A stretch of 64,000 bases of DNA, from assembly GCA_963518165.1 (NCBI GenBank), contig CAUQHX010000003.1, positions 34,480 to 98,479 of the forward strand, read 5' to 3'. Positions 1 to 64,000 of the stretch are shown here, piece after piece. The DNA is from an uncultured Atopobium sp. (GTDB lineage Bacteria; Actinomycetota; Coriobacteriia; Coriobacteriales; Atopobiaceae). The notes beneath the pieces are model-generated. The model was given only the letters and a program-made list of their open reading frames with translations. It was not told the origin of the DNA and did no database searches. The translations under genes were made by a program, and so were the position numbers. Each line of letters opens with the position of its first letter. Within the stretch, counting starts at the first letter, position 1.

Positions 1-836
1 GGTTTGACAGATTGAGGCATAACAAGCTGGTCAACCTTGGTTTTAAGGTTATCCCCCAGCAGGTATGCGGTAACGCCATAGTAGGTGCCTTCGGAGGCGC
101 GAACTCGAGGAGTAAGGGTAACTACGCCCTTAGAGATAGATGGCGCAGTAGCAAATCTGCCTGGAGATTCAACGGCATCCGTTCCTTCTGAATCGCCCAC
201 ACGCCACACGTAGCAGTGAGAAGACTCACGGGTTTTCTCGCCCGACGAAGAAGGCTGGACAAGCCAAACCACCTTATCGTCTCCGCAGGCAAATGGAGCC
301 GGATCCCAGTTTTTATCAGCCTTGTACAGCACCTTTGCGTCACCTGTGAGCTTGCCGTCAGAAAATGGTGCGGCGAGAAGTTCCCAATCAAAGGTTGTGG
401 TATCCACCTCGACCCATGCGTACACAGAGTCAGAGCAGCGGACGTCGTAAATAACGGCGGTAGTATTGTTCATCTGAGCTGTAGGAACAACGTCAACTAC
501 CTGGCCAGACGTCAGCGAGAGAGCAGAGCCCTTTACCATAGGCGTGGCAGACGCGCCGGCCGTGGTAACGGGAATCCAATTTCCGTCAGCTGGATGCAGC
601 ACGCTTCCTAAAGGAAGCGTCCATGTCTGGCTTGGCTGAGCAGAATATTCCGTTGAACTATAGGAGTCCAGCACGTTTGTGCCAGAAGACTCATCAAGTA
701 CCAGCGGCTTTCCTGCGTCACCCGAGCCCTCTTGATGGGAGCAACCTGCTGCGATGCTAATTGCGCCAGCAACTACTACGCCAGCTGCTCCCGTCTTGAA
801 GAAGTTTCGACGAGAAATGTTCCCAAACAAAGCCAC
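1..836 (-). CDS. Tat-signal lipoprotein of unknown function (partial, runs off the window start)
   Basis: Read manually: GTG at 836, just after the purB stop. It gives MALFGNISRRNFFKTGAAGVVVAGAISIAAGC..., a twin-arginine motif followed by a lipobox Cys. It is absent from the ORF track because its stop lies outside the window. Confidence 0.8.
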   Translation of the reverse strand, partial: MALFGNISRRNFFKTGAAGVVVAGAISIAAGCSHQEGSGDAGKPLVLDESSGTNVLDSYSSTEYSAQPSQTWTLPLGSVLHPADGNWIPVTTAGASATPMVKGSALSLTSGQVVDVVPTAQMNNTTAVIYDVRCSDSVYAWVEVDTTTFDWELLAAPFSDGKLTGDAKVLYKADKNWDPAPFACGDDKVVWLVQPSSSGEKTRESSHCYVWRVGDSEGTDAVESPGRFATAPSISKGVVTLTPRVRASEGTYYGVTAYLLGDNLKTKVDQLVMPQSVK

Positions 837-839
837 GAT

Positions 840-2186
840 TTAGTCCAATTCAAGATGCTCAAGACGGTCAAACAGAACGTTTGAGCGGGTAAGGAACGCG
901 CGAGGATCAAAAATCTTCTCAAGCTCCTCGTGGCTCAGCGTACAAGCTGGATCTTCCTCAAGAAGCTCCTGGTAGGATGGTCCTTCCTTGCACTGCTGAA
1001 TATCTGCCCAGACCTTCATAGCATTGGACTGGACAATCTTGTATGCCTCTTCACGAGTAATACCAGTGTTGACCAGGGCAAGAAGAACCTTTGACGAGAA
1101 GAGCATGCCACGGGTCTTATTGAGGTTGGCCATCATTTGCTCTGGATACAGGACCATGCCATCAAGCAAGAACTCAAGCTTTGACAGCATGTGGTCAAGA
1201 GCAATGAAGCTATCTGCCTGGGCAACGCGCTCAGCGGAAGAGTGGCTGATATCACGCTCGTGCCAAAGAGCAACGTTATCAAAAGCAACCTGTGCGTTTG
1301 CCTTAACTACGCGGGACAAACCACAGATCTTCTCGGCAGTAATAGGGTTGCGCTTGTGAGGCATAGCGGAAGAGCCCTTCTGACCCTTGCGGAATGGCTC
1401 CTCAGCCTCGAGGGTATCGGTCTTCTGCAGCGCACGCATCTCAGTTGCAATACGTTCGCAGGTAGCGGCAACGGTTGCCAGAACACCAGCAAGGTACGCG
1501 TGATGGTCGCGAGAAATTACCTGGGTTGAAAGTGGATCGTGGACAAGACCGAGTTTCTCGCAAACGTACTCCTCAACAAAAGGATCAATGGAAGAGTAAG
1601 TTCCAACAGCACCAGAAATTGCACCATAGGCAACGTTTTTGCGGGCATCCTTCAAGCGGTCAAGGTCGCGCTTAAACTCCCAGGCCCAGCTACCAAATTT
1701 CATGCCAAAGGTCATAGGCTCAGCATGAATGCCATGAGTACGACCAACGCACAGAGTATCGCGCTCCTCAAATGCGCGACGCTTGCAGATAGCAGCGCAA
1801 CGACGAACTGCAGCAATGAGCAGGTCACATGCCTGAGTGAGCTGGTAGCAAAGAGCGGTATCACCCAAGTCTGTTGAGGTCATGCCATAGTGAACCCAGC
1901 GACTTGGCTTAAGCTCACCCTCTGGAACCTTGGCATCGATGTAGGAGCCCATATTGGTCAGGAAGGCAATGACGTCGTGGTTGGTAACGGCCTCAATCTC
2001 GTCTACCTCAGCGCGATTAAACGCAGCGTGCTCTCGAATCCAAGCTGCCTCTTCGCGAGAAATGCCAATAACACCAAGCTCAGCCTGTGCTTCGCACGCA
2101 AGGACTTCAATCTCCTGCCAAACGGCGTACTTGTTCTCCAAAGAAAAGATGTGGCCCATTTCTTTGCCGGTGTAGCGATCTACCAC
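840..2186 (-). CDS. purB: adenylosuccinate lyase
   Basis: Signature GSSAMPHKRNP, plus GRTHG and HYGMTSTD motifs. SD GAAGGAG precedes the GTG. Confidence 0.97.
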   Translation of the reverse strand: MVDRYTGKEMGHIFSLENKYAVWQEIEVLACEAQAELGVIGISREEAAWIREHAAFNRAEVDEIEAVTNHDVIAFLTNMGSYIDAKVPEGELKPSRWVHYGMTSTDLGDTALCYQLTQACDLLIAAVRRCAAICKRRAFEERDTLCVGRTHGIHAEPMTFGMKFGSWAWEFKRDLDRLKDARKNVAYGAISGAVGTYSSIDPFVEEYVCEKLGLVHDPLSTQVISRDHHAYLAGVLATVAATCERIATEMRALQKTDTLEAEEPFRKGQKGSSAMPHKRNPITAEKICGLSRVVKANAQVAFDNVALWHERDISHSSAERVAQADSFIALDHMLSKLEFLLDGMVLYPEQMMANLNKTRGMLFSSKVLLALVNTGITREEAYKIVQSNAMKVWADIQQCKEGPSYQELLEEDPACTLSHEELEKIFDPRAFLTRSNVLFDRLEHLELD

Positions 2187-2207
2187 GATGAGACTCCTTC
2201 TGCTCGT

Positions 2208-2246
2208 AAAAGAAAAGGTCGAGTACCACTATGGTACCCGACCTTT
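2208..2246 (-). terminator. intrinsic terminator after tRNA-Lys
   Basis: Stem AAAGGTCGAGTACCA/TGGTACCCGACCTTT, followed on the minus strand by TTTTCTTTT. Confidence 0.7.
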
Positions 2247-2254
2247 GAATTACC

Positions 2255-2330
2255 TGGTGGGCCGTTAGGGGTTCGAACCCTAGACCTTGGGATTAAAAGT
2301 CCCCTGCTCTACCAACTGAGCTAACGGCCC
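2255..2330 (-). tRNA. tRNA-Lys(UUU)
   Basis: Cloverleaf GGGCCGTTAGCTCAGTTGGTAGAGC...CTTTTAA...GGTTCGAACCC...CCA. Confidence 0.97.
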
Positions 2331-2378
2331 ATTATCGGGCGTGGCAATTTTACCACGCAACTAGGATAGTGTAGCAGT

Positions 2379-3656
2379 TTACTCCCATGCCCATTGTCCA
2401 TTTACGAAAATTGGTGTTTCTTTTCCATCGGCAGAAATTCCCCAAATATTCAAATCGTCTGCACCAATCATAAAATCGACGTGTGTTGTGCTCTGATTGA
2501 CGCCATGAGCCAGGAGTTCATCAGGGTTCATCTCAAGACCACCCTCCAGGCACTCTGGGAAGCCCATTCCAAGCGCTAAGTGGCAGCTAGCGTTCTCGTC
2601 ATAGAGAGTGTCGTAGAACAAAATACCGCTCTGGCGAATAGGCGTGTTCTTGGAGATAAGAGCACATTCTCCCAGGTATTTGCCACCTTTTTGAGAAACA
2701 ATAGAGGTCAGAACGTCCTTGCCCTGTTCAGCGCCGTAGTCAACAACCTCGCCATCTTTGAAGGTAAACCAGAAGTTCTTAACAATCTGTCCAGCGTGAA
2801 TCAGCGGCAGCGCAGAGTGAACAGTGCCGTTTACCTTGCGATAATTTGGCGTGGTAAAAACTTCCTCAGTAGGAATGTTAGGGAAGAACAAAGTTCCGTC
2901 CTGGGTCTTGCCAGCGCCGCCCTCCCAAAGATGTCCTGGATTCATGCCAATGGTCAGGTTAGTTCCATTTGCAGACTCATAACGAAGCTCTTCAAACTGG
3001 TGAGAATTCATGAAGCGCTTGGTCTTCTCAAATGTTGCATTGTGGGTCTCCCAAGCACTCTGAGGATCTTCTCCACTTGCATGAGCAACGTCCAAAATAG
3101 CAACCCAAAGCCTGTAGATTGCCTCAGCCTCAGAAAGCTCTGGGAAAATTACCTTTGCCCATTCAGCTGCAGGAACGCCAGCAATACACCAAACGTTTTT
3201 ACCAAAGTCCATGCCATTTCTAAAGACGTCGCACTCCAGGTTTCTTGCACGAGAAACGGCAGCTGGCTTTTCTGGATCAATGCCCTTCAGACCATTTGGG
3301 TCATCAGACGAGAGGAACAAAAATGCTGCACCCTGCTCTGCAAGGGAGTTAAGCTGCTCAATCTTCCAGCTTGGAGTTTTAGAAAGACGAGCTAGATCAA
3401 CATTTTCATACATGATTCTTGAGGACTCTTGATCGCCCCAAATAACCGTGACAAATTCTGCGCCAGCTGCATAAGCTGCGCGCTGAACCCTACGAGCAAA
3501 ATCGGCAATCTCAATTGAGGCGTTAATTACCAGCTGACTTCCCTCAGAAATTGCGCATCCCTTCTTCACAAGAAGTTCAGCGTATTTATCAATCTGATCA
3601 GACAGCGCATCAAGGGCAATCTTTACCTCTTGGTCTGTCATAGGAATTTGTGCCAT
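2379..3656 (-). CDS. pepS: M29 family aminopeptidase (PepS/AmpS)
   Basis: Motifs PNIPTEEVFT, LGECAL, LYDENASCHLALG and THVDFMIG. Start moved to ATG 3656 (SD GAAGGG) because the longer ORF overlaps tRNA-Gly. Confidence 0.9.
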   Translation of the reverse strand: MAQIPMTDQEVKIALDALSDQIDKYAELLVKKGCAISEGSQLVINASIEIADFARRVQRAAYAAGAEFVTVIWGDQESSRIMYENVDLARLSKTPSWKIEQLNSLAEQGAAFLFLSSDDPNGLKGIDPEKPAAVSRARNLECDVFRNGMDFGKNVWCIAGVPAAEWAKVIFPELSEAEAIYRLWVAILDVAHASGEDPQSAWETHNATFEKTKRFMNSHQFEELRYESANGTNLTIGMNPGHLWEGGAGKTQDGTLFFPNIPTEEVFTTPNYRKVNGTVHSALPLIHAGQIVKNFWFTFKDGEVVDYGAEQGKDVLTSIVSQKGGKYLGECALISKNTPIRQSGILFYDTLYDENASCHLALGMGFPECLEGGLEMNPDELLAHGVNQSTTHVDFMIGADDLNIWGISADGKETPIFVNGQWAWE

Positions 3657-3791
3657 GTTGTTCCCTTCAACCATCAATCCACGTAATTCAAGAAAGTAAG
3701 AGCAAACTTCTTGGCGATATATCCAAAGTATTTCCGTTCCACTTCTACCCGAACAACCTTCTTCACAACGCCAAATTTCAATCTTGTCCAT

Positions 3792-3814
3792 AAAAAGAGC
3801 CCCGAAGGGCTCTT
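3792..3814 (-). terminator. intrinsic terminator after tRNA-Gly
   Basis: AAGAGCCC-CGAA-GGGCTCTT with a T-run on the minus strand. Confidence 0.75.
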
Positions 3815-3823
3815 GTATGTCAT

Positions 3824-3898
3824 TGGAGCGGGCAACGGGATTCGAACCCGCGGATGATGGCTTGGGAAGCCATTGCCTTACCACTTGGCGATGCCCGC
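3824..3898 (-). tRNA. tRNA-Gly(CCC)
   Basis: GCGGGCATCGCCAAGTGGTAAGGC...TTCCCAA...GGTTCGAATCCC...CCA. Extended -10 TGATAAAAT lies at 3909-3917 on the minus strand. Confidence 0.96.
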
Positions 3899-4105
3899 AA
3901 TTGTGTAGATTTTATCACAGTATTTTTTGCCTTTTGATTGCTTGCTCAGCAACTAGATAAAAGTTTGATGCATCATTTTCTGCCTAGCTGCTTGTATACA
4001 ACAAAAATGCGCCTACACAAATTTTCTTTGTCAGAAATTGGACAAGCGCTGGTCAGAATAGGCACAAAATCACTCTTTAGCATGCTCTCCAACGAAAGGA
4101 GCGCT

Positions 4106-4315
4106 ATGCAAAAGTACTTTTGGCGAGAAACCCCCGCACACCACTATCCAACCTCTTATAGACGCCTACTCTCCACCCGACAACTCCACCTTCCTCGGGC
4201 AAAGCTGCTTGGCGGAGACCCCGTCATGCCAAGCAGCTTTCCTTCAATAGGACATGCAGGTCTGCGGTCGCGTCTAGCAGACAGGTTTTCTCGCAAACCC
4301 GAGGCTCCCCCATAA
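4106..4315 (+). CDS. possible small basic protein (69 aa); coding status uncertain
   Basis: Strong SD AAAGGAG 5 nt before ATG 4106, and the ORF ends just before the fur terminator. No recognisable domain. Confidence 0.35.
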   Translation: MQKYFWRETPAHHYPTSYRRLLSTRQLHLPRAKLLGGDPVMPSSFPSIGHAGLRSRLADRFSRKPEAPP

Positions 4316-4342
4316 AGAAAAAGACCGGTGGACACCGGTCTT
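4314..4342 (-). terminator. terminator of the Fur-family gene
   Basis: Stem AAGACCGGTG/CACCGGTCTT with an A-run on the + strand upstream. Confidence 0.7.
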
Positions 4343-4369
4343 AAAGAGAGCTGTTATGTTGCAATGCAA

Positions 4370-4771
4370 TTAGTTTACGCTGTGATGAAGCGCTGGATTC
4401 TTAGCTAGGCACTCATTACAAATACCCGTAAAGCACAGAGCGTAAGAGTCAATCTCACCGCAAGAGTCCTTGGTGAGGCTGGTAAGATCCCTTAGAACTG
4501 GTCCATCAACATCAAAGACACGGCCGCACTCATGACACTGGAAGTGGGCATGCTCGGATGTAGTTGGATCAAAACGAGAGATGTTATCACCGGTATTAAC
4601 AACCTGAAGCTCACCTGCGTCAACGAGCTGCATAAGGTTGCGGTAAACAGTTCCAAGAGAGATGTTTGGTAGTTCCTCTCTTACTGCCGCATACACGCTA
4701 TCTGCTGTTGGATGGTCGTGGCGACCTTCCATATACGTACGAATTGCCTCACGTTGCTTACTGTAACGCAC
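4370..4771 (-). CDS. Fur family transcriptional repressor (PerR-like)
   Basis: HPTA, ISLGTVYRNL, HAHFQCHECG and a C-terminal CxxC. Confidence 0.93.
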   Translation of the reverse strand: MRYSKQREAIRTYMEGRHDHPTADSVYAAVREELPNISLGTVYRNLMQLVDAGELQVVNTGDNISRFDPTTSEHAHFQCHECGRVFDVDGPVLRDLTSLTKDSCGEIDSYALCFTGICNECLAKNPALHHSVN

Positions 4772-4917
4772 GATAACCTCATTAATTAGTAAGTGTTACT
4801 GATTACTGAATACGTTAACACTAATTGTCTATATGTTGCAACAAAAGCTCACATTTATGCATTACAAAAATCTCACTGTACGCAATCTACCTCTGATTTT
4901 TCAGTTTGGAGGCACGC

Positions 4918-7173
4918 ATGTTTATCACAAAATCCTCAAAACCTAAGAAGGAAGCAATCACACGGAGGTACTCCTTTGCTTCTGTCTGTCACTTTTGGTT
5001 TATCCCTCTGTTGATTGGAGCTCTTCTCCTTAGTCATTTTTTCCTAAAGCCTGCTCATAGACTTGCTTTTGCACAAGAACCCTCTTTTACCGTTGCACAA
5101 AGAGAAGATTTTCCTGGTGGACAACAAATTCCTATGTGGACCGCTAGCGACGGTACGTATCTTTACTGCGGAGATGAATTCAATCACTATGGCGCCTGGC
5201 CAGGAGCAACTGGAAGTGTAATTGACCCTCAGTCTTATACAAAACTCACCTCAGCTAGCGGCGCTCGAGGTGGAACGTATACCGCCGAGCAGCTTCGAGC
5301 TATTGACTACATCATTTATCACGGAGCAACTGCGTCCCAAGAAAAAGACGTATATGGCTATACAGGCTGGAAGGCGCGAGCTATCACGCAGTTTGCGCTT
5401 TGGGCGGTTATGCGCGGAGAAGCTCATGCTCTTGCGGTGAGTGTTCCTCAGGCAGAGCTTCATCAACCTATTGAGCAGTTCTATTCCGATGCTATGAGCT
5501 ATGCTCAAACCAACGGCGGCGGTCCTGAGAACGGAGTTGCAAAGCTGTTCGTACCCACAGGAGACAAACAGGTTCTGTTTTTCTTCGGACAACAATTTGG
5601 CTCTCTCAAAATCACCAAAGGCTCCCTATTACCCGATGTCACCTCAAATAACGAGCACTACTCCCTAGAAGGCGCTGTTTACGGAGTATATTCCGACGAG
5701 GGTTGCACCAATCTTCTTGGCAGCCTCACTCTTGACGAATCTGGGTCTGCAACGCTCGATGAGCTTCCTGTTGGAACGGTGTACGTAAAAGAAACCACTG
5801 CACCAAAGGGCTTTCTTCTTGATCAAACAATTCATGCTGTAGAGATAAAAAACCAGGAAGAGAGCGCTCTCACGGTTACCGACACTCCTGTCGGAGACTT
5901 TAATCTACGCATTTCAAAACAAGACTTTGACCACAGTACGAGCCTCAGCGAAAACAATCATTCCGAGCAGCAAAGTGCTTCTCCCCAGGGAAACGCAACA
6001 CTGCAAGGTGCGCTTTTTAAGGTGACCTACAGCAACTCCCCTGAAACCACGCTTAGAACATGGGTTTTCTCGACCGACGAACAGGGTTTTGCCTCGTTTA
6101 ACGCAGAACATAAGGTTTCCGGAGATGACCTTTTTACTCTTGGCGAGAAACCCTGGCTTCCTCTGGGGTATTACCAAATCGAAGAAATTCAAGCACCTGA
6201 AGGCTATAAACTTCCAGAACATTCACTTCAAACCTGGAAACTATCAAGCCAAGATGGAAATCTGTTTTGGACAAATATCTCTAGCGGAAAAGTAAATCCT
6301 TCCTCTGAACACCTCTTCACCTTTAAAGACGAGGTAATAAAAGGAAGTCTTAAGATCAAGAAAATTGGACACACTTCTCTGAATTCATCCGATGGTTATT
6401 CTGAAGCAGAAGAAATGCCAAGTTTAAAGGGCGCCAAAATTGAACTCACCAATAACTCCGCTCAGCCCATTTTCTACCAAGGCAACTGGATTGCTCCGCA
6501 CGAAGTTGTCACCACAGTAGAAACAGACGATTCTGGAGAGGCAGCGATTAAAGACCTTCCCTTTGGCTCCTACTCGCTTAAAGAGGTGCTGGCTCCAGCA
6601 GGTTATTCTCTCAACAAAGAATGGAACCCTGCGGTTACCCTTACTTCTGAAGAGACTATAGAAGCTCCCGAGCTTATTGATGAAAGAATTTCTTTACAAA
6701 CGATGCTTGTAGATGCCACAGGATCAAAAAATCCTGAATATGCCGAGAAACTCAATCTTGTTGATCACATTAAATACGAGGGTCTTACCCCAGGAGAAGA
6801 GTACGAAATTACCGGAGAGCTTTATGAGACAAAACAGCTCCAAGAAGGTACAGCAGAGCCCATCGCTCGCGGAACTGTCCGCTTCAAAGCTCCTACCTCA
6901 TCGGGAGAAGCTGCGGTTCCTTTTTCTGTAAGGACCGCTTCACTTGAAGGTAAAGAAGTTACTGCCTACGAAACAATTTCAAAAGATGGTGAGAAAGTTG
7001 CTTCGCACACCGACAGTCACTCTAAAGCACAAACAATTCGTGTGACCCCTAAGCCCCATCTTCCTGGAACAGCAGATAATGCCTACGCAGTGCCCCTTTT
7101 GCTTGCCCTGGCAGGATCGGTACTTATTGGATGTGTCCACTTATTTGCAGCAAAAATTAGACGTTCTTTTTAG
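4918..7173 (+). CDS. LPXTG-anchored adhesin with a Cys-Gln thioester (TQXA) domain, SpaA/Cna-B-like repeats and a VaFE-type repeat
   Basis: Signal peptide, YLYCG and TQFALW motifs, three E-box repeats (YVKETTAPKGF, YQIEEIQAPEGY, YSLKEVLAPAGY), VTAYE, then LPGTA + TM + basic tail. Confidence 0.85.
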   Translation: MFITKSSKPKKEAITRRYSFASVCHFWFIPLLIGALLLSHFFLKPAHRLAFAQEPSFTVAQREDFPGGQQIPMWTASDGTYLYCGDEFNHYGAWPGATGSVIDPQSYTKLTSASGARGGTYTAEQLRAIDYIIYHGATASQEKDVYGYTGWKARAITQFALWAVMRGEAHALAVSVPQAELHQPIEQFYSDAMSYAQTNGGGPENGVAKLFVPTGDKQVLFFFGQQFGSLKITKGSLLPDVTSNNEHYSLEGAVYGVYSDEGCTNLLGSLTLDESGSATLDELPVGTVYVKETTAPKGFLLDQTIHAVEIKNQEESALTVTDTPVGDFNLRISKQDFDHSTSLSENNHSEQQSASPQGNATLQGALFKVTYSNSPETTLRTWVFSTDEQGFASFNAEHKVSGDDLFTLGEKPWLPLGYYQIEEIQAPEGYKLPEHSLQTWKLSSQDGNLFWTNISSGKVNPSSEHLFTFKDEVIKGSLKIKKIGHTSLNSSDGYSEAEEMPSLKGAKIELTNNSAQPIFYQGNWIAPHEVVTTVETDDSGEAAIKDLPFGSYSLKEVLAPAGYSLNKEWNPAVTLTSEETIEAPELIDERISLQTMLVDATGSKNPEYAEKLNLVDHIKYEGLTPGEEYEITGELYETKQLQEGTAEPIARGTVRFKAPTSSGEAAVPFSVRTASLEGKEVTAYETISKDGEKVASHTDSHSKAQTIRVTPKPHLPGTADNAYAVPLLLALAGSVLIGCVHLFAAKIRRSF

Positions 7174-7196
7174 TTGAGCAACCTTGCCTTAGCGCT

Positions 7197-7230
7197 AAAA
7201 AAGAAAGGGCAGAAATCTCTGCCCTTTCTT
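7197..7230. terminator. bidirectional terminator between convergent genes
   Basis: AAGAAAGGGCAGA-AATC-TCTGCCCTTTCTT. Confidence 0.8.
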
Positions 7231-7261
7231 AAAAACTTACTCTAGCTAGTAACTTGTTCGT

Positions 7262-9184
7262 TTATGAGCGTCTAATAAGCTCAGTAACAAGAGCTGCGGC
7301 ATCGGCACACTGACCAGCGTTAACGTTCTCGCGAACATCAGCGGCGGTACGACTGAGCGCAGGAAGTCCGTCCTCATTTAAGCCCATTAAGGTAACGGAA
7401 CGAACTGAATTCTGCATTGCAGGAGTTGCGTCAGTGGTTCCCCAATCAAAGGCGCTCTGCTCAACATCGATATGAAGATCAGTTGCAATAGTAGAAAGGA
7501 GTCGAGTCATTCTACGGTCAGCACGGCGAACGTTGCCAATTCCCTCGTTCTTAAGGATGGAGAGTGAGCCAGCACCAACGCAGTCAAGGTTAATCAAGAA
7601 AGCACCGCGAATATCAGTTCTGTGCTTTGAAAGGAACTCTCTCATGCCTGCGTGATCAAAGTCAGATGCTCCAAGCGCAACAAACCAAATGTCATGTGCA
7701 ATGAGCTCGTCATCAGAGAGAGACAGGACGGCATTACGAAGATCATCCTCAGAAATAGCGGCTGCATCTTCAGAGTCGGTCTCTTCACGATTCTCAGCAG
7801 ATGGAGCTGCGCCGCCCTTCCAGTCATCCGATGGACCGTCGTTGCGACCGAAGAGTCTAAAGGAACGACGCTTTGCCTCAGGAGTCTTTGCGTCTTGAGC
7901 CTCTGTTAGGCCCTCATCGGCTGAAATGGTATCGAATGGACTCTCTGCGTCTTCTGCCTCTGGAGTTGGTGCAGCTGTCTGAGTTGGGACATAGTGAGGA
8001 GCTGGCTCGGAAGATGGAGCCAGTGGATCAACAGCATCGCCAGAAGGATCAGGAAGATCAAAGAGGGACGCACGACGAGCAAAATCGTTCTTAGCATGGA
8101 GCTCATGTGTTGCTTCAGGCTGAACCTGTGTTGCATCTGCATCAGCGGACTCATGAACCTGCTTCATGGTTGCATTAAGCTCATCGTCAACAGAATCATA
8201 AGCAACGGTGTTGTCGGCAGCATCCTCAGCCTGCTCGTCTTCTGTTGTTGCGTTTACGGCCTCTGCAACATCCTCAAGAGATGCTGTCTGGCTTGCACCA
8301 GTAGTGTCATAAGCAACGTAGCTTACTTCGCAGTCCTCAGGAAGAATACCCAGTGAATTGAGAACTTCCTCACCATGACGGACACCCTCTACCTCATCAG
8401 GCTCTGGGATAAGTGCAGCAGCATCTCCTGCAAAGTGATGAACAACCTCAGGACGATGGCCGGTAGGACGGACATTCTCGAGAATGCCAAGAAGAGCTGC
8501 AACTGAAGACTTGTTATTGTTTGCGCCAATAGTACAAGGTGCAAAACGCTCTGCAATAGTCGCAACAGAAAGAGCAACAAGTGGAAGAGCTGCAAGAATA
8601 CCAACAATCCAGAAGAGGACACGAACTGGATCAGGAAGGAAGCGAAGGATCTGAACAAACGTAGCAACAAACACTGCAACTACACACCAACGCGAATACT
8701 TCTGTGCAAGAGGTACGTATTTTGCTACAGGAGACTCAACAAGGAAGTTTGTATGTGGAGAGTCATAGTGAGCAACGATAACGATTGGACGGTTACCCTT
8801 TGCAACAAGCTCGCCAGCGGCCTCGTGCTTAGCAACAACGTTCTGGCTTCTGATGGAAGATCCGAACGAACCAAGAATGTCATTACCAAAGTACTTGAGG
8901 CACGTAAGTGCGCCAAAGCCGACAACAAGCAGAACGCCAAAAGCAATAAGTGCTGCATTGCCAGTGCCTGCAAAAATAACGCCAATAAAGAGGAGGATTA
9001 AATAGATTGAATAACCAAGACTCTTAATAGACTTAGCATCAAATTCTTCAATGGTTGCCTCAAGCCCGTGAAGTTTCATTTCTTCAGCAATGGTTTGAGC
9101 AGCCTGAAGCTCCTCTTGGCTACCGGCAGGAGCAATATCAATCTGCTCGTCTAGATAGTCAACATAGTCATGTGTAATGGCCAT
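7262..9184 (-). CDS. membrane protein with an M28 peptidase-like fold, degenerate active site and long acidic insertion
   Basis: SQNVVA, IVIVAHYDS, GANNNKSSVAALL and INLDCVG motifs, with about 4 TM segments. SD GAAGGA precedes ATG 9184. Confidence 0.75.
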   Translation of the reverse strand: MAITHDYVDYLDEQIDIAPAGSQEELQAAQTIAEEMKLHGLEATIEEFDAKSIKSLGYSIYLILLFIGVIFAGTGNAALIAFGVLLVVGFGALTCLKYFGNDILGSFGSSIRSQNVVAKHEAAGELVAKGNRPIVIVAHYDSPHTNFLVESPVAKYVPLAQKYSRWCVVAVFVATFVQILRFLPDPVRVLFWIVGILAALPLVALSVATIAERFAPCTIGANNNKSSVAALLGILENVRPTGHRPEVVHHFAGDAAALIPEPDEVEGVRHGEEVLNSLGILPEDCEVSYVAYDTTGASQTASLEDVAEAVNATTEDEQAEDAADNTVAYDSVDDELNATMKQVHESADADATQVQPEATHELHAKNDFARRASLFDLPDPSGDAVDPLAPSSEPAPHYVPTQTAAPTPEAEDAESPFDTISADEGLTEAQDAKTPEAKRRSFRLFGRNDGPSDDWKGGAAPSAENREETDSEDAAAISEDDLRNAVLSLSDDELIAHDIWFVALGASDFDHAGMREFLSKHRTDIRGAFLINLDCVGAGSLSILKNEGIGNVRRADRRMTRLLSTIATDLHIDVEQSAFDWGTTDATPAMQNSVRSVTLMGLNEDGLPALSRTAADVRENVNAGQCADAAALVTELIRRS

Positions 9185-9373
9185 ACTGCGTCCTTCGTTG
9201 GCATGTCTTTTGACAGGTTTCATACATACGTCATTAGTATACGTCTTATATCGAAATGTAGCGGTTAAAGTGTATTTTTACGTCCAAATTTAGAAATTCT
9301 GCACTAAATATCAAAAACTTTCGTATATGTTTAGAGAGATTCGAGTTCAGGTAGTAAAAAGCGGGAGGTGGAT

Positions 9374-10354
9374 ATGGCTCCAAACGATCAATCTCTAGGC
9401 AACAACGAGCTAGGTGCCTGGAGGATTTTCTCGCTATTTATGCTGCTACTTCAAAAGGGACCTTTACCTTCGGCAGAGATTTATACGACGATTTACTCGG
9501 ATTTGTCTACTGATTCAGCTTCAAGAACGTTTTCAAGAAATCGCACTGTTTTAAAACAACTCGGGTTTGTAATTACTGAGGTAAAAACAGGAAAAGAAAA
9601 GTCGTTCTATCTTTCGGACTCAAATTTCTTTGATTCCTCGTATGACTTAAATCCTGGAGATGCCAATCAACTGCTTGTTATCTGCAGCGCAGTTCTCACT
9701 GATACAACTTTTGTGTACCAAGAGGAATTAAGAAACGCGCTTTCTAAAATTGTGGGCAACTTTTATTCCTCCGATTCAGACAAGCCAGAAAGCCAAAAAC
9801 TCAGTACTTCTTCTCAAAGCAAAGTCTTTCCTGTTCTCTATGAGTCCATCAGCTCTAAACAACAGGTAAAGGTCACGTATACAAACTCGCAAGAACAGGT
9901 CAAGCAGAAGCATCTTGGTATTCTGGACTTCTTTGTATCGCAGGGGCTTCTGTACTTTGTAGCTCAAGATTTTTCGTCCAACAGTGAGACTGCTTCGATC
10001 AAAACTTTTCGCGTTGACCGTGTCTTAGATGCTGAAATTCTTAAAGATGAGCACTTCTCCATTCCAGAAGATTTTGATTCAAATGACTATAACCTGCTTG
10101 ATTTCCAGCTCGGATCGCAAGCCGGCACTCTTACTGCGTTTGTCCCCAAAAACATATTCGCTGCTTTTGAGCATTTCTCGCAAGGTCAAGGCGATATTGA
10201 GCTTCTCCCTAATGGAGCTTTATGGACCGTTACCTACGCTCATGAAGACGCTGCTTTATCTTGGATTCTTGCTCATGGATTAATTCCAAGGTCTCCAGAG
10301 TCTCTTCTCGCAAAATGGAAAGAGTCTTTAAGCGAGGTTGCCAATGGCCATTAA
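9374..10354 (+). CDS. HTH-WYL transcriptional regulator (PafB-like)
   Basis: N-terminal RTFSRNRTVLKQLG (PafB RxFxRDxxxLxxLG-like), ALSKI and the WYL-region motif KTFRVDRV. SD GGGAGG. Confidence 0.8.
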   Translation: MAPNDQSLGNNELGAWRIFSLFMLLLQKGPLPSAEIYTTIYSDLSTDSASRTFSRNRTVLKQLGFVITEVKTGKEKSFYLSDSNFFDSSYDLNPGDANQLLVICSAVLTDTTFVYQEELRNALSKIVGNFYSSDSDKPESQKLSTSSQSKVFPVLYESISSKQQVKVTYTNSQEQVKQKHLGILDFFVSQGLLYFVAQDFSSNSETASIKTFRVDRVLDAEILKDEHFSIPEDFDSNDYNLLDFQLGSQAGTLTAFVPKNIFAAFEHFSQGQGDIELLPNGALWTVTYAHEDAALSWILAHGLIPRSPESLLAKWKESLSEVANGH

Positions 10355-11330
10355 AAACACCTCTTTTGGAAGAAAAAACATTTCTTCAGCCGTCTACAAA
10401 CTCGTGTTGCTTGCCACTGCATTTAGAAATTCTTTTGACGCGGTCGAGTTGAGTGCGGTCCAGTCGCGCTTTGGCATCTCCTCAAAAGAAGCTGCCATTC
10501 TGATGGAGCTCTTGCAGCTCACGGACGAGAATGGCTATCTTCCCCTCCCGCTTACTGGAGACCAAGATACTTTGACACTCGTTGGAGAGTCTCCGTTTAG
10601 AACTCGAAGGCTTGTCTTAACAGACGAAGAAACGTTAGCGCTTAAAGAGGCGTTTACAACACTCGACTTGCCCCAAGAAAGTGTATTTTGGAAACTTCTG
10701 AAGCCTCCCTATACAGCAAACTCTTCGTCAAATAATGCCTCAGTTTCACGTGTCTCTAAAAGTCATATTACAGAAGTAGATGCCTTCCTTACCTGCTCAA
10801 ATGCAATTGCGGAGTCACAAGTTATTTCATTTGAGTATCGTTCTGAGATAGCGTTTGAGGAAACTCAAAGCAATAAAGAAGCTATAGTCAGCCAAAGAGA
10901 TGTTCTTCCCTATCAATTGTCCTACGGGGAGAACGGCTGGCTTATCGAGGGAATTGATTTAGACCTCGAGCAGCAAAGGGTCTTTAGAGTCAATCGCATG
11001 AGCCACATTGAGGCCCGCCCCGCTTCATTGGAGCAGCTAAAACTTGCAGAAAAAGTAAAAGGGTCTTCTGCGCCGGAAAAATCGCAGTTAGTAGAGCTTG
11101 TCTTCCTTGATAAAGGTGCTCTTACGCACTATTCGTGGCCTGGCCTCACAACGGTTGGCGGTCAGCGCAATGCTATAGAAATTAGAGCAACTATCCCCTA
11201 TTACGGTGGAACATGGCTGCTACAACGCTTACTTGCCCTCAAAGGAAAAGTAACAACCAAAGACCAGACCGTGGTGCAGGCAATGCGTGCCTACGCTACA
11301 TCTCTACTTGCTGCAGAAGAGCAACTTTAA
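10344..11330 (+). CDS. HTH-WYL transcriptional regulator (PafC-like)
   Basis: LTDEETLAL, RDVLPYQL, RVFRVNRM and WLLQRLL. Its start overlaps the end of the upstream WYL gene. Confidence 0.8.
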   Translation: MAIKNTSFGRKNISSAVYKLVLLATAFRNSFDAVELSAVQSRFGISSKEAAILMELLQLTDENGYLPLPLTGDQDTLTLVGESPFRTRRLVLTDEETLALKEAFTTLDLPQESVFWKLLKPPYTANSSSNNASVSRVSKSHITEVDAFLTCSNAIAESQVISFEYRSEIAFEETQSNKEAIVSQRDVLPYQLSYGENGWLIEGIDLDLEQQRVFRVNRMSHIEARPASLEQLKLAEKVKGSSAPEKSQLVELVFLDKGALTHYSWPGLTTVGGQRNAIEIRATIPYYGGTWLLQRLLALKGKVTTKDQTVVQAMRAYATSLLAAEEQL

Positions 11331-11355
11331 GCCAATTAGGAAGCTGTTAGTACTG

Positions 11356-14300
11356 CTACGCGTCGTGTTCTTCTCGCCACTTGGCAATTTGCTCGGAGAT
11401 GTCCTTTGTCGAGACGCGCTGGCAGTTCTTGTTGGGCAATGACTTCAAGAACGAGCTGCCATATCGCTTGGACACAAGCCTGGAATCGGCAAGCACCAAA
11501 ACGCCCTTATCCTCAGCGCTCCTGATAAGGCGGCCAGCAGCCTGTTTGGTTGCAATTACCGCCTCTGGCAGAGAATAGCGCCACCACGCACGGTCTTCTC
11601 GTGCCTCACGCTCTTTGACCAGCGGCTCGTTAGGACTTGCAAACGGAAGCTTAGGGATTACCACGCACCTCAGCGTATCTCCCGCAGCGTCAAAGCCCTC
11701 CCAGAACGATTTAAGAGCAAACAGCGAGAGGTTCTTCTCGGCTAGGAACTTTTCACGAACGCGTCGCGCGGAAGAAGATCGCTCCTGGCAGGCAAGGTTA
11801 AGGCCATGCTCACTCAAACGAGGCTCAAGCGCTTCAAAGAGACGCTCCATATCGCGTCTGTTAGTGAAGAGCGTCAGCACCGAGCCGCCCATCTGAACAT
11901 GAACGTCGTACAGCAGCTTTTCCAAAGCGTCCAAGTAGCCTGGATCAGTTGGCGCAGGCATATCCTCAGCCACAAAGACGCCCATATGATTCTCGTAATC
12001 AAAGCTTGACTCTAAGTGCAGGCTCTTGTGCTCAAAGGAGCCTCTATCCAGGCCAACAGCGTGCTCAAAATGAGAGAAATCATCTCCAACAGCAATGGTT
12101 GCTGAGGTAAACACAACAGAGTGCGTCTCCGGCAGCCACTTCTCTGCCAGCTCTGCTCCAATATCAAGCTTCTCGGCCATAAGGGCTTCAGAGCCAATGT
12201 CGCGTTTTAGTCGGGTTAACTTGGCTGAATAGACGTAGCTCTTGTCCGTTCCCTCACAGATGAGCTTCAGTGAATCCAGAAGGGTACTCAAGAAGACCCC
12301 AGCATCGCTCAAGTTGCTTGCAAGGTTTGGTGCCGATGCGACAAGCGCATCGGTGGCTTTTCCTATTCGAAGAGCAGCTTCTTCAAGAGCAGATAGAGCA
12401 ACGGAAGCGGTCTCTAAGACTTCTTTCCATTCCTCTGTCTCTCTTACCTCGTCATTGATCCAAAGCTGAAGGGAGTTATAACCACCATCACTTTTAGCCA
12501 ACGGAGCCAGCTCATGCACAGTGGCCATAAGGTTGCCCATTGCTGCCATGGCTCGCTGAACTGCGGCGGCAGAGCGCGTGAGAAGCCCCGTGAGCAGCGT
12601 AGAGTCCTCAAGGTTGGCAGCGCCCACCATAGCGGCGTGGATAGCGCCAGACTTGATGCCTCCGAGCAGCTCAAAGCCGTTTCGCATCTCTTTGGCAGAG
12701 ATTTCTACTGCCCACTGACGGCGAGCTTCAGCTTCAAAACCATGAGCCTCATCGATTACCCAATGCCTGATAGGAGGCAGAATTTTACCGTCAGCAGCAA
12801 CGTTTCTGAGCAACAGAGAGTGGTTGGTCACCACAACATCTGAAGACCCTGCACGTTTACGAGCTCCATGAACAAAGCACTCGTGAGGGTAATATGGGCA
12901 CTTGGAGCGCAGACACTCTGCAGCCTTGATAGTGACCATCTCTCGCGGAACCGAGCGCCAACGAATACCCAGCGCATCCAAGTCGCCGTCGGCTGACTGG
13001 CATGCGTACGCATAAATCACCGCAATTGCGGTCAGCATGTCAGACGCAACGCTATTGCTAGAGCGACCTTCTTGGTCGATGAGCGTCAGCGGAAGCTCTT
13101 CAAGGGCAGCTCTATCAACACGATGCAAGCACGGATAATGCTCGTACCCCTTTAAGCTGCAAAAACTCAACCCGTTAGGAAGCGCCTTCGCAAGCGCTGG
13201 AAGGTCGTGTGCAACAAGCTGGTCAGTCAGTGCGTTTGTCTTTGTAGCAATACCTACGGTAACGTCGTTTTTCTGCGCAAAAAGTACCTCAGGCAGCAGA
13301 TATGCAATTGACTTGCCAATGCCAGTTCCGGCTTCAAGCTCTCTATGCGAAGAAGTGACCAGCGCATTTCTGACCTCAACGGACATGCTAACTTGCTCAC
13401 TGCGCGTCTCAAATTTGTCATACATCTGTGAAACGACGCCCGGCTTAGCAAATGCCCGATGAATCTCGTCCTTAGAAATCGGCAGCATAGCAGGCGTCTC
13501 TGGGTCATCCGCATCCCTTCTCGCCTTTGCTTTTATGTCGGCAACAAGCTGGCTACGAATGTCCTTGAGCGAGAAGAACGTGCCCGAAATCTCCGCGTCT
13601 GCAAGCTCGGCTCCTGTTGCGTCTTCTTTTGCAACACCGTGCTGAACAGCCTCTTCTTCTTTCATCTTTGACAAATACGAGAAGATCGGCCTAAATGTCC
13701 ACTCCACTCCATCGTGCATTGACGCCAGTTTGGCGAGAAGACCACGGGGCAGATTCATAAGTCCCAAAAGCAAGATGCGCCACATCTCACAAAGAGCATC
13801 TACGTCGTCACTTGCGCGATGCGTAACCTTCATGGTGCCAAACGCTTCTGCCATGCTGGAAAGCTTGTGTGAAGAAAGTCGAGGTAGAGCTATGCGTGAA
13901 AGTGACAGCGTATCAATCCAGGTATCGGAGACTGAAGTTCCACCAGATACCCGCTCAATAAACGTGCGGTCAAAGGTAGCGTTATGTGCCAAAACTGGAA
14001 GTCCGCCAACAAACTCTGCAAGGGCCGCAACAGCTTCTTTTGCGCTTGGCGCACCCTTAACGTCTGCGTCGGTAATTGAGGTCAGAGCAGTAATTTCTTC
14101 GGGAATTGAACACCCCGGGTCAACAAACGTCTGAAAGCGCTCCACAATCTCTCTACCGCTCAACTTAGCAGCAGAAATCTCAATAAGAGAGCATTTCTTA
14201 AAGGACAGACCTGTTGTTTCGGTATCCAAAACAACAATGTCATCCTCTAAGACATCAAACGACTCATGCTCCGCCCTCTCTGCAAGCTCCAAATATTTTT

Positions 14301-14373
14301 TACGAACTGCAGAGGGGGTGCCTGGAAGAATGAGTTCTTCTAGCTTTTGCGTAGCGCTTTTAGTGCTGGCCAT
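11356..14373 (-). CDS. dinG: DinG family helicase with N-terminal DEDDh 3'-5' exonuclease
   Basis: LDTETTG, AHNATFD and HRASDD (exonuclease). EAGTGIGKS, DEAH, SAT, FWEGFD and QAAGRLIR (helicase). Four Cys consistent with an Fe-S cluster. Confidence 0.92.
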   Translation of the reverse strand: MASTKSATQKLEELILPGTPSAVRKKYLELAERAEHESFDVLEDDIVVLDTETTGLSFKKCSLIEISAAKLSGREIVERFQTFVDPGCSIPEEITALTSITDADVKGAPSAKEAVAALAEFVGGLPVLAHNATFDRTFIERVSGGTSVSDTWIDTLSLSRIALPRLSSHKLSSMAEAFGTMKVTHRASDDVDALCEMWRILLLGLMNLPRGLLAKLASMHDGVEWTFRPIFSYLSKMKEEEAVQHGVAKEDATGAELADAEISGTFFSLKDIRSQLVADIKAKARRDADDPETPAMLPISKDEIHRAFAKPGVVSQMYDKFETRSEQVSMSVEVRNALVTSSHRELEAGTGIGKSIAYLLPEVLFAQKNDVTVGIATKTNALTDQLVAHDLPALAKALPNGLSFCSLKGYEHYPCLHRVDRAALEELPLTLIDQEGRSSNSVASDMLTAIAVIYAYACQSADGDLDALGIRWRSVPREMVTIKAAECLRSKCPYYPHECFVHGARKRAGSSDVVVTNHSLLLRNVAADGKILPPIRHWVIDEAHGFEAEARRQWAVEISAKEMRNGFELLGGIKSGAIHAAMVGAANLEDSTLLTGLLTRSAAAVQRAMAAMGNLMATVHELAPLAKSDGGYNSLQLWINDEVRETEEWKEVLETASVALSALEEAALRIGKATDALVASAPNLASNLSDAGVFLSTLLDSLKLICEGTDKSYVYSAKLTRLKRDIGSEALMAEKLDIGAELAEKWLPETHSVVFTSATIAVGDDFSHFEHAVGLDRGSFEHKSLHLESSFDYENHMGVFVAEDMPAPTDPGYLDALEKLLYDVHVQMGGSVLTLFTNRRDMERLFEALEPRLSEHGLNLACQERSSSARRVREKFLAEKNLSLFALKSFWEGFDAAGDTLRCVVIPKLPFASPNEPLVKEREAREDRAWWRYSLPEAVIATKQAAGRLIRSAEDKGVLVLADSRLVSKRYGSSFLKSLPNKNCQRVSTKDISEQIAKWREEHDA

Positions 14374-14384
14374 AACCTACAAAT

Positions 14385-15344
14385 CTACTGACGATCCTCA
14401 AGCGCAAACTCAATAAAGCGAGTGCAGAGCTCAGGGAAATCAATGCCACCGGTGCGAGCAGAATCTGGCAGCAAAGAACGTGCGGTCATGCCAGGAATGG
14501 TATTTGTTTCAAGTACCACTGGCACACCGTCCTCCGTAACAATAAAGTCACTACGAGAAACGCCGCGGCAACCAAGTGCATTGTGAGCCTTAATTGCCAG
14601 CTCCTGAGCGCGTGCGTACACCGCAGGCTCAAGACGAGCAGGAATCACATGGTGCAGGGATGCAGGCTCGTATTTTGTCTTAATGCTGTAGAACTCATCA
14701 CCGGTAACAATTTCAACGATTGGTAGAGCGGTTGGGTTCTCGTTGCCAATAACAGGAACGGTGATCTCTGTTCCCGCTATGCTCTCTTCAATCAGAATGC
14801 GCTCACCCTGTTCACCTGCAAGTTCTAGTGCAGCAGGAAGCTCTTCTCGCGAAGCAACGCGTGTGACGCCATAGCTGGAGCCGTTGCCAGAAGGCTTTAC
14901 AAACATAGGAAGACCGAGGTCCTCAATAAGCTTGTCTACCTGCTCATCTGTAAAGACGGTACCTGCAGGAACGTCAATTCCCTTAGGCGTTGGAACTCCT
15001 GCCTGCCTATACATAAGCTTTGACAGCTCTTTTTCAGTTCCCATGGCAGACGCAAGAACGCCAGAAAACGTGTAAGGAATGTGCAGAATCTCGAGAAGAC
15101 CCTGGATGCAGCCATCCTCGCCAAAACGACCGTGCATAGCAACGTATACGACATCATAACCACCCTGAGCAAGGGTAACTACAAAGTCTTTTTCTGCAAC
15201 ATCTAGCAGGTCAACACTGGTAAATCCAGCCTCTTTAAGTGCTGCTGCACACTGCTTGCCAGACTCCATGGCAATCTCGTGCTCGTCTGACCAACCGCCT
15301 GAAACAACTGCTACATGAAGCTTTTTGAGCTCTTCACGTGTCAT
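14385..15344 (-). CDS. ddl: D-alanine--D-alanine ligase
   Basis: GGWSDEHE, HGRFGEDG, KPSGNGSSYG and ETNTIPG. SD GAAGGAG precedes ATG 15344. Confidence 0.95.
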   Translation of the reverse strand: MTREELKKLHVAVVSGGWSDEHEIAMESGKQCAAALKEAGFTSVDLLDVAEKDFVVTLAQGGYDVVYVAMHGRFGEDGCIQGLLEILHIPYTFSGVLASAMGTEKELSKLMYRQAGVPTPKGIDVPAGTVFTDEQVDKLIEDLGLPMFVKPSGNGSSYGVTRVASREELPAALELAGEQGERILIEESIAGTEITVPVIGNENPTALPIVEIVTGDEFYSIKTKYEPASLHHVIPARLEPAVYARAQELAIKAHNALGCRGVSRSDFIVTEDGVPVVLETNTIPGMTARSLLPDSARTGGIDFPELCTRFIEFALEDRQ

Positions 15345-15443
15345 TTCCGCTCCTTCAGATAAGTCTCCCATAGGGTAAACTCTAGTAAACGTATTTCTTC
15401 TAAGATACCGCAGATAGCTTAGAAGAGTTGGAGAAGGACAAAA

Positions 15444-16562
15444 ATGCAATCAAATAATACTCTTGACGGCACAAACACCACGGTTGACGGTGCAAACACT
15501 TCCGCGCCCGATTCTCGCCCACAGAAAGCTGCCGCTAAATCTGACCTCAGAAGTCTTTCATCAGAGCAAATCCTTGAGCTGGTTACTTCACTCGGCCAGC
15601 CAAAATTCCGCGCTAAACAGATTGAGGAGTGGATTTGGTCTAAAGGTGCCACCTCTTTTGATCAGATGAGCAATCTTCCAAAAACATTGCGAGAAGAACT
15701 GTCTAAGCAGGTAACTCTTGCTGGTGCTGAGCAGATTGTTCGTCAGGTTTCTGAAGATGGAAGCCGTAAATACCTGCTTCGCTACCCTGATGGCACCTCT
15801 GTTGAGTGCGTTGGTATGCCAAGCGGCAACAAGCTCTCAGTCTGTGCTTCCACGCAGGCGGGCTGCGCCATGGGGTGCGCTTTCTGCGCTACGGGTGCTG
15901 CCGGCCTCACTCGTTCCCTTTCGGCAAGCGAAATCTACGAGCAGGTTATGCATGTCCGTGACGACTTTGACGCGCGCGTTACCAGTGTTGTTCTCATGGG
16001 CCAGGGTGAGCCTTTTATGAACTACGACGCCACTCTTGCAGCCATGAGACGCCTCAACTCCCCCGATGGAGCTGGCATTGGTGCTCGCCATATCACGGTA
16101 TCTACCTGCGGTGTTATTCCAATGATTAAGCGTTTTGCCTCTGAACCAGAGCAATTCACACTTGCCGTTTCGCTTCACTCCGCAGTTCAAAAGACACGCG
16201 ATTCTCTTATGCCTGGAGTACGTAAGTACTCGCTTATTCACCTGTATGACATCATGGGAGAATATGTCGATAAGACCGGTCGACGTCCAACGTATGAATA
16301 TGCGCTGATTAAGGGCGTTAATGATTCCGACAATGAGCTTGGCGCCCTAAGAGACTTCTGTCGAGGAACACTCTGCCACGTCAACATCATCCAGCTTAAC
16401 GAGATTGAGGGCTCAAAATTCCATCCAACTTCCCCTGCTCGTGCTCAGGAGTTTGTAAACAGCCTTAACTCTGTTGGTGTTGAAGCAACTATTCGTCTTT
16501 CTCGAGGATCTGATATTGATGCAGCTTGCGGCCAGCTTTTCCAGAAAAGGAACGCACGCTAA
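15444..16562 (+). CDS. rlmN: 23S rRNA m2A2503/tRNA methyltransferase RlmN
   Basis: Radical SAM motif CAMGCAFC, MGQGEP and IDAACGQL. Confidence 0.95.
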   Translation: MQSNNTLDGTNTTVDGANTSAPDSRPQKAAAKSDLRSLSSEQILELVTSLGQPKFRAKQIEEWIWSKGATSFDQMSNLPKTLREELSKQVTLAGAEQIVRQVSEDGSRKYLLRYPDGTSVECVGMPSGNKLSVCASTQAGCAMGCAFCATGAAGLTRSLSASEIYEQVMHVRDDFDARVTSVVLMGQGEPFMNYDATLAAMRRLNSPDGAGIGARHITVSTCGVIPMIKRFASEPEQFTLAVSLHSAVQKTRDSLMPGVRKYSLIHLYDIMGEYVDKTGRRPTYEYALIKGVNDSDNELGALRDFCRGTLCHVNIIQLNEIEGSKFHPTSPARAQEFVNSLNSVGVEATIRLSRGSDIDAACGQLFQKRNAR

Positions 16563-16614
16563 ACATCGCTTATATAGACAGTACTCATATCAAAACTTTT
16601 CATGCACTCAATGC

Positions 16615-16648
16615 AAAGAAAGGGGTCCCTGAGGACCCCTTTCTTTTT
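16615..16648. terminator. bidirectional terminator
   Basis: AAAGAAAGGGGTCC-CTGA-GGACCCCTTTCTTTTT. Confidence 0.8.
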
Positions 16649-16671
16649 AGTTAATATATAGAACGTATGTT

Positions 16672-16911
16672 CTATTGAATTGCGTTTAACCATTCTTTTT
16701 CCACCCGTGCTTGGTGAGAAAGAATGTTTTTCGCGCTTTTGCGATTACCGCTGCCTGAATAGTCATCAAGAATTGCATCGAGCGCTCTTCTCGACTTTCT
16801 CATCGCATGAAGGAAGCTTCTCTGCGCCTCTTTAGTCAACAAAGCATGTTTGGCGAGAAAAGCTATTCCTAGTAATGAGATGCTGGATATAATTGCAAAC
16901 TTTATCTTCAT
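16672..16911 (-). CDS. small protein with N-terminal hydrophobic anchor, coupled to parB
   Basis: ATG overlaps the parB TAA (TAATG). N-terminus is KIKFAIISSISLLGIAFLA. Confidence 0.6.
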   Translation of the reverse strand: MKIKFAIISSISLLGIAFLAKHALLTKEAQRSFLHAMRKSRRALDAILDDYSGSGNRKSAKNILSHQARVEKEWLNAIQ

Positions 16912-17771
16912 TATGCTTCTTTAACGTTTGAGAGCTTTTCCACTAGTGCAGCAAGTTCATCCTCGTCATTGAATTCGATTTCAATCTTATTCTTGCCGCG
17001 GACATTTCGTACTTTAACTGGAGTGTCCAAAGCAATCCTTAGTTGCCTTGCCGCACGCTTATATGCCTGTGGAGTTGGCTGCCTTTTTGGTTTCTCAACA
17101 TTTGTGACAGAAAATAGTGGAGCAAGATTTTCTGTCTGACGAACCGACAAATTCTCTTCGATTACTTTCTGGGCAAGCTTAATTCTTCCTTCTTTTCCGC
17201 TTACAGAAAGAATCGCACGGGCATGTCCAGCGCTAATACGTCCCTCCGCCATTAGAGTTTGAACTTCTGTTGGAAGGTCAAGTAGACGAAGAGTGTTTGT
17301 GATTGCAGACCTAGACTTAGACAATACTTTGGCTAAGTCATCTTGGGTTAAGTTTTCTTGTTTGATTAACTGCTTATAGCCTTGAGCTTCTTCGATTGGA
17401 CTTAAGTCAGATCTCTGTAGATTCTCAATCAAAGCTAACTTAAATACTTCCTCATCGGAAATTACCTTAATTACTACAGGTACTTCCTCTAATTGTGCCA
17501 GCTTTGCAGCCTGAAAGCGTCTCTCGCCGGCAACAATCTCATAATGATCGCCCTTCTCGCGAACAAGAAGCGGCTGGAGAATACCGTTTTGCTTAATAGA
17601 ATCACTAAGTTCGGCAAGTTCAGCTTCATCAAAACGCTTACGAGGCTGATCTTTATTCGGCTTAATCTTTTTCAAGGAAAGTGTTGTAGCCTCTTTTTTA
17701 TTACCTACCTCTGCATCTACCTCGCTAAAGAGTGAGTTAAGGCCCTTACCAAGTCCTGATTTTTTAACCAC
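16911..17771 (-). CDS. parB: chromosome partitioning protein ParB
   Basis: GLGKGL, QPRKRF, AGERRFQA, ENLQRSDL and the HTH KSRSAITNTLRLL. Confidence 0.97.
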   Translation of the reverse strand: MVKKSGLGKGLNSLFSEVDAEVGNKKEATTLSLKKIKPNKDQPRKRFDEAELAELSDSIKQNGILQPLLVREKGDHYEIVAGERRFQAAKLAQLEEVPVVIKVISDEEVFKLALIENLQRSDLSPIEEAQGYKQLIKQENLTQDDLAKVLSKSRSAITNTLRLLDLPTEVQTLMAEGRISAGHARAILSVSGKEGRIKLAQKVIEENLSVRQTENLAPLFSVTNVEKPKRQPTPQAYKRAARQLRIALDTPVKVRNVRGKNKIEIEFNDEDELAALVEKLSNVKEA

Positions 17772-18564
17772 GACGATTCACTTCCTTTGCAAGTTTATTG
17801 TATGCAAGAGCGCCCATACTAATTCGGGCATACATGGTTACTGGCAAACCATGACTTGGTGCTTCAGCAATTTTGACATTTCTTGGAATAAGCGTCTTGA
17901 ATACCTTGTTGCCAAAGTAATTTGAAACCTCATTTACAACCTGTTTAGATAGGGAAGTTCTGCTATCAAACATAGTCATTACGACACCAAAGATATCAAG
18001 ATCAGGATTGAGCTGCTTTTGAACCATCTTCATTGATTCAACAATCTTAGTTACGCCCTCAAGTGCATAATATTCGCACTGAATTGGAATAAGAATGCTG
18101 TTTGCCGCTACTAAAGCATTAATTGTTAAAAGACCTAGCGATGGTGGGCAATCAATCAAAATGTAGTCAAAGTACTCTTTAACCTGGTCAATTGCCTGCT
18201 TTAATATGTTTTCTCTTGATTCCACAGAGACAAGTTCAATTTCTGCACCAGCAAGTTGAATGGTAGCGGGAGCAATAGTCACATACTTTTGAACTGTTTG
18301 TTGTAATACGTCTTCAAGTGGCGTTTCGTTGAGGATTACATCATAGATATCAGCTTCTAGTTCCTCTTTATCAATTCCAAATCCACTTGTTGCATTACCT
18401 TGTGGGTCAAAATCGATAATTAGAACCTTCTTTTTTGTTTCTCCTAGCGCTGCTGCAAGATTAATTACGGTAGTTGATTTTCCAACTCCGCCTTTTTGAT
18501 TAATTACAGCAAGTACTTTAGGATCTCTATCTTGAAATCCCCTCGAAAGGTCTTTGTAGCTCAT
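17764..18564 (-). CDS. parA: chromosome partitioning ATPase ParA/Soj
   Basis: NQKGGVGKSTT, DPQGNAT, DCPPSLG and EAPSHG. Confidence 0.97.
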   Translation of the reverse strand: MSYKDLSRGFQDRDPKVLAVINQKGGVGKSTTVINLAAALGETKKKVLIIDFDPQGNATSGFGIDKEELEADIYDVILNETPLEDVLQQTVQKYVTIAPATIQLAGAEIELVSVESRENILKQAIDQVKEYFDYILIDCPPSLGLLTINALVAANSILIPIQCEYYALEGVTKIVESMKMVQKQLNPDLDIFGVVMTMFDSRTSLSKQVVNEVSNYFGNKVFKTLIPRNVKIAEAPSHGLPVTMYARISMGALAYNKLAKEVNRRG

Positions 18565-18603
18565 TTATCCTCCGTTTGACCAAGTTTATTTAATAATACA
18601 GAA

Positions 18604-18619
18604 TGTTTCACGTGAAACA
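18604..18619. promoter_or_regulatory. parS site
   Basis: Perfect palindrome TGTTTCACGTGAAACA between rsmG and parA. Confidence 0.95.
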
Positions 18620-18627
18620 TTCCACAA

Positions 18628-19386
18628 TTAGTCTCTTCTTGCAACAAACGGATTTGATTTAGCCATTCCGGTTTTTCTCGGTAGTTTAATTTTGCTTTTC
18701 CCAACTTTTCTATAAAGAAGAATTTCACGATGACCAAGGTCGTTTGGTAATTCAAATGTTTCACGTGAAACATTTTCATACCCAAAAATTTTGGCTGCCT
18801 GAGAGGCGTCCTGAAGCTCTATCTCATCAACGTTGGCCTTCATTACTATGAGGGTACCATGTGAAGCTAAGAAAGGCTCTGCGTACTCCAAAAGAATATT
18901 TGTCTTTGCAACAGCTCTGAAAGTAACAAAATCAAACTTCTGCTTGTAATCATTTTGAATTTCTTCAGCACGAAGCTTTTCAGCTCTAACTCTCTCACCA
19001 AGACCAATCTCATCGATCATTGACTGTACCGCATTTATCTTTTTTCCAATGGAATCAACCAGCAATGTTTTATTGTTGCACATGATTGCGAGAGGTAGTC
19101 CTGGAAAACCTCCACCGGTACCAATATCAATATAGTTTTGAGCTCCAGATGTGAACTCATTACACACTTTGAGTGGTAATAAAGAATCAAGTATATGAAG
19201 AACCAGTGCATCGTCAATTGAAGTGATTCTTGTAAGGTTGAGGTTTTTATTAATCTCAATTAGCAATTCAATGTGCTTGAGAAGCTGTCTTCTTTGAGTT
19301 TCAGTTGAATCGATTCCATAGGTAAGGAGAAGTTCCTTAAGTACATTCTCTTTTGAATCGTATAAAGACTTCTCAGCTTCAGACAT
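18628..19386 (-). CDS. rsmG: 16S rRNA m7G527 methyltransferase RsmG
   Basis: LNLTRI, HILDSL, DIGTGGGFPG and FRAVA. SD AGGAG precedes ATG 19386. Confidence 0.95.
   Translation of the reverse strand: MSEAEKSLYDSKENVLKELLLTYGIDSTETQRRQLLKHIELLIEINKNLNLTRITSIDDALVLHILDSLLPLKVCNEFTSGAQNYIDIGTGGGFPGLPLAIMCNNKTLLVDSIGKKINAVQSMIDEIGLGERVRAEKLRAEEIQNDYKQKFDFVTFRAVAKTNILLEYAEPFLASHGTLIVMKANVDEIELQDASQAAKIFGYENVSRETFELPNDLGHREILLYRKVGKSKIKLPRKTGMAKSNPFVARRD
18757..18772. promoter_or_regulatory. parS site within rsmG
   Basis: Second perfect TGTTTCACGTGAAACA. Confidence 0.92.
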
Positions 19387-19489
19387 TGCTTCTCCTGTGA
19401 CAAAACTTCTTGTTACAAGAAGAATTGTCACAAAAAAAGAGGAAGGCGTAAACCTTCCTCATCAAATTAGTAAAGCTTGTTGAGAATTC

Positions 19490-20074
19490 TTAGCTGTTAA
19501 TAGCTGTAACTACAACGCGACGGTATGGATCATCGCCCTCAGAGTGTGTTGTAACTTCAAGATTATCTCGAAGTGCAATGTGGATGATACGACGCTCATA
19601 GCCACTCATTGGAGCAAGAGAAACCTTACCAGTCTTCTTAGCACGAGCAGCAGCAGAGAGTGCCATCTCTTGAAGCTTATTGCGACGACGGCTCTTGTAA
19701 CTTTCAACATCTACAGATACTGGGTAGTGGAAGTGAAGCTTAGCGCTCATCAAAGATGAAAGGACCATCTGGAGAGCCTCAAGCGTATTGCCGTGACGAC
19801 CAATAAGAATTGCAAGATCTCCACCGGTTACATCAAGAATGAGCTCACCGTCTTCACCGTCGTACTCATCAATTGCACAGCTATTCTCGCCAAAGAACGA
19901 GAGAAGCTCTCTTAGATAGAAGACAGCAGTATCAGCAATCTTATTCATCTCAGCATCAGTGAGCTGAATTCCAGCCTCAAAGTGCTCTCGAATTGAAGCA
20001 AACTCGTCTTGTGAATCAACGACAGGAGACTCATTAAGAGCGTTTGGCTCAGAAACGAAAGTCTCATCCTCCAT
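19490..20074 (-). CDS. jag: Jag/EloR (KhpB) KH-R3H RNA-binding protein
   Basis: LIGRHGNTLEALQ (KH) and ERRIIH (R3H), in the canonical position after yidC. Confidence 0.92.
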   Translation of the reverse strand: MEDETFVSEPNALNESPVVDSQDEFASIREHFEAGIQLTDAEMNKIADTAVFYLRELLSFFGENSCAIDEYDGEDGELILDVTGGDLAILIGRHGNTLEALQMVLSSLMSAKLHFHYPVSVDVESYKSRRRNKLQEMALSAAARAKKTGKVSLAPMSGYERRIIHIALRDNLEVTTHSEGDDPYRRVVVTAINS

Positions 20075-20177
20075 GTCGTCCTCCAGTCAATATAAAAAGT
20101 TTAACTAGTAATCTACTGTAACAAATTTTGTAAACAAAAGTTATTTTGTCTAACCTCAGTTTGTTTAACTCCAGCTA

Positions 20178-20936
20178 TTAGGCCTTTTTGTGAGGGCGTG
20201 GCTTCTTCTCTTTTCTAACCACGTCTACCTCGATTGGCTTATTAGCCATCTGAGCCTGTGCCTTGAGCTTCTCTTTTTCCATAATGCGCTTGGTAATAAG
20301 CTGCTGCTGGGCAAGCTGCCAAATACCAGAAGTTACGTAGTAGAGAAGAACAGCTGCTGGCACAGTCCAACCAAACCAGAGCATCATGAGGGTCATCATG
20401 CCGCCCATCATGTACTGCTGAGTACGCTGCTCGCCGGAGCTTGTACGAGCGTTTACTGCCATGGAAAGGAAGGTAGTAAGGCCAAACAGAAGAACAAAGA
20501 TCATGTAAGGGATAGCGGTAACAAAGCCATCAACAGCAAAAATGTCGGATGTTGCACGCGCAATAGAAGGAAGAATGTTGTAGAAGCGAGAGTCTACTGG
20601 AACCATCTTTGCAACGGTAAAGAGTGCAATAAAGATAGGGGACTGTAAAAGCAGTGGTAGACATCCACCAAGAGGATTGAAGTTAATTTCTGCGTAAAGT
20701 TTACGCATCTCTTCATTCTGCCTTACAGGATCATCGGCATAGCGCTCCTGGATTTCTTTGAGCTTAGGCTGAACAACACTCATACGAGCCATAGAGGCCG
20801 TCTGCTTGTTGGTCATTGGAACCAGGATAATACGGATGATGATGGTAAGCAGGATAACTGCCATACCCCAGTCTCCCGAGAATGAGTGAAGTCCCGCTAA
20901 GACTGTGTATAGAAAGTTAACAATCCAATCCCACAT
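20178..20936 (-). CDS. yidC: membrane protein insertase YidC
   Basis: WGMAVILLTIIIR, NPLGGCLPLLLQSPIF and LYYVTS. Confidence 0.95.
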   Translation of the reverse strand: MWDWIVNFLYTVLAGLHSFSGDWGMAVILLTIIIRIILVPMTNKQTASMARMSVVQPKLKEIQERYADDPVRQNEEMRKLYAEINFNPLGGCLPLLLQSPIFIALFTVAKMVPVDSRFYNILPSIARATSDIFAVDGFVTAIPYMIFVLLFGLTTFLSMAVNARTSSGEQRTQQYMMGGMMTLMMLWFGWTVPAAVLLYYVTSGIWQLAQQQLITKRIMEKEKLKAQAQMANKPIEVDVVRKEKKPRPHKKA

Positions 20937-20956
20937 ATTTCCTCCGGTGCGTTCCT

Positions 20957-21193
20957 TTACGGAACGGGATCGTATCCTCCCTTATGAAAAGGGTGACAGC
21001 GAGCAATACGCTTAAGAGCAAGCCAACTTCCCTTTTTAACACCGTATTTTTGTATAGCTTGAACTGCATATTCAGAGCAAGTAGGCCGGTAAATACAGTG
21101 CGGCTTAAAAAGGGGAGAGATGTTTCTTTGATAGAAACGAATAGCACCTAGGAACAAGTTTGCGAGAAAAGAACCTTGTCTTTTCTCGCTCAT
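20957..21193 (-). CDS. yidD: membrane protein insertion efficiency factor YidD
   Basis: [10 protein letters not shown] and [14 protein letters not shown]. Confidence 0.95.
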
Positions 21194-21513
21194 TTGACCC
21201 CTGTCTTTCTTAACAGAGCATCCAAAGAAACGCTTATATCAGCAGGATTAGTGCTGTGTGTATCTTTAGTCGCAAAGAGAATAATGCCGTATCCCTCAAC
21301 AGGTAAACCGCTCTTTCGAGCTGCTTCGCGTAAAACGCGTTTACACCTGTTTCTAAATACGGCGTTACCTAGTCTTTTTGGAGCTACAAAGGCTACCTCG
21401 GAAGGATGTGCCTCAGTGGATGGTGCTACTCGTATACGAAGAACAGAACTTTGAGCCCTCTTCCCCGCAGAGAAGACCCTTTCAAACTCTGAACGAGATT
21501 TAATGGTCTTCAC
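21190..21513 (-). CDS. rnpA: ribonuclease P protein component
   Basis: [18 protein letters not shown], located after rpmH. Confidence 0.93.
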
Positions 21514-21524
21514 AGAAACATTCC

Positions 21525-21659
21525 TTAGACGGTGAGGCGCTTACGGCCCTTAAGGCGACGACGAGCGAGAACGGCACGACCATTCTTAGTTGCCATACGT
21601 GCACGGAAACCGTGGGTAGTTGCGCGCTTGCGCTTATTTGGCTGGTAGGTACGCTTCAT
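21525..21659 (-). CDS. rpmH: 50S ribosomal protein L34
   Basis: Manual translation [44 protein letters not shown], with SD GGGAGG. Confidence 0.98.
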
Positions 21660-21706
21660 AGCTATTTCCTCCCGAACGGGTACAGTATCGATTAAAAAGC
21701 CTACAG

Positions 21707-21736
21707 ATTGTACTCGCGTTTATGGGTACCTGTCAA
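21707..21736 (-). promoter_or_regulatory. sigma-A promoter of the rpmH operon
   Basis: TTGACA (21731-36), 18-nt spacer, TACAAT (21707-12). Confidence 0.7.
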
Positions 21737-21779
21737 ATTTTCTACGCAAATACCTCAACTTTTTCTCTTTTTTATTCAA

Positions 21780-22020
21780 AAGCCTAGCGAGAAAACCTTT
21801 CATTTTGAAAATTTCACTTGTGATAAGTGAAGAAATTTGTTGAAAGGAATATTTCTGCAAGCTGAAATATGTCCGTTAAATGCTACTATCATTCAGTACG
21901 TCTTTCACAAAGATATAAAGTTATCTACAGATGTTTAACACTTGTTGAAAACTTTCATTCACTGTGAAAGAAAACGAAAAGTTTTCTTCATTTGTTTAAC
22001 AATTGTTGAAAAGGAGGTGT
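21780..22020. promoter_or_regulatory. AT-rich origin-proximal region with putative DnaA boxes
   Basis: TGTTGAAAG at 21838, TTATCTACA at 21921, TGTTGAAAA at 21943 and 22004. Confidence 0.6.
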
Positions 22021-22021
22021 C

Positions 22022-22900
22022 ATGGCAAGAGATTTTTTTCCTTTTGTTGAGGAAAACACTAACCAGGATGAAAAAGATGCTGGTTCTGATAACTCTCTCA
22101 CCGTCCGCTATGCTGCGCGTATTGCAATATATGACGATAAAGCCGCAGCACCTCGCGTCGTTCTTGTAGAACCTAAAGATGTTCGTTCTTATCTTGACGA
22201 GATTGCAGCTACCGTTAACCAGCTTGCTCACGAGCAAGGTGGAAAAATTCCTTTTATGGTTATGCGCGAGATTGTGGAGAACTTCATTCATGCTCGCTTT
22301 GTAGCACCCACAATCTCAATTATGGACAACGGAAATACCATTAGGTTTTCAGACCAGGGACCTGGTATTAAAGAGAAAAATCGAGCTCTTGAGTTTGGTA
22401 CTTCTTCTGCAACAGAAGAGATGAAATCGTTTATTAGAGGCGTTGGCTTTGGTCTTCCTTATGCTCAGCAATATATGGTTGAGAAGGGTGGAAGCCTTAC
22501 TCTTGAAGACAATATCTCTGGCGGAACAATTGTTACTTTATCAACACGCCGCTCTAAGGATGCTCATATTCAGACTCTTCCAACTCAAGAAGAAGCTGAA
22601 GAATTGCCTGTTAATCAGAACCAGCAGGCGGTTTCACATACCCCACAAGCAGTATCTCAACAGGCATCTGCACAACCAGCTGCACAACTTCCTAATCTGG
22701 TGTTAACAGATCGTGCAAAACAAGTTCTTCAGTATCTCTCTGAACATGAATGGGTTGGAGCAACAGAGCTCACTAGTACTTTTGGTCTTTCTACACCAAC
22801 GTGGTCGCGAGAGTTAAAATCGCTGTTAAACATAGGAATAATTGGAAAAGTTGGGCAAAAATATAAGCTCACCACTATTGGAGAAACCCTCCTTTCATAG
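22022..22900 (+). CDS. GHKL/HATPase_c ATP-binding protein with C-terminal winged HTH
   Basis: N-box REIVENFIHA, G1 SDQGPGI, G2 GVGFGLP, then GGTIVTL. A Q/P-rich linker leads to an HTH (ATELTSTFGLSTPTWSRELKSL). SD AAGGAGG. Confidence 0.85.
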   Translation: MARDFFPFVEENTNQDEKDAGSDNSLTVRYAARIAIYDDKAAAPRVVLVEPKDVRSYLDEIAATVNQLAHEQGGKIPFMVMREIVENFIHARFVAPTISIMDNGNTIRFSDQGPGIKEKNRALEFGTSSATEEMKSFIRGVGFGLPYAQQYMVEKGGSLTLEDNISGGTIVTLSTRRSKDAHIQTLPTQEEAEELPVNQNQQAVSHTPQAVSQQASAQPAAQLPNLVLTDRAKQVLQYLSEHEWVGATELTSTFGLSTPTWSRELKSLLNIGIIGKVGQKYKLTTIGETLLS

Positions 22901-22983
22901 AGTTTCTCAACATTATTCGCTGAAAGTTATCAACATTCCTCTATACTAGGTGTCCCAATTTTCAACATTTTGATTGGACACGT
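22901..22983 (+). promoter_or_regulatory. dnaA promoter region with three putative DnaA boxes
   Basis: TTCTCAACA 22904, TTATCAACA 22927 and TTTTCAACA 22959 flank a -10 TATACT at 22942. Confidence 0.65.
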
Positions 22984-24513
22984 ATGGATGCATCAATTGA
23001 TTCAGACGCAGTAGCTCTGTGGCAAGACGCAATTGACCTTTTGGTTGAAGAGAATCAGCCAGAGGCTTTTATCGCCATGTTGAGAACCTGCACTCCAATC
23101 AAAGTTGAAGATAATGCTTTATGTGCTGAGACTTCAATGCGCTTGGCTTATAACCGTATCCTTAAAAACCTGCCAATTGTTGAGAGATGTCTCTCGGCTG
23201 CAGCTTTTGAAGACATTATCTTAAGTCTTACGCTTACAAAGTCTTCTACTCCTGTTACCACTACTTCTACGATGACTCCTCAGGAGTTCAACGCTTGGAA
23301 GCAGAAAACTGCTCCTATACAGGCTGTTGTTCCAGAACAGATTCAAGATTTTGAATCCCAGGAACAGAGCCTTGAGGAACTAAAGCAGCAGACGTTAAAG
23401 AGACGTAAGAGCAACCCTCTTTATGAGGAGACATCTTTCAATTCAAACCTTACATTTGATCGCTTTGTTGTTGGTGACGAGAATGAGCTTGCTCATCAGC
23501 ATGCTTTAAATGTTGCAAACGATGCAAAAGGCAAGGCAAATCCACTCTTTATTTATGGTGCAAGCGGTCTTGGAAAAACTCACCTTCTGCGCGCCGTTCA
23601 AAACTACATCAACGCTGAAGACATCGAGCGCGTTTGTGTTTATAAGGACGCAGATGCCTTTGTTGATGACTACGTAAATGCAGTTCGTAAAAATGCCTCA
23701 GGAAACGCTGCAACAGAGCTGAGTAATAACTATCAAAACATTGATGTTCTTATCATCGACGATGTTCAAAAACTTGCTGGTAAAGCGGGTACCATTAACT
23801 TCTTCTTCAATATTTTTAACTCTCTTATTGATAGAGGTAAGCAGATTATTCTTGCCGCCGATAGAACCCCAGCTCAGCTTGGTATGGGCTCTGACGGTTT
23901 TGACGATCGTATTACTTCTCGTATGAGTGGTGGCATTGTTATTGGCATTGAATCTCCAAGTTACGAGATGAAGCTCAATCTTATTCACGTCTTCTGCGAC
24001 CGAGCTTTTAAAGAGAGAAATTCTTCTCTTTCTGCAGATGATATGCCAGAAGATATTCGTCGCTATATGGCTGATAAGGCCGGCCAAAGTATTAGAACCC
24101 TTGAAGGCTTCTGTAATCGTTGCGTCACCGGACAAATTAAAGCAAAAGAATCCGGCAAAAACATTAAGCAAGAAGAGATCGATAAGATTGCAGACACTCT
24201 CTGGCGTCGCATTTCAAAGACCGTAAATATCGAGAAGGTCCAAGAAGTCGTAGAGAACGTCTATGGCATTAGCCATCGCGATATTGTTGGTAACAAGAGA
24301 AATAAAGAAATTGCAGAGCCACGTCATGTTGCAATTTATCTTGCTCACGATCTTTGCCAATACACGCTGGTAAATATTGGTAAGCATTTTGGTGGAAGAA
24401 AACACGCAACCATTTTGCACAGTATTGAGGTAATTGAAGAGAGAATCAAAGAAGATAAAAGCTTCTATGATCAAATTTCTCAACTTAAAAAAACTATCCT
24501 TGAACAAAGTTAG
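22984..24513 (+). CDS. dnaA: chromosomal replication initiator DnaA
   Basis: TFDRFVVG, NPLFIYGASGLGKTHLL, LIIDDVQ and domain IV PRHVAIYL...IGKHFGGRKHATI. Confidence 0.97.
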   Translation: MDASIDSDAVALWQDAIDLLVEENQPEAFIAMLRTCTPIKVEDNALCAETSMRLAYNRILKNLPIVERCLSAAAFEDIILSLTLTKSSTPVTTTSTMTPQEFNAWKQKTAPIQAVVPEQIQDFESQEQSLEELKQQTLKRRKSNPLYEETSFNSNLTFDRFVVGDENELAHQHALNVANDAKGKANPLFIYGASGLGKTHLLRAVQNYINAEDIERVCVYKDADAFVDDYVNAVRKNASGNAATELSNNYQNIDVLIIDDVQKLAGKAGTINFFFNIFNSLIDRGKQIILAADRTPAQLGMGSDGFDDRITSRMSGGIVIGIESPSYEMKLNLIHVFCDRAFKERNSSLSADDMPEDIRRYMADKAGQSIRTLEGFCNRCVTGQIKAKESGKNIKQEEIDKIADTLWRRISKTVNIEKVQEVVENVYGISHRDIVGNKRNKEIAEPRHVAIYLAHDLCQYTLVNIGKHFGGRKHATILHSIEVIEERIKEDKSFYDQISQLKKTILEQS

Positions 24514-24746
24514 TGTTTAAAACCTGTTAGTAAGATGTCAATTGGTGAAGAGAAGTAATGGTTTGTTGTTGAGAGTTTCAGAGAGGGAGTTTTACTTTGT
24601 TTATGAATGTCAAAAATAAGCAAACAAATCTGACCTCTAGAAACATATTTCTACCTCTAGAAATGTAAAGCTTTCTTCTTTTCAACATAGCTTATTATTA
24701 CTACGATATTTTTATTCTTATCTAAGAAATAATAGAAAGGGTCGTC
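24514..24746. other. oriC unwinding region (dnaA-dnaN spacer)
   Basis: Box TTTTCAACA at 24679-87, then TAGC, then DnaA-trio-like TTA TTA TTA CTA CGA and an AT-rich tract. Gene orientation switches nearby. Confidence 0.75.
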
Positions 24747-25847
24747 ATGAAATTTACCGTAAGTCAATCCGCTCTCCAGACGGCGCTTGATATTGTTTCT
24801 AAGGGTATTGGTTCTAATACAACACTTCCAATTCTCTCTGGTATTTATCTCAAAGCTTTTAATGGCATGCTTGAGCTACAGTCCAGTGACTTAACTATCT
24901 CAATTAAGCATCAGATTGCAGCAAATGTAGAAGAAGAGGGAGAGACAGTCGTTTCTGGAAAGGTTATTCAGAACATTGTTAAGAACCTTCCCGATGCAGC
25001 AATTACTTTTGAAGGTGGAGAGCGTACGCTTTCTGTAACGTGCCAACGTTCGTCTTTTAGGCTTAATACTCTTTCTGCTCACGATTGGGCACAGTTCCCA
25101 GAGTTTGATCTTGAGAAGACCTGTGAGCTCCCAAGCCAACTTCTATCAACTATGGTTGATAAAGTTTATCGTGTTACTTCAAAGGAAGCTTCTCGTCCTA
25201 TTCTTCAGGGAATTTCTCTCACCGTTGAAGACAATACTATTCGCCTTGTTGCAACCGACTCCTTCCGTCTTGCTGTTTGTGATTCCAATACAGATACACC
25301 AGCAGGTGAATCTTTTAGTGCAATTATCTCTGGTGAAGTTTTCCATGACGTTCTCTCAATGCGTAGCATGACTGAGAAGGTCCTAATTGGTACTACAGAC
25401 AACCAGGTAGTCTTCCAGTTTGGAAATACTACTCACATTTCTCGCAAGATTGAAGGTCATTTCCCAGATTATAAGCAGCTGCTTCCAACGTCTTGTACTG
25501 CATCTGTTGATATTAATGTTGAGGATTTCTCTGCAGCTCTCAAGCGTGTATCTGTTATTGCTTTGGCAAATCCATCAGTACGTTTTGACGTTGATGCTGA
25601 CGGAAAAGAAGTTAAGCTTTCAGCCTCTTCACCAGATCAAGGTGAGTCTTCTGAGCACATTGAGGCTCAGATTGAAGGAGATTCTCTTTCAATCGCTTTG
25701 AATTACCACTACGTCTTTGATTGTGTAAATGCTGCTCCTTCCAAGGACCTTTTGCGTCTTGAACTCCAAGGTCCTTCTCAGCCTGCAATCTTTAAATCAA
25801 ATGGTAAGGTCAACTACTTGTATCTTCTGATGCCTGTTCGCCTCTAA
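24747..25847 (+). CDS. dnaN: DNA polymerase III beta clamp
   Basis: LPILSGI, VATDSFRLA, IEGHFPDY and LLMPVRL. Confidence 0.97.
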   Translation: MKFTVSQSALQTALDIVSKGIGSNTTLPILSGIYLKAFNGMLELQSSDLTISIKHQIAANVEEEGETVVSGKVIQNIVKNLPDAAITFEGGERTLSVTCQRSSFRLNTLSAHDWAQFPEFDLEKTCELPSQLLSTMVDKVYRVTSKEASRPILQGISLTVEDNTIRLVATDSFRLAVCDSNTDTPAGESFSAIISGEVFHDVLSMRSMTEKVLIGTTDNQVVFQFGNTTHISRKIEGHFPDYKQLLPTSCTASVDINVEDFSAALKRVSVIALANPSVRFDVDADGKEVKLSASSPDQGESSEHIEAQIEGDSLSIALNYHYVFDCVNAAPSKDLLRLELQGPSQPAIFKSNGKVNYLYLLMPVRL

Positions 25848-25862
25848 TTTGATAGGGGTTGT

Positions 25863-26954
25863 GTGGGACTTAAAGTTGAACATGTTTCGCTGTATAACTT
25901 TCGTTGTTTTGCTTCGAAAGAAATAGATTTATCTGCGCAAACTACCATTTTTGTAGGAAAAAATGCTGCAGGTAAGACAAATACTGTCGAGGCATTACAA
26001 CTTCTTACTGCTGGTTATTCATTCAGAAAACCAACACCTTCACAGCTCCTTCTTACAGGTACTTCTGAGGCAAAGATAGAAATTTCCCTTACAGGAGATG
26101 GAAGAAAGCTAGAAAATACCTGCACCATCACAGAGCGTCGCCGCCAATTTTCAAAGAATGGCAAGAAATGCCAGGCAGCAGATATATCTGGTACGTTGAT
26201 GTCGGTACTTTTTAATCCTGATGATCTATCAATGATTAAAGGCGGCGCATCATATCGTCGTGAAGAATTTGATGACTTTGGCCGCCAGGCAAATAAGAGC
26301 TACTTCAAGGTTTTCTCGGCATATACCAAAACAGTTGAGCAAAGAAATAAGCTGCTTAAATCTGATTGGCCTGACAATAATTTGCTTGATGCATGGGATC
26401 TTTCGCTTGCAAAGGGAGGAGCTACGCTCCTTCATGCGCGTATTCATTTGTTTGAGCGGCTGGCAAAGAAAACATGTGAAATCTACCAGGAACTCTCTGG
26501 CGGAGAACACCTGGAAATGAACTATATTTCTTCAATTGGAGAGGTTTCTCTTGAAGCTTCTAGAGAAGAAATTACTAATCAGTTTTTACAGGCTTTAAAC
26601 GAAGCGCGTGCAGATGATATCCGTCGCCAACAAAGCACTAAAGGTCCTCATAGAGATGATGTTGAGTTTTTAATTGAAGGTAAAGACGCTAGAAATTTTG
26701 GGTCTCAAGGCCAGATCAGAACGGTGGTCTTAGCACTTAAAATGGCAGAAGTTTTACTCTCAGAAGAAATACTTGGCGAGAAACCCCTGCTACTTCTAGA
26801 TGATGTGATGAGTGAGCTTGATGAAGACCGCAGAAAAGCCATCATGGAGTTTGCATTCCATGACATTCAAACCGTAATTACCACTACCAACCTTGGGTAT
26901 TTCTCTGAAGAGATTTTAGAGAAAGCGCAGATAGTTAGGTTTAGTGATGAATAA
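25863..26954 (+). CDS. recF: DNA replication/repair protein RecF
   Basis: GKNAAGKTN, GPHRDD, GSQGQ and LLLLDDVMSELD. Confidence 0.96.
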   Translation: MGLKVEHVSLYNFRCFASKEIDLSAQTTIFVGKNAAGKTNTVEALQLLTAGYSFRKPTPSQLLLTGTSEAKIEISLTGDGRKLENTCTITERRRQFSKNGKKCQAADISGTLMSVLFNPDDLSMIKGGASYRREEFDDFGRQANKSYFKVFSAYTKTVEQRNKLLKSDWPDNNLLDAWDLSLAKGGATLLHARIHLFERLAKKTCEIYQELSGGEHLEMNYISSIGEVSLEASREEITNQFLQALNEARADDIRRQQSTKGPHRDDVEFLIEGKDARNFGSQGQIRTVVLALKMAEVLLSEEILGEKPLLLLDDVMSELDEDRRKAIMEFAFHDIQTVITTTNLGYFSEEILEKAQIVRFSDE

Positions 26955-27480
26955 TCAACAAGAAACGCCTGCGCGTGGTGGTAATGAAAACGCAAAAGAT
27001 TTAATGAGTACTCTGCTTGGAACCTTCAGAGATTCTAAGAGTATGTCTAAAAATCGTCGCGCTTATCTTGCATGGGTTGAGGCAAATGGCGAAAGAGAAG
27101 TAGAACATACGACCGGCGTATTTGTTAGAGAAGTTGCTGGTAGAGAATATCCTGTACTTACTGTTTATGTAGACAATCGTATGTGCATGATTGATTTTCT
27201 TGCACAAAGAGAAATCTATAGAGCAAGGTTGTCAGAGCACGGTCTGGAGTTTTCAGATCTTGAATTTAAGCTGGACAAATACAATAGACATGCTGGTAAA
27301 GAGGACGGTTTTTCAAAAGAGCAAACCCAGGGCCAAAAAATTGAGAAGAAAGTTCTTCCAGAACTCACTGCAGAAGAAAAATCACAAATTTCTGAGTTAG
27401 TTTCTGGCCTTTCTGAGCCACTTAAATCAACGGCTTATAAAGCGATTGAAGCAAGTTTTAGACAAAAAAAGAGTCTTTAG
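26947..27480 (+). CDS. dciA: DciA (DUF721)-like helicase loader
   Basis: Sits between recF and gyrB. The W..ANG.....HT....LTVYVDN pattern resembles DUF721. Confidence 0.65.
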   Translation: MNNQQETPARGGNENAKDLMSTLLGTFRDSKSMSKNRRAYLAWVEANGEREVEHTTGVFVREVAGREYPVLTVYVDNRMCMIDFLAQREIYRARLSEHGLEFSDLEFKLDKYNRHAGKEDGFSKEQTQGQKIEKKVLPELTAEEKSQISELVSGLSEPLKSTAYKAIEASFRQKKSL

Positions 27481-27598
27481 TCTAATCTGTCACTAATCTG
27501 TCCTTAAATCTCTTTACAGAGCCTCTCAGATACACAATATTACTGTTTAAACAATGAAATTTCTCTGTGCCGAGTTGATTTTGGCGATTTCATAGTAA

Positions 27599-29584
<1,986 letters not shown>

Positions 29585-29628
29585 TGGTTTCTCGCTAAAT
29601 CATTAGACAGAAAATGAAAGGGTAACTT

Positions 29629-32409
29629 GTGGCAGACGATAAAAATATGAATGATGATCTTTTTGGTGCAGATGAGGACCAAGATCTTGATGCACAAAAC
29701 GATATGGATGAAGAATACGAAGATGACGAGGTAGAAGAAGACTCTGACGAGTTTGACCCAGAGACTGGAGTAAATCTAGTAACGGGAGAGACTTCACACA
29801 TCATCTCTGATGAGGCTGGTACCCGTCTTGACCTCTCTGACATTCACGGTGGCACCCTTAAGCCAACCGACTTGTCCTCAGAGATGAAGACTTCCTTCCT
29901 TGAGTATTCCATGTCCGTTATTGTTGCTCGTGCACTTCCAGATGTTCGAGACGGTCTAAAGCCTGTTCACCGCCGTATTCTGTACGCAATGAGTGAGGCT
30001 GGCATTACGCCAAACCGTCCACATAAGAAGTCTGCATGGGCAGTCGGTGAAGTCATGGGTAAGTACCACCCACACGGTGACTCCGCTATTTATGACTCCA
30101 TGGTCCGTATGTCTCAGGACTTCTCGATGAGACTTCCTCTGATTGATGGCCACGGAAACTTTGGTTCTATCGATGGCGATCCACCAGCAGCAATGCGTTA
30201 TACCGAGGCACGTCTTACTAGAAGTGCTATGGAGATGCTGGCAGAGCTTAACAAGAACACCGTTGACCTTCAGTCAAACTATGATGAGTCACTGACAGAG
30301 CCAGCGGTTCTTCCTGCTCGTTTCCCAAATCTTTTGGTTAACGGTTCTTCAGGTATTGCAGTTGGTATGGCTACCAACATTCCTCCTCACAACCTGGGTG
30401 AGGTAACTAACGCTGTCTGCATGATGATTGAAAACCCTGACGTTACCACTGAGGAGCTCATGACCGTTCTACCTGGTCCTGACTTCCCAACAGGCGGCAT
30501 CATCATGGGCACTCAGGGCATCAAGGACGCTTACGAGACTGGCCGCGGTTCTATTACGGTCCGCGCAAAAGTCCACGTTGAGCAGGTTAAGAGCGGTCGT
30601 CAGCGCCTTGTTGTTACTGAGATTCCATATCAGGTTAACAAGGGTCTTCTTCAGGAGAAGATTGCTCAGGCAGTCAACGAGAAGAAAATTGAAGGCATCT
30701 CTGACATGCGCGATGAGTCCAACCGTAAGGGTATGCGCATTGTTTTGGACCTTAAGCGTGATGCTGTACCACAGGTTGTTTTGAACAATCTCTATAAGAA
30801 GACTCAGCTTCAGTCCAATTTTGGCATCATTGACCTGGCTTTGGTTGACGGTGTTCCTCGTACGCTTTCCCTCCGCGAGATTCTTCGTCACTACATTGAT
30901 CACCAGATTGATGTTGTACGCCGTCGTACTGAGTTTGACCTGGATAAGGCTCAGAAGCGCGTCCATATTTTGGAAGGCCTTCTGACCGCAGTTGATAACA
31001 TCGACGAGATTGTCCACATCATTCGCAGCTCGCAAGATGATACTGAGGCAAAGAAGCGCATGAACGAGCGCTTTGGCTTGGATGAGATTCAGGGTGAAGC
31101 AATCCTTCAGATGCGTCTGCGTCGTCTTACCGGCCTGGCACGTCAAGATCTTGTTGACGAGATCTCCCAGCTCAGGCTTGATATTGCCTACTACGAGGAT
31201 CTTCTCGCCCACGAGGAAAAGATTCTGGCAGTTATTGCTGATGAGCTCCGTGAGATTTCCAACCGCTACGCCGACAAGCGCCGCACACAAATCTCTGACC
31301 AGGATATTCAGAACTTGGACGTTGAGGACCTTATTGCTGAAGAGGATATGGTTGTCACCGTCACTCACGCAGGCTACGTAAAGCGCGTTCCTGTTGAGAT
31401 TTATCGCTCCCAAAAGCGCGGCGGCAAGGGCGTACAGGGCGTCTCTCTCAAAGAGAACGATTTTGTCGAGAACCTCTTTGTCGCTTCTACCCACGATTAC
31501 GTGCTGTTCTTTACCAACTTTGGTAAGGTGTACCGCCTCAAGGTCCATGAGCTTCCTGTTGGTAACAGAACCACTAAGGGTAGCGCCATCATCAACGTCA
31601 TCGAGACACTTGCAGAGGGCGAGAAGGTCAAGGCAGTTATTACTACCCGCGACTTCCCAGAAGACAACTACCTGATGTTTGCTACCAAGCAGGGTATGGT
31701 TAAGAAGACGGCAATGTCTGAGTACGACCGTACACGCAAGGACGGCCTCATTGCAATTAACCTCAAGGACGGCGACGAGCTTGTTAACGTCCGCCGCGTC
31801 CACCCAGGTGACAAGGTTGTTCTGTGCTCCTCTGACGGCAAGGCAATCCTGTTTGACGAGGCTGAGGCAAGAAGCATGGGCCGCGGTACCTCGGGCGTCC
31901 GTGGTATTACGCTCAAGGGCGACGCAACTATGCTTGGCATGGAGATTACCAACGGCAATGGCGACCTCTTCGTTATTACCGAGAAGGGCTATGGAAAGCG
32001 CACCGCAATCTCTGAGTATCCAGTCCATAAGCGTGGTGGCCAGGGCGTCTTTACCATCACAATGACGGAGAAGAAGGGTAACCTGGTTGCCTGCCGCGTT
32101 GTTGGTCCTCAGCACGAGATTATGATCATGTCCGAGGAGGGCGTTGTAATCCGCGTCAAGGCTGGCGATATTTCCAAGCTTGGCCGCTCTACGCAGGGTG
32201 TCAAGGTCATGAATCTCTCTGGTAGCGACGTTGTTTCTGCTGTTGCTCGTATGGTTGCCAATAAGAAGAAGGCTCCTAAGCACGCAGAGAACCAAGGCAT
32301 GCTTGATCTGATGGCAGCGGGTGCTCGTGATGCTGATGAGGCAGAGTCCGTTGACCTTGGAGATGAAGACGAAGTACTAGACGATTCACTGCTGGATGAT
32401 GACGAATAA
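29629..32409 (+). CDS. gyrA: DNA gyrase subunit A
   Basis: [16 protein letters not shown] and GyrA-box QKRGGKG. Confidence 0.98.
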
Positions 32410-32431
32410 GCATTTCAGCTATACGTAATTT

Positions 32432-32466
32432 GAAGAGCTCAAGGGGTAATTCCCTTGGGCTCTTTT
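32432..32466 (+). terminator. gyrA terminator
   Basis: GAAGAGCTCAAGGG-GTAATT-CCCTTGGGCTCTTTT. Confidence 0.75.
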
Positions 32467-32554
32467 CGTTTACCGAGAAAATCAGCGCGCTAACGGTAGT
32501 GATTTTTATATAAAAGATGTGTCAATTGTTTAAAAGTAAGCCATAGAGCAGGAT

Positions 32555-33061
32555 TTATGAGAAATCCTCAGGGGAGACATCCTCAATAAACTGACGGAAT
32601 TCCTCAAGTTCTTGGGCCTGAACGTCCTTCTCGACATCAGTAAAGTCTGGAGCAGCAGCAATTTCTAGAACGCTCTCGTCTGCAAAGATGGGAGCGTTTG
32701 TCCTTACTGCCAGCGCAATTGCGTCGGATGGGCGAGCGTCCACGTAAATATGCTCTCCCTCTTTGGAGATGAGCTCAATTTGCGAGAAAAACGTGGTGCC
32801 GCGGACGCCCACAATGCGTACGCTTTTAATATCTGCATCCAAAGAATCAAGAACGGAGCGGAGAAGGTCATGCGTTAGAGGTCTCTCGGTAGACTCCTGA
32901 TCAATGCCAAGACTGATAGCAGATGCCTCAATGTTGCCAATCTTGATAGGAAGACTTAAAGAAGAGACGCCGCGTGGGTCATGAAGACGCAGAACAATTA
33001 CGGAAGAGATAGGTCCTCCTCCGACAACAACCGTCTGTATGTCCATACGCTTCAGCGACAC
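32555..33061 (-). CDS. bifunctional nuclease family protein (DUF151)
   Basis: LPIKIGNIEA, RPLTHDL and DARPSDAIALA. GTG 33061 follows SD GGAG (alternative start ATG 33046). Confidence 0.9.
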   Translation of the reverse strand: MSLKRMDIQTVVVGGGPISSVIVLRLHDPRGVSSLSLPIKIGNIEASAISLGIDQESTERPLTHDLLRSVLDSLDADIKSVRIVGVRGTTFFSQIELISKEGEHIYVDARPSDAIALAVRTNAPIFADESVLEIAAAPDFTDVEKDVQAQELEEFRQFIEDVSPEDFS

Positions 33062-33172
33062 AAATACTCCAAATAGCACGTCTTTTATCAATCTTTGGGC
33101 AGATAGTCTACGACTCTCTGTTCTGTTTTCATACCCAGTTTCAAGAAAGTTTAAAACAAAACAAAAAAAGTG

Positions 33173-33201
33173 TTGACCTATGAGAATTATGGAGGTATTA
33201 T
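33173..33201 (+). promoter_or_regulatory. promoter of the tRNA-Ile/Ala pair
   Basis: TTGACC, 17-nt spacer, TATTAT, with an A-rich UP element. Confidence 0.75.
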
Positions 33202-33214
33202 TTTTCCCTGCGTT

Positions 33215-33291
33215 GGGCCTGTAGCTCAGTTGGTCAGAGCGTCCGGCTGATAACCGGGAGGTCACAAGTTCAAACCTTGTCAGGCCCACCA
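33215..33291 (+). tRNA. tRNA-Ile(GAU)
   Basis: GGGCCTGTAGCTCAG...CTGATAA...GTTCAAA...CCA. Confidence 0.97.
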
Positions 33292-33378
33292 CTTTATGTG
33301 ACAATAGTCACCCCAACGTTAGCCGAGTCGCCGTTGGGGTGATTATTAAAACCTTCTGGGCCAACCAGAAGCCAGTAC

Positions 33379-33454
33379 GGGGAATTAGCTCAGCTGGGAG
33401 AGCGCGGGCTTTGCAAGCCTGAGGTCAGGGGTTCGATCCCCCTATTCTCCACCA
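33379..33454 (+). tRNA. tRNA-Ala(UGC)
   Basis: GGGGAATTAGCTCAG...TTTGCAA...GGTTCGATCCCC...CCA. Confidence 0.97.
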
Positions 33455-33461
33455 AATGTTC

Positions 33462-33491
33462 AAGGCCAGGGATTTTCTCCCTGGCCTTTTT
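33462..33491 (+). terminator. tRNA operon terminator
   Basis: AAGGCCAGGGA-TTTTC-TCCCTGGCCTTTTT. Confidence 0.8.
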
Positions 33492-33642
33492 GCTTAGACG
33501 TCAAAAACATACCGATAGCCGCCAATATCAGCCACTTATCGAATAGTTGAAATATTTTCGAAAAAATTTGAGTACGATTTACACAGAAGTATGTTCTTTT
33601 CATTGGAGCTGTGGATAACCACAAGGAGAGAAAAGAGTTCTT

Positions 33643-34782
33643 ATGTCAAACCTTACTCGTCGAAACTTTTTTGGTGTCAGCGCAGTTGTAGCAGGTTTGG
33701 GTATCACAGCCTGCAAAAAGTCCGATTCTGATACTAGCGAGAAAAAAGAATCTGACACCAACTCTACCGATGCTGTTGGCGCACCAGAAGAGCTGGTAAA
33801 GGCAGCAAAAGAAGAGGGTAAGCTGATTGTTTATGGCTCTTGTGAGGAAGAGTACCTAAACGCAGTTTGTGCAAACTTCAAGAGCCTGTACGGCATTGAT
33901 GTTCAGGCACAGCGTCTCTCAACTGGAGAAGTTGCTGCAAAGATCGAGGAAGAGAACGGTCATCCTTCAGCAGATGTTTGGTTTGGCGGAACAACCGATC
34001 CTTACAATGTCACCTCCTCAAAGGGTCTTCTTGAGCAGTATGAGCCAAAGAATGCATCACACCTTATTTCCGATAAGTTCAAGAGTACCAATAAAGACTG
34101 GTACGGAATTTATAAGGGCATTCTGGGCATTCTGTACGATAAGGATGAGCTTCAGCGTCTTAAGCTTGATGTTCCTCAGGATTACAAAGATCTTATCGAT
34201 CCTAAGTATAAGGGTCTTATTTGGTCTTCCAACTACAACACCGCAGGTACTGCAAAGTTGATCATCAACACCGTTATTCAGAAGTACGGTCATGACCAGG
34301 GTATTCAGTATCTTGTTGATCTTGATAAGAACATTGCTCAGTACACCAAGAGCGGTTCTGGTCCTTCCAAGGCTATCGGAACAGGCGAGTGCACCATCGG
34401 AATTGGTATGCTCCATGACGGCATTTATCAGATTGTTGATCAAGAGCATGAGAATGTTGGTCTTCAGATTCCAAGCTCTGGCGCATCATACGAGGTTGGC
34501 GCAACCGCAATCTTCAAGGGTGCTGCACATCCAAACGCAGCTAAGCTCTGGATTGAGTATGCACTTTCACCAGCATGCGTTGACCTTGCACAGAAGAATG
34601 GCTCTTACCAGTTCCTGGTAATTGACGACGCAAAGCAGCCTGAGATTGCTACTGAGTACGGCCTTGATCCAAACAACGTTATGGATTACAACTTTGAGGA
34701 TGCCAAGAAGCATACCGAGCAGTATGTCAAGGACGTTATGGAAGCTCTTGGTGGCGGAGACAGCCGCTTCAAGACAGAGTAA
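33643..34782 (+). CDS. ABC substrate-binding lipoprotein (FbpA/AfuA family, Tat-type signal)
   Basis: TRRNFF...LGITAC signal. RLSTGE, ADVWFGG, MLHD, YEVG and HPNAAKLWIEY. Confidence 0.88.
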   Translation: MSNLTRRNFFGVSAVVAGLGITACKKSDSDTSEKKESDTNSTDAVGAPEELVKAAKEEGKLIVYGSCEEEYLNAVCANFKSLYGIDVQAQRLSTGEVAAKIEEENGHPSADVWFGGTTDPYNVTSSKGLLEQYEPKNASHLISDKFKSTNKDWYGIYKGILGILYDKDELQRLKLDVPQDYKDLIDPKYKGLIWSSNYNTAGTAKLIINTVIQKYGHDQGIQYLVDLDKNIAQYTKSGSGPSKAIGTGECTIGIGMLHDGIYQIVDQEHENVGLQIPSSGASYEVGATAIFKGAAHPNAAKLWIEYALSPACVDLAQKNGSYQFLVIDDAKQPEIATEYGLDPNNVMDYNFEDAKKHTEQYVKDVMEALGGGDSRFKTE

Positions 34783-34921
34783 AACCAGCGCCGGCACACA
34801 AATAAACAATGTTGTTGCTCAAGCTTTGAGTGGCAGATTATACTGGGTAGGCAGAGATCTGCCTACCCAGTTCTACATAGAGCTTTGCGTATAGGTTTAG
34901 TGTTTCAGAGTTAGGACCAAT

Positions 34922-36631
34922 ATGGCAAAATCCCAGAGCGCTCGACTTGAGCGAAAAAAGCTCCTTGGCGATCCAATTTTGATAACGACCATTGTCGTTC
35001 TTATCGCCTTCTTAACCCTTTTTATTTTATATCCACTTGCCATTCTTATGGTTGACTCTGTAGTCTCCGATAATGGGATTAGTTTTGATGTATTTACGCG
35101 CATCTTGGCTTTGCCTTCGTTTGATCGCGCAATTACCAATACCCTTAGAGTTGGTTTTGCGGTAGGCATTTTATCAGCGCTTATTGGTCTTCTTTTTGCG
35201 TATGTTGAAGTGTATGTAAAGCTTCGTACAAAGTTTATGACAGGACTTTTCCGCGTGGTTTCCATGCTTCCTGTTGTTTCTCCGCCATTTGTTCTCTCGC
35301 TTTCCATGATTATGATGTTTGGTAAGAAAGGCCTGATTACTCGAGGTCTTTTGGGAATTTTTGACAACAACATCTATGGTTTCTGGGGCATTTTTATTGT
35401 TCAGACCATGTCGTTCTTCCCTGTGTGCTACATGATGCTTAAGGGCCTTCTTAAAAACATTGATCCGTCTCTTGAAGAAGCAGCCCGCGACATGGGAGCA
35501 AGCCGCTGGAAGGTATTTACCAGCGTTACGCTTCCTCTTATTTTGCCTGGCTTAGGCAATGCTTTTCTCGTCTCATTTATTGAGTCAATTGCAGACTTTG
35601 CTAACCCAATGATTATTGGTGGTTCGTACGATACCCTGGCAACAACCATCTACCTGCAAATCACCGGCGCATACGACAAGCAGGGCGCAGCTGCAATGGC
35701 TGTTGTCCTTCTTTCCATTACGCTGCTCATGTTTGTTGTTCAGAAGTTTGTACTGGAAGCAAAGAGCACGTCCACGCTCTCGGGCAAAGCAACGCGTGCC
35801 AGGATGCTTATTACAGATAACTCTGTTCGCATCCCGCTCACTATCCTTTGCGCGCTGGTAGCACTCTTTGTTATTGGCATGTACCTCTGCGTTCCTTATG
35901 GTTCGTTTGTTCGTTCCTGGGGTTCTAATTACGAACTAACTACCAAATGGTTTGAACAGGTATTTACCAAGTATCACGGACTACAGGCATTTAGCGATTC
36001 GTTTACGCTCTCGCTTATTGCGGCACCAATTACCGCTCTGCTTTCGATGATTATCTCCTATCTGGTAGTAAAACGTCGTTTCCGTGGTCGCGGCTTTATC
36101 GAGGCTGTATCCATGCTGGCCATGGCAGTTCCTGGTACGGTTTTGGGTGTTGGTTACATTCGCGGATTCTCAAGCGGTGTCATGCACACAGGATTTTTGC
36201 AAGGCCTGTATGGCACAGGACTTATCTTGATTATTGTCTTTGTCGTACGTTCGCTACCTACAGGAACGCGCTCTGGTATCTCGGCGCTTCGTCAGATTGA
36301 TAAATCAATCGAGGAGTCCGCATACGATATGGGCGCCGACAGCTTTACGGTGTTTATGACCGTTACGCTGCCTCTGATTAAAGACTCGTTCTTGTCGGGC
36401 TTGGTAACGGCGTTTGTTCGTTCCATCACCGCAATTTCCGCAGTTATTCTCTTGGTCACACCAGAGTTCCTGCTCATTACTGTTCAGATCAATGAGTTTG
36501 CAGGCAAGGGTTCCTATGGTATGGCCTGCGCCTTTGCAACAATTCTGATTGTTATTACCTATGGCTCGGTATTGCTTATGAATTGGGCCATCAAACACTT
36601 TGGCACCAGCCGAGCACTCAAGGAGGAGTAA
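34922..36631 (+). CDS. ABC permease (FbpB/AfuB family, duplicated)
   Basis: Two EAA loops: LEEAARDMGAS and IEESAYDMGAD. Confidence 0.92.
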   Translation: MAKSQSARLERKKLLGDPILITTIVVLIAFLTLFILYPLAILMVDSVVSDNGISFDVFTRILALPSFDRAITNTLRVGFAVGILSALIGLLFAYVEVYVKLRTKFMTGLFRVVSMLPVVSPPFVLSLSMIMMFGKKGLITRGLLGIFDNNIYGFWGIFIVQTMSFFPVCYMMLKGLLKNIDPSLEEAARDMGASRWKVFTSVTLPLILPGLGNAFLVSFIESIADFANPMIIGGSYDTLATTIYLQITGAYDKQGAAAMAVVLLSITLLMFVVQKFVLEAKSTSTLSGKATRARMLITDNSVRIPLTILCALVALFVIGMYLCVPYGSFVRSWGSNYELTTKWFEQVFTKYHGLQAFSDSFTLSLIAAPITALLSMIISYLVVKRRFRGRGFIEAVSMLAMAVPGTVLGVGYIRGFSSGVMHTGFLQGLYGTGLILIIVFVVRSLPTGTRSGISALRQIDKSIEESAYDMGADSFTVFMTVTLPLIKDSFLSGLVTAFVRSITAISAVILLVTPEFLLITVQINEFAGKGSYGMACAFATILIVITYGSVLLMNWAIKHFGTSRALKEE

Positions 36632-36634
36632 CAC

Positions 36635-37714
36635 ATGGCTACAGAGAAAAAAGGCGTTCGCCTTGAGCACATTTCCAAGATTTATCAGGATCAGAAGACT
36701 GGAAAAGACTTCTACGCAGTTCAAGACGCTAACATCACTATTGCTCCTGGCGAGTTTGTAACGCTGCTTGGTCCTTCTGGCTGCGGAAAGACTACCATCC
36801 TGCGCATGATTGCTGGTTTTGAGAGCCCTGATGAGGGAAAGATCTTCCTCGGCGACGAGCAGATTGATGAGCTCACTCCAAACAAGCGCGACACGGCAAT
36901 GGTATTCCAGAGCTATGCACTGCTTCCTCACTACAACATCTTTGACAATGTTGCCTATGGCCTCAAGCTCCGCAAAATGGACAAGGCAGTAATTCGCGAG
37001 AAGGTCCTTCATATCCTGGGTCTTGTTGGACTTGAGGGTATGGAAGAGCGTATGACCAACCAGCTTTCTGGTGGTCAGCAGCAGCGTGTTGCTTTGGCGC
37101 GCGCTCTGGTTATTGAGCCAAGCGTTCTCCTCTTTGACGAGCCTCTTTCAAACCTTGACGCTAAGCTGCGCGTTGACATGCGTAACGAGATTCGCCGCAT
37201 TCAGCAGGAGGCTGGCATCACCGCTATCTACGTTACACATGACCAGTCAGAGGCAATGGCGCTTTCTGACAACATCATCATTATGAAAAAGGGCGTTGTG
37301 GATCAGGTTGGCGATCCACAGACGGTTTACTATCACCCAGCAGATGAGTTTGTTGCAGACTTTATTGGTGAGTCCAACTTCCTGCACGCAACCATTGCAG
37401 ACAAGCTTGATTCTGAGACTGCACTTTGCCGCTTTGAGGGCCATGAGTTTGAGGCCAGCGGATGCTCTCACCTGGATAAGGGCAAAGAGTGCTGCATTGT
37501 TCTTCGTCCAGAGTCCGCACGCCTTGCTGATGAGGGAACGCTTGCCTGCGAGGTAGTGCTTTCTCGCTTCATGGGTCACTACCAGAACTACCACGTTATG
37601 GTTGGAGATACGCTCATTAAGATTACGGACTTCAACCCTCGCACCCACAAGATTTACAACGTTGGTGACCACGCCTTTGTTGACTTCACCAAGGACGAGG
37701 TTCACGTTCTGTAA
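36635..37714 (+). CDS. ABC ATP-binding protein (FbpC/AfuC/PotA family)
   Basis: GPSGCGKT, LSGGQQQR, DEPLSNLD and a TOBE tail. Confidence 0.93.
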   Translation: MATEKKGVRLEHISKIYQDQKTGKDFYAVQDANITIAPGEFVTLLGPSGCGKTTILRMIAGFESPDEGKIFLGDEQIDELTPNKRDTAMVFQSYALLPHYNIFDNVAYGLKLRKMDKAVIREKVLHILGLVGLEGMEERMTNQLSGGQQQRVALARALVIEPSVLLFDEPLSNLDAKLRVDMRNEIRRIQQEAGITAIYVTHDQSEAMALSDNIIIMKKGVVDQVGDPQTVYYHPADEFVADFIGESNFLHATIADKLDSETALCRFEGHEFEASGCSHLDKGKECCIVLRPESARLADEGTLACEVVLSRFMGHYQNYHVMVGDTLIKITDFNPRTHKIYNVGDHAFVDFTKDEVHVL

Positions 37715-37737
37715 GTGTTTTAGTTAAAGCAGTAACG

Positions 37738-37774
37738 TATGGCGAGAAGATCCGTTGGTCTTCTCGCCATTTTT
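37738..37774. terminator. terminator built from an inverted GGCGAGAA pair
   Basis: ATGGCGAGAAGA-TCCGTTGG-TCTTCTCGCCAT-TTTT between convergent genes. Confidence 0.8.
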
Positions 37775-37775
37775 G

Positions 37776-38774
37776 TTAGATGGTGGATTTGAGCCAATTA
37801 AGCTTGCACGTAAGCAGCTTGTGGTCGGGCTCAAGCGAGGGATCTTTGATTCTTTTAAGGAGCATCTTACAAGCTGCGTAGCCCTCTTCATAGACGGGTT
37901 CCACAATAGTTGAGATGCTTTTAGCAGGTAAATCGGTCCAATCAGTGTTGTTGAATCCCAACAGTCCAACTTGCTCTGGAATTACCTTTTCATAGGCATG
38001 CAAGGCATTGTAGACACTCTTGAGCGCCCACTGATTTGGTACAAACACTAGCGTTTTCTTTGACGGAAGAATGTGGTTGTTAAGCCATTGCGTAATTTCA
38101 GGGATAGACAACGTACTTTGCTCTATGGTGAGACGCTCATAAGGTTTACTTGAGGCCTCTAGGGCATCGGTGAAGCCAGATTCTCGTTCAATCCTGGTGC
38201 GACCTTTTGGCTCTCCACCAATGATTAAAAAGTTCTCATATCCACGTTCAATGCAGCGCGACGCTGCTGAATAGACTCCGTCATAGAGGTCACTTTTTAT
38301 CCAGGAAGTATTAAGGGTAAGAAGGTCGCAGTCAAAATAGACAACCGGTTTTCCAACTTTAGCAATGCGCCTATCCACCGCCTTAAATTGATTGGTGGGC
38401 TGGATGAGCATGCCATCCGCTCCAATTGAGAGCATCTTCTCGACCCAGTCAGCTTCAAGCGTGGGGTCAAAGCGAGAATTACAAATAATTGTCTGATATC
38501 CGGCTTCAAGAGCAGCATCTTCAATACCGTTAGTCATTTGAGCGGCCCAGGCATTAGTGTTGTCCAATATGAGAACAGCAATAATTCCAGAGCTCTTTTT
38601 AACCATGGCTTGAGCCTGGGCACTTGGAATATATCCCGTATTTTCAATTGCTTTTTTGATACGTTGCTTAGTTGCTTCGGACATCTTTTCAAAGTGTCCA
38701 TTAAGGTAATTTGAAACGGTGGCAATGGAAACATTTGCTAATTTTGCAAGGTCAATGATAGTGGTCTTAGACAT
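37776..38774 (-). CDS. LacI family transcriptional regulator
   Basis: HTH TIIDLAKLANVSIATVSNYLNG, followed by a sugar-binding domain. Confidence 0.95.
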   Translation of the reverse strand: MSKTTIIDLAKLANVSIATVSNYLNGHFEKMSEATKQRIKKAIENTGYIPSAQAQAMVKKSSGIIAVLILDNTNAWAAQMTNGIEDAALEAGYQTIICNSRFDPTLEADWVEKMLSIGADGMLIQPTNQFKAVDRRIAKVGKPVVYFDCDLLTLNTSWIKSDLYDGVYSAASRCIERGYENFLIIGGEPKGRTRIERESGFTDALEASSKPYERLTIEQSTLSIPEITQWLNNHILPSKKTLVFVPNQWALKSVYNALHAYEKVIPEQVGLLGFNNTDWTDLPAKSISTIVEPVYEEGYAACKMLLKRIKDPSLEPDHKLLTCKLNWLKSTI

Positions 38775-38851
38775 TGGCACTCATTTCACCGAAATTCTTA
38801 CAATGTACTTGCAAAATACCAACGTTAGTGAGTCTGCTGGATTCCACGTTG

Positions 38852-38865
38852 GTTAAACGTTTAAC
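38852..38865. promoter_or_regulatory. probable LacI-family operator
   Basis: Perfect palindrome GTTAAACGTTTAAC with central CG in the divergent promoter. A weaker copy TTAGACGTTTACC lies at 38891. Confidence 0.7.
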
Positions 38866-39026
38866 AAAATTCATCATATCACAAGGTAGATTAGACGTTT
38901 ACCGAAATCTTCTTTCAAAAAAGATTGAAACAATGCAAAGTATGAGTTGGAAACGTACGTCGTCAAAAGACGTGCTCGTGCGCCCCGCTTAGGGGCTCAC
39001 AACTTACTTTGCGAGAGGACATAACC

Positions 39027-39347
39027 ATGAACGTCGTTGCTGTATGCGCTTGCACGGTTGGAATTGCTCACACCTGGATGGCAAAAGAGGCCATTGAGAA
39101 AGAATGTGAGCGTCGCGGCTATGAATTCAAGGTAGAGGCTCAGGGCGGTTATGGCATTGAGAACGAACTTGAGCAGGACGAAATTGATGCTGCAGACGTT
39201 GTTCTTCTCGCCATTGCAATTGGCATTGAAGGCGATGAGCGTTTTGACGAGAAACGCGATGAAGGTCGTGTTCTTACGCTGGACCCATCGCTGGCCATCG
39301 CAGACCCAGCAAAGGTTATTGATCAGGTAGTTGCGCTGGCTGAGTAG
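39027..39347 (+). CDS. PTS fructose-family EIIB
   Basis: CACTVGIAHTWMA and VEAQGGYGIENEL. SD GAGGA. Confidence 0.93.
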   Translation: MNVVAVCACTVGIAHTWMAKEAIEKECERRGYEFKVEAQGGYGIENELEQDEIDAADVVLLAIAIGIEGDERFDEKRDEGRVLTLDPSLAIADPAKVIDQVVALAE

Positions 39348-39391
39348 CAAGCGCGTAAGTGATAACGCAAGGAAGAAGAGAGGAGAAACCC

Positions 39392-40462
39392 ATGGCAGAG
39401 GAAAAGAGTCCCTCAGTTTTGGGCAAGGTCGGAAAAGACCTTCTTAAGGCGTTTAACACTGGTGTTTCGTACTTTATTCCTATTGTCGTAGTTGGCGGAG
39501 TCTTCTTGGCCTTCTCGCTAGCTACGGGAACCGCAGGAAAAGACGGTATTGAAGTCACCAATCCTTTGATGCAGAGCCTTAACCTTATTGGTATGGCCGG
39601 CATCAAGATGATGATTCCTGTCCTTGCTGCTTACATTGCCTATTCTTTGGGCGGAAAGCCTGCTCTGGCACCTGGCTTTGTCCTTGGTTACCTGGCAAGC
39701 AATCCTGTTCCTGTAGGCGAGGTTCAGGTTTCTACTGGCTTCCTGGGCGCAATGGTCCTTGGCGTTGCTGCTGGCTACCTTGTCCAGTGGATGAAGAGCT
39801 GGAAGGTCAATAACACCATTCGTACCATCATGCCAATTCTGATCATCCCAAGTTTGTCTTCGCTTGCTCTTGGCATGCTCTACATCTACGTTTTGGCAGC
39901 TCCACTTGGCGCCTTCATGGATTGGCTGACAAACCTGCTCTCAAGCCTTCAGGGTGGTTCTGCAGTTGTGCTTGGCATTGTAATTGGCCTTATGACCGCA
40001 TTTGACATGGGCGGCCCAGTTAACAAGACTGCTTCTACCTTCACCATGGCCCTTATGACCGCAGGCGTTTATGGTCCTAACGGTGCATTCCGTGTTGCAG
40101 TTGCTATTCCTCCACTGGTCTGCGGTGTTGCATCCCTTATTGCTCGCAGCAAGTTTGACGACACTGATAGGCAGATGGGTATCTCCGCAGTCTTCATGGG
40201 ACTCATCGGTATTACCGAGGGCGCAATTCCATTTGCTGTTAAGGACCTTGCGCACACCCTGCCTGCAATCATGATTGGTTCTGCAGTTGGTGCTGGTCTT
40301 GCCGCTTGGCACGGTATCGAGTGCTTTGTTCCTCACGGTGGCATGATTGTTGCTGCAGCTACAAATAACATTGCCCTCTACACCCTTGATATGGCAATTG
40401 GCGTTGCAGTAGGTGTTGCAATTCTTGTTCTTACCAAGCCAAAGCTTGAGGACAACAAGTAA
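39392..40462 (+). CDS. PTS fructose-family EIIC
   Basis: TGVSYFIP, FDMGGPVNK, GITEGAIPF and PHGG. Confidence 0.93.
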   Translation: MAEEKSPSVLGKVGKDLLKAFNTGVSYFIPIVVVGGVFLAFSLATGTAGKDGIEVTNPLMQSLNLIGMAGIKMMIPVLAAYIAYSLGGKPALAPGFVLGYLASNPVPVGEVQVSTGFLGAMVLGVAAGYLVQWMKSWKVNNTIRTIMPILIIPSLSSLALGMLYIYVLAAPLGAFMDWLTNLLSSLQGGSAVVLGIVIGLMTAFDMGGPVNKTASTFTMALMTAGVYGPNGAFRVAVAIPPLVCGVASLIARSKFDDTDRQMGISAVFMGLIGITEGAIPFAVKDLAHTLPAIMIGSAVGAGLAAWHGIECFVPHGGMIVAAATNNIALYTLDMAIGVAVGVAILVLTKPKLEDNK

Positions 40463-40591
40463 CACACGGCGAGAAACGCATGTACCTGCTGGTCTTAGAC
40501 CATAAAAATTGAAGTTAAAAGGAGAGGGGCGTAGGGATTCAACCCCCACGCCCTTCTTATTACCAAGAAACACTCTTGGGAAGGGGTAAAT

Positions 40592-41872
40592 ATGGAAAAG
40601 CTACCAATCAAAAAAGCTGTTGAAGGGTTGCTTAAGCTTCAGGATACAGGAAAGTCCGCCACGCTTTTGGGAATTGGACCAATGTCGCCCAACCTGTTGC
40701 AGGCAGCTTTTGAACTTGGTAGAGACTGCGATTTTCCTCTGATGTTTATTGCATCCCGAAACCAGGTAGATCTTGATGAGCTTGGTGGAGGATACGTAAA
40801 TTCTTGGGATCAGAAGCGTTTCTCGGAAGATATTGCTGAAGCAGCTCAGAAGGTTGGTTTTGACGGCCTGTACTATCTCTGCCGCGACCACGGCGGTCCT
40901 TGGCAGCGCGATGAGGAACGCAACGCCCACCTTCCAGAAGACGAAGCTATGGAGCTTGCCAAAAAGTCCTATCTTGCTGATATGCTTAACGGCTTTGACC
41001 TGCTGATGATTGACCCAACCAAGGATCCTTTTGAGATTGGAAAGGTTATTCCGCTTGATGTGGTTCTTCGTCGCACGGTTGATTTGATTGAGTGGTGCGA
41101 GAAAGAACGTGTTTCTCGCGGTCTTCCTGAGATTGGCTATGAGGTTGGTACCGAAGAAACAAACGGTGGTTTGACCTCAACAGACAAGTACCACACCTTT
41201 ATTGAGCAGCTTAAGAGCGAGCTCACCGCTAAGGGCCTGCCAATGCCAACCTTTATTGTTGGTCAGACAGGAACGCTTACGCGTCTTACCGAGCAGGTTG
41301 GACATTACGATTTTGAGGCCGCCATTAGCCTTGCGGAGATGGCCAAGAGCTACGGCGTTGGTCTCAAGGAGCACAACGCAGACTACCTTGATGACGTAAC
41401 GTTGCTTGAGCACACCCCTGCAAACGTCACTGCTTCAAACGTGGCTCCACAGTATGGAACGGAAGAGACTCGCGCATATCTGAAGCTTTGCGATGTCGAA
41501 GATCTTCTGGTCAAAGAAGGCCTCCTGAAGGCAGACGAGGTTTCTGGCTTGAGGAATACCCTGCTAGTCAAGGCAATTGAGACTGAGCGTTGGCGCAAGT
41601 GGATGGTTGGCGATCAGGTTAATCTGACTGTTGAGCAAATTCTTGCTGATCACAAACTGTCTCTGGATATTCTTGATATCTCCGGCCATTATGCGTTCAA
41701 TGATGACGAGGTTAAGGCAGCAACTGAGCACCTCTACAAGAACCTTGCTCAGTTCAATATTGATGGCCAGCGCTTTGTTGTTGATCACATCAAGCGTCCT
41801 CTTCGTCAGTACGTTGAGTGCTACAGGCTTGAGGGAGTTACCACACGTATTCGTGAGGCACTGGCAGAGTAA
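40592..41872 (+). CDS. GatZ/KbaZ family protein (probable hexose-6-phosphate C4-epimerase)
   Basis: ASRNQVD...GGY, DHGGPWQ, YEVGTEE, KEHNADY and NVAPQYG. Confidence 0.8.
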   Translation: MEKLPIKKAVEGLLKLQDTGKSATLLGIGPMSPNLLQAAFELGRDCDFPLMFIASRNQVDLDELGGGYVNSWDQKRFSEDIAEAAQKVGFDGLYYLCRDHGGPWQRDEERNAHLPEDEAMELAKKSYLADMLNGFDLLMIDPTKDPFEIGKVIPLDVVLRRTVDLIEWCEKERVSRGLPEIGYEVGTEETNGGLTSTDKYHTFIEQLKSELTAKGLPMPTFIVGQTGTLTRLTEQVGHYDFEAAISLAEMAKSYGVGLKEHNADYLDDVTLLEHTPANVTASNVAPQYGTEETRAYLKLCDVEDLLVKEGLLKADEVSGLRNTLLVKAIETERWRKWMVGDQVNLTVEQILADHKLSLDILDISGHYAFNDDEVKAATEHLYKNLAQFNIDGQRFVVDHIKRPLRQYVECYRLEGVTTRIREALAE

Positions 41873-42042
41873 ACACGCCTGCTTTCAAGTGTGGCGTTTT
41901 ATCGTTGTAATGACCTTGCTGTCAGATTTTGGACAGCTAACTGACAAACCTAAGAGGTCGAAGGCTTTTTGCTTTCGACCTCTTTTCTTGTGCGATGTAT
42001 CATAGAGAACAATAGTTACAAAAAATGACGCTAAGGAGCGGC

Positions 42043-42501
42043 ATGGCCGAAAACAACGAGCGCAAAGATGGAGTTTCTCCCCAGCTTGATATGCTCTCAA
42101 CTGAGCTGCTTGGGGATGCGTTTGACCTGCTTGCAGATGGCCAATCACTCAACGTTTTACTTGTGGTTGAAGATGCGTCAGGCACCGTGGCAAGTTATGA
42201 GTTTTCTGACGACGGTCCAGAAGAGCTGCTTGAGGGCGCCCATAAGCGCGTACTTGACCTGGCAAAACAGAAGGGTGACAAAGAAGCAGGACTTGAAGAG
42301 CCTGTCCGCTATGCGCTTGTATACGAGGGAGCCATTCAACTGCTCAAAGAGGGCGGTTACGAGGATGCTGTGCTCCTTGAGTTTGGCGAGAAGGGCTATA
42401 AGAGTTTCTCGGCATATTCTTTGGTTCACGGAAAAGGCCAAGGCGACCAGTTTGTGTGGTCTGATCCAGCGCCGGCGGGAGAGCTTGAGCCACTTCTGTA
42501 A
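42043..42501 (+). CDS. acidic hypothetical protein
   Basis: SD AAGGAG precedes ATG 42043, and the ORF fills the gap before typA. Confidence 0.75.
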   Translation: MAENNERKDGVSPQLDMLSTELLGDAFDLLADGQSLNVLLVVEDASGTVASYEFSDDGPEELLEGAHKRVLDLAKQKGDKEAGLEEPVRYALVYEGAIQLLKEGGYEDAVLLEFGEKGYKSFSAYSLVHGKGQGDQFVWSDPAPAGELEPLL

Positions 42502-42629
42502 TGAAAAAGCTGCGTTCATTGAAATTTCTGGGCGCTCTAGGCACGTAATTGCACTAAAGTTCTAAAGCTGATAAAAATTGGACCTGAATTATTCAAGTCT
42601 AAGCACATACCTTCGAGAGATAGAGACTT

Positions 42630-44468
42630 ATGCGTCAAGACAACATCAGAAATATTGCTATCATCGCCCACGTTGACCACGGTAAAACCACCATGGTTGA
42701 CCAGATGCTCAAGGCAACCGATGCATTCCGCGAGAACCAGCAGGTTCAAGAAAGAATCCTGGACTCCAACGATCAGGAGCGTGAGCGCGGAATTACCATT
42801 CTGGCAAAGAACATCTCTATTGAGTACAAGGGCGTCAAGATTAACGTTATTGATACCCCTGGCCACGCTGACTTTGGTGGCGAGGTAGAGCGCGTTCTCA
42901 AGATGGCTGATGGTGCACTTCTTCTGGTTGATGCAGCCGAGGGCCCTATGCCACAGACGCGCTTTGTTCTGCGCCACGCCATTGACGCAGGTCTTTCTAT
43001 CATGATGGTTGTCAATAAGATTGACCGCGACGGCGCTCGTCCAGAGGCTGTTGTTAACGATTCTCTTGATCTTATGATGGACCTTGGCGCAACCGATGAG
43101 CAGCTTGAGTTCACCATGGAGCACGTCGTCTTTGCTTCTGGCGTTAACGGCTACGCTCGCCTTGATCCAAACGATGACAATGACAACATGTTCCCTCTTC
43201 TCGACATGATTATCGACGGCCTTCCAGCCCCAGATGTTGATATCGATGGTCCTCTTGCTATGCAGTGCGTCACCATCGACCACTCTGATTACCTGGGCCG
43301 CATTGGTATTGGTCGTGTGTATTCTGGCACCGTTCATACCGGTGACAAGATTCTTGTTGTCAAAAACGATGGTTCCCGCGCTATGAGTCAGGTCAAACAG
43401 CTGTTTACCTTTGACTACCTGGGTCGTAAGGAGTGCGATGAGGTTGACGCAGGTGATATTGCGGCAATCGTTGGCGTTGATAAAACTGATATTGGTGATG
43501 TTTACACCGATCCAGAGAACCCTGTTGAGCTTGATCCAATTGAGATTGACCCGCCAACCCTTTCTATTATTTTTGAGCCTTCTACCTCGCCACTTGTTGG
43601 CCGTGAGGGAGACATTGTTGGCGGCCGCCAGCTCAAAGAGCGCCTGATGACAGAGCGCGAGAATAACGTCACCATGCGCATCGAGGAGCTTCCTGATAAG
43701 ACCGGTATTGAGGTTTCTGGCCGCGGCATTCTGCATCTTTCCGTTCTTATGGAGAGCATGCGCCGCGAGGGCTTTGAATTCCAGGTTGGTCGTCCTCGTG
43801 TTCTGTTCAAGAAGGATGCCCAGGGTCACACCCTTGAGCCTATTGAGCAGGCCGTTGTTGAGTGCAATCCAGAGTATGCCGGTAAGGTCATTGAGGTCTT
43901 TGGTAACGTTGGCGGCACCATGTCCATCATGGACACTGGCGAGACTCAGACGCACCTTGAGTTCAAGATTCCAACCCGCGGCATCATGGGTCTTAAGACC
44001 CGCGTCATGAACGTTACTCACGGTGACGCCGTCTTCTACCACACCTTCCTTGAGTACGGTCCTTTTGCGGGCGATATTGGTAGCCGCCAGAACGGCGCCA
44101 TGATCTCTATGTCTACCGAGAAGGCCGTTGCGTACGCACTTGGTACGCTTCAGGAGCGCGGCCAGCTCTTTGTTGCTCCAGGTGTTGAGTGCTACGAGGG
44201 CATGCTGGTCGGCGAGCGTTCAAGGCCAGGCGACATGGTTGTTAACATTGCACGCACCAAGTCTTTGGGCAATCAGAGGTCTTCAACTGCAGATATTTCA
44301 GTTCAGCTGACTCCTCCACGCCTGTTTACGCTGGAAGAGGCCCTGGAGTACATCATGGACGACGAGCTGGTTGAGATCACGCCGCTCAACATCCGTATGC
44401 GTAAGCGTATCCTTTCCGAGACCGAGCGCCGTAAGTGGGCAGTTCGTAACGGTATGGTCAAAAAGTAA
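42630..44468 (+). CDS. typA: translational GTPase TypA/BipA
   Basis: AHVDHGKTT, ERGITI, DTPGHADF, GRGILHL and DDELVEITP. Confidence 0.97.
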   Translation: MRQDNIRNIAIIAHVDHGKTTMVDQMLKATDAFRENQQVQERILDSNDQERERGITILAKNISIEYKGVKINVIDTPGHADFGGEVERVLKMADGALLLVDAAEGPMPQTRFVLRHAIDAGLSIMMVVNKIDRDGARPEAVVNDSLDLMMDLGATDEQLEFTMEHVVFASGVNGYARLDPNDDNDNMFPLLDMIIDGLPAPDVDIDGPLAMQCVTIDHSDYLGRIGIGRVYSGTVHTGDKILVVKNDGSRAMSQVKQLFTFDYLGRKECDEVDAGDIAAIVGVDKTDIGDVYTDPENPVELDPIEIDPPTLSIIFEPSTSPLVGREGDIVGGRQLKERLMTERENNVTMRIEELPDKTGIEVSGRGILHLSVLMESMRREGFEFQVGRPRVLFKKDAQGHTLEPIEQAVVECNPEYAGKVIEVFGNVGGTMSIMDTGETQTHLEFKIPTRGIMGLKTRVMNVTHGDAVFYHTFLEYGPFAGDIGSRQNGAMISMSTEKAVAYALGTLQERGQLFVAPGVECYEGMLVGERSRPGDMVVNIARTKSLGNQRSSTADISVQLTPPRLFTLEEALEYIMDDELVEITPLNIRMRKRILSETERRKWAVRNGMVKK

Positions 44469-44492
44469 CAGCGTCGTTTACAGACAGTCAAT

Positions 44493-44541
44493 CTGGCGAG
44501 AAAAACTTGCAGCTGCAAGGGTTTCTCGCCAGTTTTGTTTT
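44493..44541 (+). terminator. typA terminator built from an inverted GGCGAGAA pair
   Basis: CTGGCGAGAAA..CTTGCAGCTGCAAG..TTTCTCGCCAG-TTTTGTTT. Confidence 0.75.
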
Positions 44542-44653
44542 AGGTGGATTTTAAATAAAGTGCAGGTAAACGGCGTGCGCGGGCGATGCAAAACCGGCCA
44601 AGCCGCCAAAACCGCCAAAAATGTTCAATGACCGTCCGATTGCGGCGGTTCGT

Positions 44654-45397
44654 CTACTTTGACGGAATGTTCTGCTCGGGCTGCTTGCCCGGTTTCTGAG
44701 CTTTGTGACGAAGCTTGTTGACGCTACGCATGACATGCGGCGTAAGGTCAACGTCTGCAGGTGAAAGCACGTTGTATTTAAGCGACCAGCGCCTGAGGCC
44801 AACGGTAACCACAACGCAGACGACAGCTGCCCAAATTTTGGTGACACCCGCATAAGAGACAAGGGCCCAATAGGAGGTGGCACCAGCAACTGCGCAAAAC
44901 GCGTAGAGATTGCTTCGCTGGAAAATGCGAGGGATGTCGCCAAGAAATACGTCGCGAAGCATACCGCCACCAACGCCCGTAATACTTCCCATCAAAATGA
45001 CCGAGAAGGGGAGCAGGTGATATACCAGGGCTTTATCGGTACCAACAACGGCAAAGAGGCCAACAGAGATGATATCGGTCCACTCAAGCATGCGCGGAAA
45101 TCTACCAAGCGGCTCGGGGAACATAAACAGCAAAACGGCAGTAAAAACGGCTGCTGGAATAGCGTATGGCGAGTTAAGCATGTAAACGCCGCCCTCTTGC
45201 ATCATGACGTCCCTGATAAGTCCGCCACCCAAGCCGCCTAAAAGACCAAGGCCCACAAAGCCCACAAGGTCCAAGTGACGATCCCTTGCAACCAAAATTC
45301 CCGAGATTGCACCAATAATTACTGTTAGAAGGTCAAGCCAATAGGGGATGCCCACAGAAATTGCATCTGTGCCATAAGGCGAGAAAAACGGTGGCAT
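44654..45397 (-). CDS. TRIC/UPF0126 (YadS-like) membrane protein
   Basis: Duplicated motif GGLGGGLIRDV / GVGGGMLRDV. Confidence 0.9.
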   Translation of the reverse strand: MPPFFSPYGTDAISVGIPYWLDLLTVIIGAISGILVARDRHLDLVGFVGLGLLGGLGGGLIRDVMMQEGGVYMLNSPYAIPAAVFTAVLLFMFPEPLGRFPRMLEWTDIISVGLFAVVGTDKALVYHLLPFSVILMGSITGVGGGMLRDVFLGDIPRIFQRSNLYAFCAVAGATSYWALVSYAGVTKIWAAVVCVVVTVGLRRWSLKYNVLSPADVDLTPHVMRSVNKLRHKAQKPGKQPEQNIPSK

Positions 45398-45523
45398 CCA
45401 TACCTCCTACTGGTGTTTTACTTTTTATTAGTATGACAATACTACACAAGTATTAAAAATACACAGAACTTCTCGTCCTATATTGGTGAGAAATCCGCTA
45501 TACTGTCCCGTGCGGTTTTATAT

Positions 45524-45614
45524 GGAGAGTTGTCCGAGTGGCCGAAGGAGCACGATTGGAAATCGTGTAGGCGTCTAAAGCGTCTCCAGGGTTCAAATCC
45601 CTGACTCTCCGCCA
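45524..45614 (+). tRNA. tRNA-Ser(GGA)
   Basis: Class II cloverleaf with anticodon loop TTGGAAA and CCA end. Confidence 0.96.
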
Positions 45615-45652
45615 GAATTTTCACGGCGCCTACGGGCGCCGTTTCACCCTTC

Positions 45653-45743
45653 GGAGGGGTGGCAGAGTGGTTGAATGCGGCGGTCTCGAAAACCGTTTAC
45701 CCCTTCTAGGGGTACGAGGGTTCGAATCCCTCCTCCTCCGCCA
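45653..45743 (+). tRNA. tRNA-Ser(CGA)
   Basis: Class II cloverleaf with anticodon loop CTCGAAA and CCA end. Confidence 0.96.
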
Positions 45744-45862
45744 TTTAACATTTTTATTTGATTAATTGTTACCAATAAAGATATATTTATTTTTCGATTT
45801 TATATAGAATGTTTAGGCTTTGTAATTCGATGTCATCATTTTTGACACGAGGGGAGAGTTAA

Positions 45863-47251
45863 ATGGCTGTTTCAGCAGATGAGTTGAATGGCTACAGGCG
45901 CGATCGCTATTTTGCACGCTCCTGGGCACTTCTGACTCTGGAAAAGGGTTGGTGGAAGCCTGTCCTTATTATGGCTCTGTTTGGTCTTATTCCAGTTGTC
46001 GGAATTCTTGCACTTGTTGGCTATGCACTTGAGACTGCACGCGTAACTGCATGGGGCATCAATGCTGGTCCAAAGCAGAAAGACCTTAAGTTTGGTACCT
46101 ATATTGTTACCGGCTTCAAGGCAGTTGTCATTGCACTTGCGTTTGGTCTGGCATACAGCATTGCTACTGGAATTCTTACTTTTATTCCAGTCATCAATCT
46201 GATTCTTATTCCAGTCTTCATTGTTGCAGCATTTGTGTATCCACTGTTCATCAATGTTGTTCAGGTTCGCGCATCAGTTTATGGTCGCATCTCCGCTGGT
46301 TTTGCTTTTAAGAACATCTTTGAGATGATCAAGCATGACATGGGCGGCCTGTTCCGTATCTTTGGTATGGGCATTGTGCTTGGCATTGTTACCTCCATTA
46401 TTATGGGCATCATCGGCGGTAGCGCTGCAATCAGCATGATTGTCAACATTGGTGCTCAGGCCATGGCCATTGCAAGAACTCAGAATATTTCCAGCCAGCA
46501 GCAGCTTGGTCTTGTCATGCTTGCTCTTCTTGCACGTGGCTTCATCCAGATGGGACCAATCTTCCTGGTCATCGGCTATATTGGTCACGTTGTTGGTCTT
46601 ATCGTTATGCTTCTTATGCAGAACGCTATTGCTCTTTGGATGCGTCAGTTCAACGTTCCTGCATGGGGACAGAGCAACGATCCACTGCCACCATTTATTA
46701 ACGATCCTCGCGATGGCGCAGCTGCTACTTATGCAGCTCCAGCACCAGTTGCTCCAACTGCTCCAGCAGCAACCGCTGCTCCTGCAGTAGCACCTGTCGC
46801 TGTTCCTGTTGCAGCATCAGCACCAGTAGCAACCCCAGCTCCAGCTCCAGCAGCCCCTGCTGCTCCAGTTGCTGCTCCAGCTCCAGTTGCACCCGTAGCG
46901 CCTGTTGCGGCTCCAGCTGAGCCTGTTGCGGCTCCAGTAGCACCTGCGGCACCTGTTGCTCCTGCGGCACCTGTTGCGCCTGCAGCACCTGTTTCGCCTG
47001 CAGCACCTGCTACACCTGCAGCACCAGTTGCACCCGCTGCTCCAGCAGCTCCTGCAGCTCCTGTCGCACCTGTTGCGCCAGCAGCACCTGTAGCTCCAGA
47101 GGTTCCTGTCGCTCCTGCAGCTCCAGAGCCTGCACCAACTTCAACCGTGGTTGTTGAGCCAATTATCCCAACAGCTCCAGAGGCTCCTGAGGCACCTGCT
47201 GCTCCAGCAGATGCACCAACTCAGAATCCTGAGGGACCTGCAGTTCAGTAA
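45863..47251 (+). CDS. DUF4013-like membrane protein with Pro/Ala-rich C-terminal tail
   Basis: IPVVG...GYALE N-terminus and multiple TM segments. SD GAGGGGAG. Confidence 0.8.
46730..47220 (+). repeat. degenerate 9-nt coding tandem repeat (APV/APA)n
   Basis: GCACCTGTT / GCTCCAGCA units encoding AP[VA]. Confidence 0.85.
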
Positions 47252-47502
47252 TGTAGAGCACAAATAAAAGAGACGGCCATCATGCAGATTGTGTGATGGC
47301 CGTTTTTTCTTTTTCAATCCCATGTTTTTAAAATTACGCGCACGACTACGCCTTAGAAAGATTCGCGTCAGATAGTTGCAAGACTAGAGGCAAATTACTG
47401 ACAAATTGCCAATTTAAGCTAAATATGTGGACTGCATGTGAGAAAGTTTGTGGGCTAGTTTCGTATTTGAGCATTTATGTGGTATGATGCTTGGTCGAAC
47501 TT

Positions 47503-47553
47503 TCCTGCTTCGGGTGCACCTTCACTTCCCGAAGCCATTAGCCCAGAGGAGGT
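47503..47553 (+). promoter_or_regulatory. S6:S18 ribosomal-protein leader
   Basis: Hairpin GCTTCGGG/CCCGAAGC, then a CCC bulge and the SD AGGAGG, which can pair with the upstream TTCCT. It sits directly before rpsF. Confidence 0.65.
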
Positions 47554-47559
47554 GACAAT

Positions 47560-47853
47560 ATGAAGGCCTATGAACTGCTGTTTTTTGTTGACCCAGCTTC
47601 CACCGAGGAAGTCCGCGCTGGTGTAATGAAGCGTATTGACGTTGCTATCACCACTGACGGCGGAGTAGTCGACAGCGTCGAGGACTGGGGTAAGCGTAAG
47701 CTTGCTTTTGAGATCGACGATCTTACCGAGGGTGACTATACCCTCATCAATTTCCATGCAGATCCAACGCAGATTGCAGAGCTCGATCGAGTCCTGCGAA
47801 TCAATGATGCTGTTAAGCGTCACATGATCGTGCGTCGAGTCGATAAGGACTAA
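47560..47853 (+). CDS. rpsF: 30S ribosomal protein S6
   Basis: YELLF, WGKRKLAFEI and GDY. Confidence 0.97.
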   Translation: MKAYELLFFVDPASTEEVRAGVMKRIDVAITTDGGVVDSVEDWGKRKLAFEIDDLTEGDYTLINFHADPTQIAELDRVLRINDAVKRHMIVRRVDKD

Positions 47854-47905
47854 GTCCTTGTAATGGAAAAGTGGAATTATTCCACGATGAGAGGTAGTGA
47901 GATTT

Positions 47906-48358
47906 ATGAGTATTAACAGGGTTAACATTTCGGGCAACCTGACCCGTGACCCGGAGCTTCGCTCCACAGCAGGCGGTACCCAGATTCTATCCTTCGGCGT
48001 TGCAGTTAATGATCGTCGCAGGAACCAGCAGACCGGTGAGTGGGAAGATGTTCCCAACTTCGTTGACTGCGTAGTATTTGGACAGCGTGCTGAAGCACTT
48101 TCCCGCTTCCTCTCCAAGGGTTCGAAGGTTGCTATTGAAGGCAAACTTCGTTTCAGCTCCTGGGAGACGAAGGAAGGACAGCGTCGCAGCAAGCTTGAGG
48201 TTGTTGTTGATGAGGTCGAGTTCCTTTCTAGGAATCAGCAGGGTGGAGCCCCTATGTCACAGGGTGCACCATCTTATGCAGCTCCAACTCCACAGGCACC
48301 CGCTCCCGTTCCGGCTCCGCCAGACGAGGAGTTCTACGATGCTGATATTCCGTTTTAA
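47906..48358 (+). CDS. ssb: single-stranded DNA-binding protein
   Basis: INRVNISGNLTRDPELR and C-terminal DADIPF. Confidence 0.97.
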   Translation: MSINRVNISGNLTRDPELRSTAGGTQILSFGVAVNDRRRNQQTGEWEDVPNFVDCVVFGQRAEALSRFLSKGSKVAIEGKLRFSSWETKEGQRRSKLEVVVDEVEFLSRNQQGGAPMSQGAPSYAAPTPQAPAPVPAPPDEEFYDADIPF

Positions 48359-48406
48359 ACGTCAGACAGCAACACAGACGTTACTGTCATCTGAAAGGTA
48401 AAAGAC

Positions 48407-48679
48407 ATGGCTCAGCAGAAACAAGATTTCCAGCGCCAGCCGCGTCGCAAGTATTGCCAGTTCTGCAAGGAGGAGACTGAGTTCATCGATTACAAAGATA
48501 CTCAGCTTCTTCGTAAGTACATGACCGATCGTGGCAAGATTAAGCCTCGTCGCGTCACTGGCACCTGCACGCAGCACCAGCACGACATTGCACTTGCTAT
48601 CAAGCGCGCACGCGAGATGGCACTTCTGCCCTACACTGTCCCTGTGGTTTCCAGCCGCGGTGGCCGTAGTCGCGGATAA
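48407..48679 (+). CDS. rpsR: 30S ribosomal protein S18 (Zn-binding form)
   Basis: CQFC...IDYKD...[16 protein letters not shown]. Confidence 0.97.
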
Positions 48680-48711
48680 CCTATCTGTTCTTTAGGTAGA
48701 GTTGGTTAGCA

Positions 48712-49770
48712 ATGGATAGACCGGATTCAAATATTCCTCAGGCACCTGAAGGGTATTCTCGCCCAGAGAGTAGCTCGCAGAATGTTGCCGGTCCAAGCAA
48801 CCAAAACGGAGGCAAACCGCGTCCGTTTGAAGCTCCAACCTACAAGCAAGGCTTTGTGCTTTGCGTAGTTGGTGGAGTTATTACCGGGCTCCTTTCTTTT
48901 ATTGGAGCTGCTTTGGTTGCGTATGGCATGGTAATTGCCGTCTATTGCAAAAAAGGGCACGGATGGTTTGGTCTCGCTATTACTTCTGTATTTGTTACAG
49001 GTATAGCAGCGTATTTGCTCTCGGGACCAACGGAGGCGGCAACTTCAGTTACCGCTTGCGCACTTGCTCTTGGAGTTGGCTACGCTTTTGCAACCGAGAA
49101 ACTCACCGTTGGTGTTGGATCTCTTCTTGTAGGAGCAACGGCTTTGGCACTTCTAGGATACGACGCGTTCTTTGCCGCGATGGCAGGAACAAGTCTTCCC
49201 GAGCTTGCTCAGAGCGTGTTTAATCAATACGCTTCGCAGGTCTCAAGCGCTTCTCCAGAGATCCAAGAGGGTCTTTCAACTGCAAAGGCACTCTTTATGC
49301 TCTTTTGGCCAACCAGCTATACCGGTATGGCGCTTTTATATTTTGTAATTGCGCGTTTTGGAGCTCGAACAGTGTATAAAGCACTGACAAGAGACCCACA
49401 GAAATTGCCACAGTTCCAGCTCATGGACGTTCCATTCTGGATGTGTGCTCTTACCGTGGCCAACTTGTTTGTGTACGCACTTTCAAGCACCGTTTTGTCT
49501 GCACAAGACATACTTCAGCTGATTACGCTGAATGTATTTATGGCTCTTAGAGTTGTTTTTGCTCTTCAGGGCCTTGCAGTGCTCACATGGTTTGTGCGCG
49601 AGAAGCACTTCTCGCCAGCACTTTCTCTGTCACTGTTTGTATTGGCAGGCATGCTAGAAGTTCAGTTAGGCGTTATGGCTCTCGTAGGACTTATTGACGC
49701 CTGGGCAAACTTCCGAAAGCTTAATCGCTCAGGAAGCCAGGATTCAGAGCCTACGATAAACAACAACTAG
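48712..49770 (+). CDS. DUF2232/YybS-like membrane protein
   Basis: Multiple TM segments, QGLAV and GLIDAWANFRKL, between rpsR and rplI. Confidence 0.8.
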   Translation: MDRPDSNIPQAPEGYSRPESSSQNVAGPSNQNGGKPRPFEAPTYKQGFVLCVVGGVITGLLSFIGAALVAYGMVIAVYCKKGHGWFGLAITSVFVTGIAAYLLSGPTEAATSVTACALALGVGYAFATEKLTVGVGSLLVGATALALLGYDAFFAAMAGTSLPELAQSVFNQYASQVSSASPEIQEGLSTAKALFMLFWPTSYTGMALLYFVIARFGARTVYKALTRDPQKLPQFQLMDVPFWMCALTVANLFVYALSSTVLSAQDILQLITLNVFMALRVVFALQGLAVLTWFVREKHFSPALSLSLFVLAGMLEVQLGVMALVGLIDAWANFRKLNRSGSQDSEPTINNN

Positions 49771-49802
49771 TCGATACCATCGACTCATCAAAGGAGTTTC
49801 CC

Positions 49803-50327
49803 ATGAAAGTTATTCTCTTGGGCGAGCTTCGCGGTAAGGGCGGCGAAGGCGACATCGTAGAGGTCGCACAGGGTTATGCGGAGAACTTCCTGTTCCCCAA
49901 CAAGATTGCCCAGCCTGCTACACCGGGTAACATCAAGCAGCTTGAGGAGCGTCGTCACAATATCGCTAAGCGCGAAGAGCAGCGTATTGCTGACGCAAAT
50001 GCTACCAAGGCAGCTCTTGATGGCAAGCTCGTAACTGTTGACGCTCGCATCGGCGAGGAGGGCCAGCTCTTTGGCTCCGTCACCACCGCTCAGATTGCTG
50101 ACGCAATCGAGGCACAGCTCAACGTCACCGTTGATCGTAAGCGCATTGCTCGTAGCGCTGCTATCAAGACCGCTGGTCGCCACAATGTCACCATTGAGCT
50201 TTATCGTGACATTACCGCTACCGTCGTTGTTCTTGTTGGCGAGGACGATGCTGCTCCTGCAGAGGAGGAGACCGAGGAGGTTGTCGCTGAGGCAACCGTC
50301 GAGGTTGAGGTTGAGTCCGCAGAGTAG
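49803..50327 (+). CDS. rplI: 50S ribosomal protein L9
   Basis: MKVILL, GYAENFLFP, LFGSVT and an acidic tail. Confidence 0.97.
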   Translation: MKVILLGELRGKGGEGDIVEVAQGYAENFLFPNKIAQPATPGNIKQLEERRHNIAKREEQRIADANATKAALDGKLVTVDARIGEEGQLFGSVTTAQIADAIEAQLNVTVDRKRIARSAAIKTAGRHNVTIELYRDITATVVVLVGEDDAAPAEEETEEVVAEATVEVEVESAE

Positions 50328-50456
50328 TTTTATGCATGCATAAAACACAGTTCTCCTGCATTTTTTGGTGGTTTATACAATTTCTGCAGTTTTCTACAGA
50401 TTTGTAAGCTTTTATAAAAAGCGCAGCCATCTGAAAAGAATGGAATGTTTGTTCGA

Positions 50457-50496
50457 ACCACCCCTTTGTGAAACATAACAAAGGGGTGGTCTTTTT
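50457..50496 (+). terminator. rplI terminator
   Basis: ACCACCCCTTTGT...ACAAAGGGGTGGT-CTTTTT. Confidence 0.75.
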
Positions 50497-50827
50497 ATGT
50501 GTAGACAGAACGGTATAATTTCTTATGCTCTACCTGCGGTTATTCAAAATGTTATGTAAAACATATTCACTTAACCTGCGGAATTGTAATTTGATTTGTA
50601 TAACCGCAGATAAGCAATTGTGTAGAAAATACCACGTGTCGAAAAAAGTCTAAAAATTGTTGAAAACGTTGAAAACTCAAGGAAATCCCGCTCAGGGTAT
50701 ACGAGTTTTGGAAAATCGTGTTGAAGACTTAACTTTTCGAATTTTGCAAGCCAAAATGACTCTTTATTTTTTTGAAAAGTACACTACCATTCAGATTCAT
50801 TCCCAAAAAATATGATTGGAAAAGACG

Positions 50828-52267
50828 ATGGCACAAGACTCGTTTGAGATGAATCCTACGCAATTAACGGCCCTAGAGAACGCCTCTATGCCACAAGATT
50901 CTGATGCCGAGTTTTCCATTCTTTCCGCAATGATTCTCTCGGAAGAGATTAGAGGAGAATGCCTCATTAGGCTTTCTTCCGAGGATTTTTATATTCCTTC
51001 TAATCAGATTATTTTCGAAGCTATTAAGTCACTGTTTGACAACAATAAGCCAGTAGACGTCATTTCGCTTGCTGACCACCTTAAAAGCAACGGCAAGTTT
51101 GAACGCGCTGGCGGAGCTGTCCGTTTAGCAGAGCTGGGAAACAACCCACTAGCTATGGTTGGTTGGGAAAACCATGCCAATATGCTGCATCGTGATACCA
51201 CGCTTAGAAAGATGATCAGCGCTTCTGCAAAGATTTCTGCGCTTGCCTACAATGCTCCAGAAGATACAAAGCAAGTTGTTGACCAGGCAGAGAAGCTCAT
51301 TTTTGATGTAACTAACAGAGATGTTCAGCAGTCTGAGCAGGGCATCGAAGACATCATGACTGATCTCTTTGAAGAGCTTCAGCAAAATGCTGGTAAAGAT
51401 GCGGCAGAGTTGGGCGTTCAAACTGGATTTGCAACCCTTGATAACCTTTTCCAGGGTCTTCGTCCTGGTCAGATGGTTGTTATTGGTGCTCGTCCTGGTG
51501 TTGGTAAGACTTCTTTTGCACTCAGCATGGCCTATAATGCTGCAGTTTCCGGTGCAACTGTTGCGCTCTTCTCGCTTGAGATGAGCAAGATTGAGATTGC
51601 TCAAAGACTTCTGGCTTCTGAGTCAAAAGTTGATTTGCAGACTATTCGTTCTTCTAACATCAGAAATGAGCAGTGGCCTACCCTTCTGGAGGCAGCAGAG
51701 CGTATTTCTCGCCTTAAAATCATCGTTGACGATACTCCAGGCACAACAGTCACAGAAATCCGCGCAAAAGCCCGCAGAATGCTTAATAAGGCCGAGAAGG
51801 GCGTCATTATCATCGACTACCTTCAGCTGCTTTCTCCGCCAGCCGAGAAGGGCCGTGCAGACAGCCGTGCAACTGAGGTTTCTGAGATGTCTCGCGGAAT
51901 TAAGATTATGGCTAAAGATCTCAAAGCGCCTGTTATTGCGCTTTCTCAGCTCAACCGTACGCTTGAGAACAGAAACGGTAAGCGTCCACAGCTTTCTGAC
52001 CTGCGTGAGTCCGGTGCTATCGAGCAGGATGCAGATATTGTTTTGCTTCTTGACCGCTCGCTGAGCGATGAAGAAGCTGCACGCGATGACCGTCCTGATA
52101 AAGACGTTACCAACATCATTGTTGCAAAGAACCGCGCAGGTGCTCTGAGGGATGTTCCTGTCATGTTTATGCCAACATCTACCAAGTTTGTTGAGATCTA
52201 CCAGGGAAATAATTACTCAGAAAGTGAAGCCGCTCAGTACGCCGCAATGGCAAACCCTGCACACTAA
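50828..52267 (+). CDS. dnaB: replicative DNA helicase
   Basis: GARPGVGKT, FSLEM, IIDYLQL, LSQLNR and DLRESGAIEQDAD. No intein. Confidence 0.97.
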   Translation: MAQDSFEMNPTQLTALENASMPQDSDAEFSILSAMILSEEIRGECLIRLSSEDFYIPSNQIIFEAIKSLFDNNKPVDVISLADHLKSNGKFERAGGAVRLAELGNNPLAMVGWENHANMLHRDTTLRKMISASAKISALAYNAPEDTKQVVDQAEKLIFDVTNRDVQQSEQGIEDIMTDLFEELQQNAGKDAAELGVQTGFATLDNLFQGLRPGQMVVIGARPGVGKTSFALSMAYNAAVSGATVALFSLEMSKIEIAQRLLASESKVDLQTIRSSNIRNEQWPTLLEAAERISRLKIIVDDTPGTTVTEIRAKARRMLNKAEKGVIIIDYLQLLSPPAEKGRADSRATEVSEMSRGIKIMAKDLKAPVIALSQLNRTLENRNGKRPQLSDLRESGAIEQDADIVLLLDRSLSDEEAARDDRPDKDVTNIIVAKNRAGALRDVPVMFMPTSTKFVEIYQGNNYSESEAAQYAAMANPAH

Positions 52268-52408
52268 TCGTTTCTTATGTGTGACAAAACCTTTGCGCTT
52301 CTGTGCTTTTGCCAGCGGTATTAGATATACTTATGAAGCAACCCCTAAAGAGGTTGCAACCGTCATGTAATGGTCGTGTTTGTAGATAGCTGCGATAGGG
52401 GAGAACTT

Positions 52409-53689
52409 ATGCCAGCTTCCGTACTTGTTGGTGCTCAGTGGGGAGACGAGGGTAAGGGAAAAGTTACCGACCTCATTTCCGGAGATTTTGACGTTGTTTG
52501 CCGTTACGCAGGTGGTGCAAATGCAGGCCACACGGTAATTGCTGGAGACACAAAGCTTGCACTTCACCAGGTTCCATCTGGCGTTATGTATGAGAATACC
52601 TATCCAGTTATTGGCAATGGCTGCATTGTTGATCCAGAGGTTCTTCTCGGTGAGATTGACATGCTGGAGAGCAAGGGTATTTCCTGCGATCTTCTTAAGA
52701 TTTCCGGCAACGCTCACATTGTTATGCCTTATCACAAAGATCTTGATGGCGTACACGAGAAAAAGCTGGGCAAGAATCTTATTGGTACCACCAAGCGCGG
52801 TGTCGGCCCAACTTACATGGACAAGATGAACCGTACTGGTCTTCGTATTCAGGACATGCTTGACGAGAAAATCTTCCGCAAGAAGCTTGAGGCTGCACTT
52901 GAGTACACCAATCCAATCTTGAGTCTTGTATATGGTCTTCCAACCTATACCGTTGATCAGATTTGTGAGACCTATCTGCCTTATGCAGACCGCATTCGTC
53001 CTTATATTGTTGAGTCTTCTCTCTTCCTCAACGAAGAGCTTGAGGCTGGCAAGAACATCCTCTTTGAGGGCGCTCAGGCAACCATGCTTGATATTGACCA
53101 CGGCACCTACCCATTTGTCACCTCTTCTAACTGCACCGCTGGTGGCGCGGTTACTGGTTCCGGCGTTGGTCCAACCAACATTGACCGTGTCTTGGGCATT
53201 GCAAAGGCTTACCTCACACGTGTTGGTTCTGGTCCATTCCCAACAGAGCTCTTTGACGAGACGGGCGATCTTCTCGGCGAAGTTGGCCATGAGTACGGTG
53301 TAACTACTGGTCGTAAGCGTCGCTGCGGTTGGTATGACGCTGTAGTTGTTAACTATGCAGCTCGTATCAATGGCCTCACTGACCTGGCAATCACCAAGCT
53401 TGACGTCCTCGGTTGCCTGGACGAGATTAAGGTTTGCGTTGCGTATGAGTGCGACGGCAAGATTTACAAGACCGTTCCAGAGCACCAGAGCGTCTTCTAT
53501 CACGCAAAGCCTGTGTACGAGACTCTTCCTGGTTGGAAGTGCGATATCTCTAACGTTCGCAACTTCTATCAGCTGCCTCGTGAGGCTAAGGACTACATTG
53601 ACTTCCTGGAGCAACTTGCTGGTGTACGCGTTTCTATCATCACCGTTGGTCCAGATCGCGAGCAGACAATCGACCGCTACTGGAGGTAA
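52409..53689 (+). CDS. purA: adenylosuccinate synthetase
   Basis: QWGDEGKGK, GGANAGHT and TTGRKRRCGW. SD GGGGAG. Confidence 0.97.
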   Translation: MPASVLVGAQWGDEGKGKVTDLISGDFDVVCRYAGGANAGHTVIAGDTKLALHQVPSGVMYENTYPVIGNGCIVDPEVLLGEIDMLESKGISCDLLKISGNAHIVMPYHKDLDGVHEKKLGKNLIGTTKRGVGPTYMDKMNRTGLRIQDMLDEKIFRKKLEAALEYTNPILSLVYGLPTYTVDQICETYLPYADRIRPYIVESSLFLNEELEAGKNILFEGAQATMLDIDHGTYPFVTSSNCTAGGAVTGSGVGPTNIDRVLGIAKAYLTRVGSGPFPTELFDETGDLLGEVGHEYGVTTGRKRRCGWYDAVVVNYAARINGLTDLAITKLDVLGCLDEIKVCVAYECDGKIYKTVPEHQSVFYHAKPVYETLPGWKCDISNVRNFYQLPREAKDYIDFLEQLAGVRVSIITVGPDREQTIDRYWR

Positions 53690-53692
53690 CCC

Positions 53693-55807
53693 GTGGCGTC
53701 TTCGGACTGCTCGACTTTTGCAATAGTTTGCGATAACCCCTGTGGGCTTGAAGCTTCCCAGCTTGAAGCCCTGGGGGTTTCTGTAATACCTGGAGCTTTG
53801 AGCTCAGATGCTGACAAGGTAGGCGAGTTCTATCGGGGTATTTTTGAGTCTGGAGCACAAAAGATTCTCTCGCTCCATGTGTGGGCAGATTTCTCTGATT
53901 CGCTTCTTACGGCACAAAAGGCTTGTCAGAATAATCCTGATATCTCAAGCTCAATTTGCCTGGTAGATAGTGGAAATATGCCTACCGCAATGGGAATCAT
54001 GCTTGAGCGCTTAAGCGTGGCAAGAGCATCTGGAGCTTCGTTTGAGGCAGCCTGCGCATACGCACACGAACTTGCCGAGGTAGTTGCCACAATGTATATC
54101 GCAATGAATAAGGTCGCGCTGCATAAAAGCAAGGACAAGCGCCCCAGGCTTTCGTTGCGACTTCGACTTGAGCGCTTGCATAGGCGCATTTCAAACGACA
54201 TGTATTTGTATCGTTTGGTTGGCGGAAAATGTACAGAGGTTGCTCGCTCGTCAGATTTTACCGATCTAGCAGCAAGAATTTCTCGCCTTATGAGCGCGTG
54301 TTTTGTAAAGCGTGGCGAGCTCAAATATGTAGTGATTTCAAGTGGCGAGAAACGCATAGAAAAGCATCTCAAAAAGCCGCTTAAAACTAATGAATATGAT
54401 GCAGAATGTATTGCAGAAAGACTTGCTTCTCCCGAGTTTAAAAAGAGACTGGGAGAAGGTTCTGTTGGCGTTGCTTGTATCCCAAAGGCGTTGTATCAGA
54501 AGGCTGGAGTACTTATGAATGACACCGTTGATATTTTGTTGCTTGGTGCGGGCGGTCGCGAGCATGCGCTCCTGACAAAGCTGCAAGAGTCACCTCGCGC
54601 TGGGAAAATTTACGTTGCTCCAGGTAACGGTGGCATGGCTGCTCAGGCAGAGGTTGCTCCCATTGATCAAAACAATCCTGATGAGGTTGTCGCGTTTGCC
54701 AAAGCAAAAGGCATTGGCCTGGTAGTCATTGGCCCTGAGGCACCTCTTGTTGTGGGTGTTGCAGACGCTGTTCGTCAGGCTGGTATTGCATGCTTTGGTC
54801 CTAACCAGAACGCAGCCCAGATGGAGGGCTCAAAGGCGTTTGCCAAGGGCGTTATGGAGCGAGCAAACGTTCCAACTGCTGCATGGAAGTCTTTCACCGA
54901 TCAAGCGTCTTGTGAGGCGTATGTTAACCAGATTGGCGCTCCTGTAGTTGTTAAAGCAGACGGTCTTGCCGCAGGTAAGGGCGTTATCGTTGCAACTGAG
55001 CTTGAGCAGGCTCTTGAGGGCGTTCGCGAGTGTTTCTCCGGCCATTTTGGTGATGCGGGAACAACCGTTGTTGTCGAGGAGTTCCTTGAGGGACCAGAGT
55101 GCTCGCTGCTTGCGTTGACTGATGGAACGTACGTTGTTCCGCTGGCAACAGCTCAGGATCACAAGCGCGCTTACGACGACGATAAGGGTCCCAACACTGG
55201 TGGCATGGGCGTCTATTCACCTGTTCCTTTTGTGACCGACGAAGAGCTTTCTCAGATGATTGCTATTGAGCAGCGCGTGGTTGACCAGCTCAAAAAAGAG
55301 GGCATTAACTATTCTGGCTGCCTTTACGGCGGATTTATGCTGACCAAAAATGGTCCTAAGGTTCTTGAGTTCAACGCTCGCTTTGGCGATCCAGAAACTC
55401 AGGTAGTACTACCTCGCCTTGAGGGAGACTTGGTTTCAATTTTGATGGCTTGTGATAACGGCACTCTTCGTCATCAGCAGGTTTCCTGGTCGGATACAGT
55501 TGCTGTTTCTGTTGTTCTCGCAAGCGCTGGATATCCTGGCTCTTACGAGAAGGGCAAGGAGATTACCGGTATCGAGGCTGCTCAGCAGCTTGAAGGCGTC
55601 TCTGTCTATCACGCCGGAACTGCTCAGACCGAGGACGGAAAGATTGTGACTGCAGGCGGTCGCGTACTCAACGTCACCGCGCTTGCCCCAACCTTTGAAG
55701 AAGCTCGCGCTCGCGCATACGAGGCCTGTGATCTGATTAATTTTGAGGGCAAGCAACTCAGGCACGATATTGGACTCAAGGCTCTTCAAAGCCGTCCAGA
55801 AAAATAA
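53693..55807 (+). CDS. purD: DegV-like domain fused to phosphoribosylamine--glycine ligase
   Basis: PurD starts at M275 (LLGAGGREHAL, KADGLAAGKGV, GPNTGGMG, RFGDPE). The N-terminal 274 aa resemble DegV. Confidence 0.9.
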   Translation: MASSDCSTFAIVCDNPCGLEASQLEALGVSVIPGALSSDADKVGEFYRGIFESGAQKILSLHVWADFSDSLLTAQKACQNNPDISSSICLVDSGNMPTAMGIMLERLSVARASGASFEAACAYAHELAEVVATMYIAMNKVALHKSKDKRPRLSLRLRLERLHRRISNDMYLYRLVGGKCTEVARSSDFTDLAARISRLMSACFVKRGELKYVVISSGEKRIEKHLKKPLKTNEYDAECIAERLASPEFKKRLGEGSVGVACIPKALYQKAGVLMNDTVDILLLGAGGREHALLTKLQESPRAGKIYVAPGNGGMAAQAEVAPIDQNNPDEVVAFAKAKGIGLVVIGPEAPLVVGVADAVRQAGIACFGPNQNAAQMEGSKAFAKGVMERANVPTAAWKSFTDQASCEAYVNQIGAPVVVKADGLAAGKGVIVATELEQALEGVRECFSGHFGDAGTTVVVEEFLEGPECSLLALTDGTYVVPLATAQDHKRAYDDDKGPNTGGMGVYSPVPFVTDEELSQMIAIEQRVVDQLKKEGINYSGCLYGGFMLTKNGPKVLEFNARFGDPETQVVLPRLEGDLVSILMACDNGTLRHQQVSWSDTVAVSVVLASAGYPGSYEKGKEITGIEAAQQLEGVSVYHAGTAQTEDGKIVTAGGRVLNVTALAPTFEEARARAYEACDLINFEGKQLRHDIGLKALQSRPEK

Positions 55808-55822
55808 TTGAGGTTAGCGCTT

Positions 55823-56668
55823 ATGGCAAATCAAAATGACGAGAAAACCAACGTACAGGATGGTGCTTGGACCAGCAATCAAGGCAGCTCTCAGTTTAGT
55901 GATGTGTTTGATGACATGCAGTCTACTGAGCCAGAGATTCTCGACGCTGACATGCAGGTAACTCCAGAGGTATTTGATTCTGCTCGCAATGATTTGCACT
56001 CAGCAGTTGATTCGCTTACCTACGACGGTGAGCGTGTTGCCGTGGGCGATGCTGCCTACCATCATTCGGGCGAGCCACAAAAGCGCAGCTTCGTCGCAGG
56101 TACAGAGGATGCGCGTGATGCCTCTCTAGAAGAGAAGCCACTCTCCGAGGACACCGTTTGGGTTGGACGCATTTTTGACGTGAATCGTCTGCGCGTTTCT
56201 CTTCCTGATGGACGCACCGCTCTTCGTGATGTTGTGCGTCATCCTGGCGCTGTAGCTATCGTTGCGCTGACTGATGAGGGAAGAATTTGCCTGGTTCGTC
56301 AGTATCGAACTGCACTTGGTCGCGTAACGGTTGAGCTGCCTGCAGGAAAGCTTGACCCAGGCGAGGACCCTCTGGATTGTGCTCACCGTGAGCTCTTGGA
56401 AGAGACCGGAATGAAGGCGGGAAAGATGGCTTTTCTCACCACTACCGCCACTTCCGATGGATTTACTGACGAGCTCATTCACCTTTATATGGCAACTGAG
56501 CTGACCTTTGAGGGATCAGATCCAGATGCCGACGAATTTATTAACGTTGATCTTGTTCCACTATCTGAGCTGGTAGATGCTGTTCTCGATGGCAAAATCG
56601 AGGACGCAAAGACCATCATTGGAGCTCTTATCTGCGATTCAATTTCACACCGATTGCCTATGGAGTAA
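55823..56668 (+). CDS. NUDIX hydrolase (ADP-ribose pyrophosphatase-like)
   Basis: Nudix box GKLDPGEDPLDCAHRELLEETG, plus HPGAVAI and IEDAKT. Confidence 0.9.
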   Translation: MANQNDEKTNVQDGAWTSNQGSSQFSDVFDDMQSTEPEILDADMQVTPEVFDSARNDLHSAVDSLTYDGERVAVGDAAYHHSGEPQKRSFVAGTEDARDASLEEKPLSEDTVWVGRIFDVNRLRVSLPDGRTALRDVVRHPGAVAIVALTDEGRICLVRQYRTALGRVTVELPAGKLDPGEDPLDCAHRELLEETGMKAGKMAFLTTTATSDGFTDELIHLYMATELTFEGSDPDADEFINVDLVPLSELVDAVLDGKIEDAKTIIGALICDSISHRLPME

Positions 56669-56674
56669 TTACGC

Positions 56675-58483
56675 ATGCTTGATCGTTCTTCTCGCCCTGT
56701 ACCTGGTAACAACGCTTCTGGCAAACATCGCAAATCGCTGTTTGCCAGTTTTCTTTCTTATTACGCTCCGCAAAAGCACCTGTTCATTCTGGACACTATC
56801 TGCGCCATCATTTTGGCTTGCATTGAGCTGGCATTCCCTCAAATTCTGCGATCGCTCACAAAGGGACTGTTTACGCAGGGTAAAGATGCTATTCTTGGCA
56901 GCTTGGTATTTATTGCCGTCGGTCTTGTTGTGATGTATTTTGTTCACTTTTTGTGCCGCTACTTTGTTATTAGCTGGGGACACATCATGGGTGCCCGCAT
57001 GGAAAGCAAGATGCGAGAAGACCTGTTTGACGCGTACGAGCGCATGAGTTTCTCGTATTATGATCGCCACAAGACGGGTGACCTAATGAGTCGCCTGGTA
57101 TCTGACTTGTTCGACATTTCCGAGACGGCTCACCACGGTCCCGAGTATCTGATTATTGGCTTGCTCGAGATTGCTGGCTCTTTTGTTATTCTGACTTTTA
57201 TCAATGTGCCTCTTACGCTGGTGCTTGCTGGAATTGCCGCCGCGTTAGTGGTGTTCAATTTCTTTGCCAACATGCACATGCGCGGTATTTTTAAAGAGAA
57301 CCGCATGCGCATTTCTGACGTAAATACCCAGCTAGAAGACTCGCTTTCTGGCATTCGCGTGGTTAAGGGTTTTGCGGCAGAAGATCACGAGCGCAAGAAA
57401 TTTAGGGCAAGCAACTCCGCATACTTAGACTCCAAAGCCAACATGTACCACGCAATGGGCAGGTATCAGGCTGCTATTTCTGGCATGATGGGCGTTTTGA
57501 ACACTGTCGTGTTGGTTTTGGGTGGTTGGATGATTGCTCAGGGTCAGATGCAAGCCATTGACCTGGCTACGTATGCGCTCTACATCTCGCTGTTCACCAC
57601 GCCAATCATGAACATTCTGAACTTTACCGAGACATTCCAGAAGGGCCTTGCTGGTTTTAAGCGTTTCTCGGAAATTCTTGAGACTCAGCCAGATATTCAA
57701 GATGCGCCTGATGCTCACGACATTCAGATTACCGCTGGCGATATCATCTACCAGGACGTTCATTTTTCTTACAACAATGCCGAAGATGTTATCAACGGCT
57801 TGAACCTTCATATTGAGAGCGGAAAAACCGTTGCGCTGGTTGGACCTTCAGGTGGAGGCAAATCCACTACCTGCGCTTTGTTGCCACGCTTCTATGATGT
57901 TACAAGTGGTAGCATCACCATTGACGGTCAGGACATTCGCTCCGTTACGCAACACAGTTTGCGCTCGGCAATTGGTATGGTCCAACAGGACGTGTACCTC
58001 TTTGACGGCACCATTGCGGAGAACATTGCATACGGTTGCCCTGAGGCATCCGCAGCTGATATTGCACTTGCCGCAAAGCGCGCGAACATCTCTGAGTTTA
58101 TCGAGTCGTTGCCTGATGGATACGATACGCAGGTAGGACAGCGTGGAACAAGGCTTTCTGGCGGACAAAAGCAGCGCATTTCCATTGCGCGCGTGTTCCT
58201 CAAGAACCCACCGCTGCTTATTTTGGACGAGGCTACTTCTGCTCTGGACAACGAGTCCGAACGTGCCGTTCAGGAATCCCTTTCTGAGCTGGCAAAGAAT
58301 AGAACCACGCTGGTCATTGCTCACCGCCTTTCGACAATTATGGGCGCTGATGAGATTGTTACCATCGACCACGGTCGTGCAGTTGAGCGCGGAACCCACG
58401 ATGAGCTGCTAGAAAAGGGTGGAATCTACGCTCATTACTATCAAATGCAGTTTGGTGGTGCGCCAAATCTCGCAAGGCGGTAA
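56675..58483 (+). CDS. ABC exporter (fused TMD-NBD, MsbA/MdlA type)
   Basis: GPSGGGKST, LSGGQKQR, DEATSALD and N-terminal TM segments. Confidence 0.93.
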   Translation: MLDRSSRPVPGNNASGKHRKSLFASFLSYYAPQKHLFILDTICAIILACIELAFPQILRSLTKGLFTQGKDAILGSLVFIAVGLVVMYFVHFLCRYFVISWGHIMGARMESKMREDLFDAYERMSFSYYDRHKTGDLMSRLVSDLFDISETAHHGPEYLIIGLLEIAGSFVILTFINVPLTLVLAGIAAALVVFNFFANMHMRGIFKENRMRISDVNTQLEDSLSGIRVVKGFAAEDHERKKFRASNSAYLDSKANMYHAMGRYQAAISGMMGVLNTVVLVLGGWMIAQGQMQAIDLATYALYISLFTTPIMNILNFTETFQKGLAGFKRFSEILETQPDIQDAPDAHDIQITAGDIIYQDVHFSYNNAEDVINGLNLHIESGKTVALVGPSGGGKSTTCALLPRFYDVTSGSITIDGQDIRSVTQHSLRSAIGMVQQDVYLFDGTIAENIAYGCPEASAADIALAAKRANISEFIESLPDGYDTQVGQRGTRLSGGQKQRISIARVFLKNPPLLILDEATSALDNESERAVQESLSELAKNRTTLVIAHRLSTIMGADEIVTIDHGRAVERGTHDELLEKGGIYAHYYQMQFGGAPNLARR

Positions 58484-58559
58484 AATAGAGCATTAGGTGC
58501 TTTGCGAAACGCGGTTTGCAGCAGCAATCGTTCTTCTCGCGATGCGCTTAACCGCAGGT

Positions 58560-58613
58560 TTGCGGTTTGCAATTTGCGGCTGCAACTTGTGGTTTGCAAC
58601 TTGCGGCCTGTAA
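58560..58613. repeat. 4 degenerate 13-14 bp tandem units TTGCGGTTTGCAA
   Basis: TTGCGGTTTGCAA t TTGCGGCTGCAA c TTGTGGTTTGCAA c TTGCGGCCTGTAA. Confidence 0.7.
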
Positions 58614-58695
58614 ACCGACGGGTGGAACAAAAGAGCAAAAGTCAACGCATCGCACGCTTTTAAGTGTGTTTATGCAGGTTGAATGAGAGAGCTAC

Positions 58696-59601
58696 ATGGC
58701 TAAAGATGATGCAGAACGTTCACGCTTCGCGCGCCGCCAGAGGGGCGCGCTTGATGCTGACGCAGCTGAAGAGTTGTTTACCAAGGTAGACGAGACGGGT
58801 CATCCTAACGAGGAACGCGCAGCTCTAGAGCGTGCTCGCAGGCAGGGTGGAGCTGCGGCGGTGGACGTTGATCCACTTTCGGGATCTGATCCTTCAGGCT
58901 CAAATATCGAGAAGGTCATTACAAAGACGGCAGTCTTATTTGTTTTGGTTTTCTTGGTAATCGTTGTTCTGATGCAGGTTTCTTGTGGTGTTATTCGTCG
59001 AGCTAACACAGCAAATTTAACTGAATCAGTTACGGTGCGATCTGTTGCATCTGCATTGCGTGGCGGTGTCGAGTGGGGTAATGGATTTACGCAGTTCCCC
59101 GAGGATTTCTCGGTTCAGGAAGCTGACGAGAACACTGGTCGCGTTGAGGTAACAGTTACCGATACGACCTCAAAAGACGTGCTTGAATGCTATGCGGGAT
59201 CCAGTGTCCAGGCTCAGGCATTTGCTATTAACGCGCTGCTCAACCCACGAATTAATACCGTTGTCTATCACGTCAGTGTTCACAGAAATGACCAAGGCGA
59301 GCTTCAGAAATCTCAGCTCTTTGGATTCCTTAAACCCGGTGGAGATGCAACACCTATCTTTACCTTTACGTTCTCAAAGACGCAGTCTTCTGATGGAGTA
59401 AATATCACCATGGTCATTACTGGTGCAAACGATACCATTCAAAAAGAATTGCGTGACCAGATTGCAACGTCATTTACGCCAGTTCGTGTGCTTGGCGGTA
59501 TTGTTGGTGGAGATTCTTCAACAAAGAAGAACACCACTACGAGCACCACCGGAACCACTAACAGCACAGGTACAAGCGACAGTTCTTCAAGCACTAAGTA
59601 G
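58696..59601 (+). CDS. single-TM hypothetical protein with Ser/Thr-rich tail
   Basis: 301-aa ORF with one TM (AVLFVLVFLVIVVLM), followed by a terminator. Confidence 0.8.
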   Translation: MAKDDAERSRFARRQRGALDADAAEELFTKVDETGHPNEERAALERARRQGGAAAVDVDPLSGSDPSGSNIEKVITKTAVLFVLVFLVIVVLMQVSCGVIRRANTANLTESVTVRSVASALRGGVEWGNGFTQFPEDFSVQEADENTGRVEVTVTDTTSKDVLECYAGSSVQAQAFAINALLNPRINTVVYHVSVHRNDQGELQKSQLFGFLKPGGDATPIFTFTFSKTQSSDGVNITMVITGANDTIQKELRDQIATSFTPVRVLGGIVGGDSSTKKNTTTSTTGTTNSTGTSDSSSSTK

Positions 59602-59631
59602 TCTACGGACCTGCAAGCAACAAAGCAAAAG

Positions 59632-59668
59632 AGCAAAAGAGCCGCTGAAGTCAGCGGCTCTTTTGCTT
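59632..59668 (+). terminator. intrinsic terminator
   Basis: AGCAAAAGAGCCGCTGA-AG-TCAGCGGCTCTTTTGCT. Confidence 0.8.
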
Positions 59669-59790
59669 GTGCTGTTGGAAGTGACTTATCGAGAGGTCGG
59701 CTCGCCTCAAAATGGTGGAGCGGCGAATGATTTGCACGTTAATTTGACTGAAAGTTATGGAATTGATGTTTCCAAGACGACTTTGGTCCC

Positions 59791-59960
59791 AAAAAGGTAA
59801 AAAAGCCGTTTAGTTGGAAGTTTTAATCTTTATGCATGACGATTTTGAGTGATTTTGATTTAGTAATGTGTCGCTTGATTAGCGCCAACTGGGCTTTTAG
59901 TAATATCAAATATGTAATCAATTTCTTCGATTTCCAACTAAACGGATTTTTTACCTTTTT
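59791..59960. repeat. 170-bp element bounded by 29-bp inverted repeats
   Basis: AAAAAGGTAAAAAAGCCGTTTAGTTGGAA (59791-819) and TTCCAACTAAACGGATTTTTTACCTTTTT (59932-960), 1 mismatch. Confidence 0.85.
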
Positions 59961-60056
59961 CGCCCTATTTTGAAGCTCAATTTTTGTTTGATAAAAAATG
60001 AAACGAATAAAGGGTCAGGAAAATGCATTTTCATGCATAACAGCGATTGCTTGCAT

Positions 60057-60093
60057 AAAAAATAGATGCCCACTCTATGTGAGTGGGCATCTA
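60057..60093 (-). terminator. pdxK terminator
   Basis: TAGATGCCCACTC-TATGT-GAGTGGGCATCTA preceded by an A-run. Confidence 0.75.
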
Positions 60094-60163
60094 TGGCAAA
60101 GAATCATGTTTGATTTAGCTGAAGCGTAAAGTTTTACACTAGCAACGCAGCTTGCGCGAGCTT

Positions 60164-61033
60164 TTACTCCTGCAGAAGCTGGGCAATTAGGCCAAGCTTT
60201 GTCTCAAACGAAACGCCACGAAGCTCAAAGTTTGGCTGCTCGCGAGTGATTTCCATGGACTCGCAGACAAACTCACCAGCGAACTCAACCGCGTCAGCGA
60301 TTTCCTGACCACACATAACTGCAGCTAAAAGCGCAGAAGCAAACAGATCGCCGGTGCCGTGCAGCATGTAGGGGAGAAGCTCGGAGACAATCTCGCCACG
60401 CTCGGACTCGGTAGCAACAAAGTTGCGAATAAGGCCATCACCGCGAACAATACCCTTAAGGACAACGCACTTTGCGCCCATCGCAAGCAGTGCATCAAGC
60501 AGCTCATCTACCTGCTCATCAGTCAAATCCTGACCAGCGTATGGAATGCCCGTTAGAATTGAAGCCTCAGTAAGATTTGGTGTCAAAATATCTGCACCAT
60601 TTACCAGGGATTTCATTGCATCACAAAGCTCTTGCGTATAGGTTGGATACATCTTTCCGCCGTCGCCCATAACTGGATCGACAACACGAAGCGCCTTTGG
60701 ATGCTCCTGGTACAAACGCTGAATGCTCGCAACCTGCTCAGCAGCGCCAAGGAAGCCAGAATAAATGGCGTCCAGGTCAATGCCTTCTTCCTGCCATGCA
60801 TCAAGATAGTCCTCGAGCATGTTGGTGGTGTCGTGCATGTAGAACGTAGGGAACTTGGTGTGTGCCGAGAAAAGCGACGTAGGTACTGGACAAACGTCAC
60901 ATCCCGCTGCCGACAGAACCGGAATAGCTACGCCAAGCGAGCATTTTCCGTATCCGCAGAGGTCATGCACTGCGGCGATGCGAGGGATGTACGAGCCTTC
61001 TCGCTGGTACAGAACAGAGTTGGTTTCATTCAT
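60164..61033 (-). CDS. pdxK: pyridoxal/pyridoxamine kinase
   Basis: [27 protein letters not shown] and HGTGDLFAS. Confidence 0.9.
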
Positions 61034-61149
61034 TACAGTTTCCTTTCACGTGGACTGATGGACCAACGTTCAAGAAAATCATACTCTATACTGTGAGATG
61101 GATATTTGACGTATCCGCCTATTTTATGAGACGTAACAAAGGAGCAGAG

Positions 61150-61611
61150 ATGGCAGATCAGCCTGTTGTCGGCATTATCATGGGATCAAAGAGCGACCTT
61201 GCAACTATGGAGGGATGCACCGCTGAACTTGAGCGTTTGGGCGTTCCATATGAGCTGGTCATCGCATCCGCACACCGCACTCCAGATAAAGTTCACCAGT
61301 GGGCCGAGACCGCTGCTGACCGCGGCCTCAAGGTAATCATTGCAGCTGCAGGAAAGGCCGCTCACCTGGGTGGAGTTGTTGCTGCATTCACCCCACTGCC
61401 TGTCGTTGGCGTTCCAATGAAGACCTCCGACCTCGGCGGCATGGATTCCCTGCTTTCCATGGTCCAGATGCCATCCGGCGTACCCGTTGCCTGCGTTGCC
61501 ATCAACGGTGCCAAAAACGCAGCTATTTACGCTACCCAGATTCTTGGCGCTTCTCTTCCAGAGTATCGCGAGAAGATCGTCCAGCTTAAAGCCGAGATGG
61601 CTGACGCATAA
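61150..61611 (+). CDS. purE: N5-CAIR mutase / AIR carboxylase PurE
   Basis: IMGSKSD, SAHRTP, AAHLGG and [18 protein letters not shown]. Confidence 0.96.
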
Positions 61612-61676
61612 GCTGACGCGTACTGCACGCACGCAGCCTAGTCCACACGCGTATCCGCACGCACGCAATCGCACAC

Positions 61677-61714
61677 GAGACCCGCGCTTTAGGAGACCTG
61701 AGGCGCGGGTTTTG
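61677..61714 (+). terminator. purE terminator
   Basis: GAGACCCGCGCTTTAGG-AGA-CCTGAGGCGCGGGTTTT. Confidence 0.7.
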
Positions 61715-61839
61715 CATACCGCAAAATGTGATTATGCGATGACTTCATAAGATACACAGAGATTTTTGTTTCGTGCATAGCTAAACTTTTAAGGGGTATG
61801 ACAAAGGTATGACAAAGAGTACCTTCAGAAGGGAAGTGC

Positions 61840-62778
61840 ATGGAATCAAAAAACGGCAAGCATTTTGCTTCATTCGCCGCTGACGACCAGACGGCTGGAA
61901 ATACTCACACCTCAAAAACTTCCGTCGAGATGGGTTCTATGAAAAATTCCGCGTCCTCAAAAAAAGAGGGCGACAAAAAAACCTCTCCTAAAAAGTCTGG
62001 CGAGAAACCCGCCAAGAAGAAGGGTTTTGCCTATATTCTTTCCACGCTCTTGCTGGTAGTTGGCATTGGCCTCTTGGTTGTTGCTGGCGTCATGTTTGGC
62101 AAAACCCAGCTTGAATACCACGAGCAAGACGTCATCAATGAAGAGCTTGCAACGTATGCAACAGTTTCCGAGAAAAAAGACGAGGCCCCAGTTATTGATT
62201 GGGCTGGTCTTCAGGCAGTAAACAACCAGGTTGTCGGCTGGATTCAGATTCCAGATACGCAGGTCAACTACCCTGTGTATCAGACTACAGACAACGATCA
62301 CTACCTGCACACAAACGCAAAAGGTGAGTGGTCAATCGGTGGTCAGATTTTCATGGACTACCAAAACAATCCAAATGGCCTCACTGACCAGCAGACTATT
62401 CTTTATGGTCACCACATGAGAAACGGCTCCATGTTCCAGTACATTGGAGCCATGAACGACCAGTCAACCTTCGATAAGGTTGAGACAATCTGGTACGTCA
62501 CACCTACTCAGACATATGAACTTGAGCCGGTATTTACCTATCACACCGATGAAGACGACGAGGAAGTCAGGCAGTTTAACTTTGCTTCTGTTGATGAGTT
62601 CAGGTCTTACTTAAAAGATAGGCTCTCAAGGGCAGTAAGCTCTCGTTCAGATGCAGCAGAGGTTATTTCTCGCGCGGATCATGTTCTTACGCTCTTTACC
62701 TGCAATTACACCGACCAGTACGGCAGGACCATGCTCATCTGTGTCCCAAAGACTGAGGCTCAGCCAAAGGCTCAGTAG
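61840..62778 (+). CDS. srtB: class B sortase
   Basis: TM anchor, GWIQIPDTQVNYPV, DNDHYL, YGHHM, TLFTC and GR. Confidence 0.9.
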   Translation: MESKNGKHFASFAADDQTAGNTHTSKTSVEMGSMKNSASSKKEGDKKTSPKKSGEKPAKKKGFAYILSTLLLVVGIGLLVVAGVMFGKTQLEYHEQDVINEELATYATVSEKKDEAPVIDWAGLQAVNNQVVGWIQIPDTQVNYPVYQTTDNDHYLHTNAKGEWSIGGQIFMDYQNNPNGLTDQQTILYGHHMRNGSMFQYIGAMNDQSTFDKVETIWYVTPTQTYELEPVFTYHTDEDDEEVRQFNFASVDEFRSYLKDRLSRAVSSRSDAAEVISRADHVLTLFTCNYTDQYGRTMLICVPKTEAQPKAQ

Positions 62779-62902
62779 CTGGTACATGGGCGGCAGGAGC
62801 TCTAGCATGGTTAAGCTGGAACTCTAAGATGGGCAGCAGAAACTCTTGCAAGAGCGGTCCGTTAAGCTCAACAAACTGCTACTTTCTTAAAAAATTGTTA
62901 CA

Positions 62903-62934
62903 CGCTCCGAACATATTTGTTCGGAGCGCTTTTT
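62903..62934 (+). terminator. terminator after srtB
   Basis: CGCTCCGAACA-TATT-TGTTCGGAGCG-CTTTTT. Confidence 0.7.
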
Positions 62935-63029
62935 CTTGCAAATTTCCAGGTACACTGTATGTACTGTTGCCAAACGTGAGAGACGTTTGATCAAGGGTGA
63001 CTCAAGCCGAGGAGCCCGGAGGGGATCTA

Positions 63030-64000
63030 ATGGAACTTCACGAGGAATGTGGCGTCTTTGGAGTATGGGCGCCTGACCGTGACGTTGCTCGACTCACTTA
63101 TTTTGCGCTGCACGCGCTGCAGCATCGCGGGCAAGATTCCGCAGGTATAGCCGTCGGCGACGGCCAGACCGTGCTTATCAGAAAAGACACGGGCCTCGTA
63201 ACTGAAGTTTTTAACAACGACGGTCTCAACGCAATGCCAGGTAAAGTGGCTATCGGTCACTGCCGCTACGGCACCGCGGGCGCCAAGGGCTGGGAGTCGG
63301 CCCAGCCACACATGTCGTCCATCGACGAGACCCTCATTGCCCTGGCTCACAACGGCACCCTCGTTAACTTTGACTCCTTGCGAGAAGAACTGTCTTCTCG
63401 CCAGATTTCCTTTAGATCCAACACGGATTCCGAGGTAGCAGCCCAGCTCATTGGCTACTTCACGCGTCAAACGCACCGACTGCGCACCGGCATCGCCGCA
63501 ACCATGAAGCTCATTGAGGGCGGCTACGCCATGGTGCTCATCCGCGAGAACGCGCTGTATGCGTTTAGGGATCCAAACGGCATTCGTCCGCTGGTACTTG
63601 GCCATATTGGCGAGGAGGGCGAGAATAACTGGGTGGTTGCATCTGAGACGTGTGCGCTGGATATCGTGGGCGCCACGTATGTGCGTGAGGTTGCTCCCGG
63701 CGAGATTATCCGCATCTCGGATAATGGCCTGTCTTCTGAGATGGGACTTGCTCCTCGTCAGCAGGCAGATTGCATCTTTGAGCAGGTGTATTTTTCGCGC
63801 CCTGACTCTATTATTAGTGGCCGCTCGGTATATTCCGTCCGTCACCAGATGGGTCGTCAGCTGGCAAAAGAGACGCCAGCAGACGTTGACCTAGTAATTG
63901 GCGTGCCAGATTCCGGTGTTCCTGCAGCTGAGGGCTTTGCGCAAGAGCTGGACGTACCTTTTGGTACCGGCCTCATCAAGAATCGCTACGTTGCAAGAAC
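63030..64000 (+). CDS. purF: amidophosphoribosyltransferase (partial)
   Basis: Manual translation MELHEECGVFG...LQHRGQDSAG...GHCRYGT...AHNG...CIFEQVYFSRPDS...VPDSG. SD GGAGGGG. Runs off the window end. Confidence 0.96.
   Translation, partial: MELHEECGVFGVWAPDRDVARLTYFALHALQHRGQDSAGIAVGDGQTVLIRKDTGLVTEVFNNDGLNAMPGKVAIGHCRYGTAGAKGWESAQPHMSSIDETLIALAHNGTLVNFDSLREELSSRQISFRSNTDSEVAAQLIGYFTRQTHRLRTGIAATMKLIEGGYAMVLIRENALYAFRDPNGIRPLVLGHIGEEGENNWVVASETCALDIVGATYVREVAPGEIIRISDNGLSSEMGLAPRQQADCIFEQVYFSRPDSIISGRSVYSVRHQMGRQLAKETPADVDLVIGVPDSGVPAAEGFAQELDVPFGTGLIKNRYVAR

Follow-up and report, generated by a model that had tools for sequence, protein, structure and literature searches.

A short, non-palindromic motif, (T)GG-CGAGAA-R-NN-C, is dispersed over both strands of an Atopobiaceae genome (G000, 1.49 Mb) at about one copy per kilobase. 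Same-strand copies keep apart within ∼0.9 kb, whereas copies on opposite strands do not. This same-strand exclusion is a new observation, and it implies a directional or single-strand reading of the motif. Uptake sequences are established in only two Gram-negative families in the literature surveyed, where it is still debated whether drive or selection spreads them. We put at about even the chance that Atopobiaceae and some other Coriobacteriales use the motif as an uptake-sequence-like self tag, driven through transformation strand by strand.

Identity and abundance of the motif

The window is a 64,000-nucleotide stretch of this genome, in which the initial annotation had reported at least 30 copies of the octamer GGCGAGAA where about two were expected by chance. 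All 30 coordinates were correct on recount, and a window scan added one reverse copy in a DinG-family gene (positions 13518 to 13525, minus strand), giving 31 copies, 15 forward and 16 reverse. The chance estimate also held: shuffled windows gave 1.94 ± 1.31 copies, with a maximum of 5 in 100 shuffles. The octamer itself proved to be part of a unit of 10 to 13 letters. Coding CGAGAA that lacks R-NN-C is not enriched (2,253 − 1,398 = 855 copies, against about 880 in synonymous shuffles), and 25 of the 31 window octamers extend as R-NN-C; the octamer is therefore not the unit, which is instead the CGAGAA-R-NN-C core with its (T)GG flank. The 10-base core is strict and the flanks 5' of it are graded, with an eight-fold effect. 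In the window the motif spans positions 231 to 63625, and a scan located 82 cores (those 25 octamers among them), 42 forward (starts 374, 1095, 2056, 4124, 6144 and onward to 63381) and 40 reverse (starts 231, 1326, 1551, 4284, 6063 and onward to 59103). The genome as a whole holds 763 octamers and 1,772 copies of CGAGAARNNC, and the motif is the top word at each length from 6 to 10. The host is an oral Gram-positive Lancefieldella; cultured strains exist for Lancefieldella parvula.

Polarity was assessed relative to dnaA (22984 to 24513, plus strand), which marks the origin region; the cumulative GC-skew minimum of the contig (C3) lies ∼2.5 kb upstream. The octamers divide 5/5 to the left of dnaA and 10/11 to the right, in agreement with the balanced orientation first described, and genome-wide polarity, which had been named as evidence against an uptake role, is absent, the leading-strand fraction being 0.516, 0.498, and 0.491. 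KOPS and the sites of Noc, SlmA, MatP, and ParB are short chromosomal DNA signals. The earlier argument against KOPS stands, since there is no ori-to-ter polarity genome-wide. No regional pattern was found at the origin or terminus, density being even in 50-kb bins, including at the skew switch on contig C1; a site of the Noc/SlmA/MatP/ParB type was rejected, the motif being neither restricted to nor excluded from either region.

Same-strand exclusion

Pairs at 60 to 800 bp number 566 versus 809 in G000 (z = −6.4), and the strength of exclusion scales with site strength. It tracks the DNA strand rather than gene direction: across genes of opposite orientation the counts are 16 same versus 31 opposite. 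For strong sites it is slightly stronger on the lagging strand (0.49 versus 0.66). Strong sites shadow weak ones alike on both sides (0.65 versus 0.66), and a one-sided scanning model was rejected on this symmetry. Same-strand spacing averages 1.68 kb with a coefficient of variation of 0.90 to 0.94, long gaps are barely trimmed (4% over 5 kb, against 5% expected), and no helical periodicity of 10 to 11 bp was found. Control words cluster on the same strand and show no avoidance. The exclusion, which the initial annotation had missed, recurs in most relatives tested; it is not seen in G207 or G146 and is reversed in G243.

Comparators were drawn from known systems. Single Neisseria DUS sites over 856 kb gave 96 versus 125, statistically indistinguishable from G000 (Fisher P = 0.5), with an underpowered bias of their own (P = 0.03 to 0.06). 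When paired sites were included the DUS comparator was symmetric (0.84/0.84); the idea of orientation-blind DUS spacing was dropped once single sites had been tested. For Chi in E. coli (100 sites) there was no exclusion at the scaled distance (46 versus 44), and at the absolute distance of 60 to 800 bp the counts, 11 versus 14, are inconclusive. DUS have been reported to act on single-stranded DNA in a strand-dependent way (PMC12061091). Uptake by H. influenzae is reported to be independent of USS orientation (PMC1939737), which would predict orientation-blind spacing and counts against the uptake reading of the strand-specific pattern in G000.

Placement in and outside genes

Genome-wide, coding sequence contains 1,398 copies of CGAGAARNNC, compared with 232 ± 14 under synonymous-codon shuffling, and 262 copies of the 13-mer, compared with 12.5. 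The excess appears in all six reading frames and reaches 22-fold in antisense frames. The motif is thus read in different frames inside genes, as originally proposed, and its enrichment survives the codon-preserving shuffles in which a loss had been envisaged as refutation. Its imprint extends to the proteome, where the tripeptide GEK ranks second in enrichment (208 versus 112); tripeptide enrichment is likewise known for DUS and USS (PMC2817400).

These results bear on a codon or amino acid artefact, in which xxC-GAG-AAG-NNC would simply be the natural spelling of Glu-Lys. The Glu-Lys frame is indeed the commonest (667 of 1,398), and such spelling supplies a 1- to 2-fold background in GC-rich genomes, so that genomes of intermediate density are uncertain, but the six-fold excess in G000, its antisense maximum, the higher density outside genes, and the clustering of control words where the motif shows avoidance leave this explanation a negligible probability. 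Synonymous shuffles had already refuted it for G000, G048, G032, and G207.

Density is 1.7 per kb in noncoding and 1.1 per kb in coding DNA, rising to 2.75 per kb between convergent genes, and the motif is enriched in terminator hairpins. Close inverted pairs number 63 genome-wide, 35 of them outside called genes or across their ends. In the window, the pair at 37741 to 37768 sits between two convergent genes, for an ABC ATPase and a LacI-type regulator, and makes up the stem of a hairpin resembling a bidirectional terminator (−25.1 kcal/mol for 37730 to 37780, with a T-run past the stem), and that at 44495 to 44530 forms a terminator-like hairpin after typA (−28.3 kcal/mol for 44485 to 44545). 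An overlapping inverted pair lies within a CDS (49599 to 49616), and a back-to-back pair in purD (54276 to 54355) is coding and forms no terminator. An Rfam search of the window returned only tRNAs.

The motif is scarce in acquired DNA, as are DUS and USS. Four low-density islands hold 5 sites versus 31 expected, a partly circular comparison, as the islands were picked partly as the largest gaps; the 5-kb windows of lowest GC content hold 3.3 sites versus a mean of 5.9. The Tad locus itself holds few sites (4 versus 10 expected), a point against the uptake reading.

Distribution among relatives

The motif is common to many Atopobiaceae and a few other Coriobacteriales, with flank dialects (TGG-, TGC-, and GGG-) around a fixed core. 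Motif density is a continuous trait. Among 80 genomes, the C/G ratio at position +9 is at least 6 in 28, intermediate in 29, and at most 2.3 in 23. Whole genera live without the motif, which has been lost several times in evolution. Samples of 31 to 100 kb from motif-poor G060, G100, G123, G054, G030, G052, and G061 contained no replacement word; G108 has a different word instead. A viral scan yielded two short contigs with one pair each, and no CRISPR array for tracing phages was found. No account of the motif turned up in the library of papers covered; the A. parvulum genome paper has no match for "motif" or "competence."

Competence genes and a candidate reader

The competence genes that the initial annotation suggested looking for are all there: G000 has an intact Tad/ComEA-ComEC/DprA-ComM-YraN set, and the same full set is essential for transformation in Bifidobacterium (PMC13660472). 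These genes are present regardless of the motif (comEC and tadA in 80/80 genomes, dprA in 79/80, TadG-like in 80/80 and 58/59), and presence or absence of comEC, tadA, TadG-like, TadE, Flp, comEA, dprA, or addA did not discriminate motif-rich from motif-poor genomes. Because the competence genes and AddAB also occur in motif-poor relatives, the reader is not singled out. Partial data on genes missing from motif-poor genomes gave no candidate, and a scan of alignment columns gave no clear motif-specific residue; E311 of TadA (0.97 versus 0.20), a variable position after Walker B, was treated as noise.

Our guess is that a competence component serves as reader, most likely a 665-residue TadG-like minor pilin with a His/Cys metal-binding-like domain. 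Weak trends point this way: between motif-rich genomes, conservation exceeds expectation for the pilin and falls short of it for AddB, and in 5/5 contrasts the motif-rich sister retains the His/Cys segment better. The domain is acidic (net charge about −7) in motif-rich and motif-poor groups alike and matched no DNA-binding family or fold. The predicted model of the protein (pLDDT 82) had no Foldseek match, its hits being limited to generic helical bundles.

Alternative explanations

The motif might instead be an unpolarised Chi-like signal for AddAB, read on the unwound single strand, with each orientation spaced separately by selection or drive; we give this a modest chance. Chi logic is strand-specific by nature: the helicase-nuclease reads the unwound strand, which means that sites of a single orientation are needed at each DNA end. 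AddA and AddB are intact in G000, the second subunit being closest to B. subtilis AddB (profile E = 3.5e-10, fold E = 7e-27). Among motif-rich genomes AddB is conserved to a lesser degree than expected, and the part of it that aligns with the B. subtilis Chi pocket varies. AddB was not found in 3/3 genomes of the motif-poor genus g22, and that of motif-rich G243 is more G000-like (162 bits, one full-length match) than those of three family-mates, its TadG being unremarkable; many motif-poor genomes nevertheless keep a full-length AddB. Symmetric shadowing, where a scanning enzyme would be one-sided, the missing leading-strand bias, and the lack of scaled exclusion in E. coli Chi also count against a Chi role, as does length, the five known Chi words being 5 to 8 nt (PMC8022716) compared with a 10- to 13-bp profile here. 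Chi had at first been set aside because of the balanced orientation. The lack of leading-strand polarity stands, but that dismissal was too quick, since a true AddB is present and unpolarised Chi candidates have precedent in Vibrio (PMC8022716).

Slightly less probable, in our estimate, is a single-strand or directional chromosomal machine that needs a site per strand every ∼1 to 2 kb and is maintained by selection rather than uptake; it could act in priming, in fork restart, or in choosing the strand for repair, or be a directional nucleoid protein. The mean same-strand spacing and its variation, the dependence on DNA strand rather than gene direction, and the slightly stronger lagging-strand exclusion of strong sites would suit such a machine, and its patchy range could reflect a gene that is present in some genomes and absent from others. 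Lagging-strand priming would produce a replichore bias, and none is seen; whole genera do without the motif, long gaps are barely trimmed, origin, terminus, and helical patterns are lacking, and a regex motif search found no MutS, MutL, or NucS. A HIP1-like system, suggested at the outset as another possibility, would have a methyltransferase mark one strand of the asymmetric site, with methyl-directed heteroduplex repair spreading the motif. Such a mark on a non-palindrome might yield symmetric, strand-specific saturation as seen, and HIPs are tied to orphan methyltransferases (PMC4390886). It is improbable here: motif searches of called proteins and six frames revealed no conserved cognate enzyme and, apart from RsmD- and PrmC-like enzymes, turned up just three methyltransferases, which lie in motif-poor islands (all identified by motif and context), there is no C-to-T decay shadow, and the lack of a palindrome, the eight-fold graded flanks, and the dialects are unlike a methyltransferase site.

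Discussion

The uptake-signal-like system first proposed is partly supported. The motif shows all testable genomic hallmarks of DUS and USS, namely dispersed copies on both strands beyond codon or peptide effects, intergenic enrichment with terminator pairs, scarcity in acquired DNA, dialects, a proteome imprint, and the machinery; gene content does not favor it, the competence genes being equally intact in motif-poor relatives. Under the uptake reading, an incoming fragment, or its one entering strand, would be taken up or kept more often when it carries one correctly oriented site. A second same-strand site on the same ∼1-kb piece would add little, an opposite-strand site would serve the other strand, and new sites would thereby be driven into same-strand gaps. 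We propose more tentatively that uptake sequences have arisen independently a third time, here for the first time in a Gram-positive bacterium, and that a Tad minor pilin or the ComEC step reads the motif strand-selectively, the motif deciding which strand of the incoming fragment is kept. If so, same-strand spacing would be a genomic footprint of that step and may exist unnoticed in Neisseria DUS.

An uptake tag would bring Gram-positive bacteria and Tad pili into the realm of self-DNA recognition and aid the genetics of oral and gut Coriobacteriia; even if the motif is no such tag, a conserved chromosomal signal that is sensitive to direction remains. Within the family, sister lineages that share one gene set differ in being rich or poor in the motif (g1 and g24, G096 and G061, G045 and G046, G243 and its family), and a sharp prediction follows from the strand rule.

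Comparison with known systems

DUS of Neisseriaceae are 10 to 12 nt long and are read by the minor pilin ComP. USS of Pasteurellaceae have a 9-nt core plus flanks, with ComN/PpdA as predicted receptor (PMC12616744). Like the motif, both occur at about one copy per kilobase on both strands and in all frames, with tripeptide enrichment, terminator pairs, a low density in acquired DNA, a fixed core whose surroundings vary as dialects, and competence genes present. The motif differs in that its host is Gram-positive and carries a Tad (type IVc) pilus, in its unrelated sequence, and in its clear same-strand exclusion; it is also far less often paired than DUS, its 1,772 sites including 63 close inverted pairs, whereas about half of the DUS comparator sites are in close pairs. 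HIP1 (GCGATCGC) of cyanobacteria is likewise hyperabundant, frame-independent, and lineage-wide, but the motif is not palindromic, has no conserved cognate methyltransferase that we could find, and shows local exclusion (<1 kb) rather than periodicity over tens of kilobases (PMC5861425). Chi of RecBCD/AddAB, which dampens the nuclease and favors RecA loading, resembles the motif in being asymmetric, over-represented, and directionally read, and AddAB is encoded here. The motif departs from it in that it is longer and graded, favors neither the leading nor the lagging strand, forms terminator pairs, shadows symmetrically, and shows no clear co-conservation with AddB. KOPS are strongly polarised from ori to ter and Noc, SlmA, MatP, and ParB sites are regionally restricted, whereas the motif is unpolarised and even.

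Motif profile and enrichment

The window covers the origin region (parAB, yidC, dnaA, dnaN, recF, gyrBA) of G000, a genome of 1.49 Mb assembled as 7 contigs. Its TadA clusters at 90% with a protein annotated as Lancefieldella parvula (Atopobiaceae, Coriobacteriales), the basis for our genus assignment. All 30 octamer copies listed in the initial annotation are present, but its tally was incomplete, a 31st lying at 13518; the 15 forward and 16 reverse copies of GGCGAGAA compare with 1.94 expected. Genome-wide, CGAGAA is the top hexamer and GGCGAGAA the top octamer (763 copies versus 90 under a third-order Markov model). The full profile is T(-3) G G CGAGAA R N N C(+9): single substitutions in the core behind GG reduce the count from 622 to 2 to 38, T is tolerated at position +6, and the effect of the 5′ flank is graded, the C/non-C ratio at +9 being 13 behind TGG, 7 to 8 behind TGN or GGG, and ∼1 behind unfavourable flanks. 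The core, CGAGAARNNC, occurs 1,772 times, or once per 843 bp.

The enrichment is not a coding artefact. Within our own gene calls (1,221 genes, 85% coding), core copies number 1,398, versus 232 ± 14 when synonymous codons were shuffled with the protein fixed; the initial annotation had proposed codon-preserving shuffles as a check, and the enrichment persists. The core is raised in all six frames (for example, 227 versus 10 and 109 versus 7), which bears out the earlier remark that it is read in differing frames inside genes; among tripeptides, GEK ranks second in enrichment. Core density is 1.7/kb in noncoding versus 1.1/kb in coding DNA, and the best 13-mer (the core behind TGG) is 3.7-fold denser in noncoding DNA. 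Over ∼30 kb aligned to two genomes of the same genus, a small sample with codon position uncontrolled, 20 of 24 sites were retained, and differences fell at 5 of 168 fixed motif positions and 7 of 48 free N positions, against a background of 7.7%.

Placement along the chromosome

Motif density is even over the chromosome, including the terminus region. With replichores set from GC skew and small contigs assigned whole, the leading-strand fraction is 0.516 for the core, 0.498 for the 13-mer, and 0.491 for the octamer, and the balanced orientation noted previously extends genome-wide. The motif differs from KOPS in having no polarity and from Noc/SlmA/MatP sites in having no regional restriction. 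Inverted pairs within 50 bp are twice as frequent as expected (54 versus 26); 35 of 63 close inverted pairs lie outside genes or across gene ends, and two in the window form terminator-like hairpin folds. Only 5 sites, versus 31 expected, fall in four acquired-looking islands that carry restriction-modification, DndB-like, or mobile-looking genes.

Several other features were recorded. A motif-free island on contig C4 (locus L253, 23675-26300) encodes a 762-aa protein with a DndB domain and includes a frame for a Dam-like methyltransferase. On C1 (334010-336721), a C5 methyltransferase adjoins a MutH/Sau3AI-like nuclease; few tetramers of the genome are avoided as strongly as GATC (z, −31). 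Two exact palindromes, TTTCACGTGAAA, which we take to be parS-like, lie a short way upstream of parA at window positions 18606-18617 and 18759-18770, and rsmG contains one of them. In window 9368-14373, a tandem pair of PafBC-like WYL-domain genes is convergent with a gene for a 1,005-aa DnaQ-DinG-family helicase.

Same-strand exclusion

Same-strand pairs of sites at 100 to 1,000 bp occur at 0.56 to 0.88 of expectation, with no depletion of opposite-strand pairs; between 60 and 800 bp there are 566 same-strand versus 809 opposite-strand pairs (z, −6.4; label permutation). Same-strand copies of control words cluster instead. The exclusion tracks DNA strand, not gene direction, applies to the leading strand (0.74) and the lagging strand (0.69) alike, is symmetric around a strong site, grows with site strength (0.61 between strong sites, 0.83 between weak ones), and fades by ∼0.9 kb. 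A toy model with saturation by same-strand neighbours only reproduces the pattern; an orientation-blind version fails. The exclusion was replicated in two relatives, G048 (z, −2.3) and G032 (z, −1.8; −2.4 after removal of close pairs), and was absent by the same pair test in G207 and G146. Five further genomes gave, at 120 to 180 bp, 623 same-strand pairs versus 388 of one opposite class (null 2:1; P = 0.0007), four agreeing in direction and G243 reversed.

Neisseriaceae uptake sequences (DUS) were analyzed in metagenome loci that carry them (L045-L178; 856 kb). At 60 to 800 bp, single DUS gave 0.84 for same-strand and 1.10 for opposite-strand pairs, which does not differ from the 0.78 and 1.09 of G000 (Fisher P = 0.5); at 200 to 800 bp the two DUS values came close to each other (0.90 and 0.96; P = 0.17). 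Pair counts were 96 same versus 125 opposite for single DUS (P = 0.06) and 110 versus 145 for the DUS 8-mer core (P = 0.03), and single Neisseria DUS may themselves shun the same strand. For the first 100 forward E. coli Chi sites of 1,008 in total, there was no exclusion at scaled distance (46 versus 44), and absolute distance was uninformative. Given these spacing results, the strand rule is compatible with an uptake sequence and mildly against Chi.

Taxonomic range

Across 47 same-genus genomes, the 13-mer occurs 240 to 435 times per genome and its reversed control 1 to 12 times. The C/G ratio at +9, a control for Glu-Lys codons, is at least 6 in 28, intermediate in 29, and at most 2.3 in 23 of 80 genomes hand-picked to span the range, class counts that do not represent a frequency. 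In samples of 31 to 400 kb, codon-shuffle enrichment was 4.0-fold in G032, 2.9-fold in G048, 2.4-fold in G207, and 2.1-fold in G146, with none in G060, G100, G123, G108, and G052. Flanks show dialects, TGC- in G048 and GGG- in G032 and G207. Among 129 genomes of other families (part of an order-wide draw of 171, ratios computed by hand), only G032 (7.1), G243 (8.7), and G238 (4.1) combine dense sites with a high ratio; it is at most ∼2 throughout families f3 (42 genomes) and f13 (41 genomes). A FastTree phylogeny of 52 taxa from AddB, TadG, TadA, and ComEC (each taxon represented by at least two genes; weak support at several deep nodes) places motif-rich lineages in scattered, basal positions, a pattern suggesting that the family ancestor had the motif and that about four losses followed. 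G108 (L020-L024) has another over-represented word, GCACCCACACG, whose 9-mer has 28 copies in 100 kb versus 1 expected; the word may be a repeat element.

Candidate readers and alternative explanations

No reader candidate, AddAB included, was restricted to motif-rich genomes by presence or absence across relatives. G000 encodes the complete Tad/ComEA-ComEC/DprA-ComM-YraN set and a true AddAB, the helicase-nuclease that reads Chi; the AddB region aligned to the B. subtilis Chi pocket varies among motif-rich genomes. A Chi-like signal is unlikely. It is favoured by AddB not being found, by protein and family search, in 3 of 80 genomes (G050, G052, and G053, all of motif-poor genus g22, where an AddA-sized frame persists) and by the AddB of motif-rich G243, which is closer to that of G000 than are those of its family-mates; the strand rule speaks mildly against it, as does AddB conservation between motif-rich genomes, which falls below that of a neutral reference (−0.4; P ∼ 0.01). 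Some other replication or repair reader is slightly less likely still; a regex motif search of the whole G000 proteome found no MutS, MutL, or NucS, so there is no obvious mismatch repair. Methylation is very improbable; a motif search of G000 found no conserved DNA methyltransferase. A small remainder of the odds falls to explanations of other kinds.

The TadG-like pilin, a 665-aa protein of the Tad cluster on C2 (L252, 4763-6757, minus strand), was recovered from 138 genomes in a search of 139 Coriobacteriales, and no solved relative was found. Between motif-rich genomes it is conserved more than predicted (+0.3 to +0.5; P = 0.01 to 0.14). Its His/Cys segment, flagged beforehand, is better kept on the motif-rich side in 5 of 5 sister contrasts, and AddB segments are mixed; these tests used 11 to 17 segments and ignored much tree structure, and the differences in both proteins are leads only to a possible reader. 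The segment is acidic, matches no known DNA-binding family or fold, and has lost its cysteines in genus g24.

Relation to known uptake sequences

G000 shows a DNA-level, strand-aware, saturable preference for the motif word on a scale of ∼1 to 1.7 kb. We give an uptake-linked function an even chance: in a transformation step, one strand would be taken up or retained with a bias toward the motif. During transformation a single strand passes ComEC (PMC12455585), and a strand effect of DUS is reported for single-stranded DNA (PMC12061091). The main tension for uptake is that H. influenzae uptake is reported to be indifferent to orientation (PMC1939737). Our literature search found no description of this motif. 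In the genomic tests with a clear outcome the motif, a candidate uptake sequence, resembles DUS and the Pasteurellaceae USS, and DUS spacing and conversion tracts are reported to fall at about the same 1- to 1.7-kb scale (PMC2397512).
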